64,000 bases of DNA, from assembly GCA_031414595.1 (NCBI GenBank), contig JANNVX010000106.1, positions 1 through 64,000 of the forward strand, given 5' to 3'. The position numbers were made by a program, and so were the translations under genes. Numbering within the stretch: the first letter of the stretch is position 1; every line of letters starts with the position of its first letter. The stretch comes from Deinococcales bacterium. Its GTDB lineage: Bacteria; Deinococcota; Deinococci; Deinococcales; JAAFIG01. Below are positions 1 through 64,000 of the stretch, piece after piece. The notes beneath the pieces are model-generated. The model saw only the letters and a list, made by a program, of their open reading frames with translations. It did not search any database and had not been told where the DNA came from.

Positions 1-32
1 ACCATAAACACGCACCTGACGGGCATGGTCGC
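1..32 (-). repeat. GCGACC...GGTCAAGAA mini-element, copy A (cut by window edge)
   Basis: The reverse complement reads GCGACCATGCCCGTCAGGTGCGTGTTTATGGT, matching the copies at 53460, 62097 and 62166. It abuts GTAGGGACAG (33-42, minus strand). Confidence 0.8.
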
Positions 33-93
33 CTGTCCCTACAAAAAGGGCATAAAAATGTATTTTGTAGGGGCGAACCCCCGTGTTCGCCCT
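33..93. repeat. Back-to-back pair of GTAG-type REP-like hairpins
   Basis: CTAC at 39-42, a spacer, then GTAGGGGCGAAC-CCCCGT-GTTCGCCCT at 67-93. Same layout as 53403-53505. Confidence 0.75.
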
Positions 94-163
94 GCTTTTC
101 TGATATTCGGTTCTAGGATTTTGGACTTTTCGGAGGCTCTATGGCATAGGTCATTTTGTTGCG

Positions 164-204
164 TACCACTCGAGGCGCTGGGCGTTCTACCACTCGAGGC
201 GCTG
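164..204. repeat. 17-bp direct duplication at the 3' end of the aldo/keto reductase gene
   Basis: TACCACTCGAGGCGCTG at 164-180 and 188-204 (period 24). Confidence 0.85.
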
Positions 205-1179
205 TTTAGACCAACCACTCGAGTTCAAAAAATTCGCCACCGCACTGCCAGTTGGCACAAGCGCATCACAAGCAATTCGGAGTTCGTCGGATAAATTCAT
301 CTCGAGGACAGGCAAGTAATTTTGTAATTGTTCTACAGTGCGCGGTCCAATAATTGGTGCTGTCACACCCGCTTGGTCTTTGACCCACAGCACCGCCAAT
401 TGCACAGGGTCATAGCCATGTTCCCGAGCCAAAGCCACAAACGCATTACCGATACTAACGGCTTTTTGATTCACGCGGTCAGCGTAAATCCCGCCGCGCA
501 GCACCGCCCTAGAGTCTTTACTTGGGTTTTCGTAACGCCCTGCCAGCATTCCCATTGCCAAAGGTGACCACGGCAATATCGCCAAATTGTATTTTTGTGC
601 CATTGGCAAAAGCTCGTTTTCAATGCGTCGGTCAAGTAAATTGTACGGTGGTTGTTCTGAAACAAATTGCACCCAATTTTTGGTTTGCGCTATATGTATT
701 CCCTCGAGAATCCGCCAAGTCGGAGCGGTACTGCACCCGATATAACGCACCCAACCACGCTGTACCAAATCATTGAGTGCCGACAGGGTTTCTTCGAGTG
801 GGGTATCATCGAGTCGGTGCAACTGGTACAAATCAATATACTCTGTACCTAAGCGCTTTAGGCTGTCCTCACAGGCTTTAAGAATATGTTTTCTCGAGTT
901 TCCACGGTCATTTGCGCCAGTCCCTGTTGGGTAATGCACTTTTGTGGCAATTACTGCTTGGTCACGGCGTTTTAACTGTTTTAAGGTCTGCCCAAGAATT
1001 CGTTCGGCTTCGCCATTTTTGTAACTGTTGCTGGTGTCAAATAAATTGATTCCCGCGTCCAGTGCTACCCTAATCATTTGCGCCGACTCGAGTTCGGAAG
1101 TGGGATTGAGGAAATTATCTGTTCCCAAAGCCAGAGGAGCAATCCGAACGCCAGTACGACCAAAAGCACGGTAATTCAT
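187..1179 (-). CDS. Aldo/keto reductase
   Basis: [45 protein letters not shown] and WSPLAMG motifs. Confidence 0.93.
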
Positions 1180-1213
1180 GGCTAAGTATACTCAATCCTA
1201 GTGAGTTATTCGG

Positions 1214-1241
1214 CTATGAGCTATGAGTTATGAGCCATGAG
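1214..1241. repeat. Heptamer tandem repeat (YYATGAG)x4
   Basis: CTATGAG CTATGAG TTATGAG CCATGAG; a related array lies at 26112. Confidence 0.8.
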
Positions 1242-1304
1242 AAAAATTGTCCTAGACGTTATACTGAAGAAAATTCAAACTGTATCTGCACATCAAAAAA
1301 TCCG

Positions 1305-1862
1305 CTAGACAGCTAAATCCTCTTGATAATTGGCATTCAAAAACAACTGGCTCGAGAAATACGGCTCGAGTTCTGCCGATTCAACAATCCGCACTGAAAG
1401 TGCATCGGTGTTCTGCCACCAAGCAGTCAATCTTAACTGCTCTCGAGACAAAGCAGCTTGTACCAACCCCAAACAATTTTTTGAATATATCGCCGCCAGA
1501 GGCTCGAGTTGCTCGTTTTTATTTTTTGGAATGACAATATCTGCTTCAAACTGCCCAAGAAACTGCCAGTAAGCAGCACTTAAATTTGGCATATCACAAG
1601 CCATGACTGCTACCCTGTCCGACAAAGCAGACTCGAGGGCTGTTGCAAGCCCGTAAAGCGCTCCCGCAAATGGTTTTTTGTCTTTTATTACTCGAGCCGA
1701 AGTTTGCACCGCCTGACCAATCACCAGCACATCTTCAAGGGAAGAAAAACTCGAGAGCGCCCACTCGAGCAAAGTCCTGCCTTGCCAGATAAATTCGGCT
1801 TTATGGCTTCCAAAACGGCTCGAACGCCCTCCAGTTAGCACAGCCCCAGACAAACCCTTCAT
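1305..1862 (-). CDS. mobA: Molybdenum cofactor guanylyltransferase
   Basis: VLTGGRSSRFGSHKA, ACDMP, EPLAAIY and FLNANY motifs. Confidence 0.88.
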   Translation of the reverse strand: MKGLSGAVLTGGRSSRFGSHKAEFIWQGRTLLEWALSSFSSLEDVLVIGQAVQTSARVIKDKKPFAGALYGLATALESALSDRVAVMACDMPNLSAAYWQFLGQFEADIVIPKNKNEQLEPLAAIYSKNCLGLVQAALSREQLRLTAWWQNTDALSVRIVESAELEPYFSSQLFLNANYQEDLAV

Positions 1863-2569
1863 TTTTTGCTAATCACAAAAGCCAGTAAGGTTGTACCAGC
1901 CGTCCAAAAAAATTGCCTGACCAAATGCGGAATTAAATTACTGTCATCCCATGCAAATAAGCTCGGCATGACCGCCACCGCCACTTGCGAAAAACTCGAG
2001 CAGGCAAAAGCAATCGAAAGACTGCGTAAAACCCGTCCGATGCTTCCGCCAGCGAAATCTTGGCTTTGCATAATGAATAAACTGGTCAAAAATAAACCTG
2101 TGGTTTGATAAACGATTCTAAGTATTGGTGGTTGAAACAAAATAATAAACAAGACAGACAGCAAAATCGCTATCGCTGCCGCAATCAGAATAATTTGCAA
2201 GGCAAAACCTTTTTTGTACATCCCTTGTCGCTCGAGCAGTAAAGGCAAAGCAAGACTGGCAAGCAAAAAAATCAGTGCGCCAAGAATACTTAAAGGTGAC
2301 TCGAGCAGAGAACCCAGCCCAGTTAGCACTGCCAAATCAGATAAGCCAATAATCAGCATCCCAATAGAAAATCCTAAAATCGTTTGTTGCCATGCTTTTG
2401 GGGTGCGGGTGGAAATTAAGTAAAGTAAATAGACTGCTAGAAAATCGGTGGTGATTGTACCCAGTAAAAGTATCATGCGCTGGTCAGTGATTGCCCCAAC
2501 GAACAGGAAACCCCAAGTTACTAAAATAAAAATCCATTGCAACGGCGGAACTGTCCGAACAATTTGCAT
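1859..2569 (-). CDS. Hypothetical multi-pass membrane protein
   Basis: About 7-8 hydrophobic segments. Its stop overlaps the mobA start, and a TAGTAT box precedes the ATG. Confidence 0.75.
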   Translation of the reverse strand: MQIVRTVPPLQWIFILVTWGFLFVGAITDQRMILLLGTITTDFLAVYLLYLISTRTPKAWQQTILGFSIGMLIIGLSDLAVLTGLGSLLESPLSILGALIFLLASLALPLLLERQGMYKKGFALQIILIAAAIAILLSVLFIILFQPPILRIVYQTTGLFLTSLFIMQSQDFAGGSIGRVLRSLSIAFACSSFSQVAVAVMPSLFAWDDSNLIPHLVRQFFWTAGTTLLAFVISKK

Positions 2570-2603
2570 ACTTTAGATACTAACAAAATGATAAACTAAA
2601 GAT

Positions 2604-3551
2604 GTGGCACTGGCTTTGGTTGGCAATGCGTTTTTGATTCACGAAGCGGCAAGGGCTTATTTGCTTAAGCGCCAAATTTCGCTTCGGGATGTGCCTTGGT
2701 TGGACGAGGAATTAAACGAAATCATTGTCTCGCCGCATTTACAAGGTGGTTTATTTGGGGCTGCCAATCTGGTCTTGGACTTGGGCAACACCAAAGACTA
2801 CAAAAGTATCACTGACCTCGTTGCCACCGCCCCAGATGCTGTTGTGGTGCTGTTAGACCCTGAAAACTGGACGAGTTCTGAATCCAGTGCTGAGGTCATG
2901 CGAAAGAAAAAAGCCCAAGAAGCCAGAGCCAAGCATTACGAAAAACTTGGTTTTGAACTGCTCGCCTTAGCCACCCCAACCAAAGGGGGATTGATTGCAT
3001 GGGTGACAGACCGCGCTAAAAAAATGAAACTAGCCCTCGAGAAAGACGTACCTAAATTACTGGCGGATACTTTCCCAGACGAACTTGCCAGTATTGCCAG
3101 TGAACTCGAGAAACTGAGTTTGCTGGATGTTAAACTAGACCTTGCGACCGTCACAAAAGTGGTCAACGCGGTTCAACCCACCACGATGTTTGTGGTGACT
3201 GATGCGCTTGTGGCACGTAAACCCAAAGAAGCATGGGAACACTTAGAACGTCTACTGAACACAGGCGAAGATGCCTTTAAGCTGCTTGGCGCACTCCAAG
3301 GGCATTATGGGTTACTGGCAAGGGCTTACGCCCTGAAAGCCCGCGATGGCGTGGTCAATGCAAAAGAAGCCGCCAAGACTTTAGCGGTTCATGAATTTCG
3401 CGCCCAGAAAGCCCTAGAAGCCACACGGCGTTATAAAGAAAGTACAGTGCGCCGCGAACAAAAGCTATTGCTTGAAGCCGATGCGGGTATGAAAAGCGGA
3501 CTCGAGCCACGGCTGACCTTAGAGCGCCTAATTCTCGAGTTGTGCGTGTAG
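2604..3551 (+). CDS. holA: DNA polymerase III delta subunit
   Basis: ASELEKLSLL, LLEADAGMKSG and LERLIL motifs; size is typical of HolA. Confidence 0.85.
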   Translation: MALALVGNAFLIHEAARAYLLKRQISLRDVPWLDEELNEIIVSPHLQGGLFGAANLVLDLGNTKDYKSITDLVATAPDAVVVLLDPENWTSSESSAEVMRKKKAQEARAKHYEKLGFELLALATPTKGGLIAWVTDRAKKMKLALEKDVPKLLADTFPDELASIASELEKLSLLDVKLDLATVTKVVNAVQPTTMFVVTDALVARKPKEAWEHLERLLNTGEDAFKLLGALQGHYGLLARAYALKARDGVVNAKEAAKTLAVHEFRAQKALEATRRYKESTVRREQKLLLEADAGMKSGLEPRLTLERLILELCV

Positions 3552-3652
3552 AAGTTTTACAGCTAACCTTGGTATTTGCCTCGAGCCACACAACAGGCGA
3601 ATAGTTACAGATTAAACACTTTTGGCAAGTAGAGACTGTGCTAAAGTCTTTT

Positions 3653-4705
3653 ATGCTTGAACAACTCAGACAAAAACTAGCTCACCTCGAGTTAGATGGC
3701 ATTTGGATTGCTAAACCCGAAAATATCCGTTACTTATCTGGCTTCACTACCCCAAAAGATGCCAAGTTACTGGTCACACAAACCCAAGTGCAACTCTATA
3801 CCGACCCGCGTTACACCGTCCAAGCCAAAGCAGAATCGCTTGTCCCCTTTCATATTGCCCGTTTTGAAGCGGTCTATGAACATGCCAAGCAATTTACGGC
3901 TGGTAAAAAAATTGGTTTTGAAGCCGATGCAGTGCTGTACTCGAGTTATGAAGCCTTGTCCGAACACCTTGGCGCAAACTTACAAAGTGTGATTGATGTC
4001 ATCGAACCAATGCGGGTTAGTAAAAATCTCGAGGAAATCAGTCATATCCGCCAAGCCGCTCAGATTGCTGATCAAGCCCTAAACACCATGCTGCCCAAAT
4101 TAAAGGCTGGCATAACTGAACGAGACTTTGCCCTCGAGCTAGAATTTGAAATGCGAAGACACGGTGCGGACAGTGCCGCCTTTGAAATCATCGTTGCCAG
4201 TGGCGAACGCAGCGCCATGCCACACGGCACAGCCAGTTCTCGAGCCATGCAGAATGGGGATTTGGTGACCATAGATTGGGGCGCAGCCCTAAATGGCTAC
4301 CATTCGGACTGTACCAGAGCCTACCCAATTGGCGAAATATCAGACCAGTTAAAACAGATGTATAACGCGGTACTCGAGGCGAACTTACTGGCAATTAGTC
4401 ATGTTAAAGCAGGCGTAGGTTGCAAAGAACTCGATACCATTGCCCGTGATTACTTAAAAACCCAAGGGTACGACGAAGCCTTTGCCCACAGCCTTGGGCA
4501 TGGGGTCGGGCTTGCGATTCACGAAGCCCCAACCTTATCGCAACGTGCCGAAGACACTGCGGTTCTCGAGGTTGGCACAATTGTGACGATTGAACCGGGC
4601 GTGTATCTCGAGGGCATCGGTGGGGTGCGAATCGAAGATTTGCTGTTGGTCACCCAAAGTGGTTGCGAAATCTTGACCCAGTTGCCTAAGACTGTAATGC
4701 TCTAA
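3653..4705 (+). CDS. Xaa-Pro aminopeptidase (M24 family)
   Basis: NIRYLSGF, HSDCTR, HSLGHGVGLAIHE, TIEPG and GVRIED motifs. Start is either ATG 3653 or GTG 3638. Confidence 0.93.
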   Translation: MLEQLRQKLAHLELDGIWIAKPENIRYLSGFTTPKDAKLLVTQTQVQLYTDPRYTVQAKAESLVPFHIARFEAVYEHAKQFTAGKKIGFEADAVLYSSYEALSEHLGANLQSVIDVIEPMRVSKNLEEISHIRQAAQIADQALNTMLPKLKAGITERDFALELEFEMRRHGADSAAFEIIVASGERSAMPHGTASSRAMQNGDLVTIDWGAALNGYHSDCTRAYPIGEISDQLKQMYNAVLEANLLAISHVKAGVGCKELDTIARDYLKTQGYDEAFAHSLGHGVGLAIHEAPTLSQRAEDTAVLEVGTIVTIEPGVYLEGIGGVRIEDLLLVTQSGCEILTQLPKTVML

Positions 4706-4777
4706 GCGGTTTTGTGATTGCACCCCGAGGCGTATTTACGGCTGTTCAAGTTGGCTTTCTCGAGCTACAATAAGCAC

Positions 4778-5131
4778 ATGGCATCAAAAACCCCTAAAAA
4801 TGTGGATGTGGATATTAACAAAGACGTAATCACTGGAATTGCCAGCATTGCCCTCGAGGGTGTGCAAGGTGTTGTGCCAGTCTCACCGCCGTTACAACTG
4901 GGCGAGTTTTTCAATGGCAAGCGCTTAAAAGGCATTAACGTCTCGAGGGATGGCAGTAATGTGACCGTGGATTTAAGTGTCAATGTGGATTACGGCAGGG
5001 TCATCCCCGATGTGGCAAAAGAAGTGCAACGCACGGTTGCCGAAAACATTGAAGTCATGACTGGTTTAAGTGTGCAGAGTGTCAATGTGACCGTACAAGG
5101 TGTGGTATTGCCTTTGGTTGCCAATGTCTGA
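4778..5131 (+). CDS. Asp23/Gls24 family protein
   Basis: VDLSVNVDYG..IPDVAKEVQ..V...IEVMTGL.V..VNV.V signature; conserved synteny with nusB-folD. Confidence 0.9.
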   Translation: MASKTPKNVDVDINKDVITGIASIALEGVQGVVPVSPPLQLGEFFNGKRLKGINVSRDGSNVTVDLSVNVDYGRVIPDVAKEVQRTVAENIEVMTGLSVQSVNVTVQGVVLPLVANV

Positions 5132-5696
5132 ACCGCTTATCCTGAATGGCAGTAATAAAGCCAGAGAACTTGCTTTTCGGGTCTTATTCTCGAGCGAACA
5201 AGGTAAACACAGCATCAACCAAGCATGGGTCGAAGCCAAACTCGATTTACAACACGCCCTAGATGATGCCCTAGACCCAGAAACCGAAGAAGGAATGCTC
5301 GAAGCCAGCGCGGAAAGCCTCAATCCCGAAGCCATCGCCTTTGCCCATCGTTTGCTTTTGGGTTACGACGAACACCGCGACCATGTGGATCAAAGTTTGC
5401 AACGGGTGATTGAAGGTTGGACGTTTAGCCAAATGAGCCAAACCGACCTCGCGATTTTGCGCCTCGCCAGTTTTGAAATCTTGCACTTGGCAACCCCAGC
5501 CGCCGTCGCCATCGAAATTGCGGTGCGCCTAGCCAAACGTTACGGTGGCGACGACTCGAGCAAATTTGTCAATGGTGTGCTGGCGAAACTGCTTGACCAA
5601 GAAGCCCCAGCCGAAAAACGTGAAAAACGCGGACGGAAACAGGAGAAGAGGATAAAAGGCGAAAGGCAAAGGGCGAAGGGCGAAGGTGCTTCGTGA
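5124..5696 (+). CDS. nusB: Transcription antitermination factor NusB
   Basis: ARELAFRVLF, DLAILRLA, AVRLAKRYG and FVNGVLAKL motifs. Confidence 0.93.
   Translation: MSEPLILNGSNKARELAFRVLFSSEQGKHSINQAWVEAKLDLQHALDDALDPETEEGMLEASAESLNPEAIAFAHRLLLGYDEHRDHVDQSLQRVIEGWTFSQMSQTDLAILRLASFEILHLATPAAVAIEIAVRLAKRYGGDDSSKFVNGVLAKLLDQEAPAEKREKRGRKQEKRIKGERQRAKGEGAS
5655..5689. repeat. Heptamer tandem repeat (AARGGCR-like)x5 inside the nusB 3' end
   Basis: AAAGGCG AAAGGCA AAGGGCG AAGGGCG AAGGTGC. Confidence 0.7.
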
Positions 5697-6559
5697 CTCA
5701 AACACTTATTTTAGATGGCAATGTGGCGGCTGCCGCCCTGCTCGAGAAAGCCAAGTCAGAAATGGCGTTGTTATCGGTGATTCCTCATTTGCATGTGATT
5801 CGGATTGGCGATGACCCCGCCAGTGTTTCTTATACACGCTTAAAGGCACGTCGGGCTAAAAAAATTGGCATGGACAGCACTTTGACCGAATTACCAGCCG
5901 AAACATCAGAAAGCACCTTACTCGAGTTGATTCAAACCCTGAATGCCGACTCCAAGACCCACGGAATTTTGGTGCAGTTACCTTTCCCTAAAAACTCGAG
6001 CATCCGCGAGACTGTGGTTTTGGGGGCGATTGACCCTAATAAAGATGTAGACGGGCTGCATGTGGTCAACACTGGGCGGCTTTGGGCTGGACAAGTCGGC
6101 TTACGAAGTTGCACCCCAGCCGGCATTATCTCGATGCTCGACCATTACGGGGTTGCACTCGAGGGCAAGCGCGTGGTGATTATCAACCGTTCGCAACTGG
6201 TCGGTAAGCCGTTAGCTGCCATGTGCTTAGAGCGTAATGCGACTGTCACCATTGCCCACTCGAGAACCAAGGATTTAGCGGCGGTGGCACGCGAAGCTGA
6301 TGTGCTGGTGACGGCGGTCGGACGGGTTAATTTTATCACCCCAGAATTTGTGCAAACGGGCGCAGTGGTGATAGATGTCAGTGTCAACCGTATTTTTGTG
6401 GACGGAGAAGAAAAATTAGTTGGCGATTGTACTCCCGAAGTTGCTGCTGTCTCGAGTGCGATTACCCCTGTGCCGGGTGGGGTTGGACCCATGACGGTTT
6501 CGCATTTGTTGTACAACACGGTTTTGGCTGCCAAAATGCAGTCTGAAAACCAAGGCTAA
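5693..6559 (+). CDS. folD: Bifunctional methylene-THF dehydrogenase/cyclohydrolase
   Basis: HGILVQLP, KDVDG, CTPAG, VGKP and TPVPGGVGPMT motifs. Confidence 0.96.
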   Translation: MTQTLILDGNVAAAALLEKAKSEMALLSVIPHLHVIRIGDDPASVSYTRLKARRAKKIGMDSTLTELPAETSESTLLELIQTLNADSKTHGILVQLPFPKNSSIRETVVLGAIDPNKDVDGLHVVNTGRLWAGQVGLRSCTPAGIISMLDHYGVALEGKRVVIINRSQLVGKPLAAMCLERNATVTIAHSRTKDLAAVAREADVLVTAVGRVNFITPEFVQTGAVVIDVSVNRIFVDGEEKLVGDCTPEVAAVSSAITPVPGGVGPMTVSHLLYNTVLAAKMQSENQG

Positions 6560-6570
6560 ACTGATTTTTT

Positions 6571-6607
6571 CCATGAAATTCCCGTATGTCATGCGGGAAT
6601 TTCATGG
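6571..6607. terminator. Long hairpin after folD
   Basis: Inverted repeat CCATGAAATTCCCG ... CGGGAATTTCATGG. Confidence 0.6.
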
Positions 6608-6659
6608 TTATTTGTTTTCTCGAGCGAAAAGCCGCCCTTTCTCGAGGTAGAATTGCTGT

Positions 6660-8012
6660 ATGAATCCAACTTGGGATACCGAACGGCTTTTGGCTCTGGA
6701 CTTAGCACATATTTTGCATCCAGTCACGAATTTGCATCGCCACGCCAAAACTGGAGCTTTGATTTTAACCAAAGGCGAAGGGACAAGGGTTTGGGACAGC
6801 ACAGGAAAATCCTACCTTGATGGTTTTGCCGGACTCTGGAATATCAACGTTGGACACGGACGCAGTGTGCTTGCCGAGGCAGCCAAAACCCAGATGAACA
6901 GCTTGGCTTTTGCGCCAAATTTCTTTGGTTTAGCCACCCCACCCAGTATTGAATTGGCAGCTAAACTGGCGCAAATCGTACCGGGCAGTATCAATCATTT
7001 TCAGTTCACCTCGGGCGGCTCAGAAAGCAACGAAACAGCGATTAAAATTGCTCGGTATTTCTGGGCAATTCAAGGACAAAGCCCAAAAATCAAAATTATC
7101 TCGAGACACAATGCCTACCACGGGATTGGTGGCTTAACCACAACCGCCACAGGTATGCCAGCCTACTGGAAAGATTTTGGTCCACCTGCGGCTGGTTTTT
7201 TGCACGTCAGTAGTCCAAATTTTTATCGCAGCAACCCAAATAATCTGGGGGCTGATGCTTTTATTGTCAGTCTCGAAGCCGAACTCGAGGAGACGATTCT
7301 TAAAGAAGGCGCAGACACGATTGCCGCATTCTTGGGTGAACCGACCCAAGGGGCAGGTGGGGTTTGCCCTGCGCCAGACGGCTACTGGCAGATGATTCGT
7401 AAGGTTTGCGATAAGCACCAGATTTTGCTGATTGCTGATGAGGTGATTACCGGTTTTGGGCGTTCAGGCAAGATGTTCGGCATAGAGACTTACAATTTTG
7501 CCCCAGATATTCTTTGTGTGGCTAAAGGCATCACCAGTGGCTATATTCCACTTGGGGCAGTTGGTGTGAGCGACGCGATTTATTCAGAAATGATTAAACC
7601 AGACCGAATGTTTATGCACGGCTTTACTTACTCGGGGCATCCAGTGGCGTGTGCTGTGGCGCTCGAGAACATTAAAATTCTCGAGACGGAAAATTTGTCC
7701 GAAAATGCTCGAGTGCGTGGCTTAGAACTGCTTGAACAGATGCAAAGTGTGCTGGCGCATCCAAACGTTGGCGATGTTCGCGCCAAGGGTCTGATGATGT
7801 TGATTGAAGTGGTGCAAGATAAGGTGAGTAAAGCTGCTTACCCACCATTATCCATCGGTGGCAAACTCCAAGCAGCTACAAGAAAACGCGGTTTGATTGT
7901 GCGTTGTGGTGATAATGGTATTGCCATTGCGCCACCTTTGACCATTTCAAAAGCCGAAATCTCAGAGATTGTTGGGATTGTGACCGAGAGCTTAGATGAA
8001 GCCTTTGCCTAA
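6660..8012 (+). CDS. Class III PLP-dependent aminotransferase (omega-transaminase-like)
   Basis: GLWNINVGHG, SGGSESNE, AYHG, IADEVITGFGRSG, AKGITSGY and HGFTYSGHP motifs. Confidence 0.93.
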   Translation: MNPTWDTERLLALDLAHILHPVTNLHRHAKTGALILTKGEGTRVWDSTGKSYLDGFAGLWNINVGHGRSVLAEAAKTQMNSLAFAPNFFGLATPPSIELAAKLAQIVPGSINHFQFTSGGSESNETAIKIARYFWAIQGQSPKIKIISRHNAYHGIGGLTTTATGMPAYWKDFGPPAAGFLHVSSPNFYRSNPNNLGADAFIVSLEAELEETILKEGADTIAAFLGEPTQGAGGVCPAPDGYWQMIRKVCDKHQILLIADEVITGFGRSGKMFGIETYNFAPDILCVAKGITSGYIPLGAVGVSDAIYSEMIKPDRMFMHGFTYSGHPVACAVALENIKILETENLSENARVRGLELLEQMQSVLAHPNVGDVRAKGLMMLIEVVQDKVSKAAYPPLSIGGKLQAATRKRGLIVRCGDNGIAIAPPLTISKAEISEIVGIVTESLDEAFA

Positions 8013-8872
8013 ATTTCTAAGCGCTCCTTGATTTGGGGGAGCATGGCATTGGTGCGAGCAAAACCGGCTTCAAAAAGGGCTTGGGATTGTCCATATTCAA
8101 ATGCGCCTCCGGGTAAATCACCGAGCGGTAAAATCAAATCCGCCCTACTCAAGCTGGTACGGCGTAAGGCATCCCTCGAGATATGAGCGCTTCGCAAAAT
8201 CACATCCAGCGCGGTTTTAGGGGCAATGGCTGGGGTGCTTTCGTCACCAACATCGACTGCCATGACCACGGCTTGGGGGGCAATTTCTCGAGCCACACTG
8301 ACCGGCACATTCTCGAGGACATGACCATCCACCAAGAAGCGTCCAGCAATTTGCACTGGGGCAAAGACCCCCGGAATGGCACTCGAGGCAAGGGCAGCTT
8401 CAAGCATCGAACCCTCACGCAGAATCACCCGCTCGCCAGTCATGATGTCCACCGCTAAAAAAGCCATTGGAATCGGCGAATCTTCAAACCGCGCCCCACC
8501 AATCAAGGCAATTAAACTAGAACGAAGCGGTTCGGCACTGACCAAACCAGCCCCAAAAACTCCGCCACGAATCACTTTTTCCCAGCCAGCTACAGTTTTA
8601 CTAAAAGCATCGAGTGGATTTGGATTTTTAGGCGGATGAAATAAATACTCGAGTTCGGCGTAGCCCAAACGCCCAATCTGCTCAAGTTTTTGAAAGGTCT
8701 GATTTCGCGCTTCTGGTGCGGCTCGAGTAAACAGCATCGCCGCAATTGCACCGCTTGATGTTCCAGCGATTGCCACAACTGGAATTTGGGCTTGTTCGAG
8801 GGCTAGAAGCACCCCAAGATGAGCGCAACCGCGAACACCACCGCCAGATAAAGCAAGAGCCAAGGCTTTCAT
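8009..8872 (-). CDS. Patatin-like phospholipase
   Basis: LSGGGVRG, GTSSG nucleophile elbow, ASSAIPG and VDG motifs. Confidence 0.9.
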   Translation of the reverse strand: MKALALALSGGGVRGCAHLGVLLALEQAQIPVVAIAGTSSGAIAAMLFTRAAPEARNQTFQKLEQIGRLGYAELEYLFHPPKNPNPLDAFSKTVAGWEKVIRGGVFGAGLVSAEPLRSSLIALIGGARFEDSPIPMAFLAVDIMTGERVILREGSMLEAALASSAIPGVFAPVQIAGRFLVDGHVLENVPVSVAREIAPQAVVMAVDVGDESTPAIAPKTALDVILRSAHISRDALRRTSLSRADLILPLGDLPGGAFEYGQSQALFEAGFARTNAMLPQIKERLEI

Positions 8873-8919
8873 AGCTCACGGTAACACCTTATGGTGATTC
8901 GTGTGTAGAATGCTAGGCG

Positions 8920-10521
8920 ATGAAGTGGTTTGTTCAATTTTTAACATTGATTGCTTTGGTTCTTGCCAGCAGCGCAAGCGCCCAACTAATCAATACGCAA
9001 CGTGTCGCACAACGCAATTTTGCCGATTGCCAAAAGTTCTTTTTGCAGCTTAGCGACCCCATTACCGCCGAAAGTCAGTGCCGAAGCGCGGTACAGTACG
9101 ACCCAGAGACCGCCGCTTATCACCGTTTGTTTGCTCGAGTGCTTTTAGAACTTGGTAAATACCCAGAAAGCAGCAGCAGCCTTGGTAATGCCCGAGCTAA
9201 AGGGACTATCGCCGAGGATGACGCTATCGAAGCTGAAATTGCCTACCGACAAAATAATTGGGAAGCCACGATTGCCTCAGCTTCTCGAGTCACCATTGCG
9301 CCAGCCGATGTCAAACTGCGAGCCTACAAGGTACTGGGTTTAGCCCAAAAGCGCCTATCGCGTTTTGATGAAGCCTTAGCAACCTTTAAGCAAGCGGTGC
9401 AACTGATTCCTAGTGATGTGCTTTCGCGCCGAGAACTCGCCGATTTATACCTTAAAAACGAACCGCGTCGGGCTTTGGCGGTCTTGACTGAAGCCCCGAT
9501 TAAACCTGTGCCATTACTCGCCGATTTAGGGCGTGTACAGTGGATTACAGGTGACTTAAAAAATGCAATTCGTACCCTCGAGTCGGTGGCTTCTAAACCC
9601 AAAGCCTTTAATGCCCAAGAACGCACCACTTATCAAAAAGCCCTTGGCGCGTTGGCATACGCTTATTTTGGTCAGGGACGCTTTGCCGATGGTCAACAAG
9701 TCATGAATCAAATGGATTCAGGAGGCAATTGGTTTGGTTTATTTATTTCGCGCACTTTACCGTGGCTGATGGGTATTGTGCTGCTTTTAGTGCTGCATCT
9801 GATTGGTGAATCCCGAATTGAGCCGTTATCCACTATCGAAATCCTAGATGGTCCACGTCCTTGGTCGGTTGGCACAGCCTATGCTTGGTTAATCATCAGT
9901 ATTTTAGCAGGCGGGATTGCTGCGCTTTTTGTGGGCAACCTGATGTTTGGTAATTTCTTTGCGATTCTTACGCCCTATCAATCTGGGGTTGCGACCGATA
10001 CATTCTTAATTGTCATGACCCTGACGATGTTGCTGCTCAGTTTCCAAACCGCCAAAACCAACGAATGGAAACTTAATCAAGTGCTGTTTGGTAAAGCCAG
10101 CCCCGAAAGCATGGCAGAAGGGATTGCGGCTGGTTTATTGCTGGTTGGGCTGGCAGTAGGCTACCAATTTGGGATTCGGCAACTTGGTGGTTCTGGCTTT
10201 TTTACCGATGTCTTAAATTGGCGTGTCTCGCTGATACTTTTGGTTTTAATTGTACCGCTCTCAGAGGTTTTCTTTCGGGCATTTGCTTTATTCCCACTCG
10301 AGAAACGGTACGGCACCGTTATCGGCTCGAGTATTGCGGTGACGCTTTTTGCCCTGTGTTTTGTTGCCCCAATGCCGCTTTTATTGCTGCATGGCGGAGT
10401 TCTGGTTTTTGTGGCAGTTCGAGCCAAAAGCACTGTACCCACCATGCTCGCCCAAGGGATTTTTCTGGTTGGCTTACTGACTTGCCTTGCCTTGATACCA
10501 GCCATTCGCAATTGGTTCTAA
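8920..10521 (+). CDS. Signal peptide + TPR repeats + C-terminal CPBP/CAAX-protease-like membrane domain
   Basis: N-terminal signal (ASASA), TPR-like helices, then about 8-9 TM segments with a degenerate LSEVFFR motif. Confidence 0.75.
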   Translation: MKWFVQFLTLIALVLASSASAQLINTQRVAQRNFADCQKFFLQLSDPITAESQCRSAVQYDPETAAYHRLFARVLLELGKYPESSSSLGNARAKGTIAEDDAIEAEIAYRQNNWEATIASASRVTIAPADVKLRAYKVLGLAQKRLSRFDEALATFKQAVQLIPSDVLSRRELADLYLKNEPRRALAVLTEAPIKPVPLLADLGRVQWITGDLKNAIRTLESVASKPKAFNAQERTTYQKALGALAYAYFGQGRFADGQQVMNQMDSGGNWFGLFISRTLPWLMGIVLLLVLHLIGESRIEPLSTIEILDGPRPWSVGTAYAWLIISILAGGIAALFVGNLMFGNFFAILTPYQSGVATDTFLIVMTLTMLLLSFQTAKTNEWKLNQVLFGKASPESMAEGIAAGLLLVGLAVGYQFGIRQLGGSGFFTDVLNWRVSLILLVLIVPLSEVFFRAFALFPLEKRYGTVIGSSIAVTLFALCFVAPMPLLLLHGGVLVFVAVRAKSTVPTMLAQGIFLVGLLTCLALIPAIRNWF

Positions 10522-10588
10522 ATCCCGAATCCGTCAAACAGTCGGGAAACCAACATTTGAATTGTAAAATTGCAGTACACTGCATGAT

Positions 10589-11863
10589 GTGAACGGGTTG
10601 CGTTGGGGTACTCTCTTTGGTGTTTTGCTGTCCAGTTTTGTTGTGGCAGCCCCTTATACTGTCCAAGCCAAAGAAACCCTGTACAGTATTAGTAAAAAAT
10701 TTAATGTACCGATGGCGGTTTTAACGCGGGTCAATAACTTAACTAGTACAGACTTAAAAGTAGGGCAAGTTCTCGAGATTCCAGAACGAAACCACACGGT
10801 CATCAAAGGCGACACGCTTTTTGGGATTGCTAAGCAATACGGCACAACTGTCCAAGCCCTGTCAGAACTAAATAAACTTGGCTCGAGTGGGATTAAGTTG
10901 GGGCAAGTGCTTTTAATTCCGTGGGATACAGCTTTTTTTGGCTCGAGTGCGCCAATACCGCCTGTCTCGAGCAGTTCAGCACCGCCAGTTATACCTACCG
11001 CAACTCCTGCTATTCCCAAACCACCAGCTCCTCCAATTGTTGTTCCTAAACCCGTGATGGTCAATCCAAGTAGCCCCCCCATCAGTCTGACTGTGTTGCC
11101 TATACCCGTTATTTCTGCACCTATTTCCAATAGTTCTTGGCGGGCTGAACCAAGCACCGTCTTAGCCCAACTCCCACCACCGGAACGCCCTGTCAGCACT
11201 TTCCCAACCGACCCCAGCAGTGCCAAACCCAAAGTTTGGACTTTGCTGAAAACCGCGCCTTTGCCTGTGCTGATACCTCCAGACCCCATTCCTACGCCTT
11301 TGGTCTCGAGTCCAATAGTCCCTGATACAGAACTGATACTGACCTACACCATTGTTTCAGGAGACACACTGTTTAACATTGCCAAACGCTTTGGATTAAC
11401 TGTCGAATTACTCCGTAGCCGCAATGCCTTAAGTTCAGATTCGCTGCGGCTTGGACAAATCCTGATTATCCCAGAAGCCAATCTCGCCCAAGATAAGTCT
11501 TTGCGTGAAATTAGCGAACGTTACCTTGGGGTGAACTATGTTTTTGGTGGCTCGAGTGCCAATGGACTTGATTGCAGTGGCTTTACCAGTATTGTCTTTA
11601 AGGAATTAGGCATTAACCTACCAAGGGTCAGCCGTGAGCAATTTAGCGTTGGCACACCGGTCGAACCCGACCAATTACGCGAAGGCGACTTGGTTTTTTT
11701 TGACACCACGGGCAAAGGTGTTTCGCATGTTGGCATTTATTTATCTGATGATGAATTTATTCATGCTGCCAGTAACCCCGGACGGGTCTTAAAATCTAAA
11801 TTATCTGAAAAATACTATGCAGCCCGTTACTTAGGCGCTCGGCGGGTCATCACCGACGATTAA
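10589..11863 (+). CDS. LysM x3 / Pro-rich linker / NlpC-P60 peptidoglycan endopeptidase
   Basis: Three LysM repeats (YTV...TL..I.K); DCSGF, SHVGIY and FIHA catalytic motifs. Confidence 0.93.
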   Translation: MNGLRWGTLFGVLLSSFVVAAPYTVQAKETLYSISKKFNVPMAVLTRVNNLTSTDLKVGQVLEIPERNHTVIKGDTLFGIAKQYGTTVQALSELNKLGSSGIKLGQVLLIPWDTAFFGSSAPIPPVSSSSAPPVIPTATPAIPKPPAPPIVVPKPVMVNPSSPPISLTVLPIPVISAPISNSSWRAEPSTVLAQLPPPERPVSTFPTDPSSAKPKVWTLLKTAPLPVLIPPDPIPTPLVSSPIVPDTELILTYTIVSGDTLFNIAKRFGLTVELLRSRNALSSDSLRLGQILIIPEANLAQDKSLREISERYLGVNYVFGGSSANGLDCSGFTSIVFKELGINLPRVSREQFSVGTPVEPDQLREGDLVFFDTTGKGVSHVGIYLSDDEFIHAASNPGRVLKSKLSEKYYAARYLGARRVITDD

Positions 11864-12491
11864 GCCAATTGCAAACAGCCTCGGCTAAAACTCGAGGCTC
11901 GAGGCAAGCGTTTAACGAAAGAATAGGAATGGTTTTTCTTAGGGTTTCTAAGCTAGGCACGACACTCTTTAAGTAAAACTGATAACGGTTGGCAATGCCT
12001 GATGGTGTATCGTCGGCTCGTCCCCTGAGCAGTAAACGGCGCTGCATTTCTAAAAAATCAAGTTCTAAATGCACCACGCCAAGACACGGAATCTGTTGTT
12101 GTTTTAGTGCCTCGAGTAAGTGTGTAGCGGCGGCTGGGCTGCGCGGGTAGCCATCAAACGCCCAGAGCAACTTAGGCGAAATATGAGCCAATTCGTTTTC
12201 GACAATGCTTTGCGTCCACATATCGGGGATTAACAAACCTGTTTGCAGCGCATGAGCTAAAAATGCGCTGCGGCTCGAGAACCCATTGGGGATTTCACCA
12301 CTTAATTCAGACTCGAGACTTGGATGAGGTTGTCTAGCACGAAGTAAATCACCCATGCTCAGGTGTGCTTCTATTTGTTTTGCCTCGAGTAGCGTATTTG
12401 CCAATGTGCCTTTGCCACTGCCACTTGCGCCGAGAATAAAAAAAACGCCTTGAGGTGCTAAGGCGTTTGGGGTTTGGAGTTCGGTTGTCAT
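11850..12491 (-). CDS. Adenylate kinase-family NMP kinase (short lid)
   Basis: GASGSGKGT P-loop, HLSMGDLLR, DGYPR and RGRADD motifs. Start placed at ATG 12491 to avoid overlap with the upstream gene. Confidence 0.82.
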   Translation of the reverse strand: MTTELQTPNALAPQGVFFILGASGSGKGTLANTLLEAKQIEAHLSMGDLLRARQPHPSLESELSGEIPNGFSSRSAFLAHALQTGLLIPDMWTQSIVENELAHISPKLLWAFDGYPRSPAAATHLLEALKQQQIPCLGVVHLELDFLEMQRRLLLRGRADDTPSGIANRYQFYLKSVVPSLETLRKTIPILSLNACLEPRVLAEAVCNWLNRR

Positions 12492-12505
12492 CTTGAGAAC
12501 TGATT

Positions 12506-13060
12506 CTACACTGACTGGAGCAACTGACGGTACTTGGCTTCCCCAAAACTCGCCCATTCAAGCAGCACTTCGCGCCAGAGCGGGTGCTGACCCAAGAAGG
12601 GGTTGGTTAATCGCAAATAGGTCGGGGCTTTAATCTCGAGAAACACCGCTTGGCGCTCTGGTTTTAAGGAATGACTGCCGCGCAGATTATCGAGTAAATC
12701 GGCGAGTTTAACTGCCCATGCTTCTGGGTTATTAGCTTCTTCGAGCCGAGCCACCATTTGCGCCCAACGCCGGTCTTTTTCGAGGTTGCTGTCAATCGGG
12801 GTGTCCATAGTGTGGCTCGAGAGGTCTACTAAATGCAGCACATTGGCGTTGCAACCCAATGCCTCAAGTTCGCTTAGACTGGTGTTACCATCTTCGACAA
12901 TATCGTGCAGCATTCCAGCCAGAATCACATCGGGATTAAAACCAAGTCGTTCAAGCGTATTCGATACCCGAATCGAATGCTGATAAGCCGGTTCTAAAGT
13001 GCCTTTCCGCGTTCCGGGGATTCGGGCTTGTATCAGTTGGGCGGCTTTTTCTAAGTTCAT
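12506..13060 (-). CDS. HD-domain protein, small alarmone hydrolase (Mesh1/SpoT-HD)-like
   Basis: RKG..P..H..RV, AGMLHDIVED and VKLAD.LDN motifs; stand-alone, with no synthetase domain. Confidence 0.78.
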   Translation of the reverse strand: MNLEKAAQLIQARIPGTRKGTLEPAYQHSIRVSNTLERLGFNPDVILAGMLHDIVEDGNTSLSELEALGCNANVLHLVDLSSHTMDTPIDSNLEKDRRWAQMVARLEEANNPEAWAVKLADLLDNLRGSHSLKPERQAVFLEIKAPTYLRLTNPFLGQHPLWREVLLEWASFGEAKYRQLLQSV

Positions 13061-13092
13061 GCTTAGAGTCTACTCTTTGTTATGCTGTGCGT

Positions 13093-15924
13093 ATGTCGGT
13101 GTTTCTCAAATTATTTGGCACACCACAAATCAGGCTGGCTAAACGCTGGCAGGCTTTGCCGTTTGAGAAAACCTCGGCATTGTTGTTGTATGTCGCCGCC
13201 CACGGGCAGGGCGTGGCTCGAGGCGAACTGGCGACCCTGCTTTGGGAGTCCGATGATTCCAGAGCCAGAGCCAATCTGCGCCAATTATTAACTCGGGTGC
13301 GGCGTTCGACTTGGGGAACAGCCCTTGAAGTGACCGATGACCATGTGTTTTGGCGTGGCTCGAGCGATTTAGATTTATTTTGGAAAGCCTTAAAAAATAA
13401 TTTAGCCCTCGAGGAATTTGCCTCAGAGTTTGCAACGGGGTTTTTGTTATCGGATGCCCCCGCTTTTATGGATTGGTTGGATTTGGAACGTCAGACTTTG
13501 CGTCATGCCTGGCGCGACGCAGTTTTGCAACGAGCCAAGGTTGACACAACGGCTGGCGTAGAATTGTTGCGGTTGTTGTTATGCACCGACCCACTTTGCG
13601 AAGAAGCAGTCCAAGCCTTATTGCGTTTGGCAGTGCAAATGGGGCAACCCGAACTTGGACGCAGTGTTTTTGTGGCTTTTGCGGCTGCCTTAAAACATGA
13701 ACTTGGTTTAACGCCACTTCCAGAAACGATTTTGTTGCATCAGCAACTCGAGACTGAGGTGCATCAGCAACCAAGCACCCCCCTCGAGCCTCGGTTTTTC
13801 TTGCCTGCCTCGAGTACCCCGTTTATTGGCAGAGAAGCCGAACTCCGCGTATTAGAAAATTTACTTGAATCTGGAGCGCGTTTAATTTCGGTGGTGGCAT
13901 CGGGTGGGATGGGTAAAACCCGTCTGGTGCTTCGTGCCGCCCATGATTGGTACGGGTCTTTTGAGGGCGGGGTGATTTTTGCTTCAATGCTGAGTCTACA
14001 TGGACAAGCTGCTCTTGCTGATGCCATCTTGCAAGGTTTGGCAGTGCTTCATCGTCAAGCCGACCCTGTGACCCAACTTTTGGCGTTACTCAAAGAAAAA
14101 CCAGTTTTATTGGTCTTGGATAATCTCGAGTCTGACCTTGAAGCGGCAACGGCTTTGATTGTTCGGGTTTTGGAACATTGTTCAATCGTGCGGATTTTAG
14201 TCACTTCGCGTCAACGACTTGGTTTAAGTGGCGAAACGGTGCTGGAATTAGGGGCGTTAGAACCAGTGTCCGCCGAGAATTTATTTGTGGCTGCTGCCCG
14301 CCGCGCCGACCCACGACTGACAATCAATCTCGCCCAACAAAAAATCGTGATGCGAATTGCTGAGTATTGTGGTTGTATGCCGCTTGCCCTCGAGTTAGCT
14401 GCTAGTTGGGCAGCCGTGCTGGATTTAACCGACCTTGAACATCAGGCGCTGAGTGGTTTACAACACTTGGAAAGCCGTTTTAGGGACACTCCAGAACGCC
14501 ATCGCAGTATCCGAGCCGTCTTTATGCAGACTTGGTTGCGTTTAGAGCCGCGCCTGTGCCAAATTTTAGAGCTACTTGTGCCACTCGAGGGCGGTTTTAC
14601 CTTGGTTATGGCAAAAGGCATTAGCAACGCGACCTTGCGCGACCTTGAAACCCTGATTGCCCGTAGTTTACTGGGGCGTAACGGGCAGCGTTACCAAGTC
14701 CATGAATTGTTGCGTCAGTTTGTACTCGAGCAAACCACCCATTTGAGCTTGGCTGCCCAAACTTGGATTTATCAATATGTGCAGGAATTGCAACTCACAC
14801 GGCGTTCCTCGAGTACCTTGGCGCAACTCGAGGATGAATTACCAAATTTGCGCTGGGCTTTATGGCGGTCTCTTGAATTACCCGACTTTCAAGCGGTTCA
14901 GGTCTTAGCACTGGCTTTAGATGATGTCTACGACACCAGAGGTTTAAGTTTAGAAGCCAAACAAGTGTTTGCCTTGGTGCTGCAAAAAACGCCTAAGTCA
15001 AATCGTTTTTACCCAGAATTGTTAATCATAGAGGCTTCTTACACCATGCGTTTAGGTGAAAGTCATGAAGCCATGAACCTATTTTTACAAGCACTTGCCT
15101 ACCCACTCGAGCCAAAGGTTAGAGCGAGCGGGCTGTATTTGCTGGGACAATTGCACAGTCGGGCTGGGCGTTGGTTAGAAGCCAAGACTGCCTTTAGAGA
15201 GAGTATTGATTTGTACGAAACCGAACCGCAGATTGAATTATTGCGAGTTGCTGAAGGTTACAACGGACTTGGGATAAACGCTAAACTCAGTGGCGATTTT
15301 ATAGAAGCCGAACAACACCTCAAAAAAGCCATTGCCTTAAATCAACAAGCTGGGTATCTCGAGGGCATTGCGATTGCTACCCTAAATTTAGCCAATGTCC
15401 ACGAAGCCCAAGGGCAAGACCAAGCTGCCAAAACTGCTTTTGAGCGTTGCTTAACCCACTTTAGCGAACTTGGACACAAACGGGCTATTTCGGTGGTCTT
15501 AAATAATTTATCGGTGGTTCAACGCAAACTTGGCGACCCCAAAGGCGCACGCCATAGTTTAGAGCAGAGTTTATTATTCAAACGCGAAATGCACGATAAA
15601 CGCGGTATCGCTGTGGCATTACAAAGCCTCGCCGAACTTGAACTGCTCGAAGCCCAACCTGCTTTGGCTCGAGCCTATTTACTCGAAAGTATTCAAATTG
15701 CCCTTGATGCCAGTGTCATGCCAACCGTGATGCAGAGCTTTTATGCCCTAGCTGGGGTTTTAGAACTCGAGGGTAATCATGAACGGGCGGGCTTGATTTG
15801 GCGGGCAGTAGCGGCGCATCCAGCCACTTCAGGACAGATTAAACAAGAAATTCTATCAAAAGCCTTACCGAGTTCTGGGCAAACCCTAGAATTTCAGGAA
15901 TTACTCAGCAGTGTTTTGGGTTAA
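13093..15924 (+). CDS. AfsR-like regulator: wHTH/BTAD + STAND NTPase + TPR repeats
   Basis: ALLLYVA..RGELATLLW..ARANLRQ, DPLCEEA (BTAD), FIGREAEL, SGGMGKT, LLVLDNLE, GCMPLALELAA, then C-terminal TPRs. Start is 13093 or 13087. Confidence 0.88.
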   Translation: MSVFLKLFGTPQIRLAKRWQALPFEKTSALLLYVAAHGQGVARGELATLLWESDDSRARANLRQLLTRVRRSTWGTALEVTDDHVFWRGSSDLDLFWKALKNNLALEEFASEFATGFLLSDAPAFMDWLDLERQTLRHAWRDAVLQRAKVDTTAGVELLRLLLCTDPLCEEAVQALLRLAVQMGQPELGRSVFVAFAAALKHELGLTPLPETILLHQQLETEVHQQPSTPLEPRFFLPASSTPFIGREAELRVLENLLESGARLISVVASGGMGKTRLVLRAAHDWYGSFEGGVIFASMLSLHGQAALADAILQGLAVLHRQADPVTQLLALLKEKPVLLVLDNLESDLEAATALIVRVLEHCSIVRILVTSRQRLGLSGETVLELGALEPVSAENLFVAAARRADPRLTINLAQQKIVMRIAEYCGCMPLALELAASWAAVLDLTDLEHQALSGLQHLESRFRDTPERHRSIRAVFMQTWLRLEPRLCQILELLVPLEGGFTLVMAKGISNATLRDLETLIARSLLGRNGQRYQVHELLRQFVLEQTTHLSLAAQTWIYQYVQELQLTRRSSSTLAQLEDELPNLRWALWRSLELPDFQAVQVLALALDDVYDTRGLSLEAKQVFALVLQKTPKSNRFYPELLIIEASYTMRLGESHEAMNLFLQALAYPLEPKVRASGLYLLGQLHSRAGRWLEAKTAFRESIDLYETEPQIELLRVAEGYNGLGINAKLSGDFIEAEQHLKKAIALNQQAGYLEGIAIATLNLANVHEAQGQDQAAKTAFERCLTHFSELGHKRAISVVLNNLSVVQRKLGDPKGARHSLEQSLLFKREMHDKRGIAVALQSLAELELLEAQPALARAYLLESIQIALDASVMPTVMQSFYALAGVLELEGNHERAGLIWRAVAAHPATSGQIKQEILSKALPSSGQTLEFQELLSSVLG

Positions 15925-15940
15925 GCCGTTAGAATAGCCT

Positions 15941-16357
15941 ATGCAAATCACAAAAAATCTGGGGCATTTAGAGGCTCAAAAAATTATTACTGCTATTCAA
16001 GCCGAACTTGTTGTTCGTGATAAACAAGCCGTAATCGCTGTAGCCGATGCTCACGGCGAATTGCTGGCGTTTGTGCGAATTGCTGGTGCGCCACTTCCGA
16101 GTATACTTATTGCCCAGAATAAAGCCTTTACTGCTGCTCGGGAACGCCGTCCGAGCCGTGAAATTGGGCAAGCCTCGAGACATTTAACCGATGGTTTTGA
16201 CCTGCGTAACTTTGGCGACCCTCGCTACATCGGTTGGGGTGGTGGCATCCCAATTTTTGATGGCACAGATTGTATTGGAGCGGTTGGGGTCAGCGGTTTA
16301 CCAGAATTCGAGGACATCGAATTGGCAGAACTGGGGATTAAGGCATTAAATTCCTAA
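15941..16357 (+). CDS. GlcG/HbpS family heme-binding protein
   Basis: IAVAD.HG, A.NKAFTA and GGGIPI...IGAVGVSG motifs. Confidence 0.9.
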   Translation: MQITKNLGHLEAQKIITAIQAELVVRDKQAVIAVADAHGELLAFVRIAGAPLPSILIAQNKAFTAARERRPSREIGQASRHLTDGFDLRNFGDPRYIGWGGGIPIFDGTDCIGAVGVSGLPEFEDIELAELGIKALNS

Positions 16358-16472
16358 CGCAGGTTGCGCCAACCGCCAAAACCTGCTCGAGCAGTACCGC
16401 CGTGCGGTTTTTATTTGGGTCAAACGGGCTTTAGACCGCCGACACCTTGGATGTACTCGAGGGCTAATTTGA

Positions 16473-17600
16473 CTATTTTCTAAAAGGCATTTCACTGAGG
16501 ATTTTCCAGACGGTTTCAAAGGGTCCTTGATTAAAGCGTTGCAACCAGAATTTTGAAAAAATAACCAAGGTGACACTGATACATAACCATGCTGTCAATG
16601 CAGCATAAGCGTTTGGGTTACGAGCCAAACCAAAACCCCAACCATAAAACAAAACCGATGCCAGTACACCTTGGAGCATGTAATTACTCAGTGCCATACG
16701 ACCAACTTTGGCAATGCTTGAGGCAAGACTGCCTAGCCAACCATGCCGCAAGGCATAAGCAATCAGTCCGATGTACCCTGCGGCTTGAAGTGGCGCAAAT
16801 AAGTACCGTGCCGCTAAATCCAAGCCAAAACTTGGCTCGAGGGCAAGTAGATTAAGTGGAATTCCCAGCCCTAAGCCCCAGCGCATCATTTGGTCGGTGA
16901 GGTGTGCGCCTTGTTCAGAAAATGTACCTGAGCGCATCCAACGTACCCCCAACAAAAATAGCGTAATGCCCATTGGAATCACAAAAATCGGTTCAATGCG
17001 GAGACTCGAGAAATTCTCTAAGCGGTAAACCACGCCTTCTAGGTATGTGCCGTTCAAGTACACCTGACTGATGTTGCCAAAATTACCCAAAGCTCGCTCG
17101 AGTTCGGGGCGTGGGGTAAAAATCAGCACCGCAGTGATGGCAAAGACCATCAGCAGGTGAATTCCACCAGCCACCATCATTGTCGTTTGCATGACTTTTT
17201 CGCCTTTGGTGACAATAAAAGCCACCAGCATGGCAGTCAGGGCGTAGCCCATCAAAATGTCAAATTCAATCACCAGTGCAAAATGCAGTAAGCCGTCCAA
17301 AAACAATAAACTCGAGCGCCAAAGATAAGCAGGTAAAAATGACTGACCGCGTTTTTTGGCACTTTGGTACTGTAATTCTAAGCCAACCCCAAACAAAATG
17401 GTCAGCATTCCCAAGAACTTACCGTTGCTAAAAAAGAGCGTGGCTTGTTGCAGTATGCCCTCGAGTTGGCTTTGGTAGGTGGTGCTGCCAAAAAATGCAC
17501 CGATGTTGCCCGCATTGGCAAATAACCAGATGTTTGTGCCGAGTGTGCCGAGAATTGCAAAACCGCGCAGCACATCGAGCAGTTCAATTCGTTTGGACAT
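16473..17600 (-). CDS. DUF418 (YeiB-like) membrane protein
   Basis: RIELLDVLRGFAILG, FDIL..YA, VGRMALSNY and QGPFE motifs. Confidence 0.88.
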   Translation of the reverse strand: MSKRIELLDVLRGFAILGTLGTNIWLFANAGNIGAFFGSTTYQSQLEGILQQATLFFSNGKFLGMLTILFGVGLELQYQSAKKRGQSFLPAYLWRSSLLFLDGLLHFALVIEFDILMGYALTAMLVAFIVTKGEKVMQTTMMVAGGIHLLMVFAITAVLIFTPRPELERALGNFGNISQVYLNGTYLEGVVYRLENFSSLRIEPIFVIPMGITLFLLGVRWMRSGTFSEQGAHLTDQMMRWGLGLGIPLNLLALEPSFGLDLAARYLFAPLQAAGYIGLIAYALRHGWLGSLASSIAKVGRMALSNYMLQGVLASVLFYGWGFGLARNPNAYAALTAWLCISVTLVIFSKFWLQRFNQGPFETVWKILSEMPFRK

Positions 17601-18834
17601 GATTTTCCTTTGTTTCGATTTGCATTAAGCGGCTCGAGAAGAACCCCAAGGCACAAACGATTGCCGATAGCGTACCGCCCACAATAAACACGCCACGCAC
17701 CCCAATTGCATCGCCGAGTGGTCCAGCAATGGCTAAGCCGATTGGTCCAGCCAAGCCCATAACCGTGGTCATTAAGGACAAAACCCGTCCTTGAATCTGA
17801 TTGGGGACACTGGTCTGAATAATCGCCATCATTGGGGCGTTGCCCGTGGAAAACGTAATGCCGCTTAACGTCCACCAAATCGTGGCTAACCAAAGGGCGT
17901 TGCTTGGTGCGAGGGCAGTCAGGGCAACTGTGCCGCAGGAAATAATAAAGGAGATTAAAAGTGTGACGATTCGTTTTTTGAACAATGGATTGAGGCTGAT
18001 TAGAATTCCGCCAGCAATCATGCCAATACCGGCTAAGCCCTCCATCAGCGCGACCTCGTTGACCCCACCGCCAAAGTGTTGTTTAACCAATAAGGGCGTA
18101 AGCGCAAAAGTCGGCATGACGGTTAGCACCACCAAGCCAAGTAAACCGTACAACATCAGCAGTCCTTGGCGGTTTTTAACATACGCCAGACCTTCTTTGA
18201 AATCTGTCCAAACACTGGTTTTGGTCTCGAGCCGTTTGGTTTGCGGAATGGCATACATCAACAACGGCACAATACCCAAGACTGCCGTGACCACATCTAT
18301 CATTAACGCGCCCTGAAAAGGCAAAAACGCCAATGCCAATGCACCAAGTGGCGCGGCTGCAATTGTCATGATGCCCTGCATGGCTTGGTTCATACCTGCC
18401 ACACGGGGCAGCCAGTCATTTGGCACAAGCAGACTGGTGCTGGCGGCGGCGGCTGGGCTTTGGAAAGCCTGCATACTCGAGCGCAGGAACATCAGGCTGT
18501 AAATATGCCAAAGCGCTATTTGATTGCTCGAGAAAAGGTAAACTATCACAATCATCGCAATGGCGGAGATGCTATCTGCCACAATCATGATTGTGCGGCG
18601 ATTAAGCCTATCTGCCAATGTCCCGCCCAGTGGACCCAGCAGGGCTTGAGGCAGCAAACCCATAACTCCCGCGATGGCGAGCGCACTGGCGGATTCGGTG
18701 GTTTTGGTAATCCACCACAACAGTACAAATTGGGTTAAGGCACTGCCGATTAAAGACAGGGCTTGTCCAATCCAAATGCTAAAAAAACGTGGTTTCCAAT
18801 TGCCAGTGATGTTGTTTTCAAGCGGTGTATTCAT
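17584..18834 (-). CDS. MFS efflux transporter (Mef/DHA3-like)
   Basis: WIGQALSLIGS, GTLADRLNRR.IMI.AD and QGRV motifs; 12 TM segments. Confidence 0.88.
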   Translation of the reverse strand: MNTPLENNITGNWKPRFFSIWIGQALSLIGSALTQFVLLWWITKTTESASALAIAGVMGLLPQALLGPLGGTLADRLNRRTIMIVADSISAIAMIVIVYLFSSNQIALWHIYSLMFLRSSMQAFQSPAAAASTSLLVPNDWLPRVAGMNQAMQGIMTIAAAPLGALALAFLPFQGALMIDVVTAVLGIVPLLMYAIPQTKRLETKTSVWTDFKEGLAYVKNRQGLLMLYGLLGLVVLTVMPTFALTPLLVKQHFGGGVNEVALMEGLAGIGMIAGGILISLNPLFKKRIVTLLISFIISCGTVALTALAPSNALWLATIWWTLSGITFSTGNAPMMAIIQTSVPNQIQGRVLSLMTTVMGLAGPIGLAIAGPLGDAIGVRGVFIVGGTLSAIVCALGFFSSRLMQIETKENHVQTN

Positions 18835-19376
18835 TTGGCTAACTCCAGTAGTTCCTCGAGTAATTCACTTCGTAAGGGTTCTTTAATTTGAACCATGCCG
18901 CTAATTTCGCCAAACCAAAACCCGTCACAAGCAAGCCGAATTGCTGTGGATCGAGCGGCGGGGAGTCCGTCGTTGAGGATGTTCTGCTCGGCAAACAAAA
19001 ACGCATCTTGCAATGGCAGTGAATCTAGTAACTCTGGATGACTGATAATCAGACTCGAGAGGGCTTGGGTGAGGCGTTGTTCTTGTGGGTCTGGGCTAAA
19101 AGTGGTGCGGATGTAGGCGCGTGTCCAGCGCCCACGGCTCTGGTTTGGCTCGAGGTACTTTTGCAGGTTGTGGTCAAAGGTTTGGGTCAGCAGGTTAATA
19201 ATTTCTAGCAACAGACTTTCTTTGTTGGGGTAATGATGCAGCAGTCCACCTTTACTGACCTGAGCGTTTTTAGCCACATGCTCGAGGGTTAAGTTATGTG
19301 CGCCGCGTTCTAAAATAATCGCAATGGCAGCTTTAAGTAGGAGTTCTCGGGTTTCTTGGGGGTTATTTTTTCGCAT
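18831..19376 (-). CDS. TetR family regulator
   Basis: HTH sequence TLEHVAKNAQVSKGGLLHHYPNKESL. Confidence 0.93.
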   Translation of the reverse strand: MRKNNPQETRELLLKAAIAIILERGAHNLTLEHVAKNAQVSKGGLLHHYPNKESLLLEIINLLTQTFDHNLQKYLEPNQSRGRWTRAYIRTTFSPDPQEQRLTQALSSLIISHPELLDSLPLQDAFLFAEQNILNDGLPAARSTAIRLACDGFWFGEISGMVQIKEPLRSELLEELLELAK

Positions 19377-19381
19377 TAGAT

Positions 19382-19423
19382 ACCGTCCAGACGGTTTGCA
19401 TATTACCGTCTGACTGGACTGTT
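19382..19423. promoter_or_regulatory. Probable TetR operator(s)
   Basis: Palindrome ACCGTC-CA-GACGGT 5 bp upstream of the tetR start, plus a second TACCGTCTGACTGGAC box. Confidence 0.65.
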
Positions 19424-19454
19424 TAATGTAAACTAGATTACAAAAATTATGACA

Positions 19455-19486
19455 ATGCCTAAACCTGAGTTTTCGGGTTTAGGCAT
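19455..19486 (-). terminator. Hairpin after the cyclophilin gene
   Basis: Stem ATGCCTAAACC...GGTTTAGGCAT. Confidence 0.6.
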
Positions 19487-19511
19487 ATTTGGGTTGACTC
19501 GAGAACAAAAA

Positions 19512-20078
19512 CTATTTTTCGACGATATAGACTTTGGTCATGCTGTCTGGGCTAACACCAAAACTCGGACGACCCGGATCAATGCGCTGTAATTTATCAA
19601 GCACATCCAGACCCTCGACGACCTTCCCAAAAACCGTATGGCGACCATCCAAATGCGGCTGGTCGGCAAACAACATAAAGAACTGGCTGCCATTTGTGCC
19701 AGGTCCAGCATTTGCCATGCTCAGCACGCCCTTACCACGGTGGCGCAATTCTGGATTAAATTCATCACCAAATTTATAACCCGGTCCGCCGCGCCCAGAA
19801 CCCGTCGGGTCGCCAGTCTGTGCCATGAAACCCTCGAGAACACGGTGAAAAACAATCCCGTCATAGTATTTATGACGTGCCAACCAAACAAAATTATTGA
19901 CTGTTTTAGGGGTTTGGCTGGCGTAAAGCTCTAAAACCATTCGTCCTTTGCTGGTTACCATGACTGCCATATAGGACTTACCAGTTTCGATGGCTTGTCC
20001 AGCCGAAGAAAATTCGGTCACTCGAGACTCGGATAGGTACGGGCTTAGGTTGTAACCGGTTGGAATATAATCACTCAC
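19512..20078 (-). CDS. Cyclophilin-type peptidyl-prolyl isomerase
   Basis: [33 protein letters not shown] and HTVFG motifs. Confidence 0.96.
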
Positions 20079-20214
20079 AAGAACAGCTTAACATCTCGAG
20101 CTTGGTTTTTCATCTTGGAATCAGATTTTTGTGGCACAATGTAGCTGCTATAATTTTTAGACAATAAAAACCGTTTCAGACTGGTATACTGATACCAGAC
20201 CATAGGAGGTTCGT

Positions 20215-20817
20215 ATGAAAAAGCAAGTTTTATTGGCATTTGGAGCATTGGCATTAACCACCCTGATGAGCGCTCGAGGCGCAACCGAAGTTTGGAAAGT
20301 TGTGGAGCGCGATAACTTAAACATTGCGATTGCCGAATCAGAAACCGATGTCGAGAATTTCACGGCACGTACCAGCAAAATCAAAGGCACATTTAACTTT
20401 GACCGTGAAGCCAAAACAGGCACAGGCACAATTACTGTAGATGGGGCTTCGCTTGATACAGGTGTAGAAAGACGCAATCTTGATATGAAAACTGCCGCTT
20501 GGTTAAATTTTGAAAAAGAACCAGAAATTAAATTCCAAGCTACCAGAGTCCAATGGATGCGAAACAATGACTACCGAATTACTGGCACTTTTACCATGAA
20601 TGGTGTGACCAAAGCCATGATTACAGTTGCCACTCTTAAAGTCACCAACGCAAATGCCGCCACTGCCTCGGCGCGGATTGCAGGCGATTCATTAGCCCTA
20701 AACGCCAAATTCCCAATCAAACTTTCCGATTACAAAATTACCAACCCTAGCATTGCCGCAGGACGAGTTTCGGATACCTTAGACATCACAATCAAAGCCA
20801 TTGCCACCAATAAGTAA
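20215..20817 (+). CDS. YceI-family secreted protein
   Basis: Signal peptide; SLDTG...R..DM, P.I.F, ITGTFTMNGVTK and LSDYKI motifs; RBS AGGAGG. Confidence 0.85.
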   Translation: MKKQVLLAFGALALTTLMSARGATEVWKVVERDNLNIAIAESETDVENFTARTSKIKGTFNFDREAKTGTGTITVDGASLDTGVERRNLDMKTAAWLNFEKEPEIKFQATRVQWMRNNDYRITGTFTMNGVTKAMITVATLKVTNANAATASARIAGDSLALNAKFPIKLSDYKITNPSIAAGRVSDTLDITIKAIATNK

Positions 20818-20880
20818 GTTAGATAAAATACACACCAAGCAGCCGTACCTTAGTTATTCTTTTCATCTCTCGAGGAGATA

Positions 20881-21300
20881 ATGAACTTAGTTCGTTTCAA
20901 AACCACTTTTTTTGCGCTGGCAATCCTAGCAGGGATTTTGTTGGTTGGTAGTTTGGTTGCCTCGAGCCTCCTGCTGCGCGGCTCGGTTTATGCACAACTC
21001 GCCGAAAAACTCGAAGCTGCCGAATTATTTGGTGAAAACCAGAGCAATGTCTATATTGGCAGTCCACAAAAATTTCTTGCCTTACCCAGTCAAGCCTATA
21101 TGCAGGGTATTGGTGAAAAAGGCGCTCAGTTAATCAATAACGCTTACTTAAAGCAAAATGGAATTTATCCATTCCAAGTTAAAACCGTTGAATTTATTCG
21201 TAATGTGATTGCGATTTGTTCATTGCTCGGCGGGATTTTGATGCTTTCCTTGTGGGCAAGAGCCAATCGTTTAAGTCAACCAAAATCACAAATGGCTTAA
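20881..21300 (+). CDS. Hypothetical protein with two TM segments
   Basis: RBS GAGGAG, hydrophobic helices at both termini, terminator downstream. Confidence 0.7.
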   Translation: MNLVRFKTTFFALAILAGILLVGSLVASSLLLRGSVYAQLAEKLEAAELFGENQSNVYIGSPQKFLALPSQAYMQGIGEKGAQLINNAYLKQNGIYPFQVKTVEFIRNVIAICSLLGGILMLSLWARANRLSQPKSQMA

Positions 21301-21311
21301 TTTGTTTTCAG

Positions 21312-21341
21312 GATACCGTCGGTGTGCTTGCCGACGGTATC
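21312..21341 (+). terminator. Hairpin terminator
   Basis: Stem GATACCGTCGG / CCGACGGTATC. Confidence 0.6.
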
Positions 21342-21369
21342 TTAATTGAAAAACTGTTAGACTTTTGTC

Positions 21370-22344
21370 ATGAAAACCATTCGTTTTGGTGTCCTCGGCG
21401 CAGCAAAAATCAACAATGCTGTTATCCCCGCCATGCACAAAGCAAAAAACATTGAATGTGTCGCCATTGGCACACAAAACCCAGATAAAGCCCAAGCCCA
21501 AGCACAGCAACTCGAGGTTGGGCAAATCATGAGTTACGAGGCACTGCTTGAATCCGACATAGACGCGGTTTATATTCCGTTACCAAACCATTTGCATTTG
21601 CCTTGGGCATTAAAAGCACTTGAAGCTGGCAAGCATGTCTATGTCGAAAAACCAATGGGCTTAAACCCAATACAAGTCACGCAAATTCTCGAGTCTGCCA
21701 AAGCCAAGGGTTTACTGGCAATGGAAGGCTTTATGTACCGCCATCACCCACAATTTACCCGCGCCAAAGAAATTATAAATAGTGGTGTGCTGGGCGAAAT
21801 TCGTTTAATTCGTTCAAGTTTTTCTTTTATGCTCGAGCAACCCGAAAATATTCGTTGGGTGCGTTCTTTTGGTGGCGGCGCACTCTACGACCTTGGCTGT
21901 TACTGCATTAACGCCACGCTGTTACTGCTCGGGCAAACACCAACCCAAGCCGTGGCTCGAGCGCGAGTTGGTGGGGTTACAAAAAGTGAAGAATTTTCGG
22001 ATTTAACAAGTAGTGCCATCCTCGAGTTTGCTTCTGCCCAAGCGGTTTTTGAATGCTCGATTGCCATGCCAAACCGTCAGCACCTCGAGATTGTTGGTTC
22101 AAAAGGCATTTTGGAATTACCGCAATTTGTCCACCCAGCCCAAGAAATCGGTACTTTGGTGCTAAATGGGGCAACCGAAAAAACCGAACAAGCCAACCGT
22201 TACCAGCGTCTGCTCGAGCATTTTGCCGATGTGGTGAATGGTGAAGCTGCCCTAAAATTTGGGGCGGAAACCGACAGCACCAACCCACTCAACCAAGCCA
22301 AAACAATTGAAATGGTGCAACAAGCCATGGGGTACAAACTTTAA
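21370..22344 (+). CDS. Gfo/Idh/MocA oxidoreductase
   Basis: DAVYIPLPNHLH, GKHVYVEKP and GGGALYDLGCY motifs. Confidence 0.92.
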   Translation: MKTIRFGVLGAAKINNAVIPAMHKAKNIECVAIGTQNPDKAQAQAQQLEVGQIMSYEALLESDIDAVYIPLPNHLHLPWALKALEAGKHVYVEKPMGLNPIQVTQILESAKAKGLLAMEGFMYRHHPQFTRAKEIINSGVLGEIRLIRSSFSFMLEQPENIRWVRSFGGGALYDLGCYCINATLLLLGQTPTQAVARARVGGVTKSEEFSDLTSSAILEFASAQAVFECSIAMPNRQHLEIVGSKGILELPQFVHPAQEIGTLVLNGATEKTEQANRYQRLLEHFADVVNGEAALKFGAETDSTNPLNQAKTIEMVQQAMGYKL

Positions 22345-22346
22345 TC

Positions 22347-23336
22347 ATGCCAAAAATCGGGTTCTGGCTACTGATTCCAGTCTTGGCAGTGGCGTACTGG
22401 TTCTACCCTCGAGCCGAAGAAGCTGTTTTTAAGCCGCCGCCAGCCGCAAAACTCGAGCAGATGATGCAGGGCGCATTTGTGGCTGCTCGCTCTGCGATGC
22501 TGCAACTGCGTTCGTTGCAAGTTACCAAGGATGACCGTTTTTATTACAGCCGCACTGGACGAGCCAGTGGTTTTTTAATCTCCCAAGACGGCTTTGCTTT
22601 AACTGCTTATCATGCGGTGGTTGGCATAGATAAACTCGAGGTGCTGACCACCAAACAAGAATTACTACCCGCCCAAGTGATTGGTTTTGATGAATCCAGA
22701 GACTTGGCAATCATCAAAGTCAGGGCTGCCCGCTCACTCGAGTTTTTAGAACTAGACACAACCCAAGAAGCCAAAATCAACGACCCGATTGTAGAAGTCG
22801 GTAACAGTGGCAATGATTTTATTCAACCGCGTTACGGGGCAGTTCAAGGCTATCTTCAAAATGAAGAGTTGCTGATTCCGACCCGTTTAATGCTCTCGAA
22901 TGTTCCCATAGACCCCGGCGACTCTGGCGGAGCGGTGCTGAATTTTGTAGGAAAAGTGATTGGTGTGGGCATCGGCTATTCACAAGATGCCAAAAGCCGC
23001 GTTTCGTACCTCGTGCCGCTTTTTGGTTTACAACCGTGGCTTTTGCAAATGCAGCAAGGCGCAAAACTCGAGTTACCCGGCATTGGCATTCGGGTATCGC
23101 AGTCTGAACAAGCGGGTTTAGATGTTGACCTGATTAAAAAAGGCGGAGTGATGGAACGGGCTGGCATTCAACTCGAGCCACAATCAAAAACACGCTTACT
23201 CGAGTTGGATGGTTTAATCATGGACACACTGCGCGATTACCACCGAATCTTGAGACGTAAAAAAATAGGAAACAGTATAAAAGTGAAGCTCTGGCATGGA
23301 CAACAAGAAAAAATCTTAACGCTAAAACTTGAGTAA
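22347..23336 (+). CDS. HtrA/S1C trypsin-like serine protease with PDZ-like C-terminus
   Basis: SGF, LTAYH (His), DLA (Asp) and PGDSGG (Ser) motifs; N-terminal membrane anchor. Confidence 0.88.
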   Translation: MPKIGFWLLIPVLAVAYWFYPRAEEAVFKPPPAAKLEQMMQGAFVAARSAMLQLRSLQVTKDDRFYYSRTGRASGFLISQDGFALTAYHAVVGIDKLEVLTTKQELLPAQVIGFDESRDLAIIKVRAARSLEFLELDTTQEAKINDPIVEVGNSGNDFIQPRYGAVQGYLQNEELLIPTRLMLSNVPIDPGDSGGAVLNFVGKVIGVGIGYSQDAKSRVSYLVPLFGLQPWLLQMQQGAKLELPGIGIRVSQSEQAGLDVDLIKKGGVMERAGIQLEPQSKTRLLELDGLIMDTLRDYHRILRRKKIGNSIKVKLWHGQQEKILTLKLE

Positions 23337-23343
23337 CCTAAAA

Positions 23344-23386
23344 GTCACGTCACTCGAGAAGCCCAATGGTCATGTCACTCGAGCAG
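23344..23386. repeat. 18-bp imperfect duplication spanning the hemW stop codon
   Basis: GTCACGTCACTCGAGAAG (23344-23361) vs GTCATGTCACTCGAGCAG (23369-23386). Confidence 0.7.
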
Positions 23387-24481
23387 AAATTCAGAAACAA
23401 CTCGGTTCAAAACCCACCAACCCGCTTTTGTACAACGCACCGTATTCGCATCCCACTCGAGCCAGCCTTTACTGTCACAAACCGCAAAAGCTGTTGCAAA
23501 ATGGCTTTTGGCATCCAGTCCAGCGCGGCTTGAGAGTTCTTGAATGTTCAGACCTTGGCGCAGTCGCAAACCATTAAAAAGCGCATCGGTAATAAATTCG
23601 GCTCGAGAAATCAGTTCTTGCTCACCACGATTCCCCTCGAGCCAAGAATGCAAAAAGGGATTGGTACGACGCATGGCAATGTGGTGGGCTGATTCAAATG
23701 GGTAATGCCCAGCCGCTCCAGCCCCAAGTCCGTAATAAAATTGGTTTTGCCAGTAAGCAAGGTTGTGTTTGGATTCAAAACCTTTTTTGGCATGGTTAGA
23801 CACCTCGTAACGTTGCAAGCCAAACTCGGCTAACATCGGTTCGGCAGTCTCGAGCGCATGGGTTTCGGCTTCCTCGGTTACTTTAACCCCTTGCTTATAA
23901 AATGGTGTTCCTTCTTCAATCGTCAGGGTGTAACAAGAAATATGCTCCAACCCCAAAGCCCCAAGGGTAGCAATATCTTTGGCTAAATCCTGATTAGGAA
24001 CAGCCGTAATTAAATCGGCACTGACTGCAAACCCTGTGCTTTGCAAAGTCTCGAGGGCAGTTAAGGCTTGGCTGGCATTATGGGTACGTCCCAAAAATTT
24101 AAGCACTGCATCCTGTGTACTCTGCACCCCGACACTGACTCTGGTAAATCCTAAATCGCGCCAATGCCGCGCCCGAGCCGCATTGACTGTACCCGGATTG
24201 ACCTCGAGTGTGGCTTCAAGACTTGCCCAACCAAAGTGTTTTTGGATAATACCAGCCAATTCCTCGAGTTCAGCATCTCGCAAAAAAGAAGGTGTACCAC
24301 CACCAACATACAAGGTTTTTAGTGGAAACGCACCATGTTCTGCTACCAATTGGCTGGCATCTTGCTCGAGTTGATGTAAGTACGCTTCTACCAAACCATT
24401 TTTGCGTTTCAGAACATGAAAATCGCAGTACGGACAAATGGTTGGGCAGAATGGCACATGAACGTACAAATGCGGAATCAC
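23375..24481 (-). CDS. hemW: Radical SAM heme chaperone HemW
   Basis: YVHVPFCPTICPYCDF, GGGTPS, YEVSN and the HemW-type HNLAYW motif. Confidence 0.9.
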   Translation of the reverse strand: MIPHLYVHVPFCPTICPYCDFHVLKRKNGLVEAYLHQLEQDASQLVAEHGAFPLKTLYVGGGTPSFLRDAELEELAGIIQKHFGWASLEATLEVNPGTVNAARARHWRDLGFTRVSVGVQSTQDAVLKFLGRTHNASQALTALETLQSTGFAVSADLITAVPNQDLAKDIATLGALGLEHISCYTLTIEEGTPFYKQGVKVTEEAETHALETAEPMLAEFGLQRYEVSNHAKKGFESKHNLAYWQNQFYYGLGAGAAGHYPFESAHHIAMRRTNPFLHSWLEGNRGEQELISRAEFITDALFNGLRLRQGLNIQELSSRAGLDAKSHFATAFAVCDSKGWLEWDANTVRCTKAGWWVLNRVVSEFLLE

Positions 24482-24532
24482 AAGGCAGTTTAGCTCGAGA
24501 CAGAGGAAAGAGGAAGCGCGAATAGCCCAACA

Positions 24533-24600
24533 GCGACCCAGCCCCGTCAGGTGGCGTTTTAGCGACCCACGCCCGAAGCAGCCGTGTTTTTGGTCAAGAA
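24533..24600 (+). repeat. Two nested mini-element copies (B truncated, C complete)
   Basis: GCGACCCAGCCCCGTCAGGTGGCGTTTTA (24533-24561) followed directly by GCGACCCACGCCCGAAGCAGCCGTGTTTTTGGTCAAGAA (24562-24600). Confidence 0.8.
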
Positions 24601-24661
24601 GTGTTCGCCCTGTGACAGTTCATGTTTTGGAATTCCGCAAATCGGGAAGTTATTTCTGGAT
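24601..24661. repeat. 61-bp dispersed repeat (REP half plus flank), inverted copy of 53353-53413
   Basis: Its reverse complement matches 53353-53413 with one mismatch. Confidence 0.9.
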
Positions 24662-24724
24662 AAGTCTTTAGATGGGCTGTGTGTCACTCGTGCGTTTTTT
24701 GCTTTTAAGGCAGAATACACGGCG

Positions 24725-25078
24725 ATGAAACTGACTTTTACTCGAGCGCTGCTGATTCTTGCGCTTGTCATTCCAAGTGTGTTGATAGCTTGTGCGCCGC
24801 CAAACGAAGCCTTGGCAAAAGCCACAGCTTTTCATCCCGAAGGCAGGGCATTGTTTGAACAGTACAATTGTATGCGTTGCCATGATGGTGGGGTCGGTGG
24901 CTACGGCAAGAAAATGATTGACAATCCGCGTTTGCGAGATTTAGCTTATATCAAAGCGCGGATTATCGAAGGCAAAGACCTTGGGGCGGCAAAAATGCCA
25001 GCTTATCCAGACATGCCTAAAAAAGACCTTGAGGCAATTGCCTCGTTTGTGCAAGCCCTGGCTGGTTGGGAGAAATAA
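24725..25078 (+). CDS. Monoheme cytochrome c lipoprotein
   Basis: Lipobox LIAC, CMRCH heme motif and distal KMPAY Met. The longer ORF start runs through repeats. Confidence 0.88.
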   Translation: MKLTFTRALLILALVIPSVLIACAPPNEALAKATAFHPEGRALFEQYNCMRCHDGGVGGYGKKMIDNPRLRDLAYIKARIIEGKDLGAAKMPAYPDMPKKDLEAIASFVQALAGWEK

Positions 25079-25080
25079 AT

Positions 25081-25464
25081 ATGACTTTAGAAGAACGTTA
25101 CAAACATTCAGAATGCCGTAGTTTAGAACAGATTTTTCCAAACCAAACCAATCCCAATGGCACAGCTTTTGGCGGTCATATTGTTTCGATTATGGACAAA
25201 GTAGCAGGTTTTGCGGCAGGGCGTTTTAGTGGTGGCTCAGTCGTGACCGCCAGCATGGACAAAGTGGATTTTAGAATCCCGATCAAAATGGGCGAAGTCA
25301 TAGAAGTGATTAGCCGTGTTGAATCGGTTGGGCGCACCAGTATGCGAATTAGGGTAGATGTACAAAAAGTCATGCCAGACGACTCGAGCCTTGTGACCAG
25401 TGGGCATTTTACGTTTGTGGCAATTGACTCGAGTGGTAAACCGCGTCCTGCGGTTCGAGAATGA
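25081..25464 (+). CDS. Hotdog-fold acyl-CoA thioesterase
   Basis: P..TNP.GTAFGG, VVTAS.D.VDF, VGRTSM and FTFVAID..GKP motifs. Confidence 0.92.
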   Translation: MTLEERYKHSECRSLEQIFPNQTNPNGTAFGGHIVSIMDKVAGFAAGRFSGGSVVTASMDKVDFRIPIKMGEVIEVISRVESVGRTSMRIRVDVQKVMPDDSSLVTSGHFTFVAIDSSGKPRPAVRE

Positions 25465-26108
25465 ATTTTCCAGCCCCACTTAAAATCTGTTTGGTACGCC
25501 ACGGTGTAACCGACTGGAATCTTGAGGGGCGTTGGCAGGGCTGGTCAGATACCCCTCTGTCTGAATTAGGTGCAGAACAGGCTTGGAAATTACGCACTCG
25601 GCTCGAGGATAAACACTTTGATCGGGTCTACTCGAGCGACCTGATTCGGGCATTGGACACTGCCCGACTATCGGGTTTTGAGCCGCACCCAGATGCCAGA
25701 TTGCGCGAACTCAACTTTGGGGTTTTTGAAGGTGGGAATAACAGCGAAAATGCCAAGCATCCAGAATTTGCAGCTTGGATACAAGACCCAGTAAACCGTG
25801 CCGCGCCACTTGGCGAAAGTTACGCCAGTCTTCGCGCCCGTGCCATGCACTGGCTCGAGAATCTGCCCGAAAGCGGTCAGGTTCTGGCGTTCTCGCATGG
25901 TGGTTTAATTCAAGTTTTAACTTGTGGGCTACTCGAGTTAAACCCCTTGGCTGCCCCGAGAATTTGGCGTTTACGCATCACCCATGCCAGTATTACGGTT
26001 CTGGAAAAGCATTGGACCCCAACAGGCGCAGTTTGGATGCTCGAGCGCTTAAATGACACAGCGCACTTAGAGCCTTTGGGTGGGGCATTTTATTCGGCGA
26101 CAACATAG
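25461..26108 (+). CDS. Histidine phosphatase (phosphoglycerate mutase family)
   Basis: LVRHG.T.WN, SSDL.RA, RE..FG, SHGG and LND..HL motifs. Confidence 0.92.
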   Translation: MNFPAPLKICLVRHGVTDWNLEGRWQGWSDTPLSELGAEQAWKLRTRLEDKHFDRVYSSDLIRALDTARLSGFEPHPDARLRELNFGVFEGGNNSENAKHPEFAAWIQDPVNRAAPLGESYASLRARAMHWLENLPESGQVLAFSHGGLIQVLTCGLLELNPLAAPRIWRLRITHASITVLEKHWTPTGAVWMLERLNDTAHLEPLGGAFYSATT

Positions 26109-26111
26109 AAA

Positions 26112-26150
26112 CTATGAGCTTTGAGCTTTGAGGTTTCTAGCCCATAGCTC
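26112..26150. repeat. Heptamer repeat (CTWTGAG)x3 with an inverted unit
   Basis: CTATGAG CTTTGAG CTTTGAG, then CATAGCTC at 26143-26150. Confidence 0.65.
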
Positions 26151-26233
26151 TCTTCTACCCATTCTTTAGTTAAGTGAATTGAGACCTTGTTTTGTGCTAC
26201 GGTTTTATAGCTGTACCTTCAGGAGGAAATACT

Positions 26234-27049
26234 ATGACATTAAATGAACTACTCGGCTCGGTTGTCAACCAACTTCAAAACGATCAACAGGATATTAACG
26301 GGGCTGACCCCAGCAACCCAGCGCATGGGACGAAACTGCTCGAGAAATTTAAGGCAGCCCAAGCCGCCGCCTCGAGTGACCCAACAGCCGATTTAGGACA
26401 AGTTTTTGGTCAGGTCTCCCAAGCCATCGCAGGTTCGGCTGGCACAAATGGTTTTACCGCTAAAGCCTACGGTGATGCTTTCTCGGAAGGCGCTCAGGCG
26501 TTTGCTGGGCGTAACAATAGTTTAAGTGCTAATGACCTTGGTCCAATTATTGGAATGCTGACCAATGGTTTTGCTAAGCACGATACAAGGGGTGCAAATG
26601 CCGCCGGTCCACTAGGGGCGCTTGCGCCACTCTTGGGTTTACTTGGGGGCAACGCTGGTGGCGGTTTAGACATTGGTAAAATTGCTGGAATGCTGATGGG
26701 TGGCGGGGCTGGCAACATTGTCGGGATGCTCGGCGGACTGCTTGGCGGTGGCAACCAACAACAACAACAAGGCGGCGGCTTAGGCGGCTTACTTGGTGGC
26801 TTGCTTGGCGGTGGACAACCGCAGCAACAACAAGCCCAACAAGGTGGCGGTCTGGGCGGAATGCTTGGTGGTTTACTCGGTGGTGCATTGGGCGGTGGCG
26901 GACAACAAGCGGGCAATCCATTAGGTGCATTGCTTGGTGCTGTTACCCAAGGCGCACAAGTCACTAATGCCAATGGTCAACGTGACGCAGGGGCAGTCAG
27001 TACAGGCAGTGTTTTAACGGGTTTACTTGGCGCGTTAATGAAGGGCTAA
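26234..27049 (+). CDS. Hypothetical protein: DhaL/DAK2-like termini with Gly/Leu and poly-Gln repeats
   Basis: Strong RBS AGGAGG, GGLLGG repeats and a downstream terminator. The domain resemblance is by eye. Confidence 0.75.
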   Translation: MTLNELLGSVVNQLQNDQQDINGADPSNPAHGTKLLEKFKAAQAAASSDPTADLGQVFGQVSQAIAGSAGTNGFTAKAYGDAFSEGAQAFAGRNNSLSANDLGPIIGMLTNGFAKHDTRGANAAGPLGALAPLLGLLGGNAGGGLDIGKIAGMLMGGGAGNIVGMLGGLLGGGNQQQQQGGGLGGLLGGLLGGGQPQQQQAQQGGGLGGMLGGLLGGALGGGGQQAGNPLGALLGAVTQGAQVTNANGQRDAGAVSTGSVLTGLLGALMKG

Positions 27050-27062
27050 AATTTTGTACTCG

Positions 27063-27092
27063 AGCCTCACGCTTTTGGCGTGAGGCTTTTTT
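27063..27092 (+). terminator. Rho-independent terminator
   Basis: AGCCTCACGC / GCGTGAGGCT stem followed by a T-run. Confidence 0.8.
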
Positions 27093-27146
27093 ATTGAGAA
27101 ATTATTTTCAACAACGTGCAGAACGATTATTTTATGCTAGGCTTCT

Positions 27147-27174
27147 AAATACCTGAGTAAATGCTCAGATGTTT
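27147..27174. promoter_or_regulatory. Putative ArsR/SmtB-type metal operator
   Basis: Inverted repeat CTGAG-TAAATG-CTCAG between a TATGCT/TAGGCT box and the AAGGAG RBS of the ATPase. Confidence 0.5.
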
Positions 27175-27186
27175 AAGGAGAAACCC

Positions 27187-29382
27187 ATGACCCCAACCAT
27201 TATCCCAGACCTCGAGTACCGTGTTTCTGGAATGGACTGCGCCAATTGTGCCAAAAAAATTGAGAACTTACTCGAGAAAACCCCCGGTGCAAGCCAAGCC
27301 AAAGTTAATTTCACTACCGAGACGCTGCGCCTAACTTTAGATGAGCAATTAACCCCACGCAGTAAACTCGAGGCGAACCTTAAAGCCCTTGGCTATCCCT
27401 CAACCCTAAAAGTTGCGGTTGTTGAATCCACCAATGATTCTGGTCATGGAATATCTGGACACGACCATGACCACGATGCGGCTGCTCATGTCCATGCACC
27501 CGAAGAAAATGTGCCTTGGTATGCCACTCGAGCCTCCAAACTGGTTTTCTTAACAGGTGGTTTGTTACTTGCTGCTTGGCTTTTTGGGAGTTTTGCACCA
27601 GAGCTTGCTGTTTATGGTTATATCGCAGCGACTGTGGTGGGGGCGATCCCCTTGGCACGTCGGGCATGGGCGGCAACTCGTTTTGGTAATCCGTTTACGA
27701 TAGAAACCTTGGTCAGTCTGGCAGCCATAGGTGCAATCGGTATTGGTGAAGCCCCTGAAGCCGCCGTGGTGGTTTTTTTCTTTATGATTGGTGAATGGCT
27801 TGAGGGTATCTCGGCGGGTCGCGCTCGGGCGGGCATCAAAGCCCTAGCAGCCCTCACGCCAAAAACAGCTTTGGTCATTGAGGCTGAACAGACCAATGAA
27901 ATTCCAGCCGAGAACTTAAAAGTTGGGCAATTGGTGTTGGTGCAGCCCGGTTCTCGAGTTCCATGCGATGGGATTATAGAAACGGGTTTCTCGAGTTTAG
28001 ATGATTCGCCAGTCACGGGCGAGAGTATGCCAGTCAACAAAAAAGTTGGTGATGCTGTTTTTGCGGGTAGCATCAATGGCGATGCTGCCCTAAAAATCCG
28101 AGTGACTAAGACAGCAGCCGACAACACGATTGCTAGAATTATTAAACTGGTCGAAGAAGCCCAAGACGGCAAAGGCAACACAGCGCGGTTTATAGACCGA
28201 TTTAGCCGTTGGTGGACTCCAGGTGTGCTGCTGGTCTCGAGTCTGGTAGCAATTTTACCACCACTTTTTGGGGCTGGAACGTGGAATGAATGGATTTACA
28301 AAGGCGTGAGCTTACTGCTGATTGGTTGTCCGTGTGCTTTGGTGTTGTCTGTGCCAGCCGCGATTACTTCTGGACTCTCGAGCGGGGCTAGGCGTGGCTT
28401 ACTGATTAAAGGCGGGGCAGCCCTCGAGAATATCGGGAGTGTAAAAACCATTGCTTTTGATAAGACTGGCACATTGACCGCAGGTAAACCAGTTGTGACC
28501 GATGTGTTTGCTTTTGGTCTTGAAAAACCCGAGATGCTGCGTTTAGCCGCAGGAGTTGAACAAAGCAGTTCGCATCCGCTTGCCAAAGCGATTCTCGAGT
28601 ATGCCAAAACCCAAAGTATTGTTGTACCAGCCAGCACAAACGCCCGAGCCATTCAGGGCAAAGCGGCGGTTGCCACCGTGGAAAACCGTGAATTTGCGGT
28701 GGGCAGCCCCAAATATGCAGCCGAACTTGCTCCACTCGAGCAGGCTTTGCAAACTCAGATTACTACCCTCGAGACTTCAGGTAAAACCGTGGTGGTACTC
28801 CTAGAAGGCAGTGCAGCCCTCGGCATTATTGCCATCCGCGATGAACCCCGCCCTGATGCCAAAGAAGCTATTGTCGAACTTAAAGCCCTTGGTATCTCGA
28901 GTATCATGCTAACTGGCGATAATGCCCGCACAGGCAAAGCGATTGCTGATGGTCTTGGTTTAGAAGTCAAAGCCGAACTGCTGCCCGAAGATAAACTCGA
29001 GTTGATTACGCAGTACGCTGCTAATGGAAAAATTGCCATGATTGGCGACGGCATTAACGATGCCCCAGCCCTTGCCAAAGCCGATGTTGGTATTGCTATG
29101 GGCGGAGGCACAGATGTGGCGCTCGAGACGGCTGATGCGGCTATTCTGCGCTCCAATGTGACTGGTGTGGTGGATTTGGTGCAACTCTCGAGGGCGGTGA
29201 TGGGTAACATTCGCCAGAACATTGGTTTTGCACTGGGCTTAAAAGCCATTTTCCTAGTCACGACTTTATTTGGCTACACCAATCTGTGGATGGCAATTCT
29301 AGCCGATACTGGCGCTACCGCCATTGTCACGGCTAATGCACTGCGTTTACTGGCATTCAAACCAACTCGAGGTGAGAAATGA
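27187..29382 (+). CDS. Heavy-metal P1B-type ATPase (Zn/Cd/Pb, ZntA/CadA-like)
   Basis: GMDCANC metal-binding domain, His-rich linker, TGES, CPCAL, DKTGT, SSHP and GDGIND motifs. Confidence 0.95.
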   Translation: MTPTIIPDLEYRVSGMDCANCAKKIENLLEKTPGASQAKVNFTTETLRLTLDEQLTPRSKLEANLKALGYPSTLKVAVVESTNDSGHGISGHDHDHDAAAHVHAPEENVPWYATRASKLVFLTGGLLLAAWLFGSFAPELAVYGYIAATVVGAIPLARRAWAATRFGNPFTIETLVSLAAIGAIGIGEAPEAAVVVFFFMIGEWLEGISAGRARAGIKALAALTPKTALVIEAEQTNEIPAENLKVGQLVLVQPGSRVPCDGIIETGFSSLDDSPVTGESMPVNKKVGDAVFAGSINGDAALKIRVTKTAADNTIARIIKLVEEAQDGKGNTARFIDRFSRWWTPGVLLVSSLVAILPPLFGAGTWNEWIYKGVSLLLIGCPCALVLSVPAAITSGLSSGARRGLLIKGGAALENIGSVKTIAFDKTGTLTAGKPVVTDVFAFGLEKPEMLRLAAGVEQSSSHPLAKAILEYAKTQSIVVPASTNARAIQGKAAVATVENREFAVGSPKYAAELAPLEQALQTQITTLETSGKTVVVLLEGSAALGIIAIRDEPRPDAKEAIVELKALGISSIMLTGDNARTGKAIADGLGLEVKAELLPEDKLELITQYAANGKIAMIGDGINDAPALAKADVGIAMGGGTDVALETADAAILRSNVTGVVDLVQLSRAVMGNIRQNIGFALGLKAIFLVTTLFGYTNLWMAILADTGATAIVTANALRLLAFKPTRGEK

Positions 29383-29732
29383 ATTCTTTCAAGGAAAAAA
29401 TCCGTCCGCATATCGAAATAGAACTCAAAGAAGCCACAACCCTAGAAGCCGCAGGGCAATTAGAACAGGCTTTTAGGCATTTGGAACGCGCTCATGTGCT
29501 TGGACAAAAAGACACATACTGGCACGTTAAAATTCATCAAGAAATGCTGGCGTTTGCCACACGCCACAAGGATACTCGAGAAATGGCTGGGCAGTTATTA
29601 CGAATTGTTGGGGCTGCCAGTAAAACGCCACTTGGTATTTATCCAACAGGTAACACAGGCGGAGCAAATGTCAGTCCGATTCAACCCATGCCGATTGCAC
29701 AAGACTTGCAAACCATTCTGGATTTAATTTAA
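29379..29732 (+). CDS. DUF3703-like protein
   Basis: AFRHLERAHVLGQ, H...H and P.GNTGGANVS..QPMPI..DL motifs. Confidence 0.8.
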   Translation: MNSFKEKIRPHIEIELKEATTLEAAGQLEQAFRHLERAHVLGQKDTYWHVKIHQEMLAFATRHKDTREMAGQLLRIVGAASKTPLGIYPTGNTGGANVSPIQPMPIAQDLQTILDLI

Positions 29733-29741
29733 GGAGAACCC

Positions 29742-30170
29742 ATGCGAATTTACTTTTTAATAGTCGTATTGCTTTCTGGTCTTGCCTTGGCACATTCTCA
29801 ACTTAAATCCAGTACCCCAAAAGATGGCAGCACCGTCAAAACCGCCCCAAAAACTGTGAATCTTGAGTTTAATGAAGGGATTGAATTAGGATTTTCGACG
29901 ATTCGAGTGATTAAACTGCCGATTGCTGTAACGATTCAAGACCATCACCAAGCCGACACCGCCGCCGAGAAGTTCTTGCCTAAAATTAAAAGCGCTGAAC
30001 TCGAGAAAATTCGGGTGGATACTGGTTCTACTCCTAAAACTGGTCAAAGCAAAAAAGTCAGTCTTGCCTTAAAGCCCTTAAAAGCTGGTTGGTACGGTGT
30101 CATCTGGCGGGCGCTTGGCACAGACACCCACCCTGTCAGTGGCGTGATGACCTTTCGGGTGAAACCATGA
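29742..30170 (+). CDS. copC: CopC-family periplasmic copper-binding protein
   Basis: Signal peptide then mature N-terminal His (AHSQL.SS.P..G), L.FNE and Y.V.WR....DTH...G...F.V motifs. Confidence 0.85.
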   Translation: MRIYFLIVVLLSGLALAHSQLKSSTPKDGSTVKTAPKTVNLEFNEGIELGFSTIRVIKLPIAVTIQDHHQADTAAEKFLPKIKSAELEKIRVDTGSTPKTGQSKKVSLALKPLKAGWYGVIWRALGTDTHPVSGVMTFRVKP

Positions 30171-30189
30171 ACAAGTTGGGTTTATACCG

Positions 30190-30615
30190 ATGATACCTTG
30201 GTTTTTATATGCAGCTTGGACACAAAGCCTGATTGCCACAGTGGGCAGTTTGTACTTTTCGGAAATTATGCGTTTGCCACCTTGTAGTCTATGTTGGTAT
30301 CAAAGAATTTTTATGTACCCTTTGGTGTTTATATTGGCTGTTGGCATTGCCTCGAGTGACCGCCGTGTGCTTTGGTACGCCTTGCCAATGGCAGTTACGG
30401 GTTGGTTGGTCGCGGTCTACCACAATCTTTTGTACTACAAAATTATTCCCGAAGGTTTTACGACCTGTGCGGCTGGGGTTTCTTGTACTTCTAAACAAAT
30501 CGAGTGGCTTGGCTTTATTACCATCCCACTTTTAAGTCTAAGTGCTTTTACGGTTATTCTCGCCCTTCTGGTTGGTTCTGCTGTGCAGAAAGGAAAAAAT
30601 CATGTCAAATCCTAA
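30190..30615 (+). CDS. Disulfide bond formation protein B (BdbC-like)
   Basis: GSLYFSE...PCSLCWYQRI.MYP motif, a second Cys pair, and GFITIP. Confidence 0.92.
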   Translation: MIPWFLYAAWTQSLIATVGSLYFSEIMRLPPCSLCWYQRIFMYPLVFILAVGIASSDRRVLWYALPMAVTGWLVAVYHNLLYYKIIPEGFTTCAAGVSCTSKQIEWLGFITIPLLSLSAFTVILALLVGSAVQKGKNHVKS

Positions 30616-31270
30616 GCCCATTGTTATTCTTGGTATTATTGCAGCCGTTGCTATTGCCGCAACCATTGGTATTCTAACCCTTGCCAACAATGCCAGCCGC
30701 TCGAGTACCCCAAGCGTTGCCGAAAGCACCTTAATCAGAGCCGATGCTCCAACCACAGGCTTTGAAACTGCCAAGGTCACACTGGTTGAATTCCTTGACC
30801 CTGAATGCGAGGCTTGTGGGGCGATTCATCCTTTGGTCAAAGAACTCAAAGCCAAGTACGCCGATAAAATGCGTTTTGTGGTGCGTTATATGCCCCTCCA
30901 CAGCAACAGTGTTCTGGCTGCCAGCGCGATGGAAGCGGCTGGCGAGCAAGGAAAATACTGGGAGTACATGGACATTATTTACCGCGCTCAGAGCGAATGG
31001 GCACCGCCTCACGATGGCAGTCCTGCGAAAATCCAGCCTCGAGCCGCGTTTATTCAGTATGCTGGGTATTTAAGTTTAGACAAAGCACTGTTTGAAAAAT
31101 CAATGGACGACCCGAAAAAAGCGGCTAAAGTGGCTCGAGACCGCAACGACGCAATAGCGGCAGGGGTTCAAGGCACACCAACTTTTTTCTTAAACGGTGC
31201 AAAAGTTGAGCTTAAATCCCAAGGTGATTTAGAAGCCGCGATTCTACGGGCGATAGCCAGCGCCAATTAG
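30602..31270 (+). CDS. DsbA/BdbD-like thioredoxin-fold protein
   Basis: EFLDPECEAC and GVQGTPTFF motifs; N-terminal membrane anchor. Confidence 0.9.
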   Translation: MSNPKPIVILGIIAAVAIAATIGILTLANNASRSSTPSVAESTLIRADAPTTGFETAKVTLVEFLDPECEACGAIHPLVKELKAKYADKMRFVVRYMPLHSNSVLAASAMEAAGEQGKYWEYMDIIYRAQSEWAPPHDGSPAKIQPRAAFIQYAGYLSLDKALFEKSMDDPKKAAKVARDRNDAIAAGVQGTPTFFLNGAKVELKSQGDLEAAILRAIASAN

Positions 31271-31364
31271 CGCTAACGTGACTGTTTTGATTCTTTTGGC
31301 AGTCTTGCCAATTGTTGTAGCATGAGTTGCTGGTTCTGCTGGTGTGTTCTAAAGGGAGAAATGT

Positions 31365-32573
31365 ATGAAAAAAATAGTATTGGTTATCTCAAGTTTGCTG
31401 TTTTCAACAGCCTTTGCCCAAAACGAATTCCCAGAATTTAGACTTAAACTCTCAACTTTCGAGCCTTTTATCGCCAGTGGGCGTTTACAACAAGAAATTA
31501 TTGTTAAAAACTTTGCCTTAAACCCACAGCTTGTTCAGCGCAGCCGTAATTTTGGCAAAATCAGCAGCGCCTTAACCCCCGAACTTGAACGGATTTATAC
31601 AGCCGTCCCTCGAGATTCTACAAATGCACGTTTTGTCGCACTCGAGAATGGTAATTGGGTGGCGCGTCAACAAAGTGCTTGGACTGTGAATATCGAAAAA
31701 ACCAATGCCAATTTGTACAAAGCCATTATCGAAGGCAAATCCGAAGCCGAGCTTGCTTTAGAGGTCACACGCCCAAAACGCAATACCGAAGATTATGCCG
31801 CTCAAGGTATTTTGCAACGCTTTGGCGGGGGCGAAAGTGCTTTTTATCGTTCACGCACGGCTCGAGTTCAGAACATCATCGCAGGTAGCCAAATTATTGA
31901 TAACACGATTATTCCAGCCGAAGAAGAATACGATTACAATGCCAATCTTGGTGATATTTCGCAAGCTCGAGGTTTTGTGGACGGCTATATCATTGCCAGT
32001 GGCACACTTAAAAAAGAAATTGGCGGTGGCATTTGCCAAATTAGCACCACGGTTTGGCGAGCCGCTTATTTATCAGGTTTACCGATTACAGCCCGAAGCA
32101 ATCACAGTTACCGCGTTAGTTATTACGAAATGGCAACCCGCAATTTTGCCCCTTCAATTGGTTTTGAAGCCACAGTTTACAGTCCGTACAAAAATCTGCG
32201 TTTTAAGAATGACACTGGCTCGAGTCTACTGATGCAAGTCACGGTTAATCCGCGTCGTTACACCATGCGTGTAGACTTATTTGGGGCAGCCCCAGACCGC
32301 AAAATTAGTCTTGCTAAGCCAGTTTATTTTGCCCGTAAAGCCCCAGCCGCAGACCGCTTCCAAGCCGATGCTACTGTGCCGCTTGGACGTACAAGGCAAC
32401 TCGATAGTCCTGTGGCGGGTATTTCGGTGCGTCAAAACCGCACCGTGCGTTACAACAACGGTACGGTTCTAACTGATGTGACGCGCAGCACCTATGTGCC
32501 GTGGGGAGCGATTTTCTTGGTCAATCCGCTTGACCCGCGTATGGCTAAACCCGTGGCTCGAGTCAGTCCTTAA
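31365..32573 (+). CDS. VanW-family secreted protein
   Basis: Signal peptide; R..NI, GGGICQISTT, R.NHS and ATV....NLRFKNDTG motifs. Confidence 0.9.
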   Translation: MKKIVLVISSLLFSTAFAQNEFPEFRLKLSTFEPFIASGRLQQEIIVKNFALNPQLVQRSRNFGKISSALTPELERIYTAVPRDSTNARFVALENGNWVARQQSAWTVNIEKTNANLYKAIIEGKSEAELALEVTRPKRNTEDYAAQGILQRFGGGESAFYRSRTARVQNIIAGSQIIDNTIIPAEEEYDYNANLGDISQARGFVDGYIIASGTLKKEIGGGICQISTTVWRAAYLSGLPITARSNHSYRVSYYEMATRNFAPSIGFEATVYSPYKNLRFKNDTGSSLLMQVTVNPRRYTMRVDLFGAAPDRKISLAKPVYFARKAPAADRFQADATVPLGRTRQLDSPVAGISVRQNRTVRYNNGTVLTDVTRSTYVPWGAIFLVNPLDPRMAKPVARVSP

Positions 32574-32678
32574 ATTCGTATGAACCTTGTATTTATCGAA
32601 TGCTAAAACGTATTTGCATTGGTGTCTGTACGCATTATCCCCTTGTACTGAAACTTGAGAAGTCGCACAATAAGCTTT

Positions 32679-33788
32679 ATGAACTCAAAACATCAGCAAT
32701 TGGCAGAGGTTCTTGTCTCACATTCGACCAAACTCAAAGCCGGAGAACGGGTCTTAATCGAAGCCTTTGACATCCCCGAGAGCTTACTCGAAACCCTGAT
32801 AGACCGCGTTGCCCAAGCGGGCGCGATTCCTTTTGTAGATACCAAACACAACCGTGTACTGCGAAAACTCTATATGAATGCCACCGAAGAAATGATGATG
32901 CGCTGGTCTAGTTGGGAAGCCGAACGGATGCAGCAAATGGATGCCTACATTGGCATTCGTGGTAGCAACAATGCCCTCGAGATGTCGGATGTACCGGGCG
33001 AACGGATGAAACACTACCAAACCCATATTTGGGGCAAGGTGCATCGTTACCGTGTAGATCACACCAAATGGGTGGTTTTGCGTTATCCAAGTTCATCTTT
33101 TGCCCAGAGCGCTGGCATGAGCAGCGAGGCATTTGAAGAATTTTACTACAATGTTTGTACCCTCGATTATGCCAAAATGCACCAAGCTCAGCAACCGCTT
33201 AAAAAACGAATGCTCGAGACCGATAAAGTGCGTTTAACAGGGCTAAACACCAACCTCGAGTTTAGCATCAAAGACATTGGCGCAGTCACATGCAGTGGCG
33301 AGCGCAACATCCCAGACGGCGAAATTTATTCTTGTCCAGTCAAAGATAGTGTCAATGGCACAATACACTACAACACGCCAACGCTGTATCATGGAGTGCG
33401 TTTTGAAAACATTGCCCTCGAGTTCAGAGATGGAAAAATCGTCAATGCCACCAGCAACAATACTGCTCGCTTAAACGAAATTCTTGATTCGGACGAAGGC
33501 GCACGCTACATCGGCGAATTTGCGATTGGTTTTAATCCGTACATCACTAAGCCAATGCTGGATATTTTATTTGATGAAAAAATTGCTGGGAGTTTCCACT
33601 TTACGCCCGGACAAGCCTATGAAAACGCCGACAATGGCAATCGCAGCGCGGTGCATTGGGATATGGTTTTTATTCAAACCCCCGAGTACGGTGGCGGCGA
33701 AATGTTCTTTGATGGGCAACTGATTCGTCAAAATGGTTTGTTCGTTCCAAGCGATTTGCACAGCTTAAATCCAGAAAACCTCAAATAA
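32679..33788 (+). CDS. Aminopeptidase, M29 (AmpT/AmpS-like)
   Basis: NIPDGE, IGEFAIG, LFDEKIAGS.H..PG.AY and SAVHWD motifs. Confidence 0.92.
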   Translation: MNSKHQQLAEVLVSHSTKLKAGERVLIEAFDIPESLLETLIDRVAQAGAIPFVDTKHNRVLRKLYMNATEEMMMRWSSWEAERMQQMDAYIGIRGSNNALEMSDVPGERMKHYQTHIWGKVHRYRVDHTKWVVLRYPSSSFAQSAGMSSEAFEEFYYNVCTLDYAKMHQAQQPLKKRMLETDKVRLTGLNTNLEFSIKDIGAVTCSGERNIPDGEIYSCPVKDSVNGTIHYNTPTLYHGVRFENIALEFRDGKIVNATSNNTARLNEILDSDEGARYIGEFAIGFNPYITKPMLDILFDEKIAGSFHFTPGQAYENADNGNRSAVHWDMVFIQTPEYGGGEMFFDGQLIRQNGLFVPSDLHSLNPENLK

Positions 33789-33803
33789 GTGCTAACCTAA
33801 GTC

Positions 33804-34862
33804 ATGAAAGGCTTAATTCCAGCCGCCGGTCTGGGGACTCGTTTGCGTCCCCTGACTTATACTTTACCTAAACCGCTCTTAAGTGTTGCCAATAAACCGA
33901 TTATTCAGTATGCCATTGAGGATTTACGCAAGGCGGGCATTTGTGAGGTTGGGATTATTGTCTCCGATTTTGTCAAGGCTGCCCTCGAGAAAGAGGGGCT
34001 TGAAGTCGAAGGGGTAGAGATTTCTTATATCACCCAAAAAGAACAATTGGGTATTGCCCATGCGGTTAAACAGGCTGCTGATTGGCTTGATGGCGCAGAT
34101 TTTTGTTTGTACTTATCCGATAATTTATTTGAAGAAGGGGTCTCGAGGTATGTCTCGAGTTTTTTAGAAGGCGATGTGGATGGTGTGATTGCCTTAGTGC
34201 AAGTGGACAACCCCAAGGAATTTGGCGTAGCGGTGCTTGACAGCGCTGGCAAGGTGCAGAAAATTCTCGAGAAGCCGCAAAACCCACCGAGTAACTTAGC
34301 CGTGGCTGGGGTCTACTGCTTTAAGAATAAAATCCTTGAAGTGATAGATGGTTTAAGCCCGTCGGCTCGAGGCGAGTACGAAATTACTGATGCGATTAGT
34401 GGCTTGATGAAAATTGGCAGTATTCGCGGGCTAGAAGTTCAAGGTTGGTGGAAAGACACTGGGAGACACGATGACCTGCTCGATGCCAACCGCTTACTGC
34501 TCGAGCGGATTGAACCCGTTTCTAAGGGGCAACTCGAGAACACCCGAATTGTTGGACGGGTGCGAATCGAAACTGGGGCAGTCATTAAAAACAGCACGAT
34601 TATCGGACCTGCTTTAATTGGCAGAGGCGCAACTTTAGAAAATGTCTATGTCGGACCTTTTACCAGTATTGGCGAAGGGGCAAGCCTTAAAAGTGTTGAG
34701 CTTGAATTTAGTATTATTCAAGAAGAAGCCCGTTTAGAAGACATTCCCGTGCGTTTACACGAGTGCCTGATTGGACGCAAAGCGATTGTACGCGGCTCGA
34801 GTAAAGTGCCTCGGGTGCATCGTTTGGTTTTATCCGATGCCAGTGTAGTTGAACTGGGATAG
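33804..34862 (+). CDS. Glucose-1-phosphate thymidylyltransferase, long form
   Basis: AAGLGTRLRPLT..PK, EKP, SARGEYEITDA and WWKDTG motifs, plus a hexapeptide-repeat C-terminus. Confidence 0.88.
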   Translation: MKGLIPAAGLGTRLRPLTYTLPKPLLSVANKPIIQYAIEDLRKAGICEVGIIVSDFVKAALEKEGLEVEGVEISYITQKEQLGIAHAVKQAADWLDGADFCLYLSDNLFEEGVSRYVSSFLEGDVDGVIALVQVDNPKEFGVAVLDSAGKVQKILEKPQNPPSNLAVAGVYCFKNKILEVIDGLSPSARGEYEITDAISGLMKIGSIRGLEVQGWWKDTGRHDDLLDANRLLLERIEPVSKGQLENTRIVGRVRIETGAVIKNSTIIGPALIGRGATLENVYVGPFTSIGEGASLKSVELEFSIIQEEARLEDIPVRLHECLIGRKAIVRGSSKVPRVHRLVLSDASVVELG

Positions 34863-34868
34863 TGGCTG

Positions 34869-36074
34869 CTAGGAATCTTGCTCGAGGCGCTTAAAACCGA
34901 TGTAAATGGCAAGGTCATAGCTAATTTTTAAGATACCTCCCAAAACAAAAGGCAGCACCAAAAAACCCGCGTTCCACATCAAACCACTTAAAACAGGTCC
35001 TAAGCTCGTACCAATCAGTTTACCTTGTTGGGTCATCCCACCAGCTAGGCTGCGTTGTTCTTCTGGTACAACATTCATGACCAAGGCGGTTCGGGCTGGA
35101 ACATCCATTTGTGATAAGCAGAACCGAGCAATCAATAAGCCAATCGCCCATTCAAGATTTGGCGCAAATGGAAAAAGCAGTAAAAATACATTGGCTGGAA
35201 TGTGTGTCCAGACCATGGTGTTGACCAAGCCCCAGCGTTCGGCTAACCAGCCAGCCAGTGGTGTAGACAAAGCCGCCACAATGTTGGTTGCGGCAAAAAT
35301 TGCTCCGAGCATCCCTGCCCCGACAGCAAAACGATTCTCTAAGTACAAGGCAATCAATGACTGCATCACCAAAGCGCTGCCGAGTGAATCTAGGGCAAAT
35401 AAACTCGAGAGGTGCAAAATCGTGCGTTTTGTTTGACTGTCTAGCGGAACAGCACGATGGCTCGAGCCAAAAGACGGGGTTTCGATTCGTTTTGACAACC
35501 GAGAAAAAATCAGCACCAAAAGTAAACTAACCGCCGCATAACCCAAAAAAACCTGTTGCTCTGCCACGATTTCCAAAACACCATTTTGCTTTTGAGATTC
35601 AACTGCCAAACCTGCCAGAATTGCACCGAGGGCGGCACTTAACGAACCTGCCATGGCGTACCAACCAAAAACCCTTGCTCGGCGCTTGGCTGGAATGACT
35701 TGCGAAACACAGGCTTGCTCGAGGGCTTGAAACGGACCGACTTCGTTGCCATTGGGCGAAATCGTGCCAATAATCGCGCAGACCACCAACCATAAGGCAT
35801 CTTGAGAATAGGCAAAACCAATTCCAGCCACCGCAATTAGGGCGGTGCTGTACATCAGTAAGCGTTTGCGCCCAAAAGAATCGGCTATTCTTGTCACCAG
35901 CAACGACAAGACTGCATCGCCGACCAATGCCAAGGACAACAGCAAACCAATTTGGGCTTCGGGCAAACCACGGGCTTTTAAGTAACTGGTCAGCACCACA
36001 GGCAACGCCCCAAACCCCAGAAGGCGTACACTTCTGGACATAAACAAAACCACCAAATCCGAATCGAGCCGCAT
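34869..36074 (-). CDS. MFS transporter
   Basis: 12 TM segments; ADSFGRKR, ISP.GNEVGPF and SQMDVP.R motifs. Start is 36074 or 36080. Confidence 0.88.
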   Translation of the reverse strand: MRLDSDLVVLFMSRSVRLLGFGALPVVLTSYLKARGLPEAQIGLLLSLALVGDAVLSLLVTRIADSFGRKRLLMYSTALIAVAGIGFAYSQDALWLVVCAIIGTISPNGNEVGPFQALEQACVSQVIPAKRRARVFGWYAMAGSLSAALGAILAGLAVESQKQNGVLEIVAEQQVFLGYAAVSLLLVLIFSRLSKRIETPSFGSSHRAVPLDSQTKRTILHLSSLFALDSLGSALVMQSLIALYLENRFAVGAGMLGAIFAATNIVAALSTPLAGWLAERWGLVNTMVWTHIPANVFLLLFPFAPNLEWAIGLLIARFCLSQMDVPARTALVMNVVPEEQRSLAGGMTQQGKLIGTSLGPVLSGLMWNAGFLVLPFVLGGILKISYDLAIYIGFKRLEQDS

Positions 36075-36099
36075 CTTCACAGCATAAGCTGCTTATCCC

Positions 36100-36128
36100 T
36101 TGAGAAACAAAAACACTTATGCTAGTGT
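36100..36128 (+). promoter_or_regulatory. Putative sigma-70 promoter of rpsP
   Basis: TTGAGA, a 17-bp spacer ending in TG-C, then TAGTGT. Confidence 0.45.
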
Positions 36129-36230
36129 TTTGAAGCTGTCGGCACGACGCATGGCTGCTGGAAATGCCGAAAAGTAATGTTGCGCTCCGTCGCGTGACAC
36201 CCTCAAAATCGCGTAGGAGTGTATAAAAAA

Positions 36231-36482
36231 ATGGTTAAAATTCGTCTCACTCGTCTGGGCAACGCCCACAACCCGCACTACCGTTTAATCGTCGTGGATG
36301 CCAAGCAAAAACGCGATGGTGGCTACTTAGAGAACTTGGGTCACTACGATCCACGTAAAACCACCGAGAACTGGCTTAATATCAACACCGAACGTGCCAA
36401 ATACTGGCTTGGGGTTGGCGCTCAAGCCTCCGATACGGCTCGCCGCTTAATGAAACAAGCTGGCGTTTACAAAACTGCTTAA
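36231..36482 (+). CDS. rpsP: 30S ribosomal protein S16
   Basis: [10 protein letters not shown]...P.YR.IV.D....RDG...E.LG.YDP and YWL.VGAQ.SD motifs. Confidence 0.98.
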
Positions 36483-36491
36483 GGTTTAATT

Positions 36492-36528
36492 AAAAAAATC
36501 CCCCTCGAGTCTCGAGGGGGATTTTTTT
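36492..36528. terminator. Bidirectional terminator built from two CTCGAG
   Basis: Perfect palindrome AAAAAAATCCCC-CTCGAG-T-CTCGAG-GGGGATTTTTTT. Confidence 0.85.
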
Positions 36529-36624
36529 GTGCGGTTTTGCAGTCATTCCCTTGCTTGACCTTTCCGATTTTTGTATTCCTGTGCTACCCTACCAACAATT
36601 GTTGGTCTTTAAGGGGAATGATTT

Positions 36625-39510
36625 GTGAGTACACTTGTAATTGTTGAATCGCCAGCCAAGGCGAAAACCATTGGGAAATTCCTTGGGCGTGGTTATGTGG
36701 TCGAGTCCAGCTTTGGTCATATTCGTGATTTGCCCAAAGGTGCGGATGAAGTCCCAGCCAAGTACAAAGGCGAGGCTTGGGCAAGACTTGGCTTAAACAT
36801 CGAAGCGGGGTTCGAGCCACTCTATATTGTCAGTGCCGAGAAAAAAGCCCAAGTTGCCAAACTAAAAGCCCTTGCCAAAGACGCGACCGAAATTATTCTG
36901 GCGACCGACGAAGACCGTGAAGGCGAAGCGATTGCCTGGCATCTGTTTGACGAGTTAAAACCAAAAGTGCCAGTCAAACGGATGGTTTTTCATGAAATTA
37001 CCAAAGAAGCCATTGACCACGCCATTTCGCACCCTCGAGCGATTAACACCAACATGGTTCAAGCCCAAGAAACCCGTCGTGCCTTAGATAGGTTATACGG
37101 CTATGAAGTTTCGCCTGTTCTTTGGAAAAAAGTCAGACCATCTCTCAGCGCTGGACGAGTCCAGAGCGTGGCAACACGCTTAATTGTTGAACGCGAACGC
37201 GAACGCATGAGTTTTGTACCAAGCGCTTGGTGGGACATCGAAGCCCAATTTAGCACCGCCAAAAACGAACGTTTCCCCGCGACACTCTACGAACTGAACG
37301 GTAAACGCCTTGCTTTGGGTAAGGATTTTGACTCGAGCGGCAAGTTTATCGGCGAAGGTAAAGTCGTGCGGCTTGATGAAACCCAAGCTCGAGAACTCGC
37401 CCAAGCCCTGCGCGGTGTGCCGTTTGGTGTCCTCAGCACCGAAGAAAAACCATTTACCCAACGCCCCTATGCACCATTTATCACCAGTACCTTGCAACAA
37501 GAAGGAGCGCGTAAACTCGGCTTTGGCACACAACGTACCATGCGAACTGCCCAGCGCCTGTACGAGGGCGGCTACATCACCTATATGCGTACTGACAGCA
37601 CCAACCTCTCCAAAGAGGCACTGAGTGCGGCTCGAGCGCAAGTGGTGGACTTATACGGACAAGAATACCTGCACCCCACACCACGCACCTACGAGAAAAA
37701 AGTCAAAAATGCTCAGGAGGCACACGAAGCCATCCGCCCAGCCGGTGAGCGTTTCCGTACCCCGCAAGAGGTGCGAGCCGAACTAGGCGACGATGAATTT
37801 AAGATTTACGACCTGATTTGGAAACGCACCGTGGCTTCGCAAATGGCAGATGCTCGAGGACGCAGGCTCTCGGCGCGAATTGGCGGGACTGCCACCGATG
37901 GGCAGAGCGCCGTGTTTAATGCCACTGGTAAAGTGATTGATTTTGCGGGCTTCTTACGCGCCTACGTCGAAGGTTCAGACGACCCAGAAGCCGCCCTCGA
38001 GGATAAAGAAGTGATTCTGCCAGCATTAAATGCCAAAGACCCAGTACGCGCCGAAAAACTCGAGCCAAAAGGTCACAGTACCCACGCTCCAGCCCGTTTT
38101 ACCGAAGCCAGTTTGGTGCAAGGACTCGAGGAACGCGGCATTGGCAGACCCAGCACCTATGCCAGTATTATTCAAACGATTCAAGATAGGGGTTACGTCT
38201 TTAAGCGCGGACAAGCTCTGATTCCGACTTTCACTGGTTTTAGTGTGGTGCAACTGCTCGAGCAGCATTTTAGTCAGTTGGTGGATTATGGTTTTACCGC
38301 CCGAATGGAAGACGACCTTGACCATATTTCGATGGGTGAGCAAAAGCGCATCCCGTATCTCGAGAAGTTCTACTCGAGCGAAAACGGCTTAAAAAACCAA
38401 ATAGATTCTCGGCTCGAGTCCATAGACCCAAGGGTGGTTTGTGCTGTCCCCGTGCCGCAGCTTGCTAACAGTGGTATCGAAGTACGGGTTGGGCGTTATG
38501 GACCATTCCTTAAACGCGGCGAAGAAAACGGCAATATCCCCGATGACCTTGCGCCCGACGAACTGAGTTTAGAAAAAGCCGAAGAATTACTCAGTAAGAA
38601 ATCCAGTGACCGAATTATTGGTATTGACGGCCAAACCAATCAAAATGTCTATGCCAAAAACGGACGTTTTGGTCCTTATGTACAACTGGGCGAAACTGGC
38701 ACACCGACACTTAAAAATGCTTCGTTATTTCCAACGGATAAACTCGAGGAACTCAGTCTCGAGCGAGCCATGTTGTTACTTTCCCTGCCTCGGCACGTCG
38801 GTGACTTGGAAGGCGAAGAAGTCTGGGGTTACAACGGCAAGTTTGGACCTTACCTGAAAAAAGGCAAGGACTCGAGAAGCCTGACCCGTCACGATGAACT
38901 GTTTAGTGTCAGTATCGAAGAAGCGGCTGGCATTTTTGCCCAACCCAAAACACGCGGACGCGGCACACCCAAAGAACCCGTCCAACGTTTTGAATACCCA
39001 GACCGAGCGCCGATAAACTTGCTTGATGGACGGTTTGGACTGTACTTATCGGACGGCGAACTGAACGCTTATCTGCGCCGCGAAGATAACGCCCAAGCCC
39101 TTGATGCGGCTTCGGTTCGCAGTATCTTTGAAGAACGTGGCAAACCGCCAAAAGCCAAAGCTGCTAAAGTTTTGACCAGCAAAAAAACGGCTGCCGCGCC
39201 AAAAGCTGCTAAAGCTGCAACCAAAAAAGCCAGCAGTAAAAAACCAGCCGCCAAGAAAAAAACCGTCAGTAAAACCACCAAAGCCGACGCGCCCGCTAAG
39301 GAAAAACCACTTTGGGCAGACCTCGAGCCATTCACCAAAGAATTTGACCCGACTACCGCCCAACTCTTAAAGCTGATTAACGGCGAACGAATTCCGATGG
39401 CAGATGCAGCCCAAAAACTCCGCATCAGCCCAGAAGATGCAATGAGTCGGTACAGAGCCAGTAATTTTAAGTTGTATAACTTGTATAGAAAAGCAAAAGT
39501 GGCTGTTTAA
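36625..39510 (+). CDS. topA: DNA topoisomerase I with Topo_C repeats, Lys/Ala-rich tail and terminal HTH-like domain
   Basis: VIVESPAKAKTI, ATDEDREGE, SAGRVQS, GYITYMRTDS, EAHEAIRP and GIGRPSTY motifs; GRYGP/GRFGP repeats in place of Zn ribbons. Confidence 0.97.
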   Translation: MSTLVIVESPAKAKTIGKFLGRGYVVESSFGHIRDLPKGADEVPAKYKGEAWARLGLNIEAGFEPLYIVSAEKKAQVAKLKALAKDATEIILATDEDREGEAIAWHLFDELKPKVPVKRMVFHEITKEAIDHAISHPRAINTNMVQAQETRRALDRLYGYEVSPVLWKKVRPSLSAGRVQSVATRLIVERERERMSFVPSAWWDIEAQFSTAKNERFPATLYELNGKRLALGKDFDSSGKFIGEGKVVRLDETQARELAQALRGVPFGVLSTEEKPFTQRPYAPFITSTLQQEGARKLGFGTQRTMRTAQRLYEGGYITYMRTDSTNLSKEALSAARAQVVDLYGQEYLHPTPRTYEKKVKNAQEAHEAIRPAGERFRTPQEVRAELGDDEFKIYDLIWKRTVASQMADARGRRLSARIGGTATDGQSAVFNATGKVIDFAGFLRAYVEGSDDPEAALEDKEVILPALNAKDPVRAEKLEPKGHSTHAPARFTEASLVQGLEERGIGRPSTYASIIQTIQDRGYVFKRGQALIPTFTGFSVVQLLEQHFSQLVDYGFTARMEDDLDHISMGEQKRIPYLEKFYSSENGLKNQIDSRLESIDPRVVCAVPVPQLANSGIEVRVGRYGPFLKRGEENGNIPDDLAPDELSLEKAEELLSKKSSDRIIGIDGQTNQNVYAKNGRFGPYVQLGETGTPTLKNASLFPTDKLEELSLERAMLLLSLPRHVGDLEGEEVWGYNGKFGPYLKKGKDSRSLTRHDELFSVSIEEAAGIFAQPKTRGRGTPKEPVQRFEYPDRAPINLLDGRFGLYLSDGELNAYLRREDNAQALDAASVRSIFEERGKPPKAKAAKVLTSKKTAAAPKAAKAATKKASSKKPAAKKKTVSKTTKADAPAKEKPLWADLEPFTKEFDPTTAQLLKLINGERIPMADAAQKLRISPEDAMSRYRASNFKLYNLYRKAKVAV

Positions 39511-39525
39511 GGCTTAAACTCAAGG

Positions 39526-39558
39526 CTCGAGACCTGTGCATCAGGGTCTCGAGTTTTT
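39526..39558 (+). terminator. Terminator with CTCGAG stem
   Basis: CTCGAGACC ... GGTCTCGAG followed by TTTTT. Confidence 0.75.
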
Positions 39559-39637
39559 GTCAACAGTTTGGGAAATTTTCGTAGGAGCATTGATTTTTAA
39601 GTAAAATCGCTTCTAAAATTACGGTAGACTGCACGAC

Positions 39638-40654
39638 ATGAAAACTTTTGGAGTGGCATTACTTGGCTGTGGACGCATGGGCATCGAACACGCCCGAACC
39701 TTGATTGGCATTGGCAACGCCAAAGTCGTCGCTGTTGCCGACCCGTTTGAAGCCTCCCGAGCCGCCGCCAAAGCCCTGACTCGAGCCGAATATGATTTTG
39801 TCAACCCAGTGGATGCCATTCATGCGCCTGGAGTAGATGCAGTGCTGATTGTTACGCCAACCCCGACCCACGCGCCGTTAATCGAAGCCGCAGCCAAGGC
39901 GGGTAAAGCAATTTTTTGCGAAAAACCTGTGGCGCTAGAATTGGCTCGTACCCAAGCCGCCCTCGAGATTGTGCAGCAAGCAGGTGTGCCTTTTCAAATT
40001 GGCTTTAATCGCCGTTTTGACCCGCCATTTATGCTGGCTAAACAAAAATTACTTAATGGCGAACTCGGCACAATTCGCCAATTTAGAGCCGTCGGACGTG
40101 ACCCAGCCCCACCCAGTCTCGAGTACCTGAGTATTTCGGGCGGACAATTTATAGACCAAGCGGTGCATGACCTCGACATTGCCCGTCATTTGGTGGGCGA
40201 AGTTGAAGAAGTCATGGTTTGGGGAACAGCCCACAACTCAGAAATTGCTGCCCTAGGCGACTCAGACACCACCACCACGATGCTGCGTTTTAAGAACGGG
40301 GCAATTGGGGTAATCGAAAACTCGAGAACCAGCACGTATGGCTATGATGTCACCACCGAAATTTTTGGTACAAATGGCAAATTGGTACTGGATGCCACGC
40401 CCAAAACCCCAGTCTGGCAATATGGACAAAATGCCAATGGCACAGGACAATTAAGCGCCGACCACTATGATTTTTTTATGGACAGGTTCAAAGAAGCCTA
40501 TAAACTCGAGTTAGAAGCCTTTTTTAAGAGTTTAGAAAACGGCACAACCCCAAATCCAAGTGCCGAAGATGCCTTTGAGAGCCTGCGTTTAGCGGTAGCA
40601 GCCACCCGTTCGTATCAAGAAAAACGTTCTGTCAAACTCGAGGAAATTGTTTAG
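39638..40654 (+). CDS. iolG: Inositol 2-dehydrogenase-like Gfo/Idh/MocA oxidoreductase
   Basis: GCGRMG, FCEKP, GFNRRFDP, RDP.PP, SGG.F.D..VHD.D and YGYD motifs. Confidence 0.78.
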   Translation: MKTFGVALLGCGRMGIEHARTLIGIGNAKVVAVADPFEASRAAAKALTRAEYDFVNPVDAIHAPGVDAVLIVTPTPTHAPLIEAAAKAGKAIFCEKPVALELARTQAALEIVQQAGVPFQIGFNRRFDPPFMLAKQKLLNGELGTIRQFRAVGRDPAPPSLEYLSISGGQFIDQAVHDLDIARHLVGEVEEVMVWGTAHNSEIAALGDSDTTTTMLRFKNGAIGVIENSRTSTYGYDVTTEIFGTNGKLVLDATPKTPVWQYGQNANGTGQLSADHYDFFMDRFKEAYKLELEAFFKSLENGTTPNPSAEDAFESLRLAVAATRSYQEKRSVKLEEIV

Positions 40655-40656
40655 GC

Positions 40657-40959
40657 TTATTCAAGTTCTATTTTAATACCACCGACCATGCCAGCAAAAA
40701 GATTGTAAAGTGCAGCATAAATTGCTCCGCCAATAAATCCAAAAAATCCGTATAGAACTGGGAAAAGAATAACCGCAACAATGCCTAAGCCCGAACCAAA
40801 ACCACCACTGTTTCCAAAACTACTGTTGTTTCCAAAATTACTCATCGCGCCACCAAAAGCGGCGATAAATAAACCGGCAATCAGTCCAAAGGTGGCGGTG
40901 GTCGCAGCCCCCATGATGGCGGCGGACATGACATCAATTCTTTTAATTATTTTTAGCAT
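40657..40959 (-). CDS. Small membrane protein (DUF3566-like)
   Basis: IKRID..SA, two TM segments and YNL.A...GGIKIELE; RBS GGAGG. Confidence 0.75.
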   Translation of the reverse strand: MLKIIKRIDVMSAAIMGAATTATFGLIAGLFIAAFGGAMSNFGNNSSFGNSGGFGSGLGIVAVILFPVLYGFFGFIGGAIYAALYNLFAGMVGGIKIELE

Positions 40960-41147
40960 AATTCCCTCCAGTAAGAATTGTACAACAACCAAAAGCAAAT
41001 ACATCAAAAAGCAGTAAAAAGACTATGCTGTTCGAGGAAAAATCTAAACGGGTTTCTCGAGCGAGGTATAACGTGCTATCTCGAGGGGCTGCCATTTTGC
41101 GGGTTCGTTAAGCCAGTGCATAGGCTCAACTCGAGTTAAAATAACCC

Positions 41148-43583
41148 ATGATTCCTTCTTCGGCTCGAGTGATAGTTGTGGGCGGCGGCATTGTCGGTGC
41201 AAGTGTGGCGTATCACCTGACCAAACTTGGCTGGTCGGAGGTGCTGCTGCTCGAGCAGAATGCCTTGGCGGGTGGCACGACTTGGCACGCGGCAGGCTTG
41301 GTCGGGCAACTGCGTACCAGCAACAGCATGACCAAAATCAATAAGTACAGCGTGGAACTCTATCCACGGCTCGAGGCAGAAACAGGTGTAGCCACAGGTT
41401 GGAAAACCACAGGCAGTTTGATTGTGGCAACCAGTTCTGAACGTATGATTCAGTTAGAACGCACCATGGCAATGGCAGAACTTTTTGGGGTTAAAGCCGA
41501 AATGATTAGCCCAGACTTGGCATTTACCAAATGGGGTTCGCTCATGCGGGTAGATGATGTGCTAGGCGCAGCATGGTTGCCCGATGATGGCAAGTGCTTA
41601 CCAAAAGAAACAGCGCTGGCACTGGCAAAAGGCGCAGAAATGGGTGGGGCAAGAATTCTCGAGAACATTCGGGTACTGGATATATTGCGCCAGAACGGGC
41701 GCGTGACGGGTGTACGAACACTTGATGGTGATATAGAGGCTGAATTTGTGGTGCTGTGCGGTGGAATGTGGACAAGGGAACTAGGGCTTAAAATTGGGGT
41801 GAACATCCCGCTTTTTCCTGTGGAGCATCATTATGTGGTCTCAGAACCAATTGATGGCGCATTTGATGAACTTCCAGTTGGGCGTGACCCGAATCGCTGT
41901 ATTTATTACCGTGGTGAGGGCAATAAAATTATGCTTGGGGCTTTTCAGGCATACACCAAACCTTGGGATGTGCAACCCGTTCCACTTGACTTTAGCAACG
42001 CCCTACTCGAGCCAGACTGGGCAAAGTACGCCGACCCATTAGCAGCAGGAAAATGGCGCATCCCAGCCCTCGAGAAAGCAAAATTTGAGAAGTTCGTCAA
42101 TGGTCCAGAATCGTTTACCCCAGATAATAATTTTTTAATGGGCGAAACCCCAGAACTGCACGGGCTTTTTGTGATGGCTGGTTTTAACAGTGTCGGCATT
42201 GCCAGTGCGGGTGGAGCAGGCAAGTATTTAGCCGAATGGATTGTGGATGGTGAGCCGAGCATTGACTTGTGGAGCGTGGACATTCGGCGGTTTGGCACAG
42301 CGCTTAACAATCGGGCTTTTTTGCGTGACCGTGTGACCGAAGTCTTAGGGCTGCATTATCAGATGGCGTATCCAAACCGTGAACCAACAACGGGGCGCAA
42401 TCTGCGCTTATCGCCTCTGCACAATGCACTCGAGAAAGCTGGGGCGTGTTTTGGGCAAAAAGCTGGGTTTGAACGCCCAAATTGGTTTGCTCGAGATGGC
42501 ATAGAACCTGTTGCCGAGTACGCTTGGGGGCGACAAAACTGGTTTCCTATGCACAAGCTAGAACATGATGCCACCAGAAAATCCGTGGCGGTTTTTGACC
42601 AATCTGCTTTTGCCAAACTCGAGTTGACAGGCAGAGATGCGCTTGGTGTTTTGCAGCGTTTATGCAGCAATCAAATAGATGTACCAATCGGTAAAGCGGT
42701 CTACACTGCCATGCCAAATTTGAGAGGTGGCTTTGAATCAGATTTAACGGTCTTGCGCCTCGGGGAACAACATTTTAGAATCATCACTGGCTCGAGCCAA
42801 GCGGTTCATGATGCCGATTGGATTCGGCGTAATGTTTTAGAAACCAAACAAGTCAGCCTAACCGATGTGACCGAGCAGTACGCAGTAATTGGGTTAATGG
42901 GTGCAAATTCTCGAGCAGTTCTCGAGGCACTAACTACAGCCGATATGAGCCATGAAGCCTTTGGGTTTGGTGAAGCAAAATACCTTGAACTGGGGTACTC
43001 GAGGGTGCTGGCGGTGCGGATTACTTATGTCGGCGAACTCGGTTGGGAATTGCATATTCCAAATAGCCAAGCTGCCCAAGTTTACGCGGATTTAATGCGG
43101 GTTGGCTTGAGTTACGGCATGCAAAACGCTGGGCATTACGCAATTAACTCGCTTCGGCTCGAGAAGGGCTATCGGGCGTGGGGCGCAGACATATCGCCAG
43201 AGGACACGATTCTCGAGGCTGGATTGGGCTTTGCGGTAGATTGGAGCAAAGAATTTATTGGTAAAGCGGCGCTACAAAAACAAAAACAAAATGGTTTAAC
43301 CCGAATGCTGGTTTCTTTTGTTCTCGAGAACCCCGAAGCCATGCTGTGGGGTTCAGAACCGATTCTGCGCGATGGCGTGACAGTTGGCTACACGACTTCG
43401 GGCAGTTACGGGCATACGCTTGGGGCAGCCGTTGCTATGGGGTACGTCAAAAACTCGAGCGGTCTGGATTCGGCTTGGGTCAGGGCTGGGCAGTATGAAA
43501 TTGTGGTGAATAGTGCAAAATATCCCGCTAAACCGTTTTTGCGTTCGCCATTCGACCCTGACCGTCAACGCATTTTGCAGTAA
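41148..43583 (+). CDS. GcvT-family FAD-dependent dehydrogenase (sarcosine/dimethylglycine dehydrogenase-like)
   Basis: GGGIVG, GTTWHAAG, NGPESFTPD, GFERPNWF, YVGELGWE and LRLEKGYR motifs. Confidence 0.92.
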   Translation: MIPSSARVIVVGGGIVGASVAYHLTKLGWSEVLLLEQNALAGGTTWHAAGLVGQLRTSNSMTKINKYSVELYPRLEAETGVATGWKTTGSLIVATSSERMIQLERTMAMAELFGVKAEMISPDLAFTKWGSLMRVDDVLGAAWLPDDGKCLPKETALALAKGAEMGGARILENIRVLDILRQNGRVTGVRTLDGDIEAEFVVLCGGMWTRELGLKIGVNIPLFPVEHHYVVSEPIDGAFDELPVGRDPNRCIYYRGEGNKIMLGAFQAYTKPWDVQPVPLDFSNALLEPDWAKYADPLAAGKWRIPALEKAKFEKFVNGPESFTPDNNFLMGETPELHGLFVMAGFNSVGIASAGGAGKYLAEWIVDGEPSIDLWSVDIRRFGTALNNRAFLRDRVTEVLGLHYQMAYPNREPTTGRNLRLSPLHNALEKAGACFGQKAGFERPNWFARDGIEPVAEYAWGRQNWFPMHKLEHDATRKSVAVFDQSAFAKLELTGRDALGVLQRLCSNQIDVPIGKAVYTAMPNLRGGFESDLTVLRLGEQHFRIITGSSQAVHDADWIRRNVLETKQVSLTDVTEQYAVIGLMGANSRAVLEALTTADMSHEAFGFGEAKYLELGYSRVLAVRITYVGELGWELHIPNSQAAQVYADLMRVGLSYGMQNAGHYAINSLRLEKGYRAWGADISPEDTILEAGLGFAVDWSKEFIGKAALQKQKQNGLTRMLVSFVLENPEAMLWGSEPILRDGVTVGYTTSGSYGHTLGAAVAMGYVKNSSGLDSAWVRAGQYEIVVNSAKYPAKPFLRSPFDPDRQRILQ

Positions 43584-43686
43584 GCTCAAACCTTGGGAAC
43601 TTTTTAAGCAGTCCACCATCCAATGAACTGTAGCGGGGCTAAATGTTTTACATTTGGCTTTTCGCGCAACAATTATTGGAGGTTTT

Positions 43687-44535
43687 ATGAAAAAGTCTTT
43701 TGTGATGGCTGCCTTGTCGTGTCTTGCCCCGATTGCCCTGTTTGGTTGCCAAACGGCTGTGCCGAACGCCCCGATTTATGCCATCAGTTATGCTGCTGGT
43801 ACGCAACAGAACCAAGTGATTGCCGCAGGGTCAAGTGCCACATTAGCGGTCAGTGTCTCGAGCAATACTGGTGGTGCAGTGTCTGGTTTACTTTTAAGCG
43901 CTACGGTCAACAATGGGTATTGCAGCTTGCCTAATGCTACGGTCAGCACCGATGCCAGTGGCAATGCCAGCTTTGCTGTTTTGGCGGGCAGTGGTGGTAA
44001 TTTGTCTTGTACTGTCGGTATTACTTTACCCAGTGTCAATGCTTCTCGAGCCACGGTTAATTTTACAGTCAACATTCGGGCGATTCAACGGGTTCTTACT
44101 TCGCCTGTCAGCAGTTTAAGCCTTGCGACAGTTCCCACCCCAACCACGATAAATTTAGCCAGTACCACCGCCCAGATGACCTTATCCAGTCCAAACGCCG
44201 TGTTGGGTTCTGCCAATGACAGTTTGAACTTGCGAATCGGTAACTTACCAGCCTTGCCTAATTCGTTTACTTATGTTCTTTGGGCAACCAATGCTGCCAG
44301 CCAGACCACGGGTTTGGAGGCGTTTCGCAATGCTTCTAATACACCGTTGTCCATTGGTTTTAATGCCACACCTCCTGCCAATACTGGCACAAACAGCCCA
44401 GTCACACCTGTGGACAACAAAACCAATTACAACAGGGTTTTTGTGACCGTCGAGTCTGGTTCGGCAATTCCAGCCACACCCAGCACCCAGATTGCTTTGG
44501 ATACTGGCTCGAGTCTTTTTGTGCAAGGCAAATAG
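43687..44535 (+). CDS. Lipoprotein with Ig-like domain and RskA-like C-terminal domain
   Basis: RBS GGAGG, lipobox LFGC, TDASGNASF (Big-1-like) and YVLW...VFVTVES. Confidence 0.7.
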   Translation: MKKSFVMAALSCLAPIALFGCQTAVPNAPIYAISYAAGTQQNQVIAAGSSATLAVSVSSNTGGAVSGLLLSATVNNGYCSLPNATVSTDASGNASFAVLAGSGGNLSCTVGITLPSVNASRATVNFTVNIRAIQRVLTSPVSSLSLATVPTPTTINLASTTAQMTLSSPNAVLGSANDSLNLRIGNLPALPNSFTYVLWATNAASQTTGLEAFRNASNTPLSIGFNATPPANTGTNSPVTPVDNKTNYNRVFVTVESGSAIPATPSTQIALDTGSSLFVQGK

Positions 44536-44553
44536 TTGTGTAGACTCTAGGGC

Positions 44554-46152
44554 ATGTTTGATTTACTGATTAAAAATGCTCGAGTCGTGGATGGAATGAA
44601 CAACCTGTGGTTTTGGGGTGAAGTGGCGGTCACGGCAGATAAAATCGTGGCGGTCGGACACCCCAATAGTCTTGGTCAGGCTAGAGAAGTGCTTGATGCG
44701 GCTGGCTTGGTGCTTGCTCCGGGCTTTATTGATATTCAGAGCCATAGCATTGTGCCACTGATGCGGGACGGGCGTTGTCTTGGTAAAGTCTTTCAGGGCG
44801 TGACTTTAGAGGTCATGGGTGAAGGCTGGACTCCCGCGCCGTTTGGTGGACTGCGCCAAACCCCAATTCCCCCCAGTTACCCTGTGCCAGAAGTTTGGCG
44901 CGAGAAAGCCAAGACTTGGACGCGCTTTGCCGATTGGCTCGAGGCATTCGAGGGGCAAGTGAGTGTCAATGTGGCTTCGTTCTTGGCGGGTGGGACGCTG
45001 CGTGAATTTGTCTGCGGGATGCAAATGGGGCAAGCCAATACAGTGCAACTCGAGCAGATGCGACAGATAACAACAGAAGCCATGCAGGACGGCGCAATGG
45101 GTGTGGCGTATGCTTTAATTTATCCACCTGATGCCTATTGCCAGACAGCCGAAATTATTGAAGTCTGTAAGGTCGTGGCGCAGTACGGCGGGGTCTACAT
45201 TACCCATTTGCGTTCCGAAGGCGATACCTTTCTCGAGGCGTTAGACGAAGCGATTCTGATTGGGCGTGAAGCATCTGTACCAGTCGAGGTCTACCACCTA
45301 AAAGCCAGTGGTGAACGCAATTGGCACAAAATGCCAGATGCTATTCAGAAAATAAAAAATGCCCGAGCTTACGGGGTGGACATCACCGCTGATATGTACC
45401 CCTATCCCGCTTCCGGCACGGGTTTGGATGCGCTCTTGCCAACGTGGGTCAGTGCGGACAATTTGTTCTGGGATAATCTCGAGAACCCCGAAATTCGCGC
45501 TAAAATTCGTGAAGAAGTGCTGTTTGGCACAGGTGACATGAACAGTCGCCCTGAGCAAATCATGCCCGTTGGTTTTCGGCGCACGGAACATTTGCAATAC
45601 GTGGGGCTAAAACTCTCCGAGATTGCTGTGGCTCGAGGGCAGCACTGGGTGGATACGGTTTTTTCTTTGTTGCTGCTTGAACGTCAACGCATCGGCACAA
45701 TTTATTTTACCATGACCGAAGACAATTTGCGTTTGCAACTGCAACAGCCTTTTGTCAAGGTTTCCTCGGATGCCGGTGGGCATGACCCAGCCTCGGCACT
45801 TGAGGCGGTGCATCCGCGTGGCTATGGGACGTTCCCTCGAGTCCTGAGAAAGTACGTGCGTGAAGAGGGTTTACTTTCACTCGAGAGTGCAATCCATAAA
45901 ATGACGGGAATGGTGGCACAGCGTTTAGGGCTTCTTGACCGTGGGCGAATCACCGTGGGGGCTTTTGCCGATTTGGTTTTATTTGACCCAGACACAATCG
46001 CGGACTTAGCCACCTTTGAAGCGCCACATCAGTTATCGGTGGGGGTGCAAGATGTTTGGGTTAATGGAGTGCGGATTCTCGAGAATAGTGTCCATACGGG
46101 TGCAACTCCCGGGCGTTTTGTGCGTGGGGCTGGGGCAAAAACGCAGGGGTAA
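44554..46152 (+). CDS. N-acyl-D-amino-acid deacylase (amidohydrolase)
   Basis: APGFIDIQSHS, HLRSEG, YHLK, DMYPY, SSD, HPRGYGTFPR and ADLVLFDP motifs. Confidence 0.9.
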   Translation: MFDLLIKNARVVDGMNNLWFWGEVAVTADKIVAVGHPNSLGQAREVLDAAGLVLAPGFIDIQSHSIVPLMRDGRCLGKVFQGVTLEVMGEGWTPAPFGGLRQTPIPPSYPVPEVWREKAKTWTRFADWLEAFEGQVSVNVASFLAGGTLREFVCGMQMGQANTVQLEQMRQITTEAMQDGAMGVAYALIYPPDAYCQTAEIIEVCKVVAQYGGVYITHLRSEGDTFLEALDEAILIGREASVPVEVYHLKASGERNWHKMPDAIQKIKNARAYGVDITADMYPYPASGTGLDALLPTWVSADNLFWDNLENPEIRAKIREEVLFGTGDMNSRPEQIMPVGFRRTEHLQYVGLKLSEIAVARGQHWVDTVFSLLLLERQRIGTIYFTMTEDNLRLQLQQPFVKVSSDAGGHDPASALEAVHPRGYGTFPRVLRKYVREEGLLSLESAIHKMTGMVAQRLGLLDRGRITVGAFADLVLFDPDTIADLATFEAPHQLSVGVQDVWVNGVRILENSVHTGATPGRFVRGAGAKTQG

Positions 46153-46153
46153 C

Positions 46154-47263
46154 TCATTTTAAGCCGCGTGGGATTAGCCTAAACTCGAGTTGGCGCAAAC
46201 TCGAATTGACCAACAATGCCAGTATTAAAGTGGGAATCGCTCCCAGCAGCACTCGGTCTATTGCCCCACTGCCCAGTCCAGTAAAAATAAATCCGCCAAG
46301 TCCACCCGCGCCAATCAGACTCGATAAAGCCGTTAAGCCAATTAAACTAACCGCCGCCAGCCGTAAACCTTGGAGCAGTAAAGGCACAGCCAGAGGTACT
46401 TGCACTTGCCAAAAAAGTTGTTTTTGGGTGAAGCCTAAACCTCGAGCCGCTTCCAGTGGCGCTTCTGGGACATTTTGCAAACCAAGAATTGTACCGCGCA
46501 GCACAGGTAAAACACCATATAAAGTCAGGGCGGTCAGGGCGGGTGCAAAGCCAATGCCACGAATCCCAAGTGTCTCGAGAATTGGAAAGTTTTTGGCTAA
46601 AGCGCTAAAAAATGGAATCAGTAAAGCAAATAAGGCAATGCTCGGCACAGTTTGCAGGGCATTGGCAAGACCAAGGGCGACACTCGAGATGCGTGGACGA
46701 AAAGCAGCATATGCCCCGATTAAACCACCCAGTAAACTCGAAAGTACCCATGCAGCAAAGGCAAGTTGAATATGATGCAGCAGTTCTTGCCAGAATTCGG
46801 ATTGGTTGGCGCTGTATTCGCGCAAGACACTTAAATAATCCAATCCACCCGTCAGTAAAAAACCAATCCCAAACACAATCCCAAGACTGCTGAGCCACAA
46901 TTGACGCATCCCCAGCGCCCCCGCATACGCTACCAGCCATGCACCCAGCAGCAGCAACCAATATCCACTGGCAGGCGCAACCCTCGAGATTGGATTTACC
47001 CCCAGTTCACGGCTACTCAGACTTAGCAAAGCCAATAAAAGCAAGAACATAAAATTCCCGAGCAGCATCAGTGCTAGAGACTTTATTTTTGAAAAAGCCA
47101 AAAAAAAGGCTAAAAAAAGAAGTGGTAGAAGCAAAAAAAACATTGGTAAACCAAAAATTCCCACCGAATTTCCAACCACCAAACGATTGGCTTTAACAAT
47201 CAATAATGGCAAAAACATCCCCAGACCAGCAAGGCTTAGACCTAGAACAGCAATTTTATTCAT
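46154..47263 (-). CDS. Osmoprotectant-type ABC permease (YehY-like)
   Basis: ANRL..G, QTVPSIALF, EAARGLG (EAA loop) and IGAGGLG motifs. Confidence 0.87.
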   Translation of the reverse strand: MNKIAVLGLSLAGLGMFLPLLIVKANRLVVGNSVGIFGLPMFFLLLPLLFLAFFLAFSKIKSLALMLLGNFMFLLLLALLSLSSRELGVNPISRVAPASGYWLLLLGAWLVAYAGALGMRQLWLSSLGIVFGIGFLLTGGLDYLSVLREYSANQSEFWQELLHHIQLAFAAWVLSSLLGGLIGAYAAFRPRISSVALGLANALQTVPSIALFALLIPFFSALAKNFPILETLGIRGIGFAPALTALTLYGVLPVLRGTILGLQNVPEAPLEAARGLGFTQKQLFWQVQVPLAVPLLLQGLRLAAVSLIGLTALSSLIGAGGLGGFIFTGLGSGAIDRVLLGAIPTLILALLVNSSLRQLEFRLIPRGLK

Positions 47264-47266
47264 GCC

Positions 47267-50200
47267 TTAGCGTTGATCCTTTTCACCTTTGATAATTTGC
47301 GGGTAGCCTGTCATGGCTCTCGAGGTTTGCATTCCCGCCATGACTGCGGCTTCGACACAACCTGCGTTTAAGCCCGTTTTGATCCAGTCACCCGTTAAAT
47401 ACAGGTTATCAAAGCCACTTTGGTTGGTCTCGAGCCGGGTGGCAGTGCTGTTTACAACACTTAAAACATATTGTTCGGACGGGTCTATGTTGGCTCGCCA
47501 GTATTGGCTGTTAAAACGGTCTTGTCCAATGGCGCTGCTGCTGTCGGTCAGCCAATCCCAGTGGAATGCACCATTATTGGCAGCCTCGGGCATCAGAGGC
47601 TGCATTTGATTTTGTAATTGGTTTATGGCGTTTTGTTTGACCTGCGCGGCGATTACGGCGGGGAAACTCGAGTCGGTAAACGGTGGGTATGAAGCCACAG
47701 GTAAGGCACTGCAAAAGTACGAAACATTCTTTGGGTCTTGGTTGCCCGCTTTCCAGTCCTCACGGATTAAAAGCTGATCCATGGCTGCCCAAGTGTCAAA
47801 CGGTTCGGTGTAGCCACTCAGTACGGGTTGCTGACCGTTGGGTTGGTATGTCCAACCGAGTTCGGCGAGGTCTTTGGTCAGCCAGACTTGATAGGCTTGG
47901 GTTGCCACGGTCTGGACAGCATTGTTCATGGTACTTAAGGCTTGGCTCTGCTCGAGGAGTTGCGGGCAAAGGCTGCTCAGTGCGCCTTTGGAAATTCCAA
48001 AAATAATCTGGTCAAAGTCTTTGCCTTGCTCTAAAGTAATGCTTGGCAGAGGTTGCCCAAAATGTTCTTGGTAGACCGTACCCCAGTTGCTCCAACTGCT
48101 TTCTAAGTTGATGTTGTTGGCTTGCAGCAGTGCCGCTTCTTCGGGCAGGATTTGGTCATAATTGGGGGTGCTGCCCCAACAGGCTAAGCCCTTCACATAC
48201 ACGAGGGGTTGATACTGCTCTATACCGCTCGAGACATGGACTTGTTGAGTCAGCTTAATACTCGAGATGCTGTTTTTTGTCGGAATCAGTTCGTTCACCT
48301 GATGAAAAAACTTAAATTTCACGCCTCGAGCTTGCAGCACTTGATAAAGCGGCGAGAACACTGTGTCGCCCATGCCCGCCTGCATCTTGTACATGATGCT
48401 GCCTTTATAGGCTAAACCAATCAGCATCATGGCACGAAGTAGTGTTCCAGCTTCGGCGTTGGGTTTGGAAAAATCCCCATTTTCATAGGCGAACACAAGG
48501 TCATAAAAACCACGGACTGGCGCGGAATCCACCGTAAATTCTTGGTTTGCCCCGTGTTTAGTCAGCCAGTTCTTAAAATCTATGTTGTTGATAATGTCAA
48601 AGCCATGCTCTAAAACCCCATCCTCGAGAATGCCTATCAGCACCGTAATCCCTAAGTCTAAGCAAATAAAAATCCGCCGCAGGGTATCGTTGCTCTCGAG
48701 TTTTTGCGTCAGGAAATGTTCTAACCATTTTTTGATACCACGCAGCGCTGCACTTATCCACGAACGGTCTTGGTGATTTTGCAAATTGGCGAATACACCC
48801 TCCAAAGCCAGAACCGCCACTCGAGCATCCCCAGCCAAGTCTTGGACATCTTTTTCGGCGGTTGCCGCCAATTGATGCAGCCAATCGGGGTGTTGAATGG
48901 CACTGGATAACACAGGTTGGGCGCTGGCTTCGTGGGCTTGATGTATCCAGGTGCTAATCCAAGTCCAAAGCAGTTTAGCCGCTTGAAGCAGCCCAAGTGA
49001 TTCTGGGCTGCTTCCGGGGGTGTCCTTGTTTTTTGGAAACTCGAGATTCCAGATTTTCCAGTTTTCCTCAATATACTCAGTCAGCACAATGTAATCGTGC
49101 GGCTTAAAGGCATCTTGCCAAGTCGCAAGCGGCGCTCCAGCAGGTCGGTTTAAGGTGGCGTAGGCTTCTTGAATCATCGCAAAAGCATTTTCGTAAAATC
49201 CAAACCAAATGTGCAGCCCATGTTCTTCGATACGTTGTCCAAAAGCAGCGTTGCGTCCGCTTGCGCCTTTGCCGCCCAAACGCCAGCCAAGTTGATAAAC
49301 CGTGATTTCGTACTGGTCTTGCCAGCCCGCTTGGTTGGTCAGGTAATAGGCAGCCGTCATTGAACCCACCCCGCCGCCCAGCACCGCGATTTTCTTTGGG
49401 GCTAAACGGCTGTTGTCGTGCAGCACCTCGCCAGCCGGAACAGAAAAATCAAAATTGAGGTTAAACGGCAAAATAGCGGTTTGTGTGCCAAGGCTTAAAC
49501 CCAAGGAATCGGCAAGTGGAAAACTGGCAACTTGGTGCAGTGTGACTTGGTAATCGTAACCCAACAAAGCAACCGAGTGAATTTTATCTATTCTAGCTGG
49601 GGCAGCTAAAACCGCTTGGTAAACGGCTTTTTCGCCAGCCGAATCGGGAAATTGTTTTAAGAAAATCTGGTCTATGCGCGGTACAAGCAGCATCGAAACC
49701 AAATCTGCCCAGCCAACAATAGAGACATCCAAAAAATTTGGCAGGGTTTTTAGGAGTTCAAGCATTTCTTTGATTAACGTAAGGAAATCCTTGACTGGAC
49801 GGTGCGGGCGGTTGGTGTGGATGGCGCTGACCTCGAGAAGCGGCAGCCAAGCAATTTCGGTGCTGCTCGAGAATGGCTCGAAGGCTTTGACATTGAGGGT
49901 GCAGTTTAGGGGGTCACTGCCGGGTTCGGGCATGGTGTACTGACAATCGTATTTAGGATAGCCAAACAGTTCGCGTCCGTTAATCAGTGCCATTGTGTCA
50001 TTGACCCAAATATGAAACGGATAAAAGAATACGCGCTCGAGTTTATTGGCTGCGTCCATCTGTCCAACCATAATCCAGGTAATGATGTCGGTTTCTTGAA
50101 TCCAACCCTTATCTTCATCAATTGGGTACTGGGAATAGGCATGTTGAACTCGAGTAAAAGTCAGTAGTACATAGGGCGACAAAACCTGAAATCTCAGTTT

Positions 50201-50359
50201 GCCAGCCGAAACAAAGTTCAAAGTGCTGTCCACACTTTTTTGTAAATTCTCGAGTTGCCCAAGCACAAAATAACCGTACATGTCGGAGTCTTGGAGCATT
50301 AAAGGCGAGTGCATCATCACCGAGCCAGCCGGATAAAGATAGGGAGGTTGATTGTCCAT
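47267..50359 (-). CDS. Fusion: acetoacetate-decarboxylase-like domain + FAD-dependent oxidoreductase
   Basis: N-terminal half has GRELFGYPK. C-terminal half has VLGGGVG, WRLGGKGAS, EHGLHIWFGFY and GDW...GCVEAA. Start placed at ATG 50359. Confidence 0.82.
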   Translation of the reverse strand: MDNQPPYLYPAGSVMMHSPLMLQDSDMYGYFVLGQLENLQKSVDSTLNFVSAGKLRFQVLSPYVLLTFTRVQHAYSQYPIDEDKGWIQETDIITWIMVGQMDAANKLERVFFYPFHIWVNDTMALINGRELFGYPKYDCQYTMPEPGSDPLNCTLNVKAFEPFSSSTEIAWLPLLEVSAIHTNRPHRPVKDFLTLIKEMLELLKTLPNFLDVSIVGWADLVSMLLVPRIDQIFLKQFPDSAGEKAVYQAVLAAPARIDKIHSVALLGYDYQVTLHQVASFPLADSLGLSLGTQTAILPFNLNFDFSVPAGEVLHDNSRLAPKKIAVLGGGVGSMTAAYYLTNQAGWQDQYEITVYQLGWRLGGKGASGRNAAFGQRIEEHGLHIWFGFYENAFAMIQEAYATLNRPAGAPLATWQDAFKPHDYIVLTEYIEENWKIWNLEFPKNKDTPGSSPESLGLLQAAKLLWTWISTWIHQAHEASAQPVLSSAIQHPDWLHQLAATAEKDVQDLAGDARVAVLALEGVFANLQNHQDRSWISAALRGIKKWLEHFLTQKLESNDTLRRIFICLDLGITVLIGILEDGVLEHGFDIINNIDFKNWLTKHGANQEFTVDSAPVRGFYDLVFAYENGDFSKPNAEAGTLLRAMMLIGLAYKGSIMYKMQAGMGDTVFSPLYQVLQARGVKFKFFHQVNELIPTKNSISSIKLTQQVHVSSGIEQYQPLVYVKGLACWGSTPNYDQILPEEAALLQANNINLESSWSNWGTVYQEHFGQPLPSITLEQGKDFDQIIFGISKGALSSLCPQLLEQSQALSTMNNAVQTVATQAYQVWLTKDLAELGWTYQPNGQQPVLSGYTEPFDTWAAMDQLLIREDWKAGNQDPKNVSYFCSALPVASYPPFTDSSFPAVIAAQVKQNAINQLQNQMQPLMPEAANNGAFHWDWLTDSSSAIGQDRFNSQYWRANIDPSEQYVLSVVNSTATRLETNQSGFDNLYLTGDWIKTGLNAGCVEAAVMAGMQTSRAMTGYPQIIKGEKDQR

Positions 50360-50441
50360 ACTTAGTTGTACCAGAAAAACCAAGGTAAGGCGTTTGGGTA
50401 CATGCTTCATAGAACTCAAAAATCAGCTATACTGCACTACC

Positions 50442-52115
50442 ATGAAGCAGCATTGGCAAATCCATAATTTAGGATACTTGCTTTTGCTATTGTTATTTTT
50501 GTCCCAAGAAGTCTTGGCGGCGACAGACTTTAGTCAAATTGAACGAATTGACTTAAGCAACAAAGGTGTTTTGTACCGCGCCGATACCACCCAAGTACCC
50601 AGCACAGAATCGCAAATAGACGCATGGCGTAAAAGCCTAACCCCAGTTCGTCAAGTCAGTTTAACAGGTGGTTCATACTGGTTTTTAGCCGACATCAAGA
50701 ACACCACCTTGTACCGCAATTGGGTTTTTGATCCGTATGGCACACTGATTAACACCATAGATGCCTATATTTTTAGCAGTGATGGTACAATCCGCAAACT
50801 CGAGACAGGCTATCAACGAAAATTACCCTATAGTCTGCATTATGGACAAAACATTTCACTCGAGCCAAATCGTACTTATCGTTTATTGGTGCTGCTGCAA
50901 AGCCCATACTTTGCTTCACAACCCGGCTTTCGGGTCATGCCCCAAGAAGAGTACCAACAACATGTGCTGCTCGAGAATTTCTTGGTCATTGCGGCGCTGG
51001 GTGCAATTTTGTGCTTGGCTTTATACAATCTTTTTATTTTCTCGAGTACCCGCGATAAGAGTCTGCTTTATTACGCACTTTACTTAGGTGTGACTTTTAT
51101 GGGTTGGGCATGGACTTTTCATATTCCCACAGCCCTGTTTGATTGGCATACCCTCCAGTGGCATTACCTTTGGTTTTTCTTAATTCCAATCACCAGCACC
51201 CTTTTTTACTTACAATTTTTACAAGTCAAAACATGGTCGCCTTTGCTGTATAAACTCAGTTGGGGCAATATTATTTTATCGGCGCTGCTGCTTCCCTCGA
51301 GTTTTCTGGCGATTTCGTACACCCACACCCTTGCGACCCTTTGTATCAGCATTCAACTGACCCTTGCCCTGATTTGTGGCGTGATTAGCTGGCGACGTGG
51401 TTTTCGCCCTGCTCGGTACTTTGTGCTTGCCTTTGTTGCGCTGCTAATACCGGGCTTATTTATTTTACCTGCCAATGTCGGTTTAATCCCAGACCTGCTC
51501 GAGAATGCCGAACTCTTAACCCTCTTAGGCACAACCTTGGACGGTTTACTGCTTGCCTTTGCGCTTGCCGAAAGAATCCGTACCCTACAAGCCGAACGCG
51601 ATGCCTCGCTGATTCGTGTCACCCAAGCCCTTGCTCTTGCCAACACCGACAGCATGACGGGTATTGGCAACCGCCATGCTTTTGATGCAGCGCTACAAGT
51701 GGCTTTTGCAAAAACCCCAGACCAAAGCGAAGCCGAGCAATTTATGCTGATGCTCATAGATTTAGACGGCTTAAAACGAATTAACGATCAATACGGTCAT
51801 GCTCGAGGTGATGATTTACTGCGCTCTTTTGCCTCTGCCTTAAAAGCCCTAGAATCCCAAGGTATCTCGAGTTTTCGTTTGGGTGGCGATGAATTTACTT
51901 TAATTACCCAACGCAAAAACGAAAAGACCTTGCGTCAAGCCATTTACCGCATCGAAAAAGAATTGCGTGAAGATGGTTTTGCCGATTTTGGTGCAAGTGT
52001 TGGGGTGGCGTATGGTTCTGAACACCAAAAATCTACCGAGGTTTTTAGTATTGCCGATGAACGAATGTACCAAGACAAAGCATTACGAAAAACAGGTCGC
52101 GCCACCGCAACGTAA
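50442..52115 (+). CDS. 7TMR-DISMED2 / 7TM-DISM / GGDEF diguanylate cyclase
   Basis: Signal peptide, periplasmic domain with YWF, LALYNLF..YY 7TM start, then TDSMTGIGNR, DLDGLK.IND.YGH..GD and RLGGDEF. Confidence 0.92.
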   Translation: MKQHWQIHNLGYLLLLLLFLSQEVLAATDFSQIERIDLSNKGVLYRADTTQVPSTESQIDAWRKSLTPVRQVSLTGGSYWFLADIKNTTLYRNWVFDPYGTLINTIDAYIFSSDGTIRKLETGYQRKLPYSLHYGQNISLEPNRTYRLLVLLQSPYFASQPGFRVMPQEEYQQHVLLENFLVIAALGAILCLALYNLFIFSSTRDKSLLYYALYLGVTFMGWAWTFHIPTALFDWHTLQWHYLWFFLIPITSTLFYLQFLQVKTWSPLLYKLSWGNIILSALLLPSSFLAISYTHTLATLCISIQLTLALICGVISWRRGFRPARYFVLAFVALLIPGLFILPANVGLIPDLLENAELLTLLGTTLDGLLLAFALAERIRTLQAERDASLIRVTQALALANTDSMTGIGNRHAFDAALQVAFAKTPDQSEAEQFMLMLIDLDGLKRINDQYGHARGDDLLRSFASALKALESQGISSFRLGGDEFTLITQRKNEKTLRQAIYRIEKELREDGFADFGASVGVAYGSEHQKSTEVFSIADERMYQDKALRKTGRATAT

Positions 52116-52140
52116 CAGGTCGCGCCACCGCAACGTAACA
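52091..52140. repeat. Perfect 23-bp tandem duplication spanning the GGDEF gene stop codon
   Basis: AACAGGTCGCGCCACCGCAACGT twice, then AACA. Confidence 0.95.
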
Positions 52141-52183
52141 CAGGACTTGTTTTTCCCAAGCAAGCATGTATAAACTTATTTTG

Positions 52184-52268
52184 GTCAACGGGAGTGCCGT
52201 CCTTAAAAACGCGGCTGAGAAATATCCCCTGAACCTGACGCGGTTAATACCGCCGTAGGGAGCGTGAC
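52184..52268 (+). ncRNA. TPP riboswitch
   Basis: GGGAGTGC...GCTGAGA..ATCCC.TGAACCTGA..CGG.TAATACCG.CGTAGGGA consensus, upstream of a thiamine SBP gene. Confidence 0.95.
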
Positions 52269-52329
52269 TGGACACTCGAGACACTTGAGGGTCTGACGCT
52301 TCCTCTTTCCCAAAGAAAGGGGATTTTTT

Positions 52330-53352
52330 ATGAAAAAAGTAGTTCTGGTTGGTATAATGGCATTGGCAGCAGGATTCTCGAGCGCTCAGCAACGCACTTT
52401 AACGGTTGTGACCCACGATTCATTTAATTTAAGTAAAGAAATCGTGCAGGGCTTCGAGACTCGAGAAAATATCAAGCTCGCCTTTATTAAAGGTGGCGAC
52501 GCGGGGGCAATGACCAATCGCCTTATCTTGACCGCACAAAACCCAATTGCCGATGCAGTCTACGGGATTGATAACACCTTATTGGCTCGAGCCTTAAACG
52601 CGGGTATCTTTGAACCTTACCGCCCAAAAGCTGCCGCCTTACTCGAGAAGAACACGCTTCTGGACAGCAAATGGCGTATCAGTCCAGTGGATTATGGCTA
52701 TGTCGCCCTCAATTATGACTTGGCATGGTTTGAAAAAAATAAATTGGCACTACCAAAAACCCTCGAGGATTTAACCAAACCCACCTACAAGGGCTTACTG
52801 GTTGTCGAAAACCCTGCGACCTCGAGTCCGGGACTGGCTTTTTTACTTTCGACCATTAAGCACTTTGGGGAGACTCGAGCTTTTGCCTTCTGGGAAGCCC
52901 TAAAGAAAAACGATCTTAAAGTTACAAGTGGCTGGGAAACTGCCTACTACACCGATTTTTCTCGCAATGGTGGCTCGAGACCAATTGTCGTTTCGTATGC
53001 TTCAAGTCCAGCCGCCGAAGTTTTTTATGGCGACGGGAAAACCCCAAGCACCGCCAATCTGCTCCTGCCCGGCTCGAGTTTCTTGCAAATCGAAGGGGTA
53101 GCAGTTCTAAAGGGTACAAAAAACCCAGACCTCGCCCAGAAATTTGTTGACTTTATGCTCGAGCCAAATACCCAAGCCGATATTCCAACTCAAATGTGGG
53201 TCTATCCAAGCCGAAAAGATATTGCGCTGCCAGATGTCTTTAAGTTCGCCGAAAAACCTGCTCAAAGCTCGAGCCTGTCGCCAAGCACCATTGCGAAAAA
53301 CGAGAAGCGCTGGGTGCAACGTTTTGTTGAAGTGGTACTGCAAAACCGTTAA
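52330..53352 (+). CDS. thiB: Thiamine ABC transporter substrate-binding protein
   Basis: VVTHDSF, GIDN, DYGYV..NYD, PATSSPGLAF, GW..AY and VVSYASSP motifs; TPP riboswitch upstream. Confidence 0.93.
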   Translation: MKKVVLVGIMALAAGFSSAQQRTLTVVTHDSFNLSKEIVQGFETRENIKLAFIKGGDAGAMTNRLILTAQNPIADAVYGIDNTLLARALNAGIFEPYRPKAAALLEKNTLLDSKWRISPVDYGYVALNYDLAWFEKNKLALPKTLEDLTKPTYKGLLVVENPATSSPGLAFLLSTIKHFGETRAFAFWEALKKNDLKVTSGWETAYYTDFSRNGGSRPIVVSYASSPAAEVFYGDGKTPSTANLLLPGSSFLQIEGVAVLKGTKNPDLAQKFVDFMLEPNTQADIPTQMWVYPSRKDIALPDVFKFAEKPAQSSSLSPSTIAKNEKRWVQRFVEVVLQNR

Positions 53353-53505
53353 ATCCAGAAATAACTTCTCGATTTGCGGAATTCCAAAACATGAACTGTC
53401 ACAGGGCGAACACAAGGTTCGCCCCTACAGAACAATGTTTTTTCGTAGGGGCGATGCTTGCGACCATGCCCGTGAGGTGCATCTTATGGTCAAGAAGTCA
53501 TCGCC
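53353..53505. repeat. REP doublet with 61-bp shared flank and an inserted mini-element (copy D, 53460-53496)
   Basis: AGGGCGAAC-ACAAG-GTTCGCCCCTAC, a spacer, then GTAGGGGCGATGCTT[GCGACC...GGTCAAGAA]GTCATCGCC. Confidence 0.85.
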
Positions 53506-53587
53506 TTGCGATTCACGGATGTTAATTTCGGACAATTCCTAAGCAGTGGTACTAGAACTTGCCCCACCACTCGAGTATTGTGCTTAT

Positions 53588-54016
53588 ATGATTCGACAGG
53601 CTACCCTTTTTGACCTAGAGACCATCTTGCCACTCTTTGATGCCTACCGCCAATTTTACAAACAAGCCCCTGATTTAGACGGCGCAAGGGTGTACTTAAA
53701 AGCCAGACTCGAGAATGGTGAGACCACGATTTTTATTGACCAAAGCAACTCGGCTTTTGCGCTGCTGTACGACACTTTCTCGAGTGTCCCAATGCAGCGC
53801 TTAACCATTCTGAACGATTTGTACACCAAGCCCGAAGCTCGAGGACAAGGACTTGGGACTGCTCTAATTCAGGCTTCTCGAGAACATGCCCTAAAAATGC
53901 AGTCAGTGTTTTTACGGCTTCGCACCGCCCAAGATAATCTAAGCGCCCAAAGTGTCTATGAAAAAATTGGATTTGTCAAAGACGACGTGTACCTGACCTA
54001 CAACCTTAAGCCGTAA
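53588..54016 (+). CDS. GNAT acetyltransferase
   Basis: LFDAYRQFY, LNDLY...ARGQGLG..L and N..AQ..YEK.GF motifs. Confidence 0.9.
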   Translation: MIRQATLFDLETILPLFDAYRQFYKQAPDLDGARVYLKARLENGETTIFIDQSNSAFALLYDTFSSVPMQRLTILNDLYTKPEARGQGLGTALIQASREHALKMQSVFLRLRTAQDNLSAQSVYEKIGFVKDDVYLTYNLKP

Positions 54017-55154
54017 GTATCCCAATGCGCCTGACTGCCTCGGCAATTTGCTCCAAACTACAGGCATAAGAAAGGCGCACCTTGCCAAATGCCCTAAAAT
54101 CCGTACCGGGGACAACCGCAACTTTGGCTTGCTCGAGAATAATTCTGGCAGCTTCGGTTTCGTCGGTGTGAATGCGGGTGGTGTCTGCCAGCACATAAAA
54201 TGCGCCATCTGGGGTTGGGGTCGGGCAACCAATCGCGTTTAAGCCAGCCACAATCGCATTGCGGCGTTCAAAAAAAGCGGCTCTAGCACTTTCAATATAG
54301 GCTTTGCTATCGCTTAGGGCAGCTATCGTTGCCCATTGTGCAATGCTGTTGGCGCTGCTGGTGGTCTGCCCTTGAATTGCGTCCATGGCTTTAATCACGT
54401 GGGCTGGCGCAGCCGCAAAACCAATCCGCCATCCCGTCATGCTGTAGGCTTTGCTTGCGCCGTTAATCGTAATCACCCGCTCAGGGTTGAATGTTGCCGC
54501 ACTGATGGGTAATGCCCCTGTGTACGTGATGTGTTCGTACATTTCATCGGTCATCACCCAGAGGTCGTGCTTTTCTGCCAATTTCATAATCTCAGCGATG
54601 GTGGTGTCGGAATAAACCACACCTGACGGATTACTTGGGCTATTAAGAATAATCATCTTGGTTTTAGCCGTCACAGCCTTCTCGAGCGCCCCGAGTTCCA
54701 ACTGATAGCCATTGCCCGCATCGGTATCCACAAAAACTGGAACACCACCAAACATTTGGACTTGCTCGGGGTATGTGACCCAGAAGGGGGCTGGAATAAT
54801 CACTTCGTCGCCGAGGTTAATCAGGGCAAAACAAGCGTTATAAAGGGCTTGTTTACCGCCACCTGTGACTTGAATTTGGTTGATGCCATACTCGAGGTTA
54901 TTCTCGCGCTTGAACTTTGCAGCAATTGCTTCGCGCAGTTCTGGTACGCCAAGACTCGGGGTGTACTTGGTCTTGCCCATTTTTAAGGCTTCCCGAGCCG
55001 CATCTTTAATGTGTTCAGGGGTATCAAAGTCTGGTTCGCCGACCGACATCGAAATAATGTCTACACCAGAGCGTTTTAATTCCATGGCTCGAGCCGTTAC
55101 TGCAACGGTACTCGAGGCTTTCAGTTTGGTGGTGGCAACGGATAATGGTTTCAT
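54006..55154 (-). CDS. Aspartate aminotransferase (class I/II)
   Basis: VGEPDFDTP, GGKQAL, NSPSNPSG, DEMY and SKAYSMTGWRIG motifs. Confidence 0.93.
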   Translation of the reverse strand: MKPLSVATTKLKASSTVAVTARAMELKRSGVDIISMSVGEPDFDTPEHIKDAAREALKMGKTKYTPSLGVPELREAIAAKFKRENNLEYGINQIQVTGGGKQALYNACFALINLGDEVIIPAPFWVTYPEQVQMFGGVPVFVDTDAGNGYQLELGALEKAVTAKTKMIILNSPSNPSGVVYSDTTIAEIMKLAEKHDLWVMTDEMYEHITYTGALPISAATFNPERVITINGASKAYSMTGWRIGFAAAPAHVIKAMDAIQGQTTSSANSIAQWATIAALSDSKAYIESARAAFFERRNAIVAGLNAIGCPTPTPDGAFYVLADTTRIHTDETEAARIILEQAKVAVVPGTDFRAFGKVRLSYACSLEQIAEAVRRIGILTA

Positions 55155-55172
55155 TTCGGGGTAGTATAATCT
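55155..55172. promoter_or_regulatory. Overlapping bidirectional -10 boxes for two leaderless genes
   Basis: The 18-bp gap between divergent ATGs contains TAGTATAAT (TATACT on the minus strand). Confidence 0.6.
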
Positions 55173-55595
55173 ATGAAACAAGCCCTTGCCCATATTGCCC
55201 TTGTGGTACGTGATTACGACGAGGCGATTGCGTTTTACACCCAAAAACTTGGTTTTATACTGCTCGAGGACTCATACCAGCCAGAGCAAGATAAACGCTG
55301 GGTGGTGGTTGCCCCTGCCAACTCGAGTGGGGCGACAATTTTACTGGCGAAGGCATCCGAACCCGAACAAGAAGCCTTTATTGGCAATCAAGCGGGTGGT
55401 CGGGTGTTTTTGTTTTTGGCAACCGATGATTTTGGGCGTGATTACCAAACCATGCTCAAGGAAGGTATCGAGTTTATTCGTCAACCCAAAACCCTCGAGT
55501 ACGGCACAGTGGCAGTCTTTAAGGATTTATATGGCAACTTATGGGATTTAATCGAGTATGCACCTAACCATCCGATGCGTGTTAGGTTGCTTTGA
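55173..55595 (+). CDS. VOC/glyoxalase family protein
   Basis: [16 protein letters not shown] and [17 protein letters not shown] motifs. Confidence 0.92.
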
Positions 55596-56688
55596 TGATT
55601 TCTATGTGACTGCTGACCTGCTCGAGCCGTTTCATATTTAAGCTCACGCCGATGCCGAAGCCTTCTGGAACGGGCATAAAACCGTTTGTTGCTTCGAGGG
55701 CTTCGTTGGTGATGTCGGCTTGGAAGTACCGACTGGCACTCGAGGTATCACCCGGTTTTGTATAATTTGGCAGGGTCGAAAGATGAATGTTGTGCGCTCT
55801 GCCAATCCCGCTTTCGTGCATTCCACCACACCAGACTGGCGCTCCAAATGAAGCCGCGACATCATGAACCCGCCGTGCCTCGAGATGCCCACCAACCCGT
55901 CCGACTTTAATGTTAATCACTCGCGCCGCCCCGATTTGCAAGGCTTTGCGACTGTCCCCAGCCGAGAGAATACTTTCGTCTAAGCAGATGGGGGTCTGTA
56001 ATTCTTTTTGGATTTGCTGATGGTCAAATAAATCATCAAATGCCAAAGGTTGCTCGAGATAATCGAGCTTGTACTGGTCGAGTTGGCGTAGCGTATTTAA
56101 GTCTCCGAGGGTATAGGCACTGTTGGCATCCACGGTCAGGTGGGCTTCGGGGAAGGCTTGGCGCACAGCTTTGACCACGGCTAAGTCATGGTTTGGTTTG
56201 ATTTTGAGTTTAATCCGTTTGTAGCCCTGCTCGAGGGCGGCACTTGTTTGTTCTAAGGTTTTGGCAATACTGCCAATGCCAAGGCTCACGCCGACTTCAA
56301 CACTGCGTTTTTGTCCACCGAGTAAAGTCCAGAGTGGTAATTGTAAAGACTTTGCCCAGCAATCCCAGAATGCCATTTCAAGCATCGCAAAAGCCATGCG
56401 ATTGCCACGCCAAATTCGCATTTCGTCAGATAAGGCTTGTGGATTGGCAAATTCGCGCCCCAGAACCTGCGGCAGCAGTGTATCACGCAGAAAACCAACT
56501 GCACCAACGATTGTTTCCTCGCGGTATTCGGGGGTGGCATCCATCACCCCTTCGGCGTAGCCTTCGATACCGTCTGCCCGAAGCCTTAAAAGTGGGAAAA
56601 TTTTATTGGTAATCACCGCATTGGAAAATTCAAAAGGATGAAGTAATGGCAAATTTACAATACGAATTTCTACTTGCTCGAGTTTCAT
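55582..56688 (-). CDS. N-succinyl/N-acylamino acid racemase / o-succinylbenzoate synthase (enolase superfamily)
   Basis: [32 protein letters not shown] and PGDTS.S motifs. Confidence 0.92.
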
Positions 56689-56698
56689 AGGTCTCCTT

Positions 56699-56738
56699 CC
56701 TCGCTATTCAAACACATCCCTCGCTATTCAAATACATC
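56699..56738. repeat. 20-bp tandem duplication spanning the RpiR gene stop codon
   Basis: CCTCGCTATTCAAACACATC / CCTCGCTATTCAAATACATC (one mismatch). Confidence 0.9.
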
Positions 56739-57533
56739 AAAGTCTTCGAGTAATGCTTCGAGTTCTTGTCGGCGGGTTGGGTCGGTGCGTTGGGCTGTGC
56801 CAATAATTAGTAAATGCGCGAGGCTCGAGATTAAACCAGTCGCGCCGTATTGTTGAATGGCTTGGCTAGGAACACGAATCACATGGTTGGCATGTGGGAC
56901 AAGTGGGGAGTTACCGTTGTCAGTAATCAGAATAAGTTTTGCACCTCTACTCTTTAGGGTTGTGGCAATCTGAGTGGTGGCTCGGGCGTAGCGGCGGGTG
57001 GCAAAGATAAGGAGTACGTCTTGGGGGCTGGTCTCGAGCAGGGCTTCTGGGCTGATGATGGCATTTGGCTCGAGCAGATGCACCCCATTTCGGACTCCAG
57101 ACAAGAGTTGATGGGTCAGTACGGCGTGTCCAAAGTTAGAGCGTGACCCCAAAATCCAAATTTGTTTGGCGCTAGCTAGGGTTTCACAGACAGCCTCGAG
57201 CAGGTTATCTGAGGTGCGGCTGAGTTCTTCTAAGTTCTGTTTTTCACGTGTCCAGTATTCGGCGAACAGTCCTTCTTTGCTTTCTGGCACACTTGGGGCT
57301 TGTTGCTCACGCAAGGCACGGCGTAAGTCGCGGCGTAAGTCTGGGTAGCCTTCAAAGCCGAGGCGTTGGGCAAATCGTGTGATGCTCGAGGCGCTAAGTT
57401 CAAGTTGGGCAGCCAGTTCTGCGCCAGTCAGTAGCGGGGCTTGGTCAAGGTTTGCCAGTAAATAGCCAGCGATTTGTGTGTCGGACGGTGAAAAGTCGGC
57501 GGTGTTGTGGTCTATGCGTTCGCGCAAATTCAT
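56724..57533 (-). CDS. RpiR/MurR family regulator (HTH + SIS)
   Basis: ELA....S.SSITRFAQRLGFEGY.DL, followed by an SIS domain with LITD..SP. Confidence 0.92.
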   Translation of the reverse strand: MNLRERIDHNTADFSPSDTQIAGYLLANLDQAPLLTGAELAAQLELSASSITRFAQRLGFEGYPDLRRDLRRALREQQAPSVPESKEGLFAEYWTREKQNLEELSRTSDNLLEAVCETLASAKQIWILGSRSNFGHAVLTHQLLSGVRNGVHLLEPNAIISPEALLETSPQDVLLIFATRRYARATTQIATTLKSRGAKLILITDNGNSPLVPHANHVIRVPSQAIQQYGATGLISSLAHLLIIGTAQRTDPTRRQELEALLEDFDVFE

Positions 57534-57579
57534 GGGTTGACCTCGAGAAAGGTATTCTAATGGCTTTTGTGGTCAAAAC

Positions 57580-57633
57580 TTGCAAAATAAATTGCAAACT
57601 GCTAGGCTAATCTAGCAAGATAAATTGCTAGAT
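57580..57633. promoter_or_regulatory. Two palindromic operators, probably for RpiR
   Basis: TTGCAA-AATAAA-TTGCAA and ATCTAGCAA-GATAAA-TTGCTAGAT, between the divergent rpiR and SBP genes. Confidence 0.65.
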
Positions 57634-57695
57634 GCAAGATAAGCGTCCGCCGACAGGCTGTTGTGGTTGATCGTCCTCGAGATACAAGGAGAACT

Positions 57696-59267
57696 ATGAA
57701 AAAACGTTTAGGTGCAGCCGCCGCGCTGCTCGGTCTGGGCTTACTGGCTGGTGTAACTGCCCAGAATTCACGCTCGAGTACCCTGATTTATGGCGGTGAT
57801 TTCTCGGGCTTAATCACCATAGACCCCGGTATGAGTTACGAATATGCTGGTAGCCTTGTGACCAACAATTTGTACGAAACACTGGTCAAATTTGAAGGCA
57901 CAGATTTAAGCACCTTAAAACCAAGTATTGCGGTGCGTTGGGTCACAAAGGACATGGGTGATGCTTGGAAAGTCACCTTTAATTTGCGGACTCAAAAATT
58001 TGCTTCGGGCAACCCAGTGACTGCCCAAGATGTGGTTTACAGCTTTGACCGAGCGATTGCCTTAAAAGGACCCGGTTCGTTTTTATTCACCAGTGTTGCC
58101 AATATGAAAGTCGGCAGTACCAAAGCGCTTAACAAAAGCACGGTCGAAGTGACCTTGCCAAAAACCGCCAGCCCAGCCGCGTTTCTAAATTTACTAACCT
58201 TTAACATCGGGGCAATTATAGACAGCGAAATGGTAAAAACCAAGGTTGAGAATAACGATTACGGGGCAGCTTGGTTAAAACGCAATTCGGCAGGTTCAGG
58301 ACCGTTTACGCTCAACCGTTGGGATCAAAACCAAAGCGTGGTCTTGGATGCCAATAAAAACTCGAGACTGATGCCTAAGTTATCGCGTGTGATTTTGCGT
58401 GAAATGAAAGAAGCCAATACCCAAAAAATTGCTCTCGAGAGCGAAGAAATTGATATTGCCGATAATTTAACCCCTGATATGATTAAACAAAAAGCCCTAG
58501 ATGCAAAATTTAATGTCTATAAAGCCGACAGCCTAAACTTGCAATACATCGGGATGAGCGCAAGCGAAACCAGCCCATTTAAGGATGCAAGGGTACGCCA
58601 AGCGGTGCGTTATGCGCTTGACCAAGACGGAATTATCAAAAGCCTGGCGGGAGGCAACGCCAAAAAAGTCCAAACCATCATCCCAGCTGGCTTATTTGGT
58701 TTTAATCCTGCCACACCGTACAATCTTGACCTCGAGAAAGCCAAAGGATTACTGAAAGCTGCCGGTAAAGAAAGTGGTTTTGAAGTGGATATGCTGACCC
58801 CCCAAGGCGCTTGTTTGGCGGGTGTTCCTTGTGCCGATTTAGCCGCTAAAATTCAGTCGGACTTGGCTAAAATCAGCCTTAAAGTCAACATCAAACAACT
58901 GGTGGATTCGGAACTCTATCCGCTTTACCGCGCCCAGAAAGCCAATATGGTTTTAGTGGATTGGTCGCCGGATTTTCCAGATCCGGACGGCAACGCCACA
59001 CCAATGTCTGATTTTGCAGCAAAAAGCCTTGCTTGGCGCAATTCTTGGAATAATCCTACCGCCGGTAAACTCGCCCAACAAGCCGCCCTCGAGCCAAACC
59101 CAGCCAAGCGTGCTGCCTTGTACAAGCAACTGACCGAACTGCAACTCGAAGATGGTCCTTTTGCGGTTTTGTACCAACCGACCGTTTCTGTGACCCTCAA
59201 TAAAATTGTGAAAGGCTACGAGCGTAACGCCCAAAACCAAATTCGCTTTGAAAAAATCTCCAAGTAA
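57696..59267 (+). CDS. Peptide/nickel ABC substrate-binding protein (family 5)
   Basis: Signal peptide; YETLV, F.SGNPVTA.DVVYS, GSGPF, VRQA...A.D and W.PD.PDP motifs; RBS AAGGAG. Confidence 0.92.
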   Translation: MKKRLGAAAALLGLGLLAGVTAQNSRSSTLIYGGDFSGLITIDPGMSYEYAGSLVTNNLYETLVKFEGTDLSTLKPSIAVRWVTKDMGDAWKVTFNLRTQKFASGNPVTAQDVVYSFDRAIALKGPGSFLFTSVANMKVGSTKALNKSTVEVTLPKTASPAAFLNLLTFNIGAIIDSEMVKTKVENNDYGAAWLKRNSAGSGPFTLNRWDQNQSVVLDANKNSRLMPKLSRVILREMKEANTQKIALESEEIDIADNLTPDMIKQKALDAKFNVYKADSLNLQYIGMSASETSPFKDARVRQAVRYALDQDGIIKSLAGGNAKKVQTIIPAGLFGFNPATPYNLDLEKAKGLLKAAGKESGFEVDMLTPQGACLAGVPCADLAAKIQSDLAKISLKVNIKQLVDSELYPLYRAQKANMVLVDWSPDFPDPDGNATPMSDFAAKSLAWRNSWNNPTAGKLAQQAALEPNPAKRAALYKQLTELQLEDGPFAVLYQPTVSVTLNKIVKGYERNAQNQIRFEKISK

Positions 59268-59272
59268 TTCTT

Positions 59273-59309
59273 AAACTCGAGGCGAGAGTCTCTCGCCTCG
59301 AGTTTTTTT
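59273..59309 (+). terminator. Terminator with CTCGAG stem
   Basis: AAACTCGAGGCGAGA-GTC-TCTCGCCTCGAGTTTTTTT. Confidence 0.85.
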
Positions 59310-59406
59310 ATGACCGTGAAACTCGAAGTTTAAGACGAATGCCAGTTTTTCCAGTTCAAGCATTAAAACACCATTAGCAAAGCCAAAATAGAGCCTATTC
59401 AGTTGT

Positions 59407-59444
59407 TTGACATTTATTCAATTATTCAATAGAGTAATTGAATA
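59407..59444 (+). promoter_or_regulatory. Promoter with ArsR-type operator
   Basis: TTGACA at 59407; palindrome TATTCAAT-AGAGTA-ATTGAATA at 59423-59444, touching the ATG. Confidence 0.7.
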
Positions 59445-60103
59445 TGAAACATACACAAAAACGCCAGTTCAAAGAAAAGTTGTACAGCCAATTTGCTCGA
59501 GTTGGTAAAGCCCTAGCCAATAATCATCGTTTAGAACTGCTTGAATTGCTTGGGCAAGCCGAACGCAGTGTAGAAATGCTGGCTCGAGAGACCGACCTTT
59601 CGGTGGCAAACGCCAGTCAGCATCTGCAAGTGCTGTACAAGGCTGGTTTACTTCAATACCGGCGTGAAGGAACGTTTATTTTTTATCAATTAGCCGATGG
59701 CGCATTTCTGCTCTGGCAATCGCTGCGTGACCTTGCCCAAAAACAAATAGCCGAGGTTGAACACTTGGTTGCCAGCCTTGAACGCGATGACCAAGCGATT
59801 GAACTCAAGGAATTGCAACTGCTAGAAGATATTGTCCTGCTCGATGTTCGTCCAATGAATGAATATATGGCTGGACACATCCCCAAAGCGATTTCAATGC
59901 CAATCATAGAACTCGAGATGCGACTTGAGATTCTGCCTAAAGCCTTTGAAATCGTGGCGTATTGTCGTGGACCGTTTTGTGTTTTTGCCGATGAAGCGGT
60001 GGCATTGCTGCGCTCACATGGTTTTCAAGCCCGAAGATTGGCATTGGGATTACCCGACTGGCAAATGGCTGGTTATCCTGTGCAAAAAGGAGTGGGCGCA
60101 TGA
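59444..60103 (+). CDS. ArsR-family regulator fused to a rhodanese domain
   Basis: RLELLELL.Q.ERSVE.LA...SVANASQHL, then DVRP..EY..GHIP and YCRGPFC motifs. Confidence 0.93.
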   Translation: MKHTQKRQFKEKLYSQFARVGKALANNHRLELLELLGQAERSVEMLARETDLSVANASQHLQVLYKAGLLQYRREGTFIFYQLADGAFLLWQSLRDLAQKQIAEVEHLVASLERDDQAIELKELQLLEDIVLLDVRPMNEYMAGHIPKAISMPIIELEMRLEILPKAFEIVAYCRGPFCVFADEAVALLRSHGFQARRLALGLPDWQMAGYPVQKGVGA

Positions 60104-60828
60104 TTTTTCGTCAGTATTTACACGATTCGCCCGCGATTGCCGCTTCTTATTTATTGGGTTGCGGTGGTCAAACAAGTGGCGCAATCATAGACCCAATCGG
60201 CGACATCCGCCCCTACTTAGAAGATGCGGCTCGGCTCGGCTTACGGATTTTATATGTCATAGACACCCATGTTCACGCCGATCACTTATCTAGCGCGAAA
60301 GAACTCTGTCAGCAAACCCAAGCCCAATATGTGCTGCACCAAAGTGTTCAAGCCACTTACCCATTTTATGCGGCTCGAGATGGTCAGCAACTGTTATTAG
60401 GCAATGTTGTGCTTGAATTATGGCACACCCCCGGTCATACACCAGAACACTTAAGTATTTTGGTGACAGATAAAACTCGAGCCACCGAGCCTTGGATGGT
60501 TTTAACAGGTCACACCTGTATGGTCGGTGACTTAGGACGTACCGAACTTGCCAGCAGCGCCGAAGATGGCGCTCGAGCCTTGTATCAGACGCTACAACAC
60601 CTAAAAACCCTGCCTGATTACCTCGAGATTTACCCCGGGGCGTTTAGTGGCTCGGTTTGCGGACGGCGTTTATCGGGTAAGCCCTCGAGTACGATTGGTT
60701 TTGAACGGCGTTACAATAAAGCCTTTGCGATCCAAACCGAAACCGAATTTATCGCCCTGATGCTCCAAGATATTCCGCCCCGCCCCGAAGGTTTTGAACA
60801 GATTCGTGCTTCTAATCTAGGTTTATGA
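60100..60828 (+). CDS. MBL-fold persulfide dioxygenase-like protein
   Basis: SYL.GC, DTHVHADH.S, TPGHTPEH, GS.CG and STIG.E motifs. Confidence 0.85.
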   Translation: MIFRQYLHDSPAIAASYLLGCGGQTSGAIIDPIGDIRPYLEDAARLGLRILYVIDTHVHADHLSSAKELCQQTQAQYVLHQSVQATYPFYAARDGQQLLLGNVVLELWHTPGHTPEHLSILVTDKTRATEPWMVLTGHTCMVGDLGRTELASSAEDGARALYQTLQHLKTLPDYLEIYPGAFSGSVCGRRLSGKPSSTIGFERRYNKAFAIQTETEFIALMLQDIPPRPEGFEQIRASNLGL

Positions 60829-62045
60829 AAATCCAATTGGGCTTACGTGAAAATGCCGCACAATTTGGACTGCTGATGCTGGTCAACGCCATGGTTGGTG
60901 GGATGATTGGTCTTGAACGGACAGTTTTGCCTTTAATTGCCTCGGAAGAATTTGGTTTTACTTCAAATACGGTCATTGTTGGTTTTATTGTCAGTTTTGG
61001 TTTAACAAAAGCCTTGGTCAACCTCATCAGTGGTGTTTTAGCAGACCGTTTTGGACGCAAAGCACTTTTGGTCTTTGGCTGGTTTTTTGGACTCCCCGTC
61101 CCATTTATTTTAATGTTCAGTACCAACTGGAATTGGATTCTGGTTGCCAATATTTTACTGGGAATCAATCAAGGTTTTACTTGGTCGGCAGCCGTGATGA
61201 TGAAAATAGATTTGGTTGGCGCAAAAAACCGTGGTTTTGCGGTTGGACTAAACGAATTTGCAGGCTACTTAGCGGTTGGTCTAACCGCTTGGCTGACCGG
61301 ATTTCTTGCCAGTACCTACGGCTTACGCCCAATTCCTTTTATTCCGGGGGTTGTGTATGCCGTGATTGGTTTATTCCTTTCGGGTTTTTTAATTCGGGAT
61401 ACTCGAGGGCATGTGCTGCTCGAGCAACAAAACCACCAATTGCCACAAGAAAACTTGTCTTTTCGTCAAATTTTTATGCGTACCTCATGGCAAACACCAC
61501 GCTTATTTGCAGCTTGTCAAGCAGGTTTGGTCAATAACTTAAACGATGCCCTGTCTTGGGGGATTTTCCCATTGTACTTTATCCGGCAAGGCGTGTCACT
61601 CGAGAATATCGGCTTGTTAAAACTGGTTTACCCCTTGGTTTGGAGTGTGCTGCAAATACCAATGGGCGCATTGGCTGACCGCATGAATCGGCAAACCTTG
61701 ATTGCTTGGGGAATGACTGTCCAGGCGGCTGGACTTGGCTTAATAATCCTTGGTTCTGGAATGACTGTTTGGCTGATTGCCACGATTTTACTGGGTTCTG
61801 GAACAGCCATGGTATACCCCACTTTAATTACCGTGGTCAGCGACACAAGCCAATTGTTTTGGCGAGCCAGAGCCTTGGGTGTTTATAGGTTTTGGCGTGA
61901 CATGGGTTATGCAGTCGGGGCATTGCTGGCAGGTACTATCGCCGATGCGCTTGGGTTTCGGTGGGCAATTGGTTTAATTGCTTTCCTCACGCTACTTTCT
62001 GGTTTGATTGTGGTTATCAAAAATCACAACGGGAATAGCACTTAA
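60825..62045 (+). CDS. MFS transporter
   Basis: 12 TM segments; LADRFGRK, GLNEFAGY and GVYRFWRD.GY motifs. Translationally coupled to the upstream gene. Confidence 0.9.
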   Translation: MKIQLGLRENAAQFGLLMLVNAMVGGMIGLERTVLPLIASEEFGFTSNTVIVGFIVSFGLTKALVNLISGVLADRFGRKALLVFGWFFGLPVPFILMFSTNWNWILVANILLGINQGFTWSAAVMMKIDLVGAKNRGFAVGLNEFAGYLAVGLTAWLTGFLASTYGLRPIPFIPGVVYAVIGLFLSGFLIRDTRGHVLLEQQNHQLPQENLSFRQIFMRTSWQTPRLFAACQAGLVNNLNDALSWGIFPLYFIRQGVSLENIGLLKLVYPLVWSVLQIPMGALADRMNRQTLIAWGMTVQAAGLGLIILGSGMTVWLIATILLGSGTAMVYPTLITVVSDTSQLFWRARALGVYRFWRDMGYAVGALLAGTIADALGFRWAIGLIAFLTLLSGLIVVIKNHNGNST

Positions 62046-62096
62046 GTACCTCCCCGAAATGTTTTAGGTGTTTTTCCTAAAACATTTTGCGACTAA

Positions 62097-62133
62097 GCGA
62101 CCACGCCCGAAGGTGCGCGTATGTGGTCAAGAA
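62097..62133 (+). repeat. Mini-element copy E
   Basis: GCGACCACGCCCGAAGGTGCGCGTATGTGGTCAAGAA. Confidence 0.85.
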
Positions 62134-62165
62134 AAGGAGTAAGGACAGCGTATCTCACGCTGGAA

Positions 62166-62205
62166 GCGACCCAAGCCCGTCAGGTGCTGCTTTAAGGGTC
62201 AAGAA
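62166..62205 (+). repeat. Mini-element copy F
   Basis: GCGACCCAAGCCCGTCAGGTGCTGCTTTAAGGGTCAAGAA. Confidence 0.85.
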
Positions 62206-62310
62206 TGACAGAATTGACGTTTTTCTGGAAATTCTAAAATGAAAGCGTGAGATACTTAATTCTCCTCGAGTGACCCAAACCCTGATAGACTGTTTTTGGA
62301 GGATTCACCC

Positions 62311-62691
62311 ATGCCAAGAGATATTTTTGCTTCCGCTAACGCCCCAGCCGCCATTGGACCGTATTCCCAAGGGGTTCGTACCAAACTCGGGTTTATTTAC
62401 TGCTCTGGTCAAACACCGATAGACCCCGCTACAGGCGAACTTGTGGCTGGTGGAATAACCGAACAAACCGAACAAGTTTTTAAGAACATTGTAGCGGTAC
62501 TTGCTGCCACAGATAAAACCTTAGATGATGTTTTTAAGTGCAATGTTTATTTATCGGATATGGCAAATTTTAGCGCGATGAACGCAGTTTACGGCACTAA
62601 ATTTGTTGCCCCGTACCCCGCCCGTACCACCATTGCAGTGCGTGAATTGCCAAAGTCTTGTTTGGTCGAAATCGAAGTGATTGCCGAATAA
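62311..62691 (+). CDS. ridA: RidA/YjgF enamine-imine deaminase
   Basis: APAAIGPYSQG, SGQ, MNAVY, PART and VEIE motifs; RBS GGAGG. Confidence 0.92.
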   Translation: MPRDIFASANAPAAIGPYSQGVRTKLGFIYCSGQTPIDPATGELVAGGITEQTEQVFKNIVAVLAATDKTLDDVFKCNVYLSDMANFSAMNAVYGTKFVAPYPARTTIAVRELPKSCLVEIEVIAE

Positions 62692-62731
62692 AACCCATGC
62701 GGGTAGATTTACGGCGTTTACCAGTATTTAA

Positions 62732-62783
62732 CCTCGAGAAACAAGGTCGTGATGATTTTGCCATTACCTTGTTTGGCTCGAGG
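62732..62783. other. Intergenic hairpin closed by two CTCGAG
   Basis: CCTCGAG-AAACAAGGT ... ACCTTGTTT-GG-CTCGAGG. Confidence 0.55.
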
Positions 62784-62907
62784 ACATATCGCTTTTCAAA
62801 TTAACAGTAAAACAAACCATAAAAATAAAATACAGGATTAAGCATGTACTCGTTCCCAAGCGGCACAAGTTTTGACCCACTCATCTTTTTAGGCTATCCT
62901 CGTTTAT

Positions 62908-63570
62908 ATGCGCGAGAAACTGACATCCCAAGCCGAAGATTACTTGAAAGCACTTCATACTTTCGAGCAGGCAGGTAAGGTCAGCACCCAAGTTCTGGCT
63001 GACCACCTTGGGGTTGCGCCTGCCAGTGTCACCCAAATGCTTAAAAAATTAACCGAAATGGCACTTGTCACCCATGCACCGTACCAAGGCGCGACCCTGA
63101 CCGATGCTGGACGCAAAATTGCACTGGAACTGATTCGCCATCATCGTTTACTCGAGACCTATTTGCATCAAGCCCTTGGCTACGCCCTGGAAGATGTTCA
63201 TGATGAAGCCGAAAAACTCGAGCATCATATTTCTGAGGACTTTGAAGCCCGAATTAATGCGGTCTTGGGCAATCCCACCCACGACCCACATGGTTCTCCG
63301 ATTCCGCGCTTAGATGGTAGCTTACCGCCATATGCAACAAGGGCTTTATCGGATGTAAGGGTTGGTGAAGCGGCTCGGATTGGCAGAGTCAGCGAAACCG
63401 ACCCTGATTTTTTGCGCTTGGTGGTTCAACTGGGTTTGATTCCTGGTGCAGAATTAAAAGTGCTTGAAGTCAACTTGGCGGCTGGCACAATCACGCTTAA
63501 ACTCGAGTCGGACACCCATATTCTTGGCTTAGACGCAGCCAAGCGCCTTTGGGTGGATAATTTTAGTTAA
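62908..63570 (+). CDS. DtxR/MntR-family metalloregulator with FeoA domain
   Basis: EDYLK, ASVT.MLKKL, RHHRLLE.YL, HDEAEKLEH and DPHG.PIP motifs. Confidence 0.94.
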   Translation: MREKLTSQAEDYLKALHTFEQAGKVSTQVLADHLGVAPASVTQMLKKLTEMALVTHAPYQGATLTDAGRKIALELIRHHRLLETYLHQALGYALEDVHDEAEKLEHHISEDFEARINAVLGNPTHDPHGSPIPRLDGSLPPYATRALSDVRVGEAARIGRVSETDPDFLRLVVQLGLIPGAELKVLEVNLAAGTITLKLESDTHILGLDAAKRLWVDNFS

Positions 63571-64000
63571 AGCCTAAATGTTTTAGAACAACAGCTAAGT
63601 CATCTGGTTTGTCCACATCAAAGCCAATTTCTGCATACTCGGTCATCAAGGCTTGAGCAGGTACACCCAGAATTCTCGAGACGGTATTTTCAAGTTCGGT
63701 TTTACGCAGTTGCCCAATCAGTAGTTTCAGCAGCGCCCCAATACCAAACATACCCGCCAATCGAATCACATTTTTGCGGTGTCTAAGAACATATTCAAGC
63801 CGTGGCAAAAAGGCATCTATCAAGTGTGGCTCGAGTAAAAATAAATTCCCACCTGTAAAAGTCCCCTCCCTTAAACGGGCATAGGTGCGTTTACCTCCGG
63901 GGAAAGCCCGTTCAGCTGCGACTTTAGACACCACAGGATAGACCAAGCCAACACCAGCGTCTTTTTGCAAAATGTCCTGCACTGCGGCTTGACTAAGAAG
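63563..64000 (-). CDS. Nucleotidyltransferase (MobA/GT-A-like) family protein, 5' end outside the window
   Basis: The frame is open to the window edge; RTY..L.EG.FTGGNL and GFDVDKP.DL motifs. Confidence 0.65.
   Translation of the reverse strand, partial: LLSQAAVQDILQKDAGVGLVYPVVSKVAAERAFPGGKRTYARLREGTFTGGNLFLLEPHLIDAFLPRLEYVLRHRKNVIRLAGMFGIGALLKLLIGQLRKTELENTVSRILGVPAQALMTEYAEIGFDVDKPDDLAVVLKHLGFN

Follow-up and report, generated by a model that had tools for sequence, protein, structure and literature searches.

A 64,000-base stretch of DNA from a Deinococcales bacterium (the window; positions 1-64,000 of contig JANNVX010000106.1, assembly GCA_031414595.1) raises the question of why a single palindromic hexamer, CTCGAG, is repeated throughout it. 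An earlier reading made from the letters of the window (the sequence-only reading) had counted about 34 copies in the first 5,000 bases, where it expected about one from base composition, and had anticipated several hundred copies in all. We counted exactly 34 in positions 1..5000, starting with 169-174 and ending with 4942-4947, among them the copies it had placed at 169, 193, 218, 301, 703, 893, 1087, 1351 and 1365, while base composition predicts ~1.1 per 5 kb (972 per 4.49 Mb). The window as a whole (1..64000, no strand assigned) holds 345 copies, a mean of one per 186 bases, compared to a mean of 6.8 (sd 2.5, maximum 15) in 100 dinucleotide-preserving shuffles. Using crude gene calls made in this analysis, at least one copy was found in 59 of the 61 called genes of the window; plus-strand genes carried 112, 48 and 57 copies in frames 0, 1 and 2, minus-strand genes carried 57, 12 and 30, and 29 copies fell outside called genes. 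The core gene for topoisomerase I (topA, 36625..39510, plus strand; Pfam Topoisom_bac and Toprim) carries CTCGAG like the rest of the window, and as a placement marker it showed 98% identity to a Deinococcales MAG record, followed by Deinococcus marmoris at 63%.

The genome to which the window belongs (G000; 4,488,778 bp, GC 47.2%, 120 contigs, longest 305 kb, 94% complete) contains 23,235 copies, which corresponds to 5.2 per kb or one per ~190 bases. The expected number was 972 under a zero-order model, 534 to 1,281 under first- and second-order Markov models, and 293-346 under Markov models with the word masked. CTCGAG was the top hexamer in this genome, threefold ahead, and the hexamers ranked 2-7 all overlap it; the next independent hexamer was AAAAAA (n = 5,616), and apart from words overlapping CTCGAG every other hexamer reached at most 4.2 times its zero-order expectation. 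These counts confirmed that the hyper-abundance of CTCGAG in the window and in the genome is real.

Biased codon usage, dipeptide usage or base composition could produce such an excess as a by-product, as could a longer repeat or a mobile element with CTCGAG inside it. In favor of a codon or dipeptide origin, the Leu-Glu frame accounts for 52% of the copies: frames 0, 1 and 2 of G000 carry 12,083, 3,988 and 4,301 copies, respectively, and intergenic DNA carries 2,853. CTCGAG encodes 12,104 of the 20,172 Leu-Glu dipeptides (60%) in G000, CTC is the codon of 64.8% of the Leu residues that precede Glu versus 7.9% of the others, and the observed/expected ratio of Leu-Glu (2.23) is the top value among all dipeptides. 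However, synonymous within-gene shuffles (n = 10), which preserve every protein as well as the codon usage of each gene, yielded 1,952-2,088 copies versus the 20,418 observed in coding DNA of G000, leaving only ~10% of the coding copies, and CTCGAG was also enriched 58-60 fold between genes, where its density in G000 (5.34 per kb) was similar to that in coding DNA (5.15 per kb). As for a longer repeat or mobile element, the flanks of CTCGAG carried no information (none of the 10 positions to its left or right exceeded 0.026 bits in G000), and the gaps between copies were near exponential in length, with a coefficient of variation of 0.99 (G000). The shuffle, flank and intergenic results refute a by-product of any of these kinds, and we assign it practically no probability. 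Occupancy log-odds were 4.49 in frame 0, 3.43 in frame 1, 3.64 in frame 2 and 4.07 between genes, and half-sites (CTC..GAG) were enriched at spacing 0 only; it is the exact contiguous hexamer that is favored genome-wide, with a near-uniform bias (log-odds of about 3.4-4.5, or 30- to 90-fold odds). The sequence-only reading had placed the word in all three frames, on both strands and in intergenic DNA, and had held codon bias to be insufficient; the window counts and the odds in G000 agree with this, and the excess neither disappeared under the codon and dipeptide controls, nor was it confined to one frame or matched by many other hexamers.

No conserved sequence was found beyond the CTCGAG core, which rules out a dispersed repeat of the REP/MITE type. 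In G000, start-to-start spacings of 6, 7, 8 and 9 bases occurred 0, 101, 17 and 20 times, respectively; spacing 6 is absent because it would create the avoided word GAGCTC. The doublet CTCGAG-N-CTCGAG (start-to-start 7) is the closest spacing that the genome tolerates, as seen from coordinates and spacing counts at 11891..11903 of the window, and a second spacing-7 doublet lies by its coordinates (36504..36516) just upstream of topA; neither has a strand assigned.

CTCGAG was abundant in all 19 of the 19 sampled genomes of the family (five genera), at 4.3-6.8 copies per kb. The trait was graded over the order: extreme in the family (24-70 fold) and moderate in Meiothermus-like genomes (~5-10 fold), it was lacking from Thermus-like genomes, and Deinococcus-like genomes showed the reverse, avoidance of the word. 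The statement in the sequence-only reading that CTCGAG is frequent in Meiothermus proved correct, since the Meiothermus ruber genome has 7,570 CTCGAG versus 1,239 copies of the reversed word GAGCTC. Newly imported DNA is without CTCGAG; the longest CTCGAG-free stretch in G000 (4.9 kb) is a polysaccharide gene island with a GC content of 30-36%. A scan for phages of the family found none, and no published report of CTCGAG hyper-abundance was found in the literature. CTCGAG thus qualifies as a true member of the HIP class of highly iterated palindromes and has become fixed across a family of uncultured Deinococcales. Its excess exceeds the roughly 15-fold over-representation that characterises this class.

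Comparison between genomes showed that the sites are maintained in place. In three genome comparisons, 90.4%, 90.5% and 78.5% of CTCGAG sites were kept, versus 73.5%, 66.0% and 29.9% of all hexamers; the last comparison was with G003 (20% diverged), in which 157 of 200 sites were retained. A fourfold-degenerate C had changed in 6 of 93 cases inside CTCGAG, versus 191 of 461 outside with G next and 401 of 1,084 with G not next. The third base of GAG had changed in 7 of 95 cases inside CTCGAG versus 45 of 95 outside, that of CGA in 5 of 36 versus 29 of 57, and that of TCG in 2 of 47 versus 19 of 72. Synonymous positions within CTCGAG change 4-6 times slower than matched positions, and therefore a DNA-level force still maintains each site. 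In a polarised count, which was small, losses numbered 18 versus 33 expected and gains 1 versus 0.17 expected. A genome-wide DNA-level process that creates or keeps the site, as the sequence-only reading had proposed, is thus upheld by similar odds in the three frames and intergenic DNA, by the 19 of 19 genomes and by the synonymous maintenance.

Maintenance of this kind could arise if every site were directly selected because an abundant protein of chromosome organisation, replication or segregation binds to it. A nucleoid-structure reading of HIP1 was argued from positional conservation by Xu, Lawrence and Durand (PMC5861425), and the same argument can be made here, where positional conservation is well above background. 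In addition, the density of CTCGAG is remarkably even across genes (per-gene z-score variance 1.27, where 1 is binomial), and interference between neighboring sites extends only ~50-100 bases, a short-range repulsion that would fit a protein footprint. However, selection would require that ~23,000 sites each have an effect big enough to alter proteins (as in the 2.23-fold observed/expected ratio of Leu-Glu), no candidate protein is known, and the site-free 4.9-kb island is tolerated. We consider selection for a binding site unlikely.

The variants that differ from CTCGAG by one base bear on the repair of the sites. Counted per side, one-off variants numbered 2,603 at the outermost positions (1 or 6), 1,604 at the next pair (2 or 5) and 1,786 at the central pair (3 or 4); outer-position variants stood at 1.2-2.1 times the masked Markov expectation and inner transversions at 0.44-0.97. 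Most losses between close genomes were C-to-T changes, affecting either the first C of CTCGAG or the C of its CpG, as could be expected if very-short-patch-type repair of deaminated 5-methylcytosine (compare Dcm/Vsr at CCWGG) over-corrected T:G mismatches to CTCGAG. Against such repair, depletion of the transition (deamination) neighbors of CTCGAG was sought in G000 and none was found, all of them being at 1.1-2.1 times the masked Markov expectation (CTTGAG and CTCAAG, 1.2-1.5; TTCGAG and CTCGAA, 1.4-2.1). Furthermore, CpG was not hypermutable in general (17.0% of CpG sites changed versus 12.0% of non-CpG sites in the G005 comparison), a Vsr domain (PF03852) was not found in G000 (94% complete), and methylation in the relatives is on adenine, not cytosine. 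We regard over-correction of this type as very improbable; a Vsr/Dcm-type signature is disfavored, with neither Vsr (G000) nor depleted T:G neighbors found.

In cultured relatives, CTCGAG is m6A-methylated at 99.5% of sites in M. ruber, 94.1% in M. chliarophilus and 94.6% in Marinithermus hydrothermalis (SMRT; Blow et al. 2016, PMC4752239 supplement), and M.Mru1279II, M.Mch9957IV and M.Mhy14884I are CTCGAG N6-adenine methyltransferases for which the table in that supplement gives no nuclease partner. Enzymes of the M.Mru1279II type share the word and the bacterial order with our case, and the M. ruber genome is itself CTCGAG-enriched. However, the search for orthologues of the M. ruber enzyme with at least 48% identity gave 9 genomes, all from other families and one of them with a copy interrupted by a stop codon, and none of the 19 genomes of this family. 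The family has only weak relatives of the enzyme, with no more than 32% identity, in G000 and in 4 of its 18 fellow genomes. The gene of the M. ruber enzyme sits between amidase and ion-exchanger genes. The 19 family genomes searched are MAGs of 57% to 94% completeness, G033 being a single contig. Eco57I-type enzymes (PF07669) were present in 17 of the 19 (none in G033 and G002), C5 enzymes (PF00145) in 17 (none in G010 and G002), and N6/N4 enzymes (PF01555) in 16 (none in G033, G050 and G002); no methyltransferase class or orthologue common to all 19 family genomes was found, and site specificity is unreadable from sequence. The window's contig gave no methyltransferase match, in agreement with the sequence-only reading, which had seen no responsible gene in the window.

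A methyltransferase is central to the repair ratchet that Elhai proposed for HIP, in which the enzyme would mark new half-sites in mismatches and a methyl-reading nickase would steer mismatch repair so that the strand carrying the word is retained, the word being a functionless by-product. Consistent with this model, the bias acts site by site and is near-equal in every context, interference is short-range, the relatives own CTCGAG m6A methyltransferases with no nuclease partner listed, and one-off variants peak at the first and last positions, as Elhai found for HIP1 (PMC4390886). However, Elhai's ratchet requires a methylated GC dinucleotide (PMC4390886), which CTCGAG does not have, and it would level off at about one site per 1,000 bases (PMC4390886), whereas here there is one per 191, each still conserved. 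In addition, no conserved methyltransferase was found among the 19 family genomes, and no MutH-like or Vsr-like partner is known here (Vsr not found in G000). On balance, we think a methyltransferase-coupled ratchet rather unlikely.

The other palindromes of G000 bear on a possible role of CTCGAG in defence. The 63 other palindromic hexamers were jointly at 0.33 of expectation, about 34 of them below 0.1, and GGCC occurred 152 times versus 13,951 expected; about 24 ORFs of G000 resemble DNA methyltransferases, in a set that varies from genome to genome. If the lineage is under extreme restriction pressure, CTCGAG that is densely spaced and always modified might shield resident DNA from a nuclease (compare Chi and RecBCD) or mark it as self, and any palindrome as abundant as this would there have to be restriction-safe. 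However, protection from restriction explains a near-expected count, not one 24-70 times above expectation, imported CTCGAG-free DNA persists, and no such nuclease has been identified, which makes a mark for defence quite improbable. The restriction-modification systems XhoI and PaeR7I have the same recognition word, but their hosts avoid or tolerate the site, whereas here it is the commonest hexamer. A search for the XhoI nuclease family gave no match in G000, but says little because the control genomes gave no match either.

Among known systems, the closest comparison is with HIP1 (GCGATCGC) of cyanobacteria, which is over-represented tens of times, conserved in position between relatives, found in all frames and in intergenic DNA, and rare in imported DNA (PMC4390886; PMC5861425). 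CTCGAG is likewise short, enriched, position-conserved and present in all frames and between genes, its one-off variants are commonest at the outer positions, as are those of HIP1 according to Elhai (PMC4390886), and both words are tied to methyltransferases without a nuclease partner (for CTCGAG, to enzymes of the cultured relatives with no partner listed). In contrast, HIP1 has eight letters and occurs roughly once per kb (Elhai, PMC4390886), while CTCGAG has six letters and occurs about 5 times per kb. The HIP1 enzymes act on CGATCG (proposed by Elhai as cytosine-acting) and GATC, whereas CTCGAG in the relatives is N6-adenine-methylated. Because its host belongs to the Deinococcales rather than the cyanobacteria and CGATCG has only 3 copies in G000, CTCGAG is an analogue of HIP1 and not HIP1 itself, which supports the suggestion of a HIP1-like word outside the cyanobacteria. 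A quasi-periodic distribution at 10-90 kb has been reported for HIP1. Hexameric alternate HIPs, GGCGCC in Calothrix PCC 7103 and GCCGGC in Oscillatoria PCC 10802, are six-base palindromes at HIP-like frequency, each being the fully palindromic case of the site of a resident methyltransferase (Elhai 2015, PMC4390886). They are sporadic in single strains, whereas CTCGAG is fixed in 19 of 19 genomes and graded over the order.

DUS in Neisseria and USS in Pasteurellaceae are genome-wide words that occur in all coding frames, affect proteins and are thought to have accumulated by transformation drive; they are non-palindromic, 9-12 bases long and present about once per kb, and their uptake bias is proven. 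CTCGAG is also genome-wide, in all frames and protein-altering, and the family possesses core competence genes (ComEC in 18 of 19 genomes and DprA in 18 of 19), which proves little because these genes are near-universal. In contrast, it is a palindrome of six bases, lacks a flanking consensus and reaches 5.2 per kb, and any uptake role for it is putative. Such DNA uptake sequences are described in the introduction of PMC5861425; HIP1 itself has been proposed as an uptake watermark (PMC13756078), and methylated HIP1 boosts natural transformation (bioRxiv 10.1101/2024.09.10.611283).

The best explanation, which we put forward tentatively, is a HIP1-like fixation bias by a putative CTCGAG-recognising protein during DNA exchange. 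This protein would recognise CTCGAG, probably in its N6-adenine-methylated form as in the cultured relatives, during exchange between cells or genome copies by uptake, recombination or gene conversion, and alleles with CTCGAG would replace alleles without it; the same role is now proposed for methylated HIP1 in cyanobacterial transformation. In both phyla (cyanobacteria and Deinococcota), competent bacteria are reported to be polyploid. The sites are conserved singly although their neighbors lie ~190 bases off and interference reaches only ~50-100 bases. A local mechanism that acts on single sites accounts for this no less well than an uptake signal that works on whole fragments. Against a fixation bias during exchange, no methyltransferase is conserved across the 19 family genomes and the relatives of the M. 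ruber enzyme are weak. It is possible, if somewhat doubtful, that CTCGAG is a family-wide 'self' watermark whose adenine-methylated form is read by the DNA-exchange machinery and which has spread by its own drive to a density of about one per 190 bases, rewriting proteins en route.

HIP1 has lacked an explanation since the 1990s and has been regarded as peculiar to cyanobacteria; CTCGAG is a second, denser case in an unrelated phylum, with hallmarks common to both words: they occur in every frame and between genes, are conserved in position, and are missing from imported DNA. How strong the force is can be measured (log-odds of about 4 per site), the gradient over one order enables comparative tests that cyanobacteria do not offer, and the word ties to published methylomes of cultured relatives. 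CTCGAG is also a practical marker of native versus imported DNA in these genomes, and it distorts their codon usage, their dipeptide statistics and their k-mer based binning and annotation. Overall, if CTCGAG is indeed a self watermark, HIP-type words would be a general phenomenon that arose separately in two phyla and not a curiosity of cyanobacteria, and M. ruber with its CTCGAG methyltransferase (no listed nuclease partner) would provide a culturable system for the 30-year-old HIP question.

Counting CTCGAG in the window gave 345 copies compared to 6.8 ± 2.5 expected from 100 dinucleotide-preserving shuffles, and a recount of the first 5,000 bases returned the same 34 starts, at identical coordinates, that the sequence-only reading had reported. 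The window's own genome (G000; 4.49 Mb in 120 contigs, GC 47.2%, the window being contig C106) contained 23,235 copies, or 5.18 per kb. CTCGAG ranked first among all hexamers, threefold ahead of any other; ranks 2-7 were all held by hexamers overlapping it, and the next independent hexamer was AAAAAA with 5,616 copies. Expected counts were 972 under a zero-order model, 534 to 1,281 under first- and second-order Markov models, and 293-346 under Markov models fitted with the word masked, confirming an excess of 24- to 70-fold. A maximal-order Markov model of the unmasked genome was dropped, since CTCGAG dominates its own sub-words.

As had been suggested from the window, the word occurs in all reading frames and in intergenic DNA, and this held genome-wide when 3,865 genes were delimited by our own crude longest-ORF calling (12,083, 3,988 and 4,301 copies in frames 0, 1 and 2, and 2,853 intergenic copies; 5.15 per kb in coding and 5.34 per kb in intergenic DNA). 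Synonymous codons were permuted inside each gene, thereby preserving the proteins, their dipeptides and per-gene codon usage, and the excess persisted, with 20,418 copies observed in coding DNA compared to 1,952-2,088 after shuffling (n=10 shuffles). Leu-Glu dipeptides were spelled CTCGAG in 12,104 of 20,172 cases, and CTC made up 64.8% of Leu codons preceding Glu compared to 7.9% at other places; the contexts available in frames 1 and 2 were occupied at 4,001 of 8,582 and 4,313 of 11,762 positions, respectively. Leu-Glu was also the dipeptide with the highest over-use (2.23 times expectation), indicating that protein sequences have been shifted. With codon usage outside the word as the baseline, the log-odds of occupancy were 4.49 (frame 0), 3.43 (frame 1), 3.64 (frame 2) and 4.07 (intergenic DNA), so that a single per-site bias of about e^4 covers all contexts, coding and intergenic. 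On the strength of the synonymous shuffle and the intergenic log-odds, codon or peptide bias was rejected as the cause. A longer repeat was likewise rejected, since the positions flanking the word held at most 0.026 bits of information; among spaced CTC-N(k)-GAG forms, enrichment was found at k = 0 alone.

Gaps between copies in G000 were near exponential (mean 191 bases, coefficient of variation 0.99), and the periodicity for which a check had been proposed was seen as a three-base ripple that stems from coding. Gaps shorter than 25 bases were scarce, at 0.48 of expectation, and a start-to-start spacing of 6 was absent genome-wide, because it would create the reversed word GAGCTC. Potential sites less than about 50 bases from each other showed a negative correlation of occupancy (-0.14, -0.085 and -0.028 by successive distance bins), which turned slightly positive beyond 100 bases, and the density per gene was almost binomial (z-score variance 1.27). 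A spacing of 7 (CTCGAG-N-CTCGAG) was found in 101 cases, 20 of them outside called genes, compared to 17-20 cases for spacings 8 and 9; two such doublets lie in the window, at 11891-11903 and 36504-36516.

The conservation of individual sites was examined in alignments of 35-47 kb of the window with G005 (6.7% divergent) and G001 (8.1%), both from its own genus, and with the more distant genome G003 (20%). CTCGAG was retained at the same position in 226 of 250 cases (G005), 200 of 221 (G001) and 157 of 200 (G003), compared to 73.5%, 66.0% and 29.9% for all hexamers. In the comparison with G003, the fourfold-degenerate C that forms the third letter of in-frame CTCGAG had changed at 6 of 93 sites, while elsewhere such a C had changed at 191 of 461 sites when followed by G and at 401 of 1,084 when not. 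The third bases of GAG (7/95 changed within CTCGAG, 45/95 outside), CGA (5/36 and 29/57) and TCG (2/47 and 19/72) behaved in the same manner, and the matched synonymous test on the closer pairs pointed in the same direction. Parsimony on the trio of G000, G005 and G001 gave about 14 gains and 18-25 losses, which indicates that turnover is near equilibrium; a stricter count polarised with G003 as outgroup, resting on few events, gave 18 losses compared to 33 expected and 1 gain compared to 0.17 expected. CTCGAG is thus no relic, and a continuing directional force acts on every site. Since every site is conserved despite a spacing of 190 bases, models for which a single site in each fragment or kb would suffice fit poorly. 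Selection for a structural binding site, in which the word would be kept for a protein to bind, appears to us improbable, and its use as a mark of 'self' in defence more improbable still.

A local repair ratchet, in which repair would favour strands with the word, is somewhat more credible than these two and remains an unlikely source. The methyl-directed ratchet described by Elhai (PMC4390886) requires a methylated GC dinucleotide, which does not fit CTCGAG, and expects the density to level off at around one site per kb, which does not fit the density found here. The depletion of one-mismatch neighbours for which a check had been advised was not observed; transition neighbours reached 1.1-2.1 times the count predicted by the masked Markov models, which argues against repair of the type carried out by Vsr, the very-short-patch repair endonuclease. 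No Vsr was found in G000, and Vsr-type repair was rejected as the cause on both counts.

The window's topoisomerase I gene had its best match, at 98% identity, in a sequence labelled 'MAG: Deinococcales bacterium', followed by Deinococcus marmoris at 63%. In a survey of 121 genomes of the order sampled for CTCGAG and GAGCTC, all 19 genomes of the family, from five genera, held 4.3-6.8 CTCGAG per kb, and GAGCTC was almost missing (15 of these genomes having 0-25 copies). A 26-genome genus, which we presume to be Deinococcus, had just 40-942 CTCGAG per genome. In a 16-genome Thermus-like genus (genomes of about 2.2 Mb), CTCGAG and GAGCTC were equal in count, and an 8-genome genus (2.4-3.8 Mb) held 3,336-9,836 CTCGAG compared to 882-1,634 GAGCTC. 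Judging by the names given to its proteins, one genome of the latter is Meiothermus ruber, and its 7,570 CTCGAG compared to 1,239 GAGCTC bear out the earlier remark that the word is frequent in Meiothermus. Two members of the family, from genus g3, have a GC content of 53-58% in the sampled loci L335 and L350 (G033:C1:2184000-2194000) compared to 47-50% in the window's genus and carry CTCGAG at 15-19 times expectation in small samples of 5-10 kb; the word therefore persists through a shift in base composition.

The other 63 palindromic hexamers of G000 were jointly present at 0.33 of expectation, about 34 of them below 0.1 (GGGCCC 0 copies, TGCGCA 2, CGATCG 3, GACGTC 3, GAGCTC 6). GGCC occurred 152 times compared to 13,951 expected, GATC stood at 0.14, and the degenerate sites GWGCWC/GDGCHC and GRCGYC were likewise nearly missing. 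Palindromes were also avoided in G001, G005 and G003 (59-77 kb sampled each), with observed/expected ratios of 0.28-0.31 and one GGCC each. The RTCGAY forms were near zero in G000 (ATCGAT 89, GTCGAC 26, ATCGAC 63, GTCGAT 59), ATCGAC and GTCGAT being rare though non-palindromic; TTCGAA was also rare (29), and ATCGAA and TTCGAT were normal at about 1,400. No enzyme is known to us that recognises RTCGAY. The longest stretch of G000 free of CTCGAG, 4.9 kb at C46:36667-41608 (locus L351; GC 30-36%), is not an rRNA operon: it had 0 Rfam matches and carries surface polysaccharide genes (a family 2 glycosyltransferase, a flippase-like protein, a hexapeptide transferase and a DegT aminotransferase), and it is evidently imported DNA. 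Among the viral contigs listed with three close CTCGAG copies, no phage of the family was found; the 80 loci with flanks were nearly all of 63-72% GC and unrelated. Four viral loci (L228, L213, L238 and L236; GC 65-69%, 9-18 CTCGAG per 2.6-4.4 kb, GAGCTC 0-1) may come from phages that infect Meiothermus-like bacteria and have the same word bias as their hosts. Within the window, the housekeeping genes include at 13087-15924 (+) a gene for a STAND-type protein of 945 aa with NB-ARC and TPR domains, which may be an NTPase of defence or signalling.

The window holds 0 methyltransferases, in agreement with the earlier statement that no responsible gene is visible there. G000 as a whole has about 24 DNA methyltransferase-like ORFs (5 C5, about 8 N6/N4, 1 D12, 5 Eco57I/MmeI-like and 6 N6_Mtase), located on contigs C22, C18, C90, C98, C44, C12, C100, C48, C47, C11 and C89, and further on C104, C4, C41, C43, C1, C27, C62, C32, C67 and C64. 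Nearly all of them hold CTCGAG at genome-typical density, so that they seem to circulate within the lineage, and density failed as a pointer to a long-resident enzyme. The gene set varies between family genomes: Eco57I-type enzymes were found in 17 of 19 (none in the single-contig G033 or in G002), C5 enzymes in 17 of 19 (none in G010 or G002) and N6/N4 enzymes in 16 of 19 (none in G033, G050 or G002). D12 enzymes were present in all five genomes examined, at scores (151, 127, 124, 33 and 32 bits) too widely spread for one orthologue. No methyltransferase class was common to all 19, unlike DprA, which scored 226-236 bits in 17 of 19; of the competence genes, ComEC and DprA were each found in 18 of 19 family genomes. 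The XhoI nuclease family (PF04555) had no match in G000, but neither had it in the 14 control genomes, which leaves this negative uninformative. Individual candidates for a driver also failed. A TaqI-like methyltransferase on contig C89 occurs in just 3 of 18 other family genomes. The stop codon of a 663-aa TaqI_C methyltransferase on contig C4 is overlapped by a 246-aa ORF of unknown family, the two looking like an ordinary restriction-modification pair, and an enzyme of similar score and ORF length was seen in about 5 other genomes only. A 634-aa N6 methylase of G033 is the HsdM of a type I system and adjoins HsdS; in locus L350 of that genome, the hsdM and hsdS genes of a type I restriction system are separated by ORF 5839-6786, which has a DUF5655 domain and weakly matches NucS_C.

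Published methylomes list m6A at CTCGAG in Meiothermus ruber DSM 1279 (99.5% of sites; M.Mru1279II, Mrub_2385), M. chliarophilus (94.1%; M.Mch9957IV) and Marinithermus hydrothermalis (94.6%; M.Mhy14884I), and the same supplement lists no nuclease partner for the three enzymes and no CTCGAG activity for M. silvanus (Blow et al. 2016, PMC4752239 supplement). The depositors annotated the three differently there, so that this specificity may come from enzymes unrelated to one another. At 2.44 Mb in the genome of M. ruber, flanked by genes for an amidase and an ion exchanger, lies the gene of a 553-aa Eco57I/TaqI_C methyltransferase that is putatively Mrub_2385, judging from its position and protein accession. 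Relatives at 48% identity or more were found in 9 genomes from three other families (one copy being interrupted by a stop codon), and the window's family has only weak relatives (at most 32% identity, in G000 and 4 of 18 other genomes). These data indicate that CTCGAG methylation is a trait of the order, but that the M. ruber enzyme is not common to the CTCGAG-rich family; CTCGAG methylation in the family is compatible with the failure to find a shared methyltransferase.

In open-access papers and bioRxiv we found no report of CTCGAG as an over-represented or iterated palindrome in Deinococcus-Thermus. New here are the matched synonymous-site test, the uniformity of the log-odds over contexts, the interference between sites at short range, the negative methyltransferase profile of the family, the gradient over the order, the tie to published CTCGAG m6A methylomes and the pan-palindrome avoidance. 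For HIP1, the highly iterated palindrome of cyanobacteria to which CTCGAG had been likened, fixation bias in DNA exchange is now proposed (bioRxiv 10.1101/2024.09.10.611283; PMC13756078). We tentatively favour such a mechanism here, in which a reader of (probably methylated) CTCGAG would exert a fixation bias while DNA is exchanged; the near-universal ComEC and DprA leave it unrefuted and go no further. Overall, the family carries a bias for the exact hexamer at the DNA level that is uniform, site-autonomous, still active, family-wide and missing from new DNA.

Follow-up and report, generated by a model that had tools for sequence, protein, structure and literature searches.

The window, a 64,000-nt stretch at the start of a contig from the MAG of an uncultured Deinococcales bacterium, contains six copies (A to F) of a short repeat. 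All six had been placed in intergenic DNA by a preliminary description, and all were found by sequence at those places; genome-wide, five copies also lie inside reading frames. Copy A (positions 1 to 32, minus strand) is the first 32 nt of the element, truncated by the contig start (nhmmer model positions 1 to 33, E 2.7e-7). Its host is a GGGACAG-type REP, an arm of which runs on at 33 to 45, and its flanks match a 13-member cluster of composites, gtagggacag|E|cacccctgtgtctgtcctg (E, element; vertical bars mark insertion points). Empty paralogues of GGGACAG-type REPs exist. All features described below are on the plus strand.

Ahead of the next copies stands GCGCGAATAGCCCAACA (24516 to 24532), a 5′ part (17 nt) of a sister-family element (family 2) that is broken in its hairpin loop where copy B starts. 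Copy B (24533 to 24561) is limited to the 5′-terminal 29 nt of a GGCG-type element and stops at ..TTTA, the second of the self-insertion hot spots given below. Copy C (24562 to 24600) is full length, and its earlier characterization as degenerate agrees with its nhmmer E value (1.9e-5) and poor fold (z −0.13). The 3′ half of a REP (gtgttcgccctg, 24601 to 24612) comes directly after it, and 24601 to 24661 repeats, in inverted orientation and with 98% identity, the left part of the 187-nt unit at 53353. Copy C had been read as simply nested in B. We abandoned that reading, given that the sister-family fragment precedes B and that the 3′ remainders of both B and this fragment, together with the 5′ half of the REP, are missing. 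The covariance model treats 24533 to 24599 as a single interrupted element.

Copies D, E, and F lie within composite units that are themselves repeats. The 187-nt unit (53353 to 53539) comprises two REPs, the first intact and the second interrupted by D, together with flanks. The intact REP, of GTAG type (cagGGCGAAC-ACAAG-GTTCGCCcctac, 53402 to 53428), has a loop that is a preferred target and is filled at ACAA|G in other REP copies. Copy D (53460 to 53496; covariance-model score 58.9 bits) interrupts, at CTT|GT, the loop of the REP gtagGGGCGATG...CATCGCC (53445 to 53459 and 53497 to 53507). As proposed earlier, removing D restores the REP hairpin, and the same REP is empty at the paralogue C14:74032, with matching flanks of 35 and 24 nt. 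The unit has paralogues at G000 C49:217-402 and C82:43847-44032 and is missing as a block at the orthologous site in three sister species (G004:C18, G005:C414, and G001:C262), where the flanks (query 1 to 203 and 391 to 651) abut; an X5 contig skips 53353 to 53563. A unit of approximately 226 nt (62039 to 62264; repeats of query 340 to 565) hosts copy E (62097 to 62133), at gactaa|caggag, and copy F (62166 to 62205), a member of the long subfamily with a GACCC/GGGTC stem, at ctggaa|tgacag. Paralogous units without E and without F occur at C72:51821-51961, C72:9881-9913, and C82:36071-36103; the E site is empty at C72:51908 and the F site at C72:51876, C72:9913, and C82:36103. Both sites are filled in the orthologous G005:C54.

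The element is non-coding and 36 to 40 nt long, which places it among the smallest mobile elements seen. In order, it consists of GCGACC, the hairpin GCCCG-GN(N)A-GG(T)GC, GGTCAAGA, and a tail of 1 to 2 nt, usually A. It folds into a 5′-GC, an outer stem of 5 to 6 bp (GACCnn / n′n′GGTC), an invariant inner hairpin with a bulged T and a GN(N)A loop that is most commonly GTCA, a short internal loop on the 3′ side, and the 3′ tail AAGA(A). Both ends had been described as fixed. Copies C, D, E, and F do start with GCGACC and end with GGTCAAGAA, but across the genome GGTCAAGA is followed by a tail that varies: most copies have A, and others have CA, C, T, TA, G, or GA. The element recurs far above chance: the pattern GCGACC N2-4 CCCG N14-22 GTCAAGA occurs 77 times in the MAG, compared with 0 times for the reversed pattern. 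There are approximately 80 full copies in the MAG (81 full-length nhmmer matches; 101 covariance-model matches at E<=0.01). Full copies, 79 of them, occupy 51 distinct flank contexts, and ten cores are found with identical sequence at 2 to 4 independent contexts; the element is thus not bound to any single larger repeat, and one copy stands alone within a gene. Its fold energy as DNA is modest (−3.5 to −6.8 kcal/mol; z −0.1 to −1.8), and the RNA fold is more stable (−7.6 to −16 kcal/mol).

Covariation had been claimed for both stems, and for the outer stem it is strong. Among 55 distinct copies, two outer-stem pairs covary (0/500 shuffles), 97.1% of the stem cells are paired compared to 91.5 ± 0.8 in shuffles, and there are 28 compensatory cells compared to 10.4 ± 2.3, a number reached by 0/500 shuffles; slid controls are 27 to 36% paired. 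Covariation is not strong for the proposed extension of the inner stem. The inner stem itself gives almost no covariation signal because it is nearly invariant. In sister families, the whole outer stem is swapped (GATTCn/nGAATC, GAACCC/GGGTTC, GCCC/GGGC, or GC-GA-NN/N′N′-GA-GC), and GCG, the inner hairpin, and AAGA(A) are kept; intact copies of family 2 read GCGCGAATAGCCCG..GGTGCT..GAGCAAGA. The ends and the inner hairpin are strictly conserved over several genera. Carriers comprise 16 of 18 sister genomes of one family (17/19 with this genome), the exceptions being G002 and G010. We did not find the element in other Deinococcota families or in viral contigs. Rfam gave no match, either at the gathering threshold or at E<=10, and no described family matching the element was found in the literature; the earlier reading as an undescribed, non-autonomous structured element holds, and every refuting test proposed with it, the search for empty sites described below included, came out in its favour.

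At paralogous sites, we listed 35 precise filled/empty pairs, none with a target duplication, in line with the earlier observation. Orthologous sites in sister species are empty at six loci. The host REP is present without the element at C109-33545 (empty in G001), C109-29505 (filled in G005, empty in G004), C98-88032 (empty in G001 and G003), and C98-90463 (empty in G007). C105+20921 is empty in G001, as is C105+48492, where the copy in this genome is a solo 36-nt insertion inside a gene and without a REP. Comparison of five sites with G005, the closest relative, showed the element in both genomes every time and thus gave no sign of very recent activity in this genome. We conclude with high confidence that the element is mobile and non-autonomous, the latter because 36 to 40 nt cannot encode anything. 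Some copies also gain in number by being carried along with REPs and larger composite repeats.

Target sites share a consensus of approximately CAA|G and are otherwise sequence-diverse. Across the 51 contexts, C occupies −3 in 27, A occupies −2 in 33, and A occupies −1 in 34, mostly with G after the tail. Both element junctions are usually A|G, and the CA and TA tail variants still place A before G. The insertion point falls in a predicted hairpin loop, usually at its 3′ edge, in 28/51 contexts compared to 140/500 random intergenic A|G sites (Fisher p 1.7e-4). The element enters REP loops as well as its own inner loop, internal loop, and 3′ boundary; the self-insertion sites are cccgaa|ggtg and ..ttta|gggtc, and insertion at the 3′ boundary produces tandem arrays (four copies at G006:C56, three at G012:C299, and two at G018:C43). 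The five in-gene copies lie inside Pfam-supported reading frames, four of the five in sense orientation, and the element occurs in frame within genes. We detected no orientation bias relative to neighbouring genes (27 versus 18, p 0.23), which argues against insertion via transcripts. There was also no bias relative to local GC skew (20 versus 20; mean |skew| 0.016) or gene-strand majority (15 versus 19), both weak tests in a fragmented genome.

Candidate enzymes were surveyed in the 19 genomes of the family. Y1_Tnp was detected in 16 and is missing from both element-free genomes; RVT_1 was detected in five and IS91-type Y2 transposases in none, which excludes that HUH class. RAYT-like genes occur in 17 genomes, including the element-free G010, and were not found in the element-rich G005. 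This genome has two RAYT-like genes and no IS200-type tnpA, despite its approximately 80 copies of the element. In relatives, six strong IS200-type tnpA genes have no copy within 1.5 kb, and their flanks have nothing in common with the element. A search for copies flanking tnpA or RAYT genes, suggested in the preliminary description, returned none that does so in its own right. The copies beside RAYT-like genes in G006 and G003 are REP-borne, lying only inside the gene's flanking REP, which in the G007 orthologue is a plain REP; the REP-plus-element composite beside the RAYT-like gene is conserved across species. Within the family genomes, no enzyme, HUH genes included, is physically or exclusively linked to the element.

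We propose movement as folded single-stranded DNA, a route that we consider probable. The absence of target duplications implies no DDE-type staggered cut and counts toward this route, as does the rarity of reverse transcriptases in the lineage; a 37-bp duplex, moreover, could not circularise. Movement would depend on a nuclease-ligase acting in trans and nicking single-stranded loops at A|G. In a head-to-tail arrangement, the outer stem would close a loop containing the junction, AAGAA|GC, so that the preferred targets, a stem with a loop ending in ..AA|G, may mimic this junction; a tandem junction found in nature does fold into the hairpin predicted for it (−2.4 kcal/mol). The likeliest enzyme class would be an HUH/Y1 single-strand nuclease, RAYT-like or IS200-type, both of which occur in the lineage, and we regard this assignment as possible but doubtful. 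The explanation as a whole, a mobile family of 36- to 40-nt DNA elements with a single-strand mechanism, is the best we can offer and remains tentative, somewhat short of an even judgement. The single two-tier hairpin, the lack of a GTAG tag, the modest fold energy, the near invariance of the inner stem, the lack of strand bias, the distribution of RAYT-like genes in G010 and G005, the absence of IS200-type tnpA from this genome, and the lack of a linked enzyme were counted against this explanation.

Movement as DNA could instead depend on an enzyme outside the HUH/Y1 class, such as an uncharacterised structure-specific nuclease with a ligase, a topoisomerase-like enzyme, or a small serine or tyrosine recombinase with a 1- to 2-nt core (A|G). 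The unlinked HUH genes, the lack of IS91-type Y2 genes, and the A|G at both junctions, kept even by the CA and TA tails as expected of a tiny crossover core, favour this alternative. We nevertheless consider it unlikely: the general stiffness of DNA makes a 37-bp double-strand circle physically implausible, recombinases normally want a longer conserved core than the approximately 3 nt that the targets share, and no candidate gene was found. A small structured RNA, copied back to DNA or spliced into transcripts and then reverse-transcribed, would suit the more stable RNA fold, the four sense copies among the five in genes, and the precedent reportedly proposed for the cyanobacterial SDRs; it is improbable, however, given RVT_1 in 5/19 genomes versus the element in 17/19, the lack of gene-orientation bias, a commonest loop (GTCA) that is not GNRA, and the lack of an Rfam match.

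Independent mobility itself could be questioned if the element were only a passenger of REPs and composite units or were spread by gene conversion between repeats. Thirteen copies do share one REP composite, D, E, and F lie in repeated units, of which D's is absent as a block, and the composite beside the RAYT-like gene is conserved. Such an origin is very improbable in view of the 51 unrelated flank contexts, the four loci with a host REP lacking the element, the solo in-gene copy, and the copies inside other copies, since gene conversion requires flanking homology and such sites lack it. Selection for a host-beneficial motif (a protein-binding site, a regulatory or stabilising RNA hairpin, or a recombination signal), with mobility secondary, would account for the strict conservation of the inner hairpin and ends and for persistence in 16/18 sister genomes, but conserved ends and a conserved hairpin are also what a transposition substrate needs. 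The motif obeys no rule of position or orientation with respect to genes, is found within coding regions and other repeats, is polymorphic for presence at orthologous sites, and is lacking from two family genomes, all of which makes this reading improbable.

Having set out these alternatives, we compare the mobile DNA element with known systems, of which the closest are the cyanobacterial SDR mini-elements and REP/RAYT. IS200/IS605 elements, which are biased to the lagging-strand template and depend, as in IS608 and ISDra2, on the recognition of hairpins (in IS608, with an extrahelical base), resemble it in the lack of target duplications and of inverted terminal repeats in the DDE sense, in reliance on a hairpin, in the presence of Y1 genes in its lineage, and in a target 5′ flank resembling its own 3′ end (here CAA| versus GAA|). 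They differ in having two subterminal hairpins, at the left and right ends, rather than one two-tier hairpin; our element is also approximately ten times smaller, has a degenerate and structural target, shows no detected strand bias (a weak test), and has ends unlike those of resident tnpA elements. The small noncoding repeats (SNRs) of Deinococcus radiodurans are 60 to 215 bp, much longer than the element, and a covariance-model scan of 73 genomes of genus g7 turned up no family member, only two single weak matches. As presented in the relevant part of PMC1978522, SNRs share its phylum and are likewise high-copy, mosaic or composite non-coding repeats. Rickettsia palindromic elements and in-gene REPs, summarised in PMC3733652, are palindromic and lie in frame inside genes that stay open. 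The Rickettsia elements are larger and confined to Rickettsia, and self-nesting and loop targeting are not known as hallmarks of theirs.

REPs and REPINs with RAYT (TnpA-REP) are, in the sections of PMC3733652, PMC6006769, and PMC3116915 devoted to them, short GC-rich imperfect palindromes of high copy number without target duplication; according to the first of these sections, REPs also occur inside genes, and according to the second, RAYT substrates bear a GTAG tag. The element is similar in these respects and shares its genome with RAYT-like genes. Unlike REPs, it has no GTAG/GTGG tag at the hairpin foot, does not flank RAYT genes in its own right, invades REP loops, and has a conserved single-stranded tail. 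For SDR1-8 of Nostoc punctiforme and relatives, Elhai et al. in 2008 reportedly favoured RNA intermediates. SDRs insert into HIP1 and are confined to Nostocaceae, as summarised in the relevant portion of PMC5861425; because our host is a Deinococcales bacterium, this precedent is an analogy only. The element differs in length (36 to 40 nt versus 21 to 27 nt), in its unrelated sequence, in its occurrence in Deinococcota, in its targets, which are hairpin loops (REPs) and not HIP1 or heptamer arrays, and in its two-tier fold with fixed 5′ GCG and 3′ AAGA(A) and in-frame copies inside genes. What it shares with SDRs is a very small size, the absence of coding capacity, a hairpin backed by compensatory changes, and precise insertion into other repeats and into copies of itself.

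Inspection of the window sequence placed all six copies of the element where the preliminary description had put them: copy A at 1-32 (minus strand), B at 24533-24561, C at 24562-24600, D at 53460-53496, E at 62097-62133, and F at 62166-62205. Copy A is incomplete, being interrupted by the contig start, and copy B consists of the 5' part only (29 nt). The fixed ends claimed for C, D, E, and F, from GCGACC to GGTCAAGAA, are present in those four copies, but genome-wide the 3' tail is variable. Beside the canonical form GCGACC...GGTCAAGAA, we found the alternative 3' ends AAGACA, AAGAC, AAGAT, AAGATA, and AAGAG(A), and a core length of 33 to 40 nt, mostly 36 to 38 nt. In the source genome (G000; 4.49 Mb, 120 contigs, 47.2% G+C), where the window forms contig C106, a strict regular expression found 46 copies, nhmmer returned 159 matches at E<10 (81 of them full length), and a covariance model based on 55 distinct copies returned 101 (E<=0.01), some of which extend across nested inserts.

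The element is widespread within one bacterial family. The pattern GCGACC N2-4 CCCG N14-22 GTCAAGA occurs 77 times in G000 and in 16 of the 18 other genomes of the family, with a maximum of 189 copies, and in none of 22 genomes from four other families of the order. A reversed-pattern control gave 0 matches in all genomes searched, apart from one match in G040. In the four other families, the covariance model gave a single weak match (25-35 bits) in each of 4 of 140 sampled genomes. Only two genomes of the family, G002 and G010, are element free. G002 belongs to the same genus as G000, is 82% complete, and with 2.3 Mb falls far below the size of its sister genomes; the lineage may be free of repeats, or the bin may have been heavily filtered. 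G010 belongs to genus g4 and is 91% complete. A scan of public contigs yielded at least 121 loci with the pattern and 89 nhmmer matches, the best 25 of which we examined; 22 of these had E<=2.5e-9 and correspond to 19 loci, all in Deinococcales MAGs. We read the other 102 of the at least 121 loci, which lack such a match among the best 25 of 89, as chance matches in GC-rich genomes. Among viral contigs, 120 pattern matches included no true copy (best nhmmer E 0.012). Against Rfam, the whole window at the gathering threshold matched only a TPP riboswitch elsewhere in the window (RF00059, 52180-52279, plus strand, 61 bits), and 61950-62350 at E<=10 gave three sub-threshold matches, all unrelated to the element. 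For 61000-64000, the databases listed no RNA data set.

We searched the flanks of every full copy separately and collected paralogous sites at which the two flanks abut. Many such sites exist; in the 35 filled/empty pairs that we displayed the insert is precise, and duplicated target bases are absent from all of them, which bears out the proposed lack of target duplication. Even a 1-nt duplication is ruled out by the sites gcat^..AAGAA^gcc and gggag^..AAGAA^aggg (carets mark insertion points and junctions). We could parse 79 of the 80 full copies with adequate flanks, resulting in 51 unrelated flank contexts; in the remaining copy, on contig C113, the 3' motif is mutated. Ten core sequences each recur in identical form at two to four independent contexts. 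A search of G000 for an autonomous master copy with its ends split around an ORF found none, and nesting accounts for all partial nhmmer matches.

Consistent with the mobility proposed earlier, six orthologous loci that are filled in G000 are precisely empty in sister species of the genus. Named by contig, strand, and position, C105+20921, C109-33545, and C105+48492 (within a gene) are empty in G001, C98-88032 in G001 and G003, and C98-90463 in G007, while C109-29505 is filled in both G000 and G005 and empty in G004. All five loci comparable between G000 and G005, its closest relative, are filled in both; the evidence of activity therefore stops before these two genomes split. We left C49-25490, compared with G005 (L013), out of the count because the flanks of this apparently empty site match only in part and the site may be a paralogue. 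We likewise rejected, as evidence of locus polymorphism, contig joints that skip 37-41 nt at copies E and F (four DNA contig sets compared with 50000-64000), because their sides are just 20-31 nt long and lie in a multi-copy unit; these skips probably come from the known paralogous empty units.

We analyzed the fold in an alignment (A2) of 55 distinct short-subfamily copies from several genera. Under the two-tier fold, 97.1% of cells are paired, compared with 91.5 +/- 0.8 in shuffled alignments and 27-36% with slid partners. Compensatory cells number 28 compared with 10.4 +/- 2.3, and 0 of 500 shuffles equaled this count, which refers to cells rather than events, as the copies share descent. 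Two outer-stem pairs covary: one is AU in 32 copies, CG in 20, GU in 1, and other in 2, and the second is UA in 34, CG in 6, AU in 2, UG in 2, and other in 11. The inner stem is uninformative in this respect because it is nearly invariant, and the covariation suggested for its extension (pairs 7-23 and 8-22) did not hold up, since the 6 compensatory cells were matched by 149 of 500 shuffles. One inner pair has switched from G-C to C-G in the subfamily GCCCC..GGTGGC. The inner loop is G-N-A or G-N-N-A, most commonly GTCA, which is not a GNRA loop. Predicted stability is modest for both the DNA and the RNA folds; thus, the fold is supported by covariation rather than by energy.

A looser regular expression (111 matches) revealed sister families with other outer stems. 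The GACC outer stem (family 1) accounts for 74 matches and family 2, with GC-GA-NN / N'N'-GA-GC, for 22-23, where NN/N'N' is AC/GT, AT/AT, or GT/AC. Rarer outer stems are GATTCn / nGAATC (4 matches), GAACCC / GGGTTC, GCCC / GGGC, and GCCCC / CGGGT (2 matches each). The 5' GCG, the hairpin GCCCG-loop-GGTGC, and the 3' AAGA(A) are kept in all outer-stem types. These stem swaps are stronger evidence for the fold than the cell counts in A2. The element is a real and well-defined family of structured mobile elements of very small size, apparently undescribed, and amounts to a small superfamily.

Target choice was assessed across the 51 contexts. The 5' flank has A at -1 in 34, A at -2 in 33, and C at -3 in 27, and the base 3' of the tail is mostly G. 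We reconstructed the empty sites, folded them as DNA, and used 500 random intergenic A^G sites as a control. The insertion point lies within a hairpin loop in 28 of 51 contexts, compared with 140 of 500 control sites (odds ratio 3.1, p 1.7e-4), usually one base ahead of the loop's 3' arm; 14 insertions lie within stems, the majority in arms of the host palindromic repeats (REPs). The same loop and A^G rule explains why the element has entered its own inner loop (cccgaa^ggtg) and internal loop (..ttta^gggtc), as well as the tandem arrays abutting at AAGAA^GCGACC in locus L005 and on contigs G006:C56 (x4), G012:C299 (x3), and G018:C43 (x2). Family 2 follows the same rule, after A and before G, and is found in family-1 loops.

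The element spreads by two routes, its own insertion and carriage as cargo of REPs and composite repeats. Thirteen copies, including copy A, share a composite in which the element, in the 5' arm region of a GGGACAG-type REP, is flanked by gtagggacag and cacccctgtgtctgtcctg; several contigs terminate there. REP and element composites with extended identical flanks stand at the contig ends C39:50-86, C40:50-86, C50:8908-8939, and C106:1-32. Breaks in the assembly appear to be caused by this repeat, which may in turn belong to a larger one. Copy D lies within a 187-nt unit (53353-53539) that has paralogues and that G004, G005, and G001 lack as a whole at the orthologous site, and copies E and F lie within a unit of ~226 nt that also occurs without both. 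Because copies share these three composites, they are not all independent events. A second host repeat, the hairpin CCCTTCTCCCGC..GCGGGAGAA followed by GGGTCGGGGATGAGGGTGG, has been invaded repeatedly at one spot, the 3' foot of the hairpin (L179, L183, L185, L188, L189, and L192 in G011, and C73:7306 in G000); in G000, nine paralogues are empty and one is filled.

The preliminary description also held that copy C interrupts copy B. The two do abut, but simple nesting does not account for the region 24516-24612. There, a family-2 fragment, copy B, and the full copy C are stacked as three 5' parts followed by the 3' half of a REP; the 3' parts that would match them and the 5' half of the REP are all absent. 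Rearrangement or recombination at an element fits this stack better than simple nesting.

Crude ORF calls placed 16 copies inside ORFs; we limit our claim to five checked copies with Pfam support or an open frame. These five sit in long open frames without closing them, and three are accompanied by a REP. Four are in sense orientation: with a REP in the metH linker between the S-methyltransferase and pterin-binding domains (C72:45658-45694), with a REP within the domain of an AMP-binding enzyme (C73:2518-2554), beyond the TPR region of a TPR protein (C69:10600-10638), and in a methylase-like ORF (C105:48492-48527). The last copy stands alone, is 36 nt long, lies in codon phase 0, and adds 12 residues, and exactly those 36 nt are missing from the G001 orthologue. 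The fifth is antisense, within the CT_C_D domain of a fused carboxyltransferase (C41:145811-145847). Relative to neighboring genes, 27 copies are in the same and 18 in the opposite orientation (p 0.23, crude ORF calls), indicating no bias. With the genome in 120 contigs, the tallies were 20/20 for the local GC-skew sign, the skew being weak, and 15/19 for the gene-strand majority.

How might such an element move? The lack of target duplication speaks against the staggered cut of a DDE-type enzyme. A circle of 37 bp of duplex is implausible, and few genomes of the lineage have reverse transcriptases. Taken together with the conserved fold and the loop targets, these points lead us to favor movement as folded single-stranded DNA, on which an enzyme that nicks and joins would act. 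What is conserved would be the fold rather than the outer-stem sequence, and the targets would be single-stranded loops. In a head-to-tail joint, the outer stem would close a loop made of the tail and the first bases (AAGAA^GC), and one natural tandem junction is predicted to adopt this hairpin at -2.4 kcal/mol. With their stem and a loop that ends in ..AA^G, the preferred targets would resemble this junction. HUH enzymes are the class known to cut and reseal single strands at hairpins or next to them. A bolder and rather unlikely reading invokes undescribed chemistry, in which a loop-nicking single-strand enzyme excises or copies a ~37-nt dumbbell, with the nick at the junction loop AAGAA^GC, and inserts it in any hairpin loop resembling that junction. 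If that dumbbell chemistry were true, the element would be a minimal, self-contained "hairpin-into-loop" transposon.

We surveyed the 19 genomes for candidate enzymes. Reverse transcriptase domains occur in only five; in G000, RVT_1 matches lie at C82:67602-68216 (in a 627-residue open frame) and C69:107-538. Y1_Tnp is found in 16 genomes and is missing from the element-free G002 and G010 and the incomplete G008. The Y1-type genes of G000 are only RAYT-like, that is, similar to REP-associated Y1 (HUH) nucleases. One (C98:106767-107468, minus strand, equivalent to L168:2265-2969; 234 residues) has HUH-like and Tyr motifs, sits between hsdS-like and hsdM-like genes in a type I restriction-modification operon, and has as its best NCBIfam match "REP-associated tyrosine transposase", whose 80-bit cut-off it does not reach (62.9 bits). 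The other (C109:4189-4776) lacks the upstream REP that is present at its orthologues in G006, G003, and G007. RAYT-like genes occur in 17 of 19 genomes, including the element-free G010, and none was found in the element-rich G005 or in G002. Eight RAYT-like loci that we scanned contained two full element copies (G006 and G003), both inside the gene's flanking REP; the G007 orthologue has a plain REP without the element. Six IS200-type tnpA loci of relatives had no flanking element copy, and their ends do not resemble the element. Searches for Y2_Tnp (PF04986) found 0 in 19 genomes, a result of unproven sensitivity since the control genomes were silent too. The phyletic pattern of HUH genes is compatible with an HUH mover and is not specific.

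How repeats of less than 50 nt move has been a standing question since the description of cyanobacterial small dispersed repeats (SDRs). The element offers an unusually clean substrate definition, with fixed ends, an outer stem that covaries freely around an invariant protein-sized hairpin, and a structural target rule, and in addition sister families with shared machinery and presence/absence polymorphism between sister species. With this definition, oligonucleotides and a small set of candidate enzymes are enough to put the question to a direct test. There are practical effects as well: assemblies break at the element, leaving it at contig ends, mosaic repeats are built up by it, and it puts 12-residue inserts into proteins with the frame kept open, as in the methylase-like protein.

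Several described systems resemble the element. IS91-type elements use a Y2 HUH transposase and a CAAG/GAAC target without duplication; the CAA^G target of our element is alike, which we treat as a lead only. Gene-less derivatives of IS200/IS605 carry separate subterminal left and right hairpins like those of the resident tnpA element, leave the target unduplicated when they insert on the 3' side of a tetra- or pentanucleotide of fixed sequence, and are oriented with a bias to the lagging-strand template. Our element has a single two-tier hairpin instead. It inserts without duplication, and its 5' flank is a preference only (C 27, A 33, and A 34 of 51). DDE MITEs are recognized by terminal inverted repeats and target duplication, and none of the 35 pairs was duplicated. 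In the Rfam searches (the window at the gathering threshold, 61950-62350 at E<=10), no curated covariance model matched the element. The SDRs are reportedly 21-27 nt long, in families SDR1-8. They are reportedly restricted to Nostocaceae (PMC5861425), whereas our element is longer (33-40 nt core) and is found in Deinococcales, which sets it apart from the SDRs as described. The "mosaic" SNRs of D. radiodurans (PMC1978522) are longer and a different kind of repeat.

The REP/REPIN rule calls for GTAG or GTGG 0-2 nt 5' of the hairpin (PMC6006769). All copies of our element instead start with GCGACC, and the preceding bases vary; the host REPs of G000 do carry GTAG, unlike the element, which also does not flank a cognate RAYT gene in REPtron style at the eight loci. 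The nearest described systems are the cyanobacterial SDRs, REP/RAYT (PMC3733652, PMC6006769), and IS200/IS605, and the element lacks defining features of each. A literature search, with most subscription journals outside its reach, found no such element in Deinococcota and no hairpins invading REP loops. An SDR-like or REP-like kind of repeat is already known; this family of it is new.
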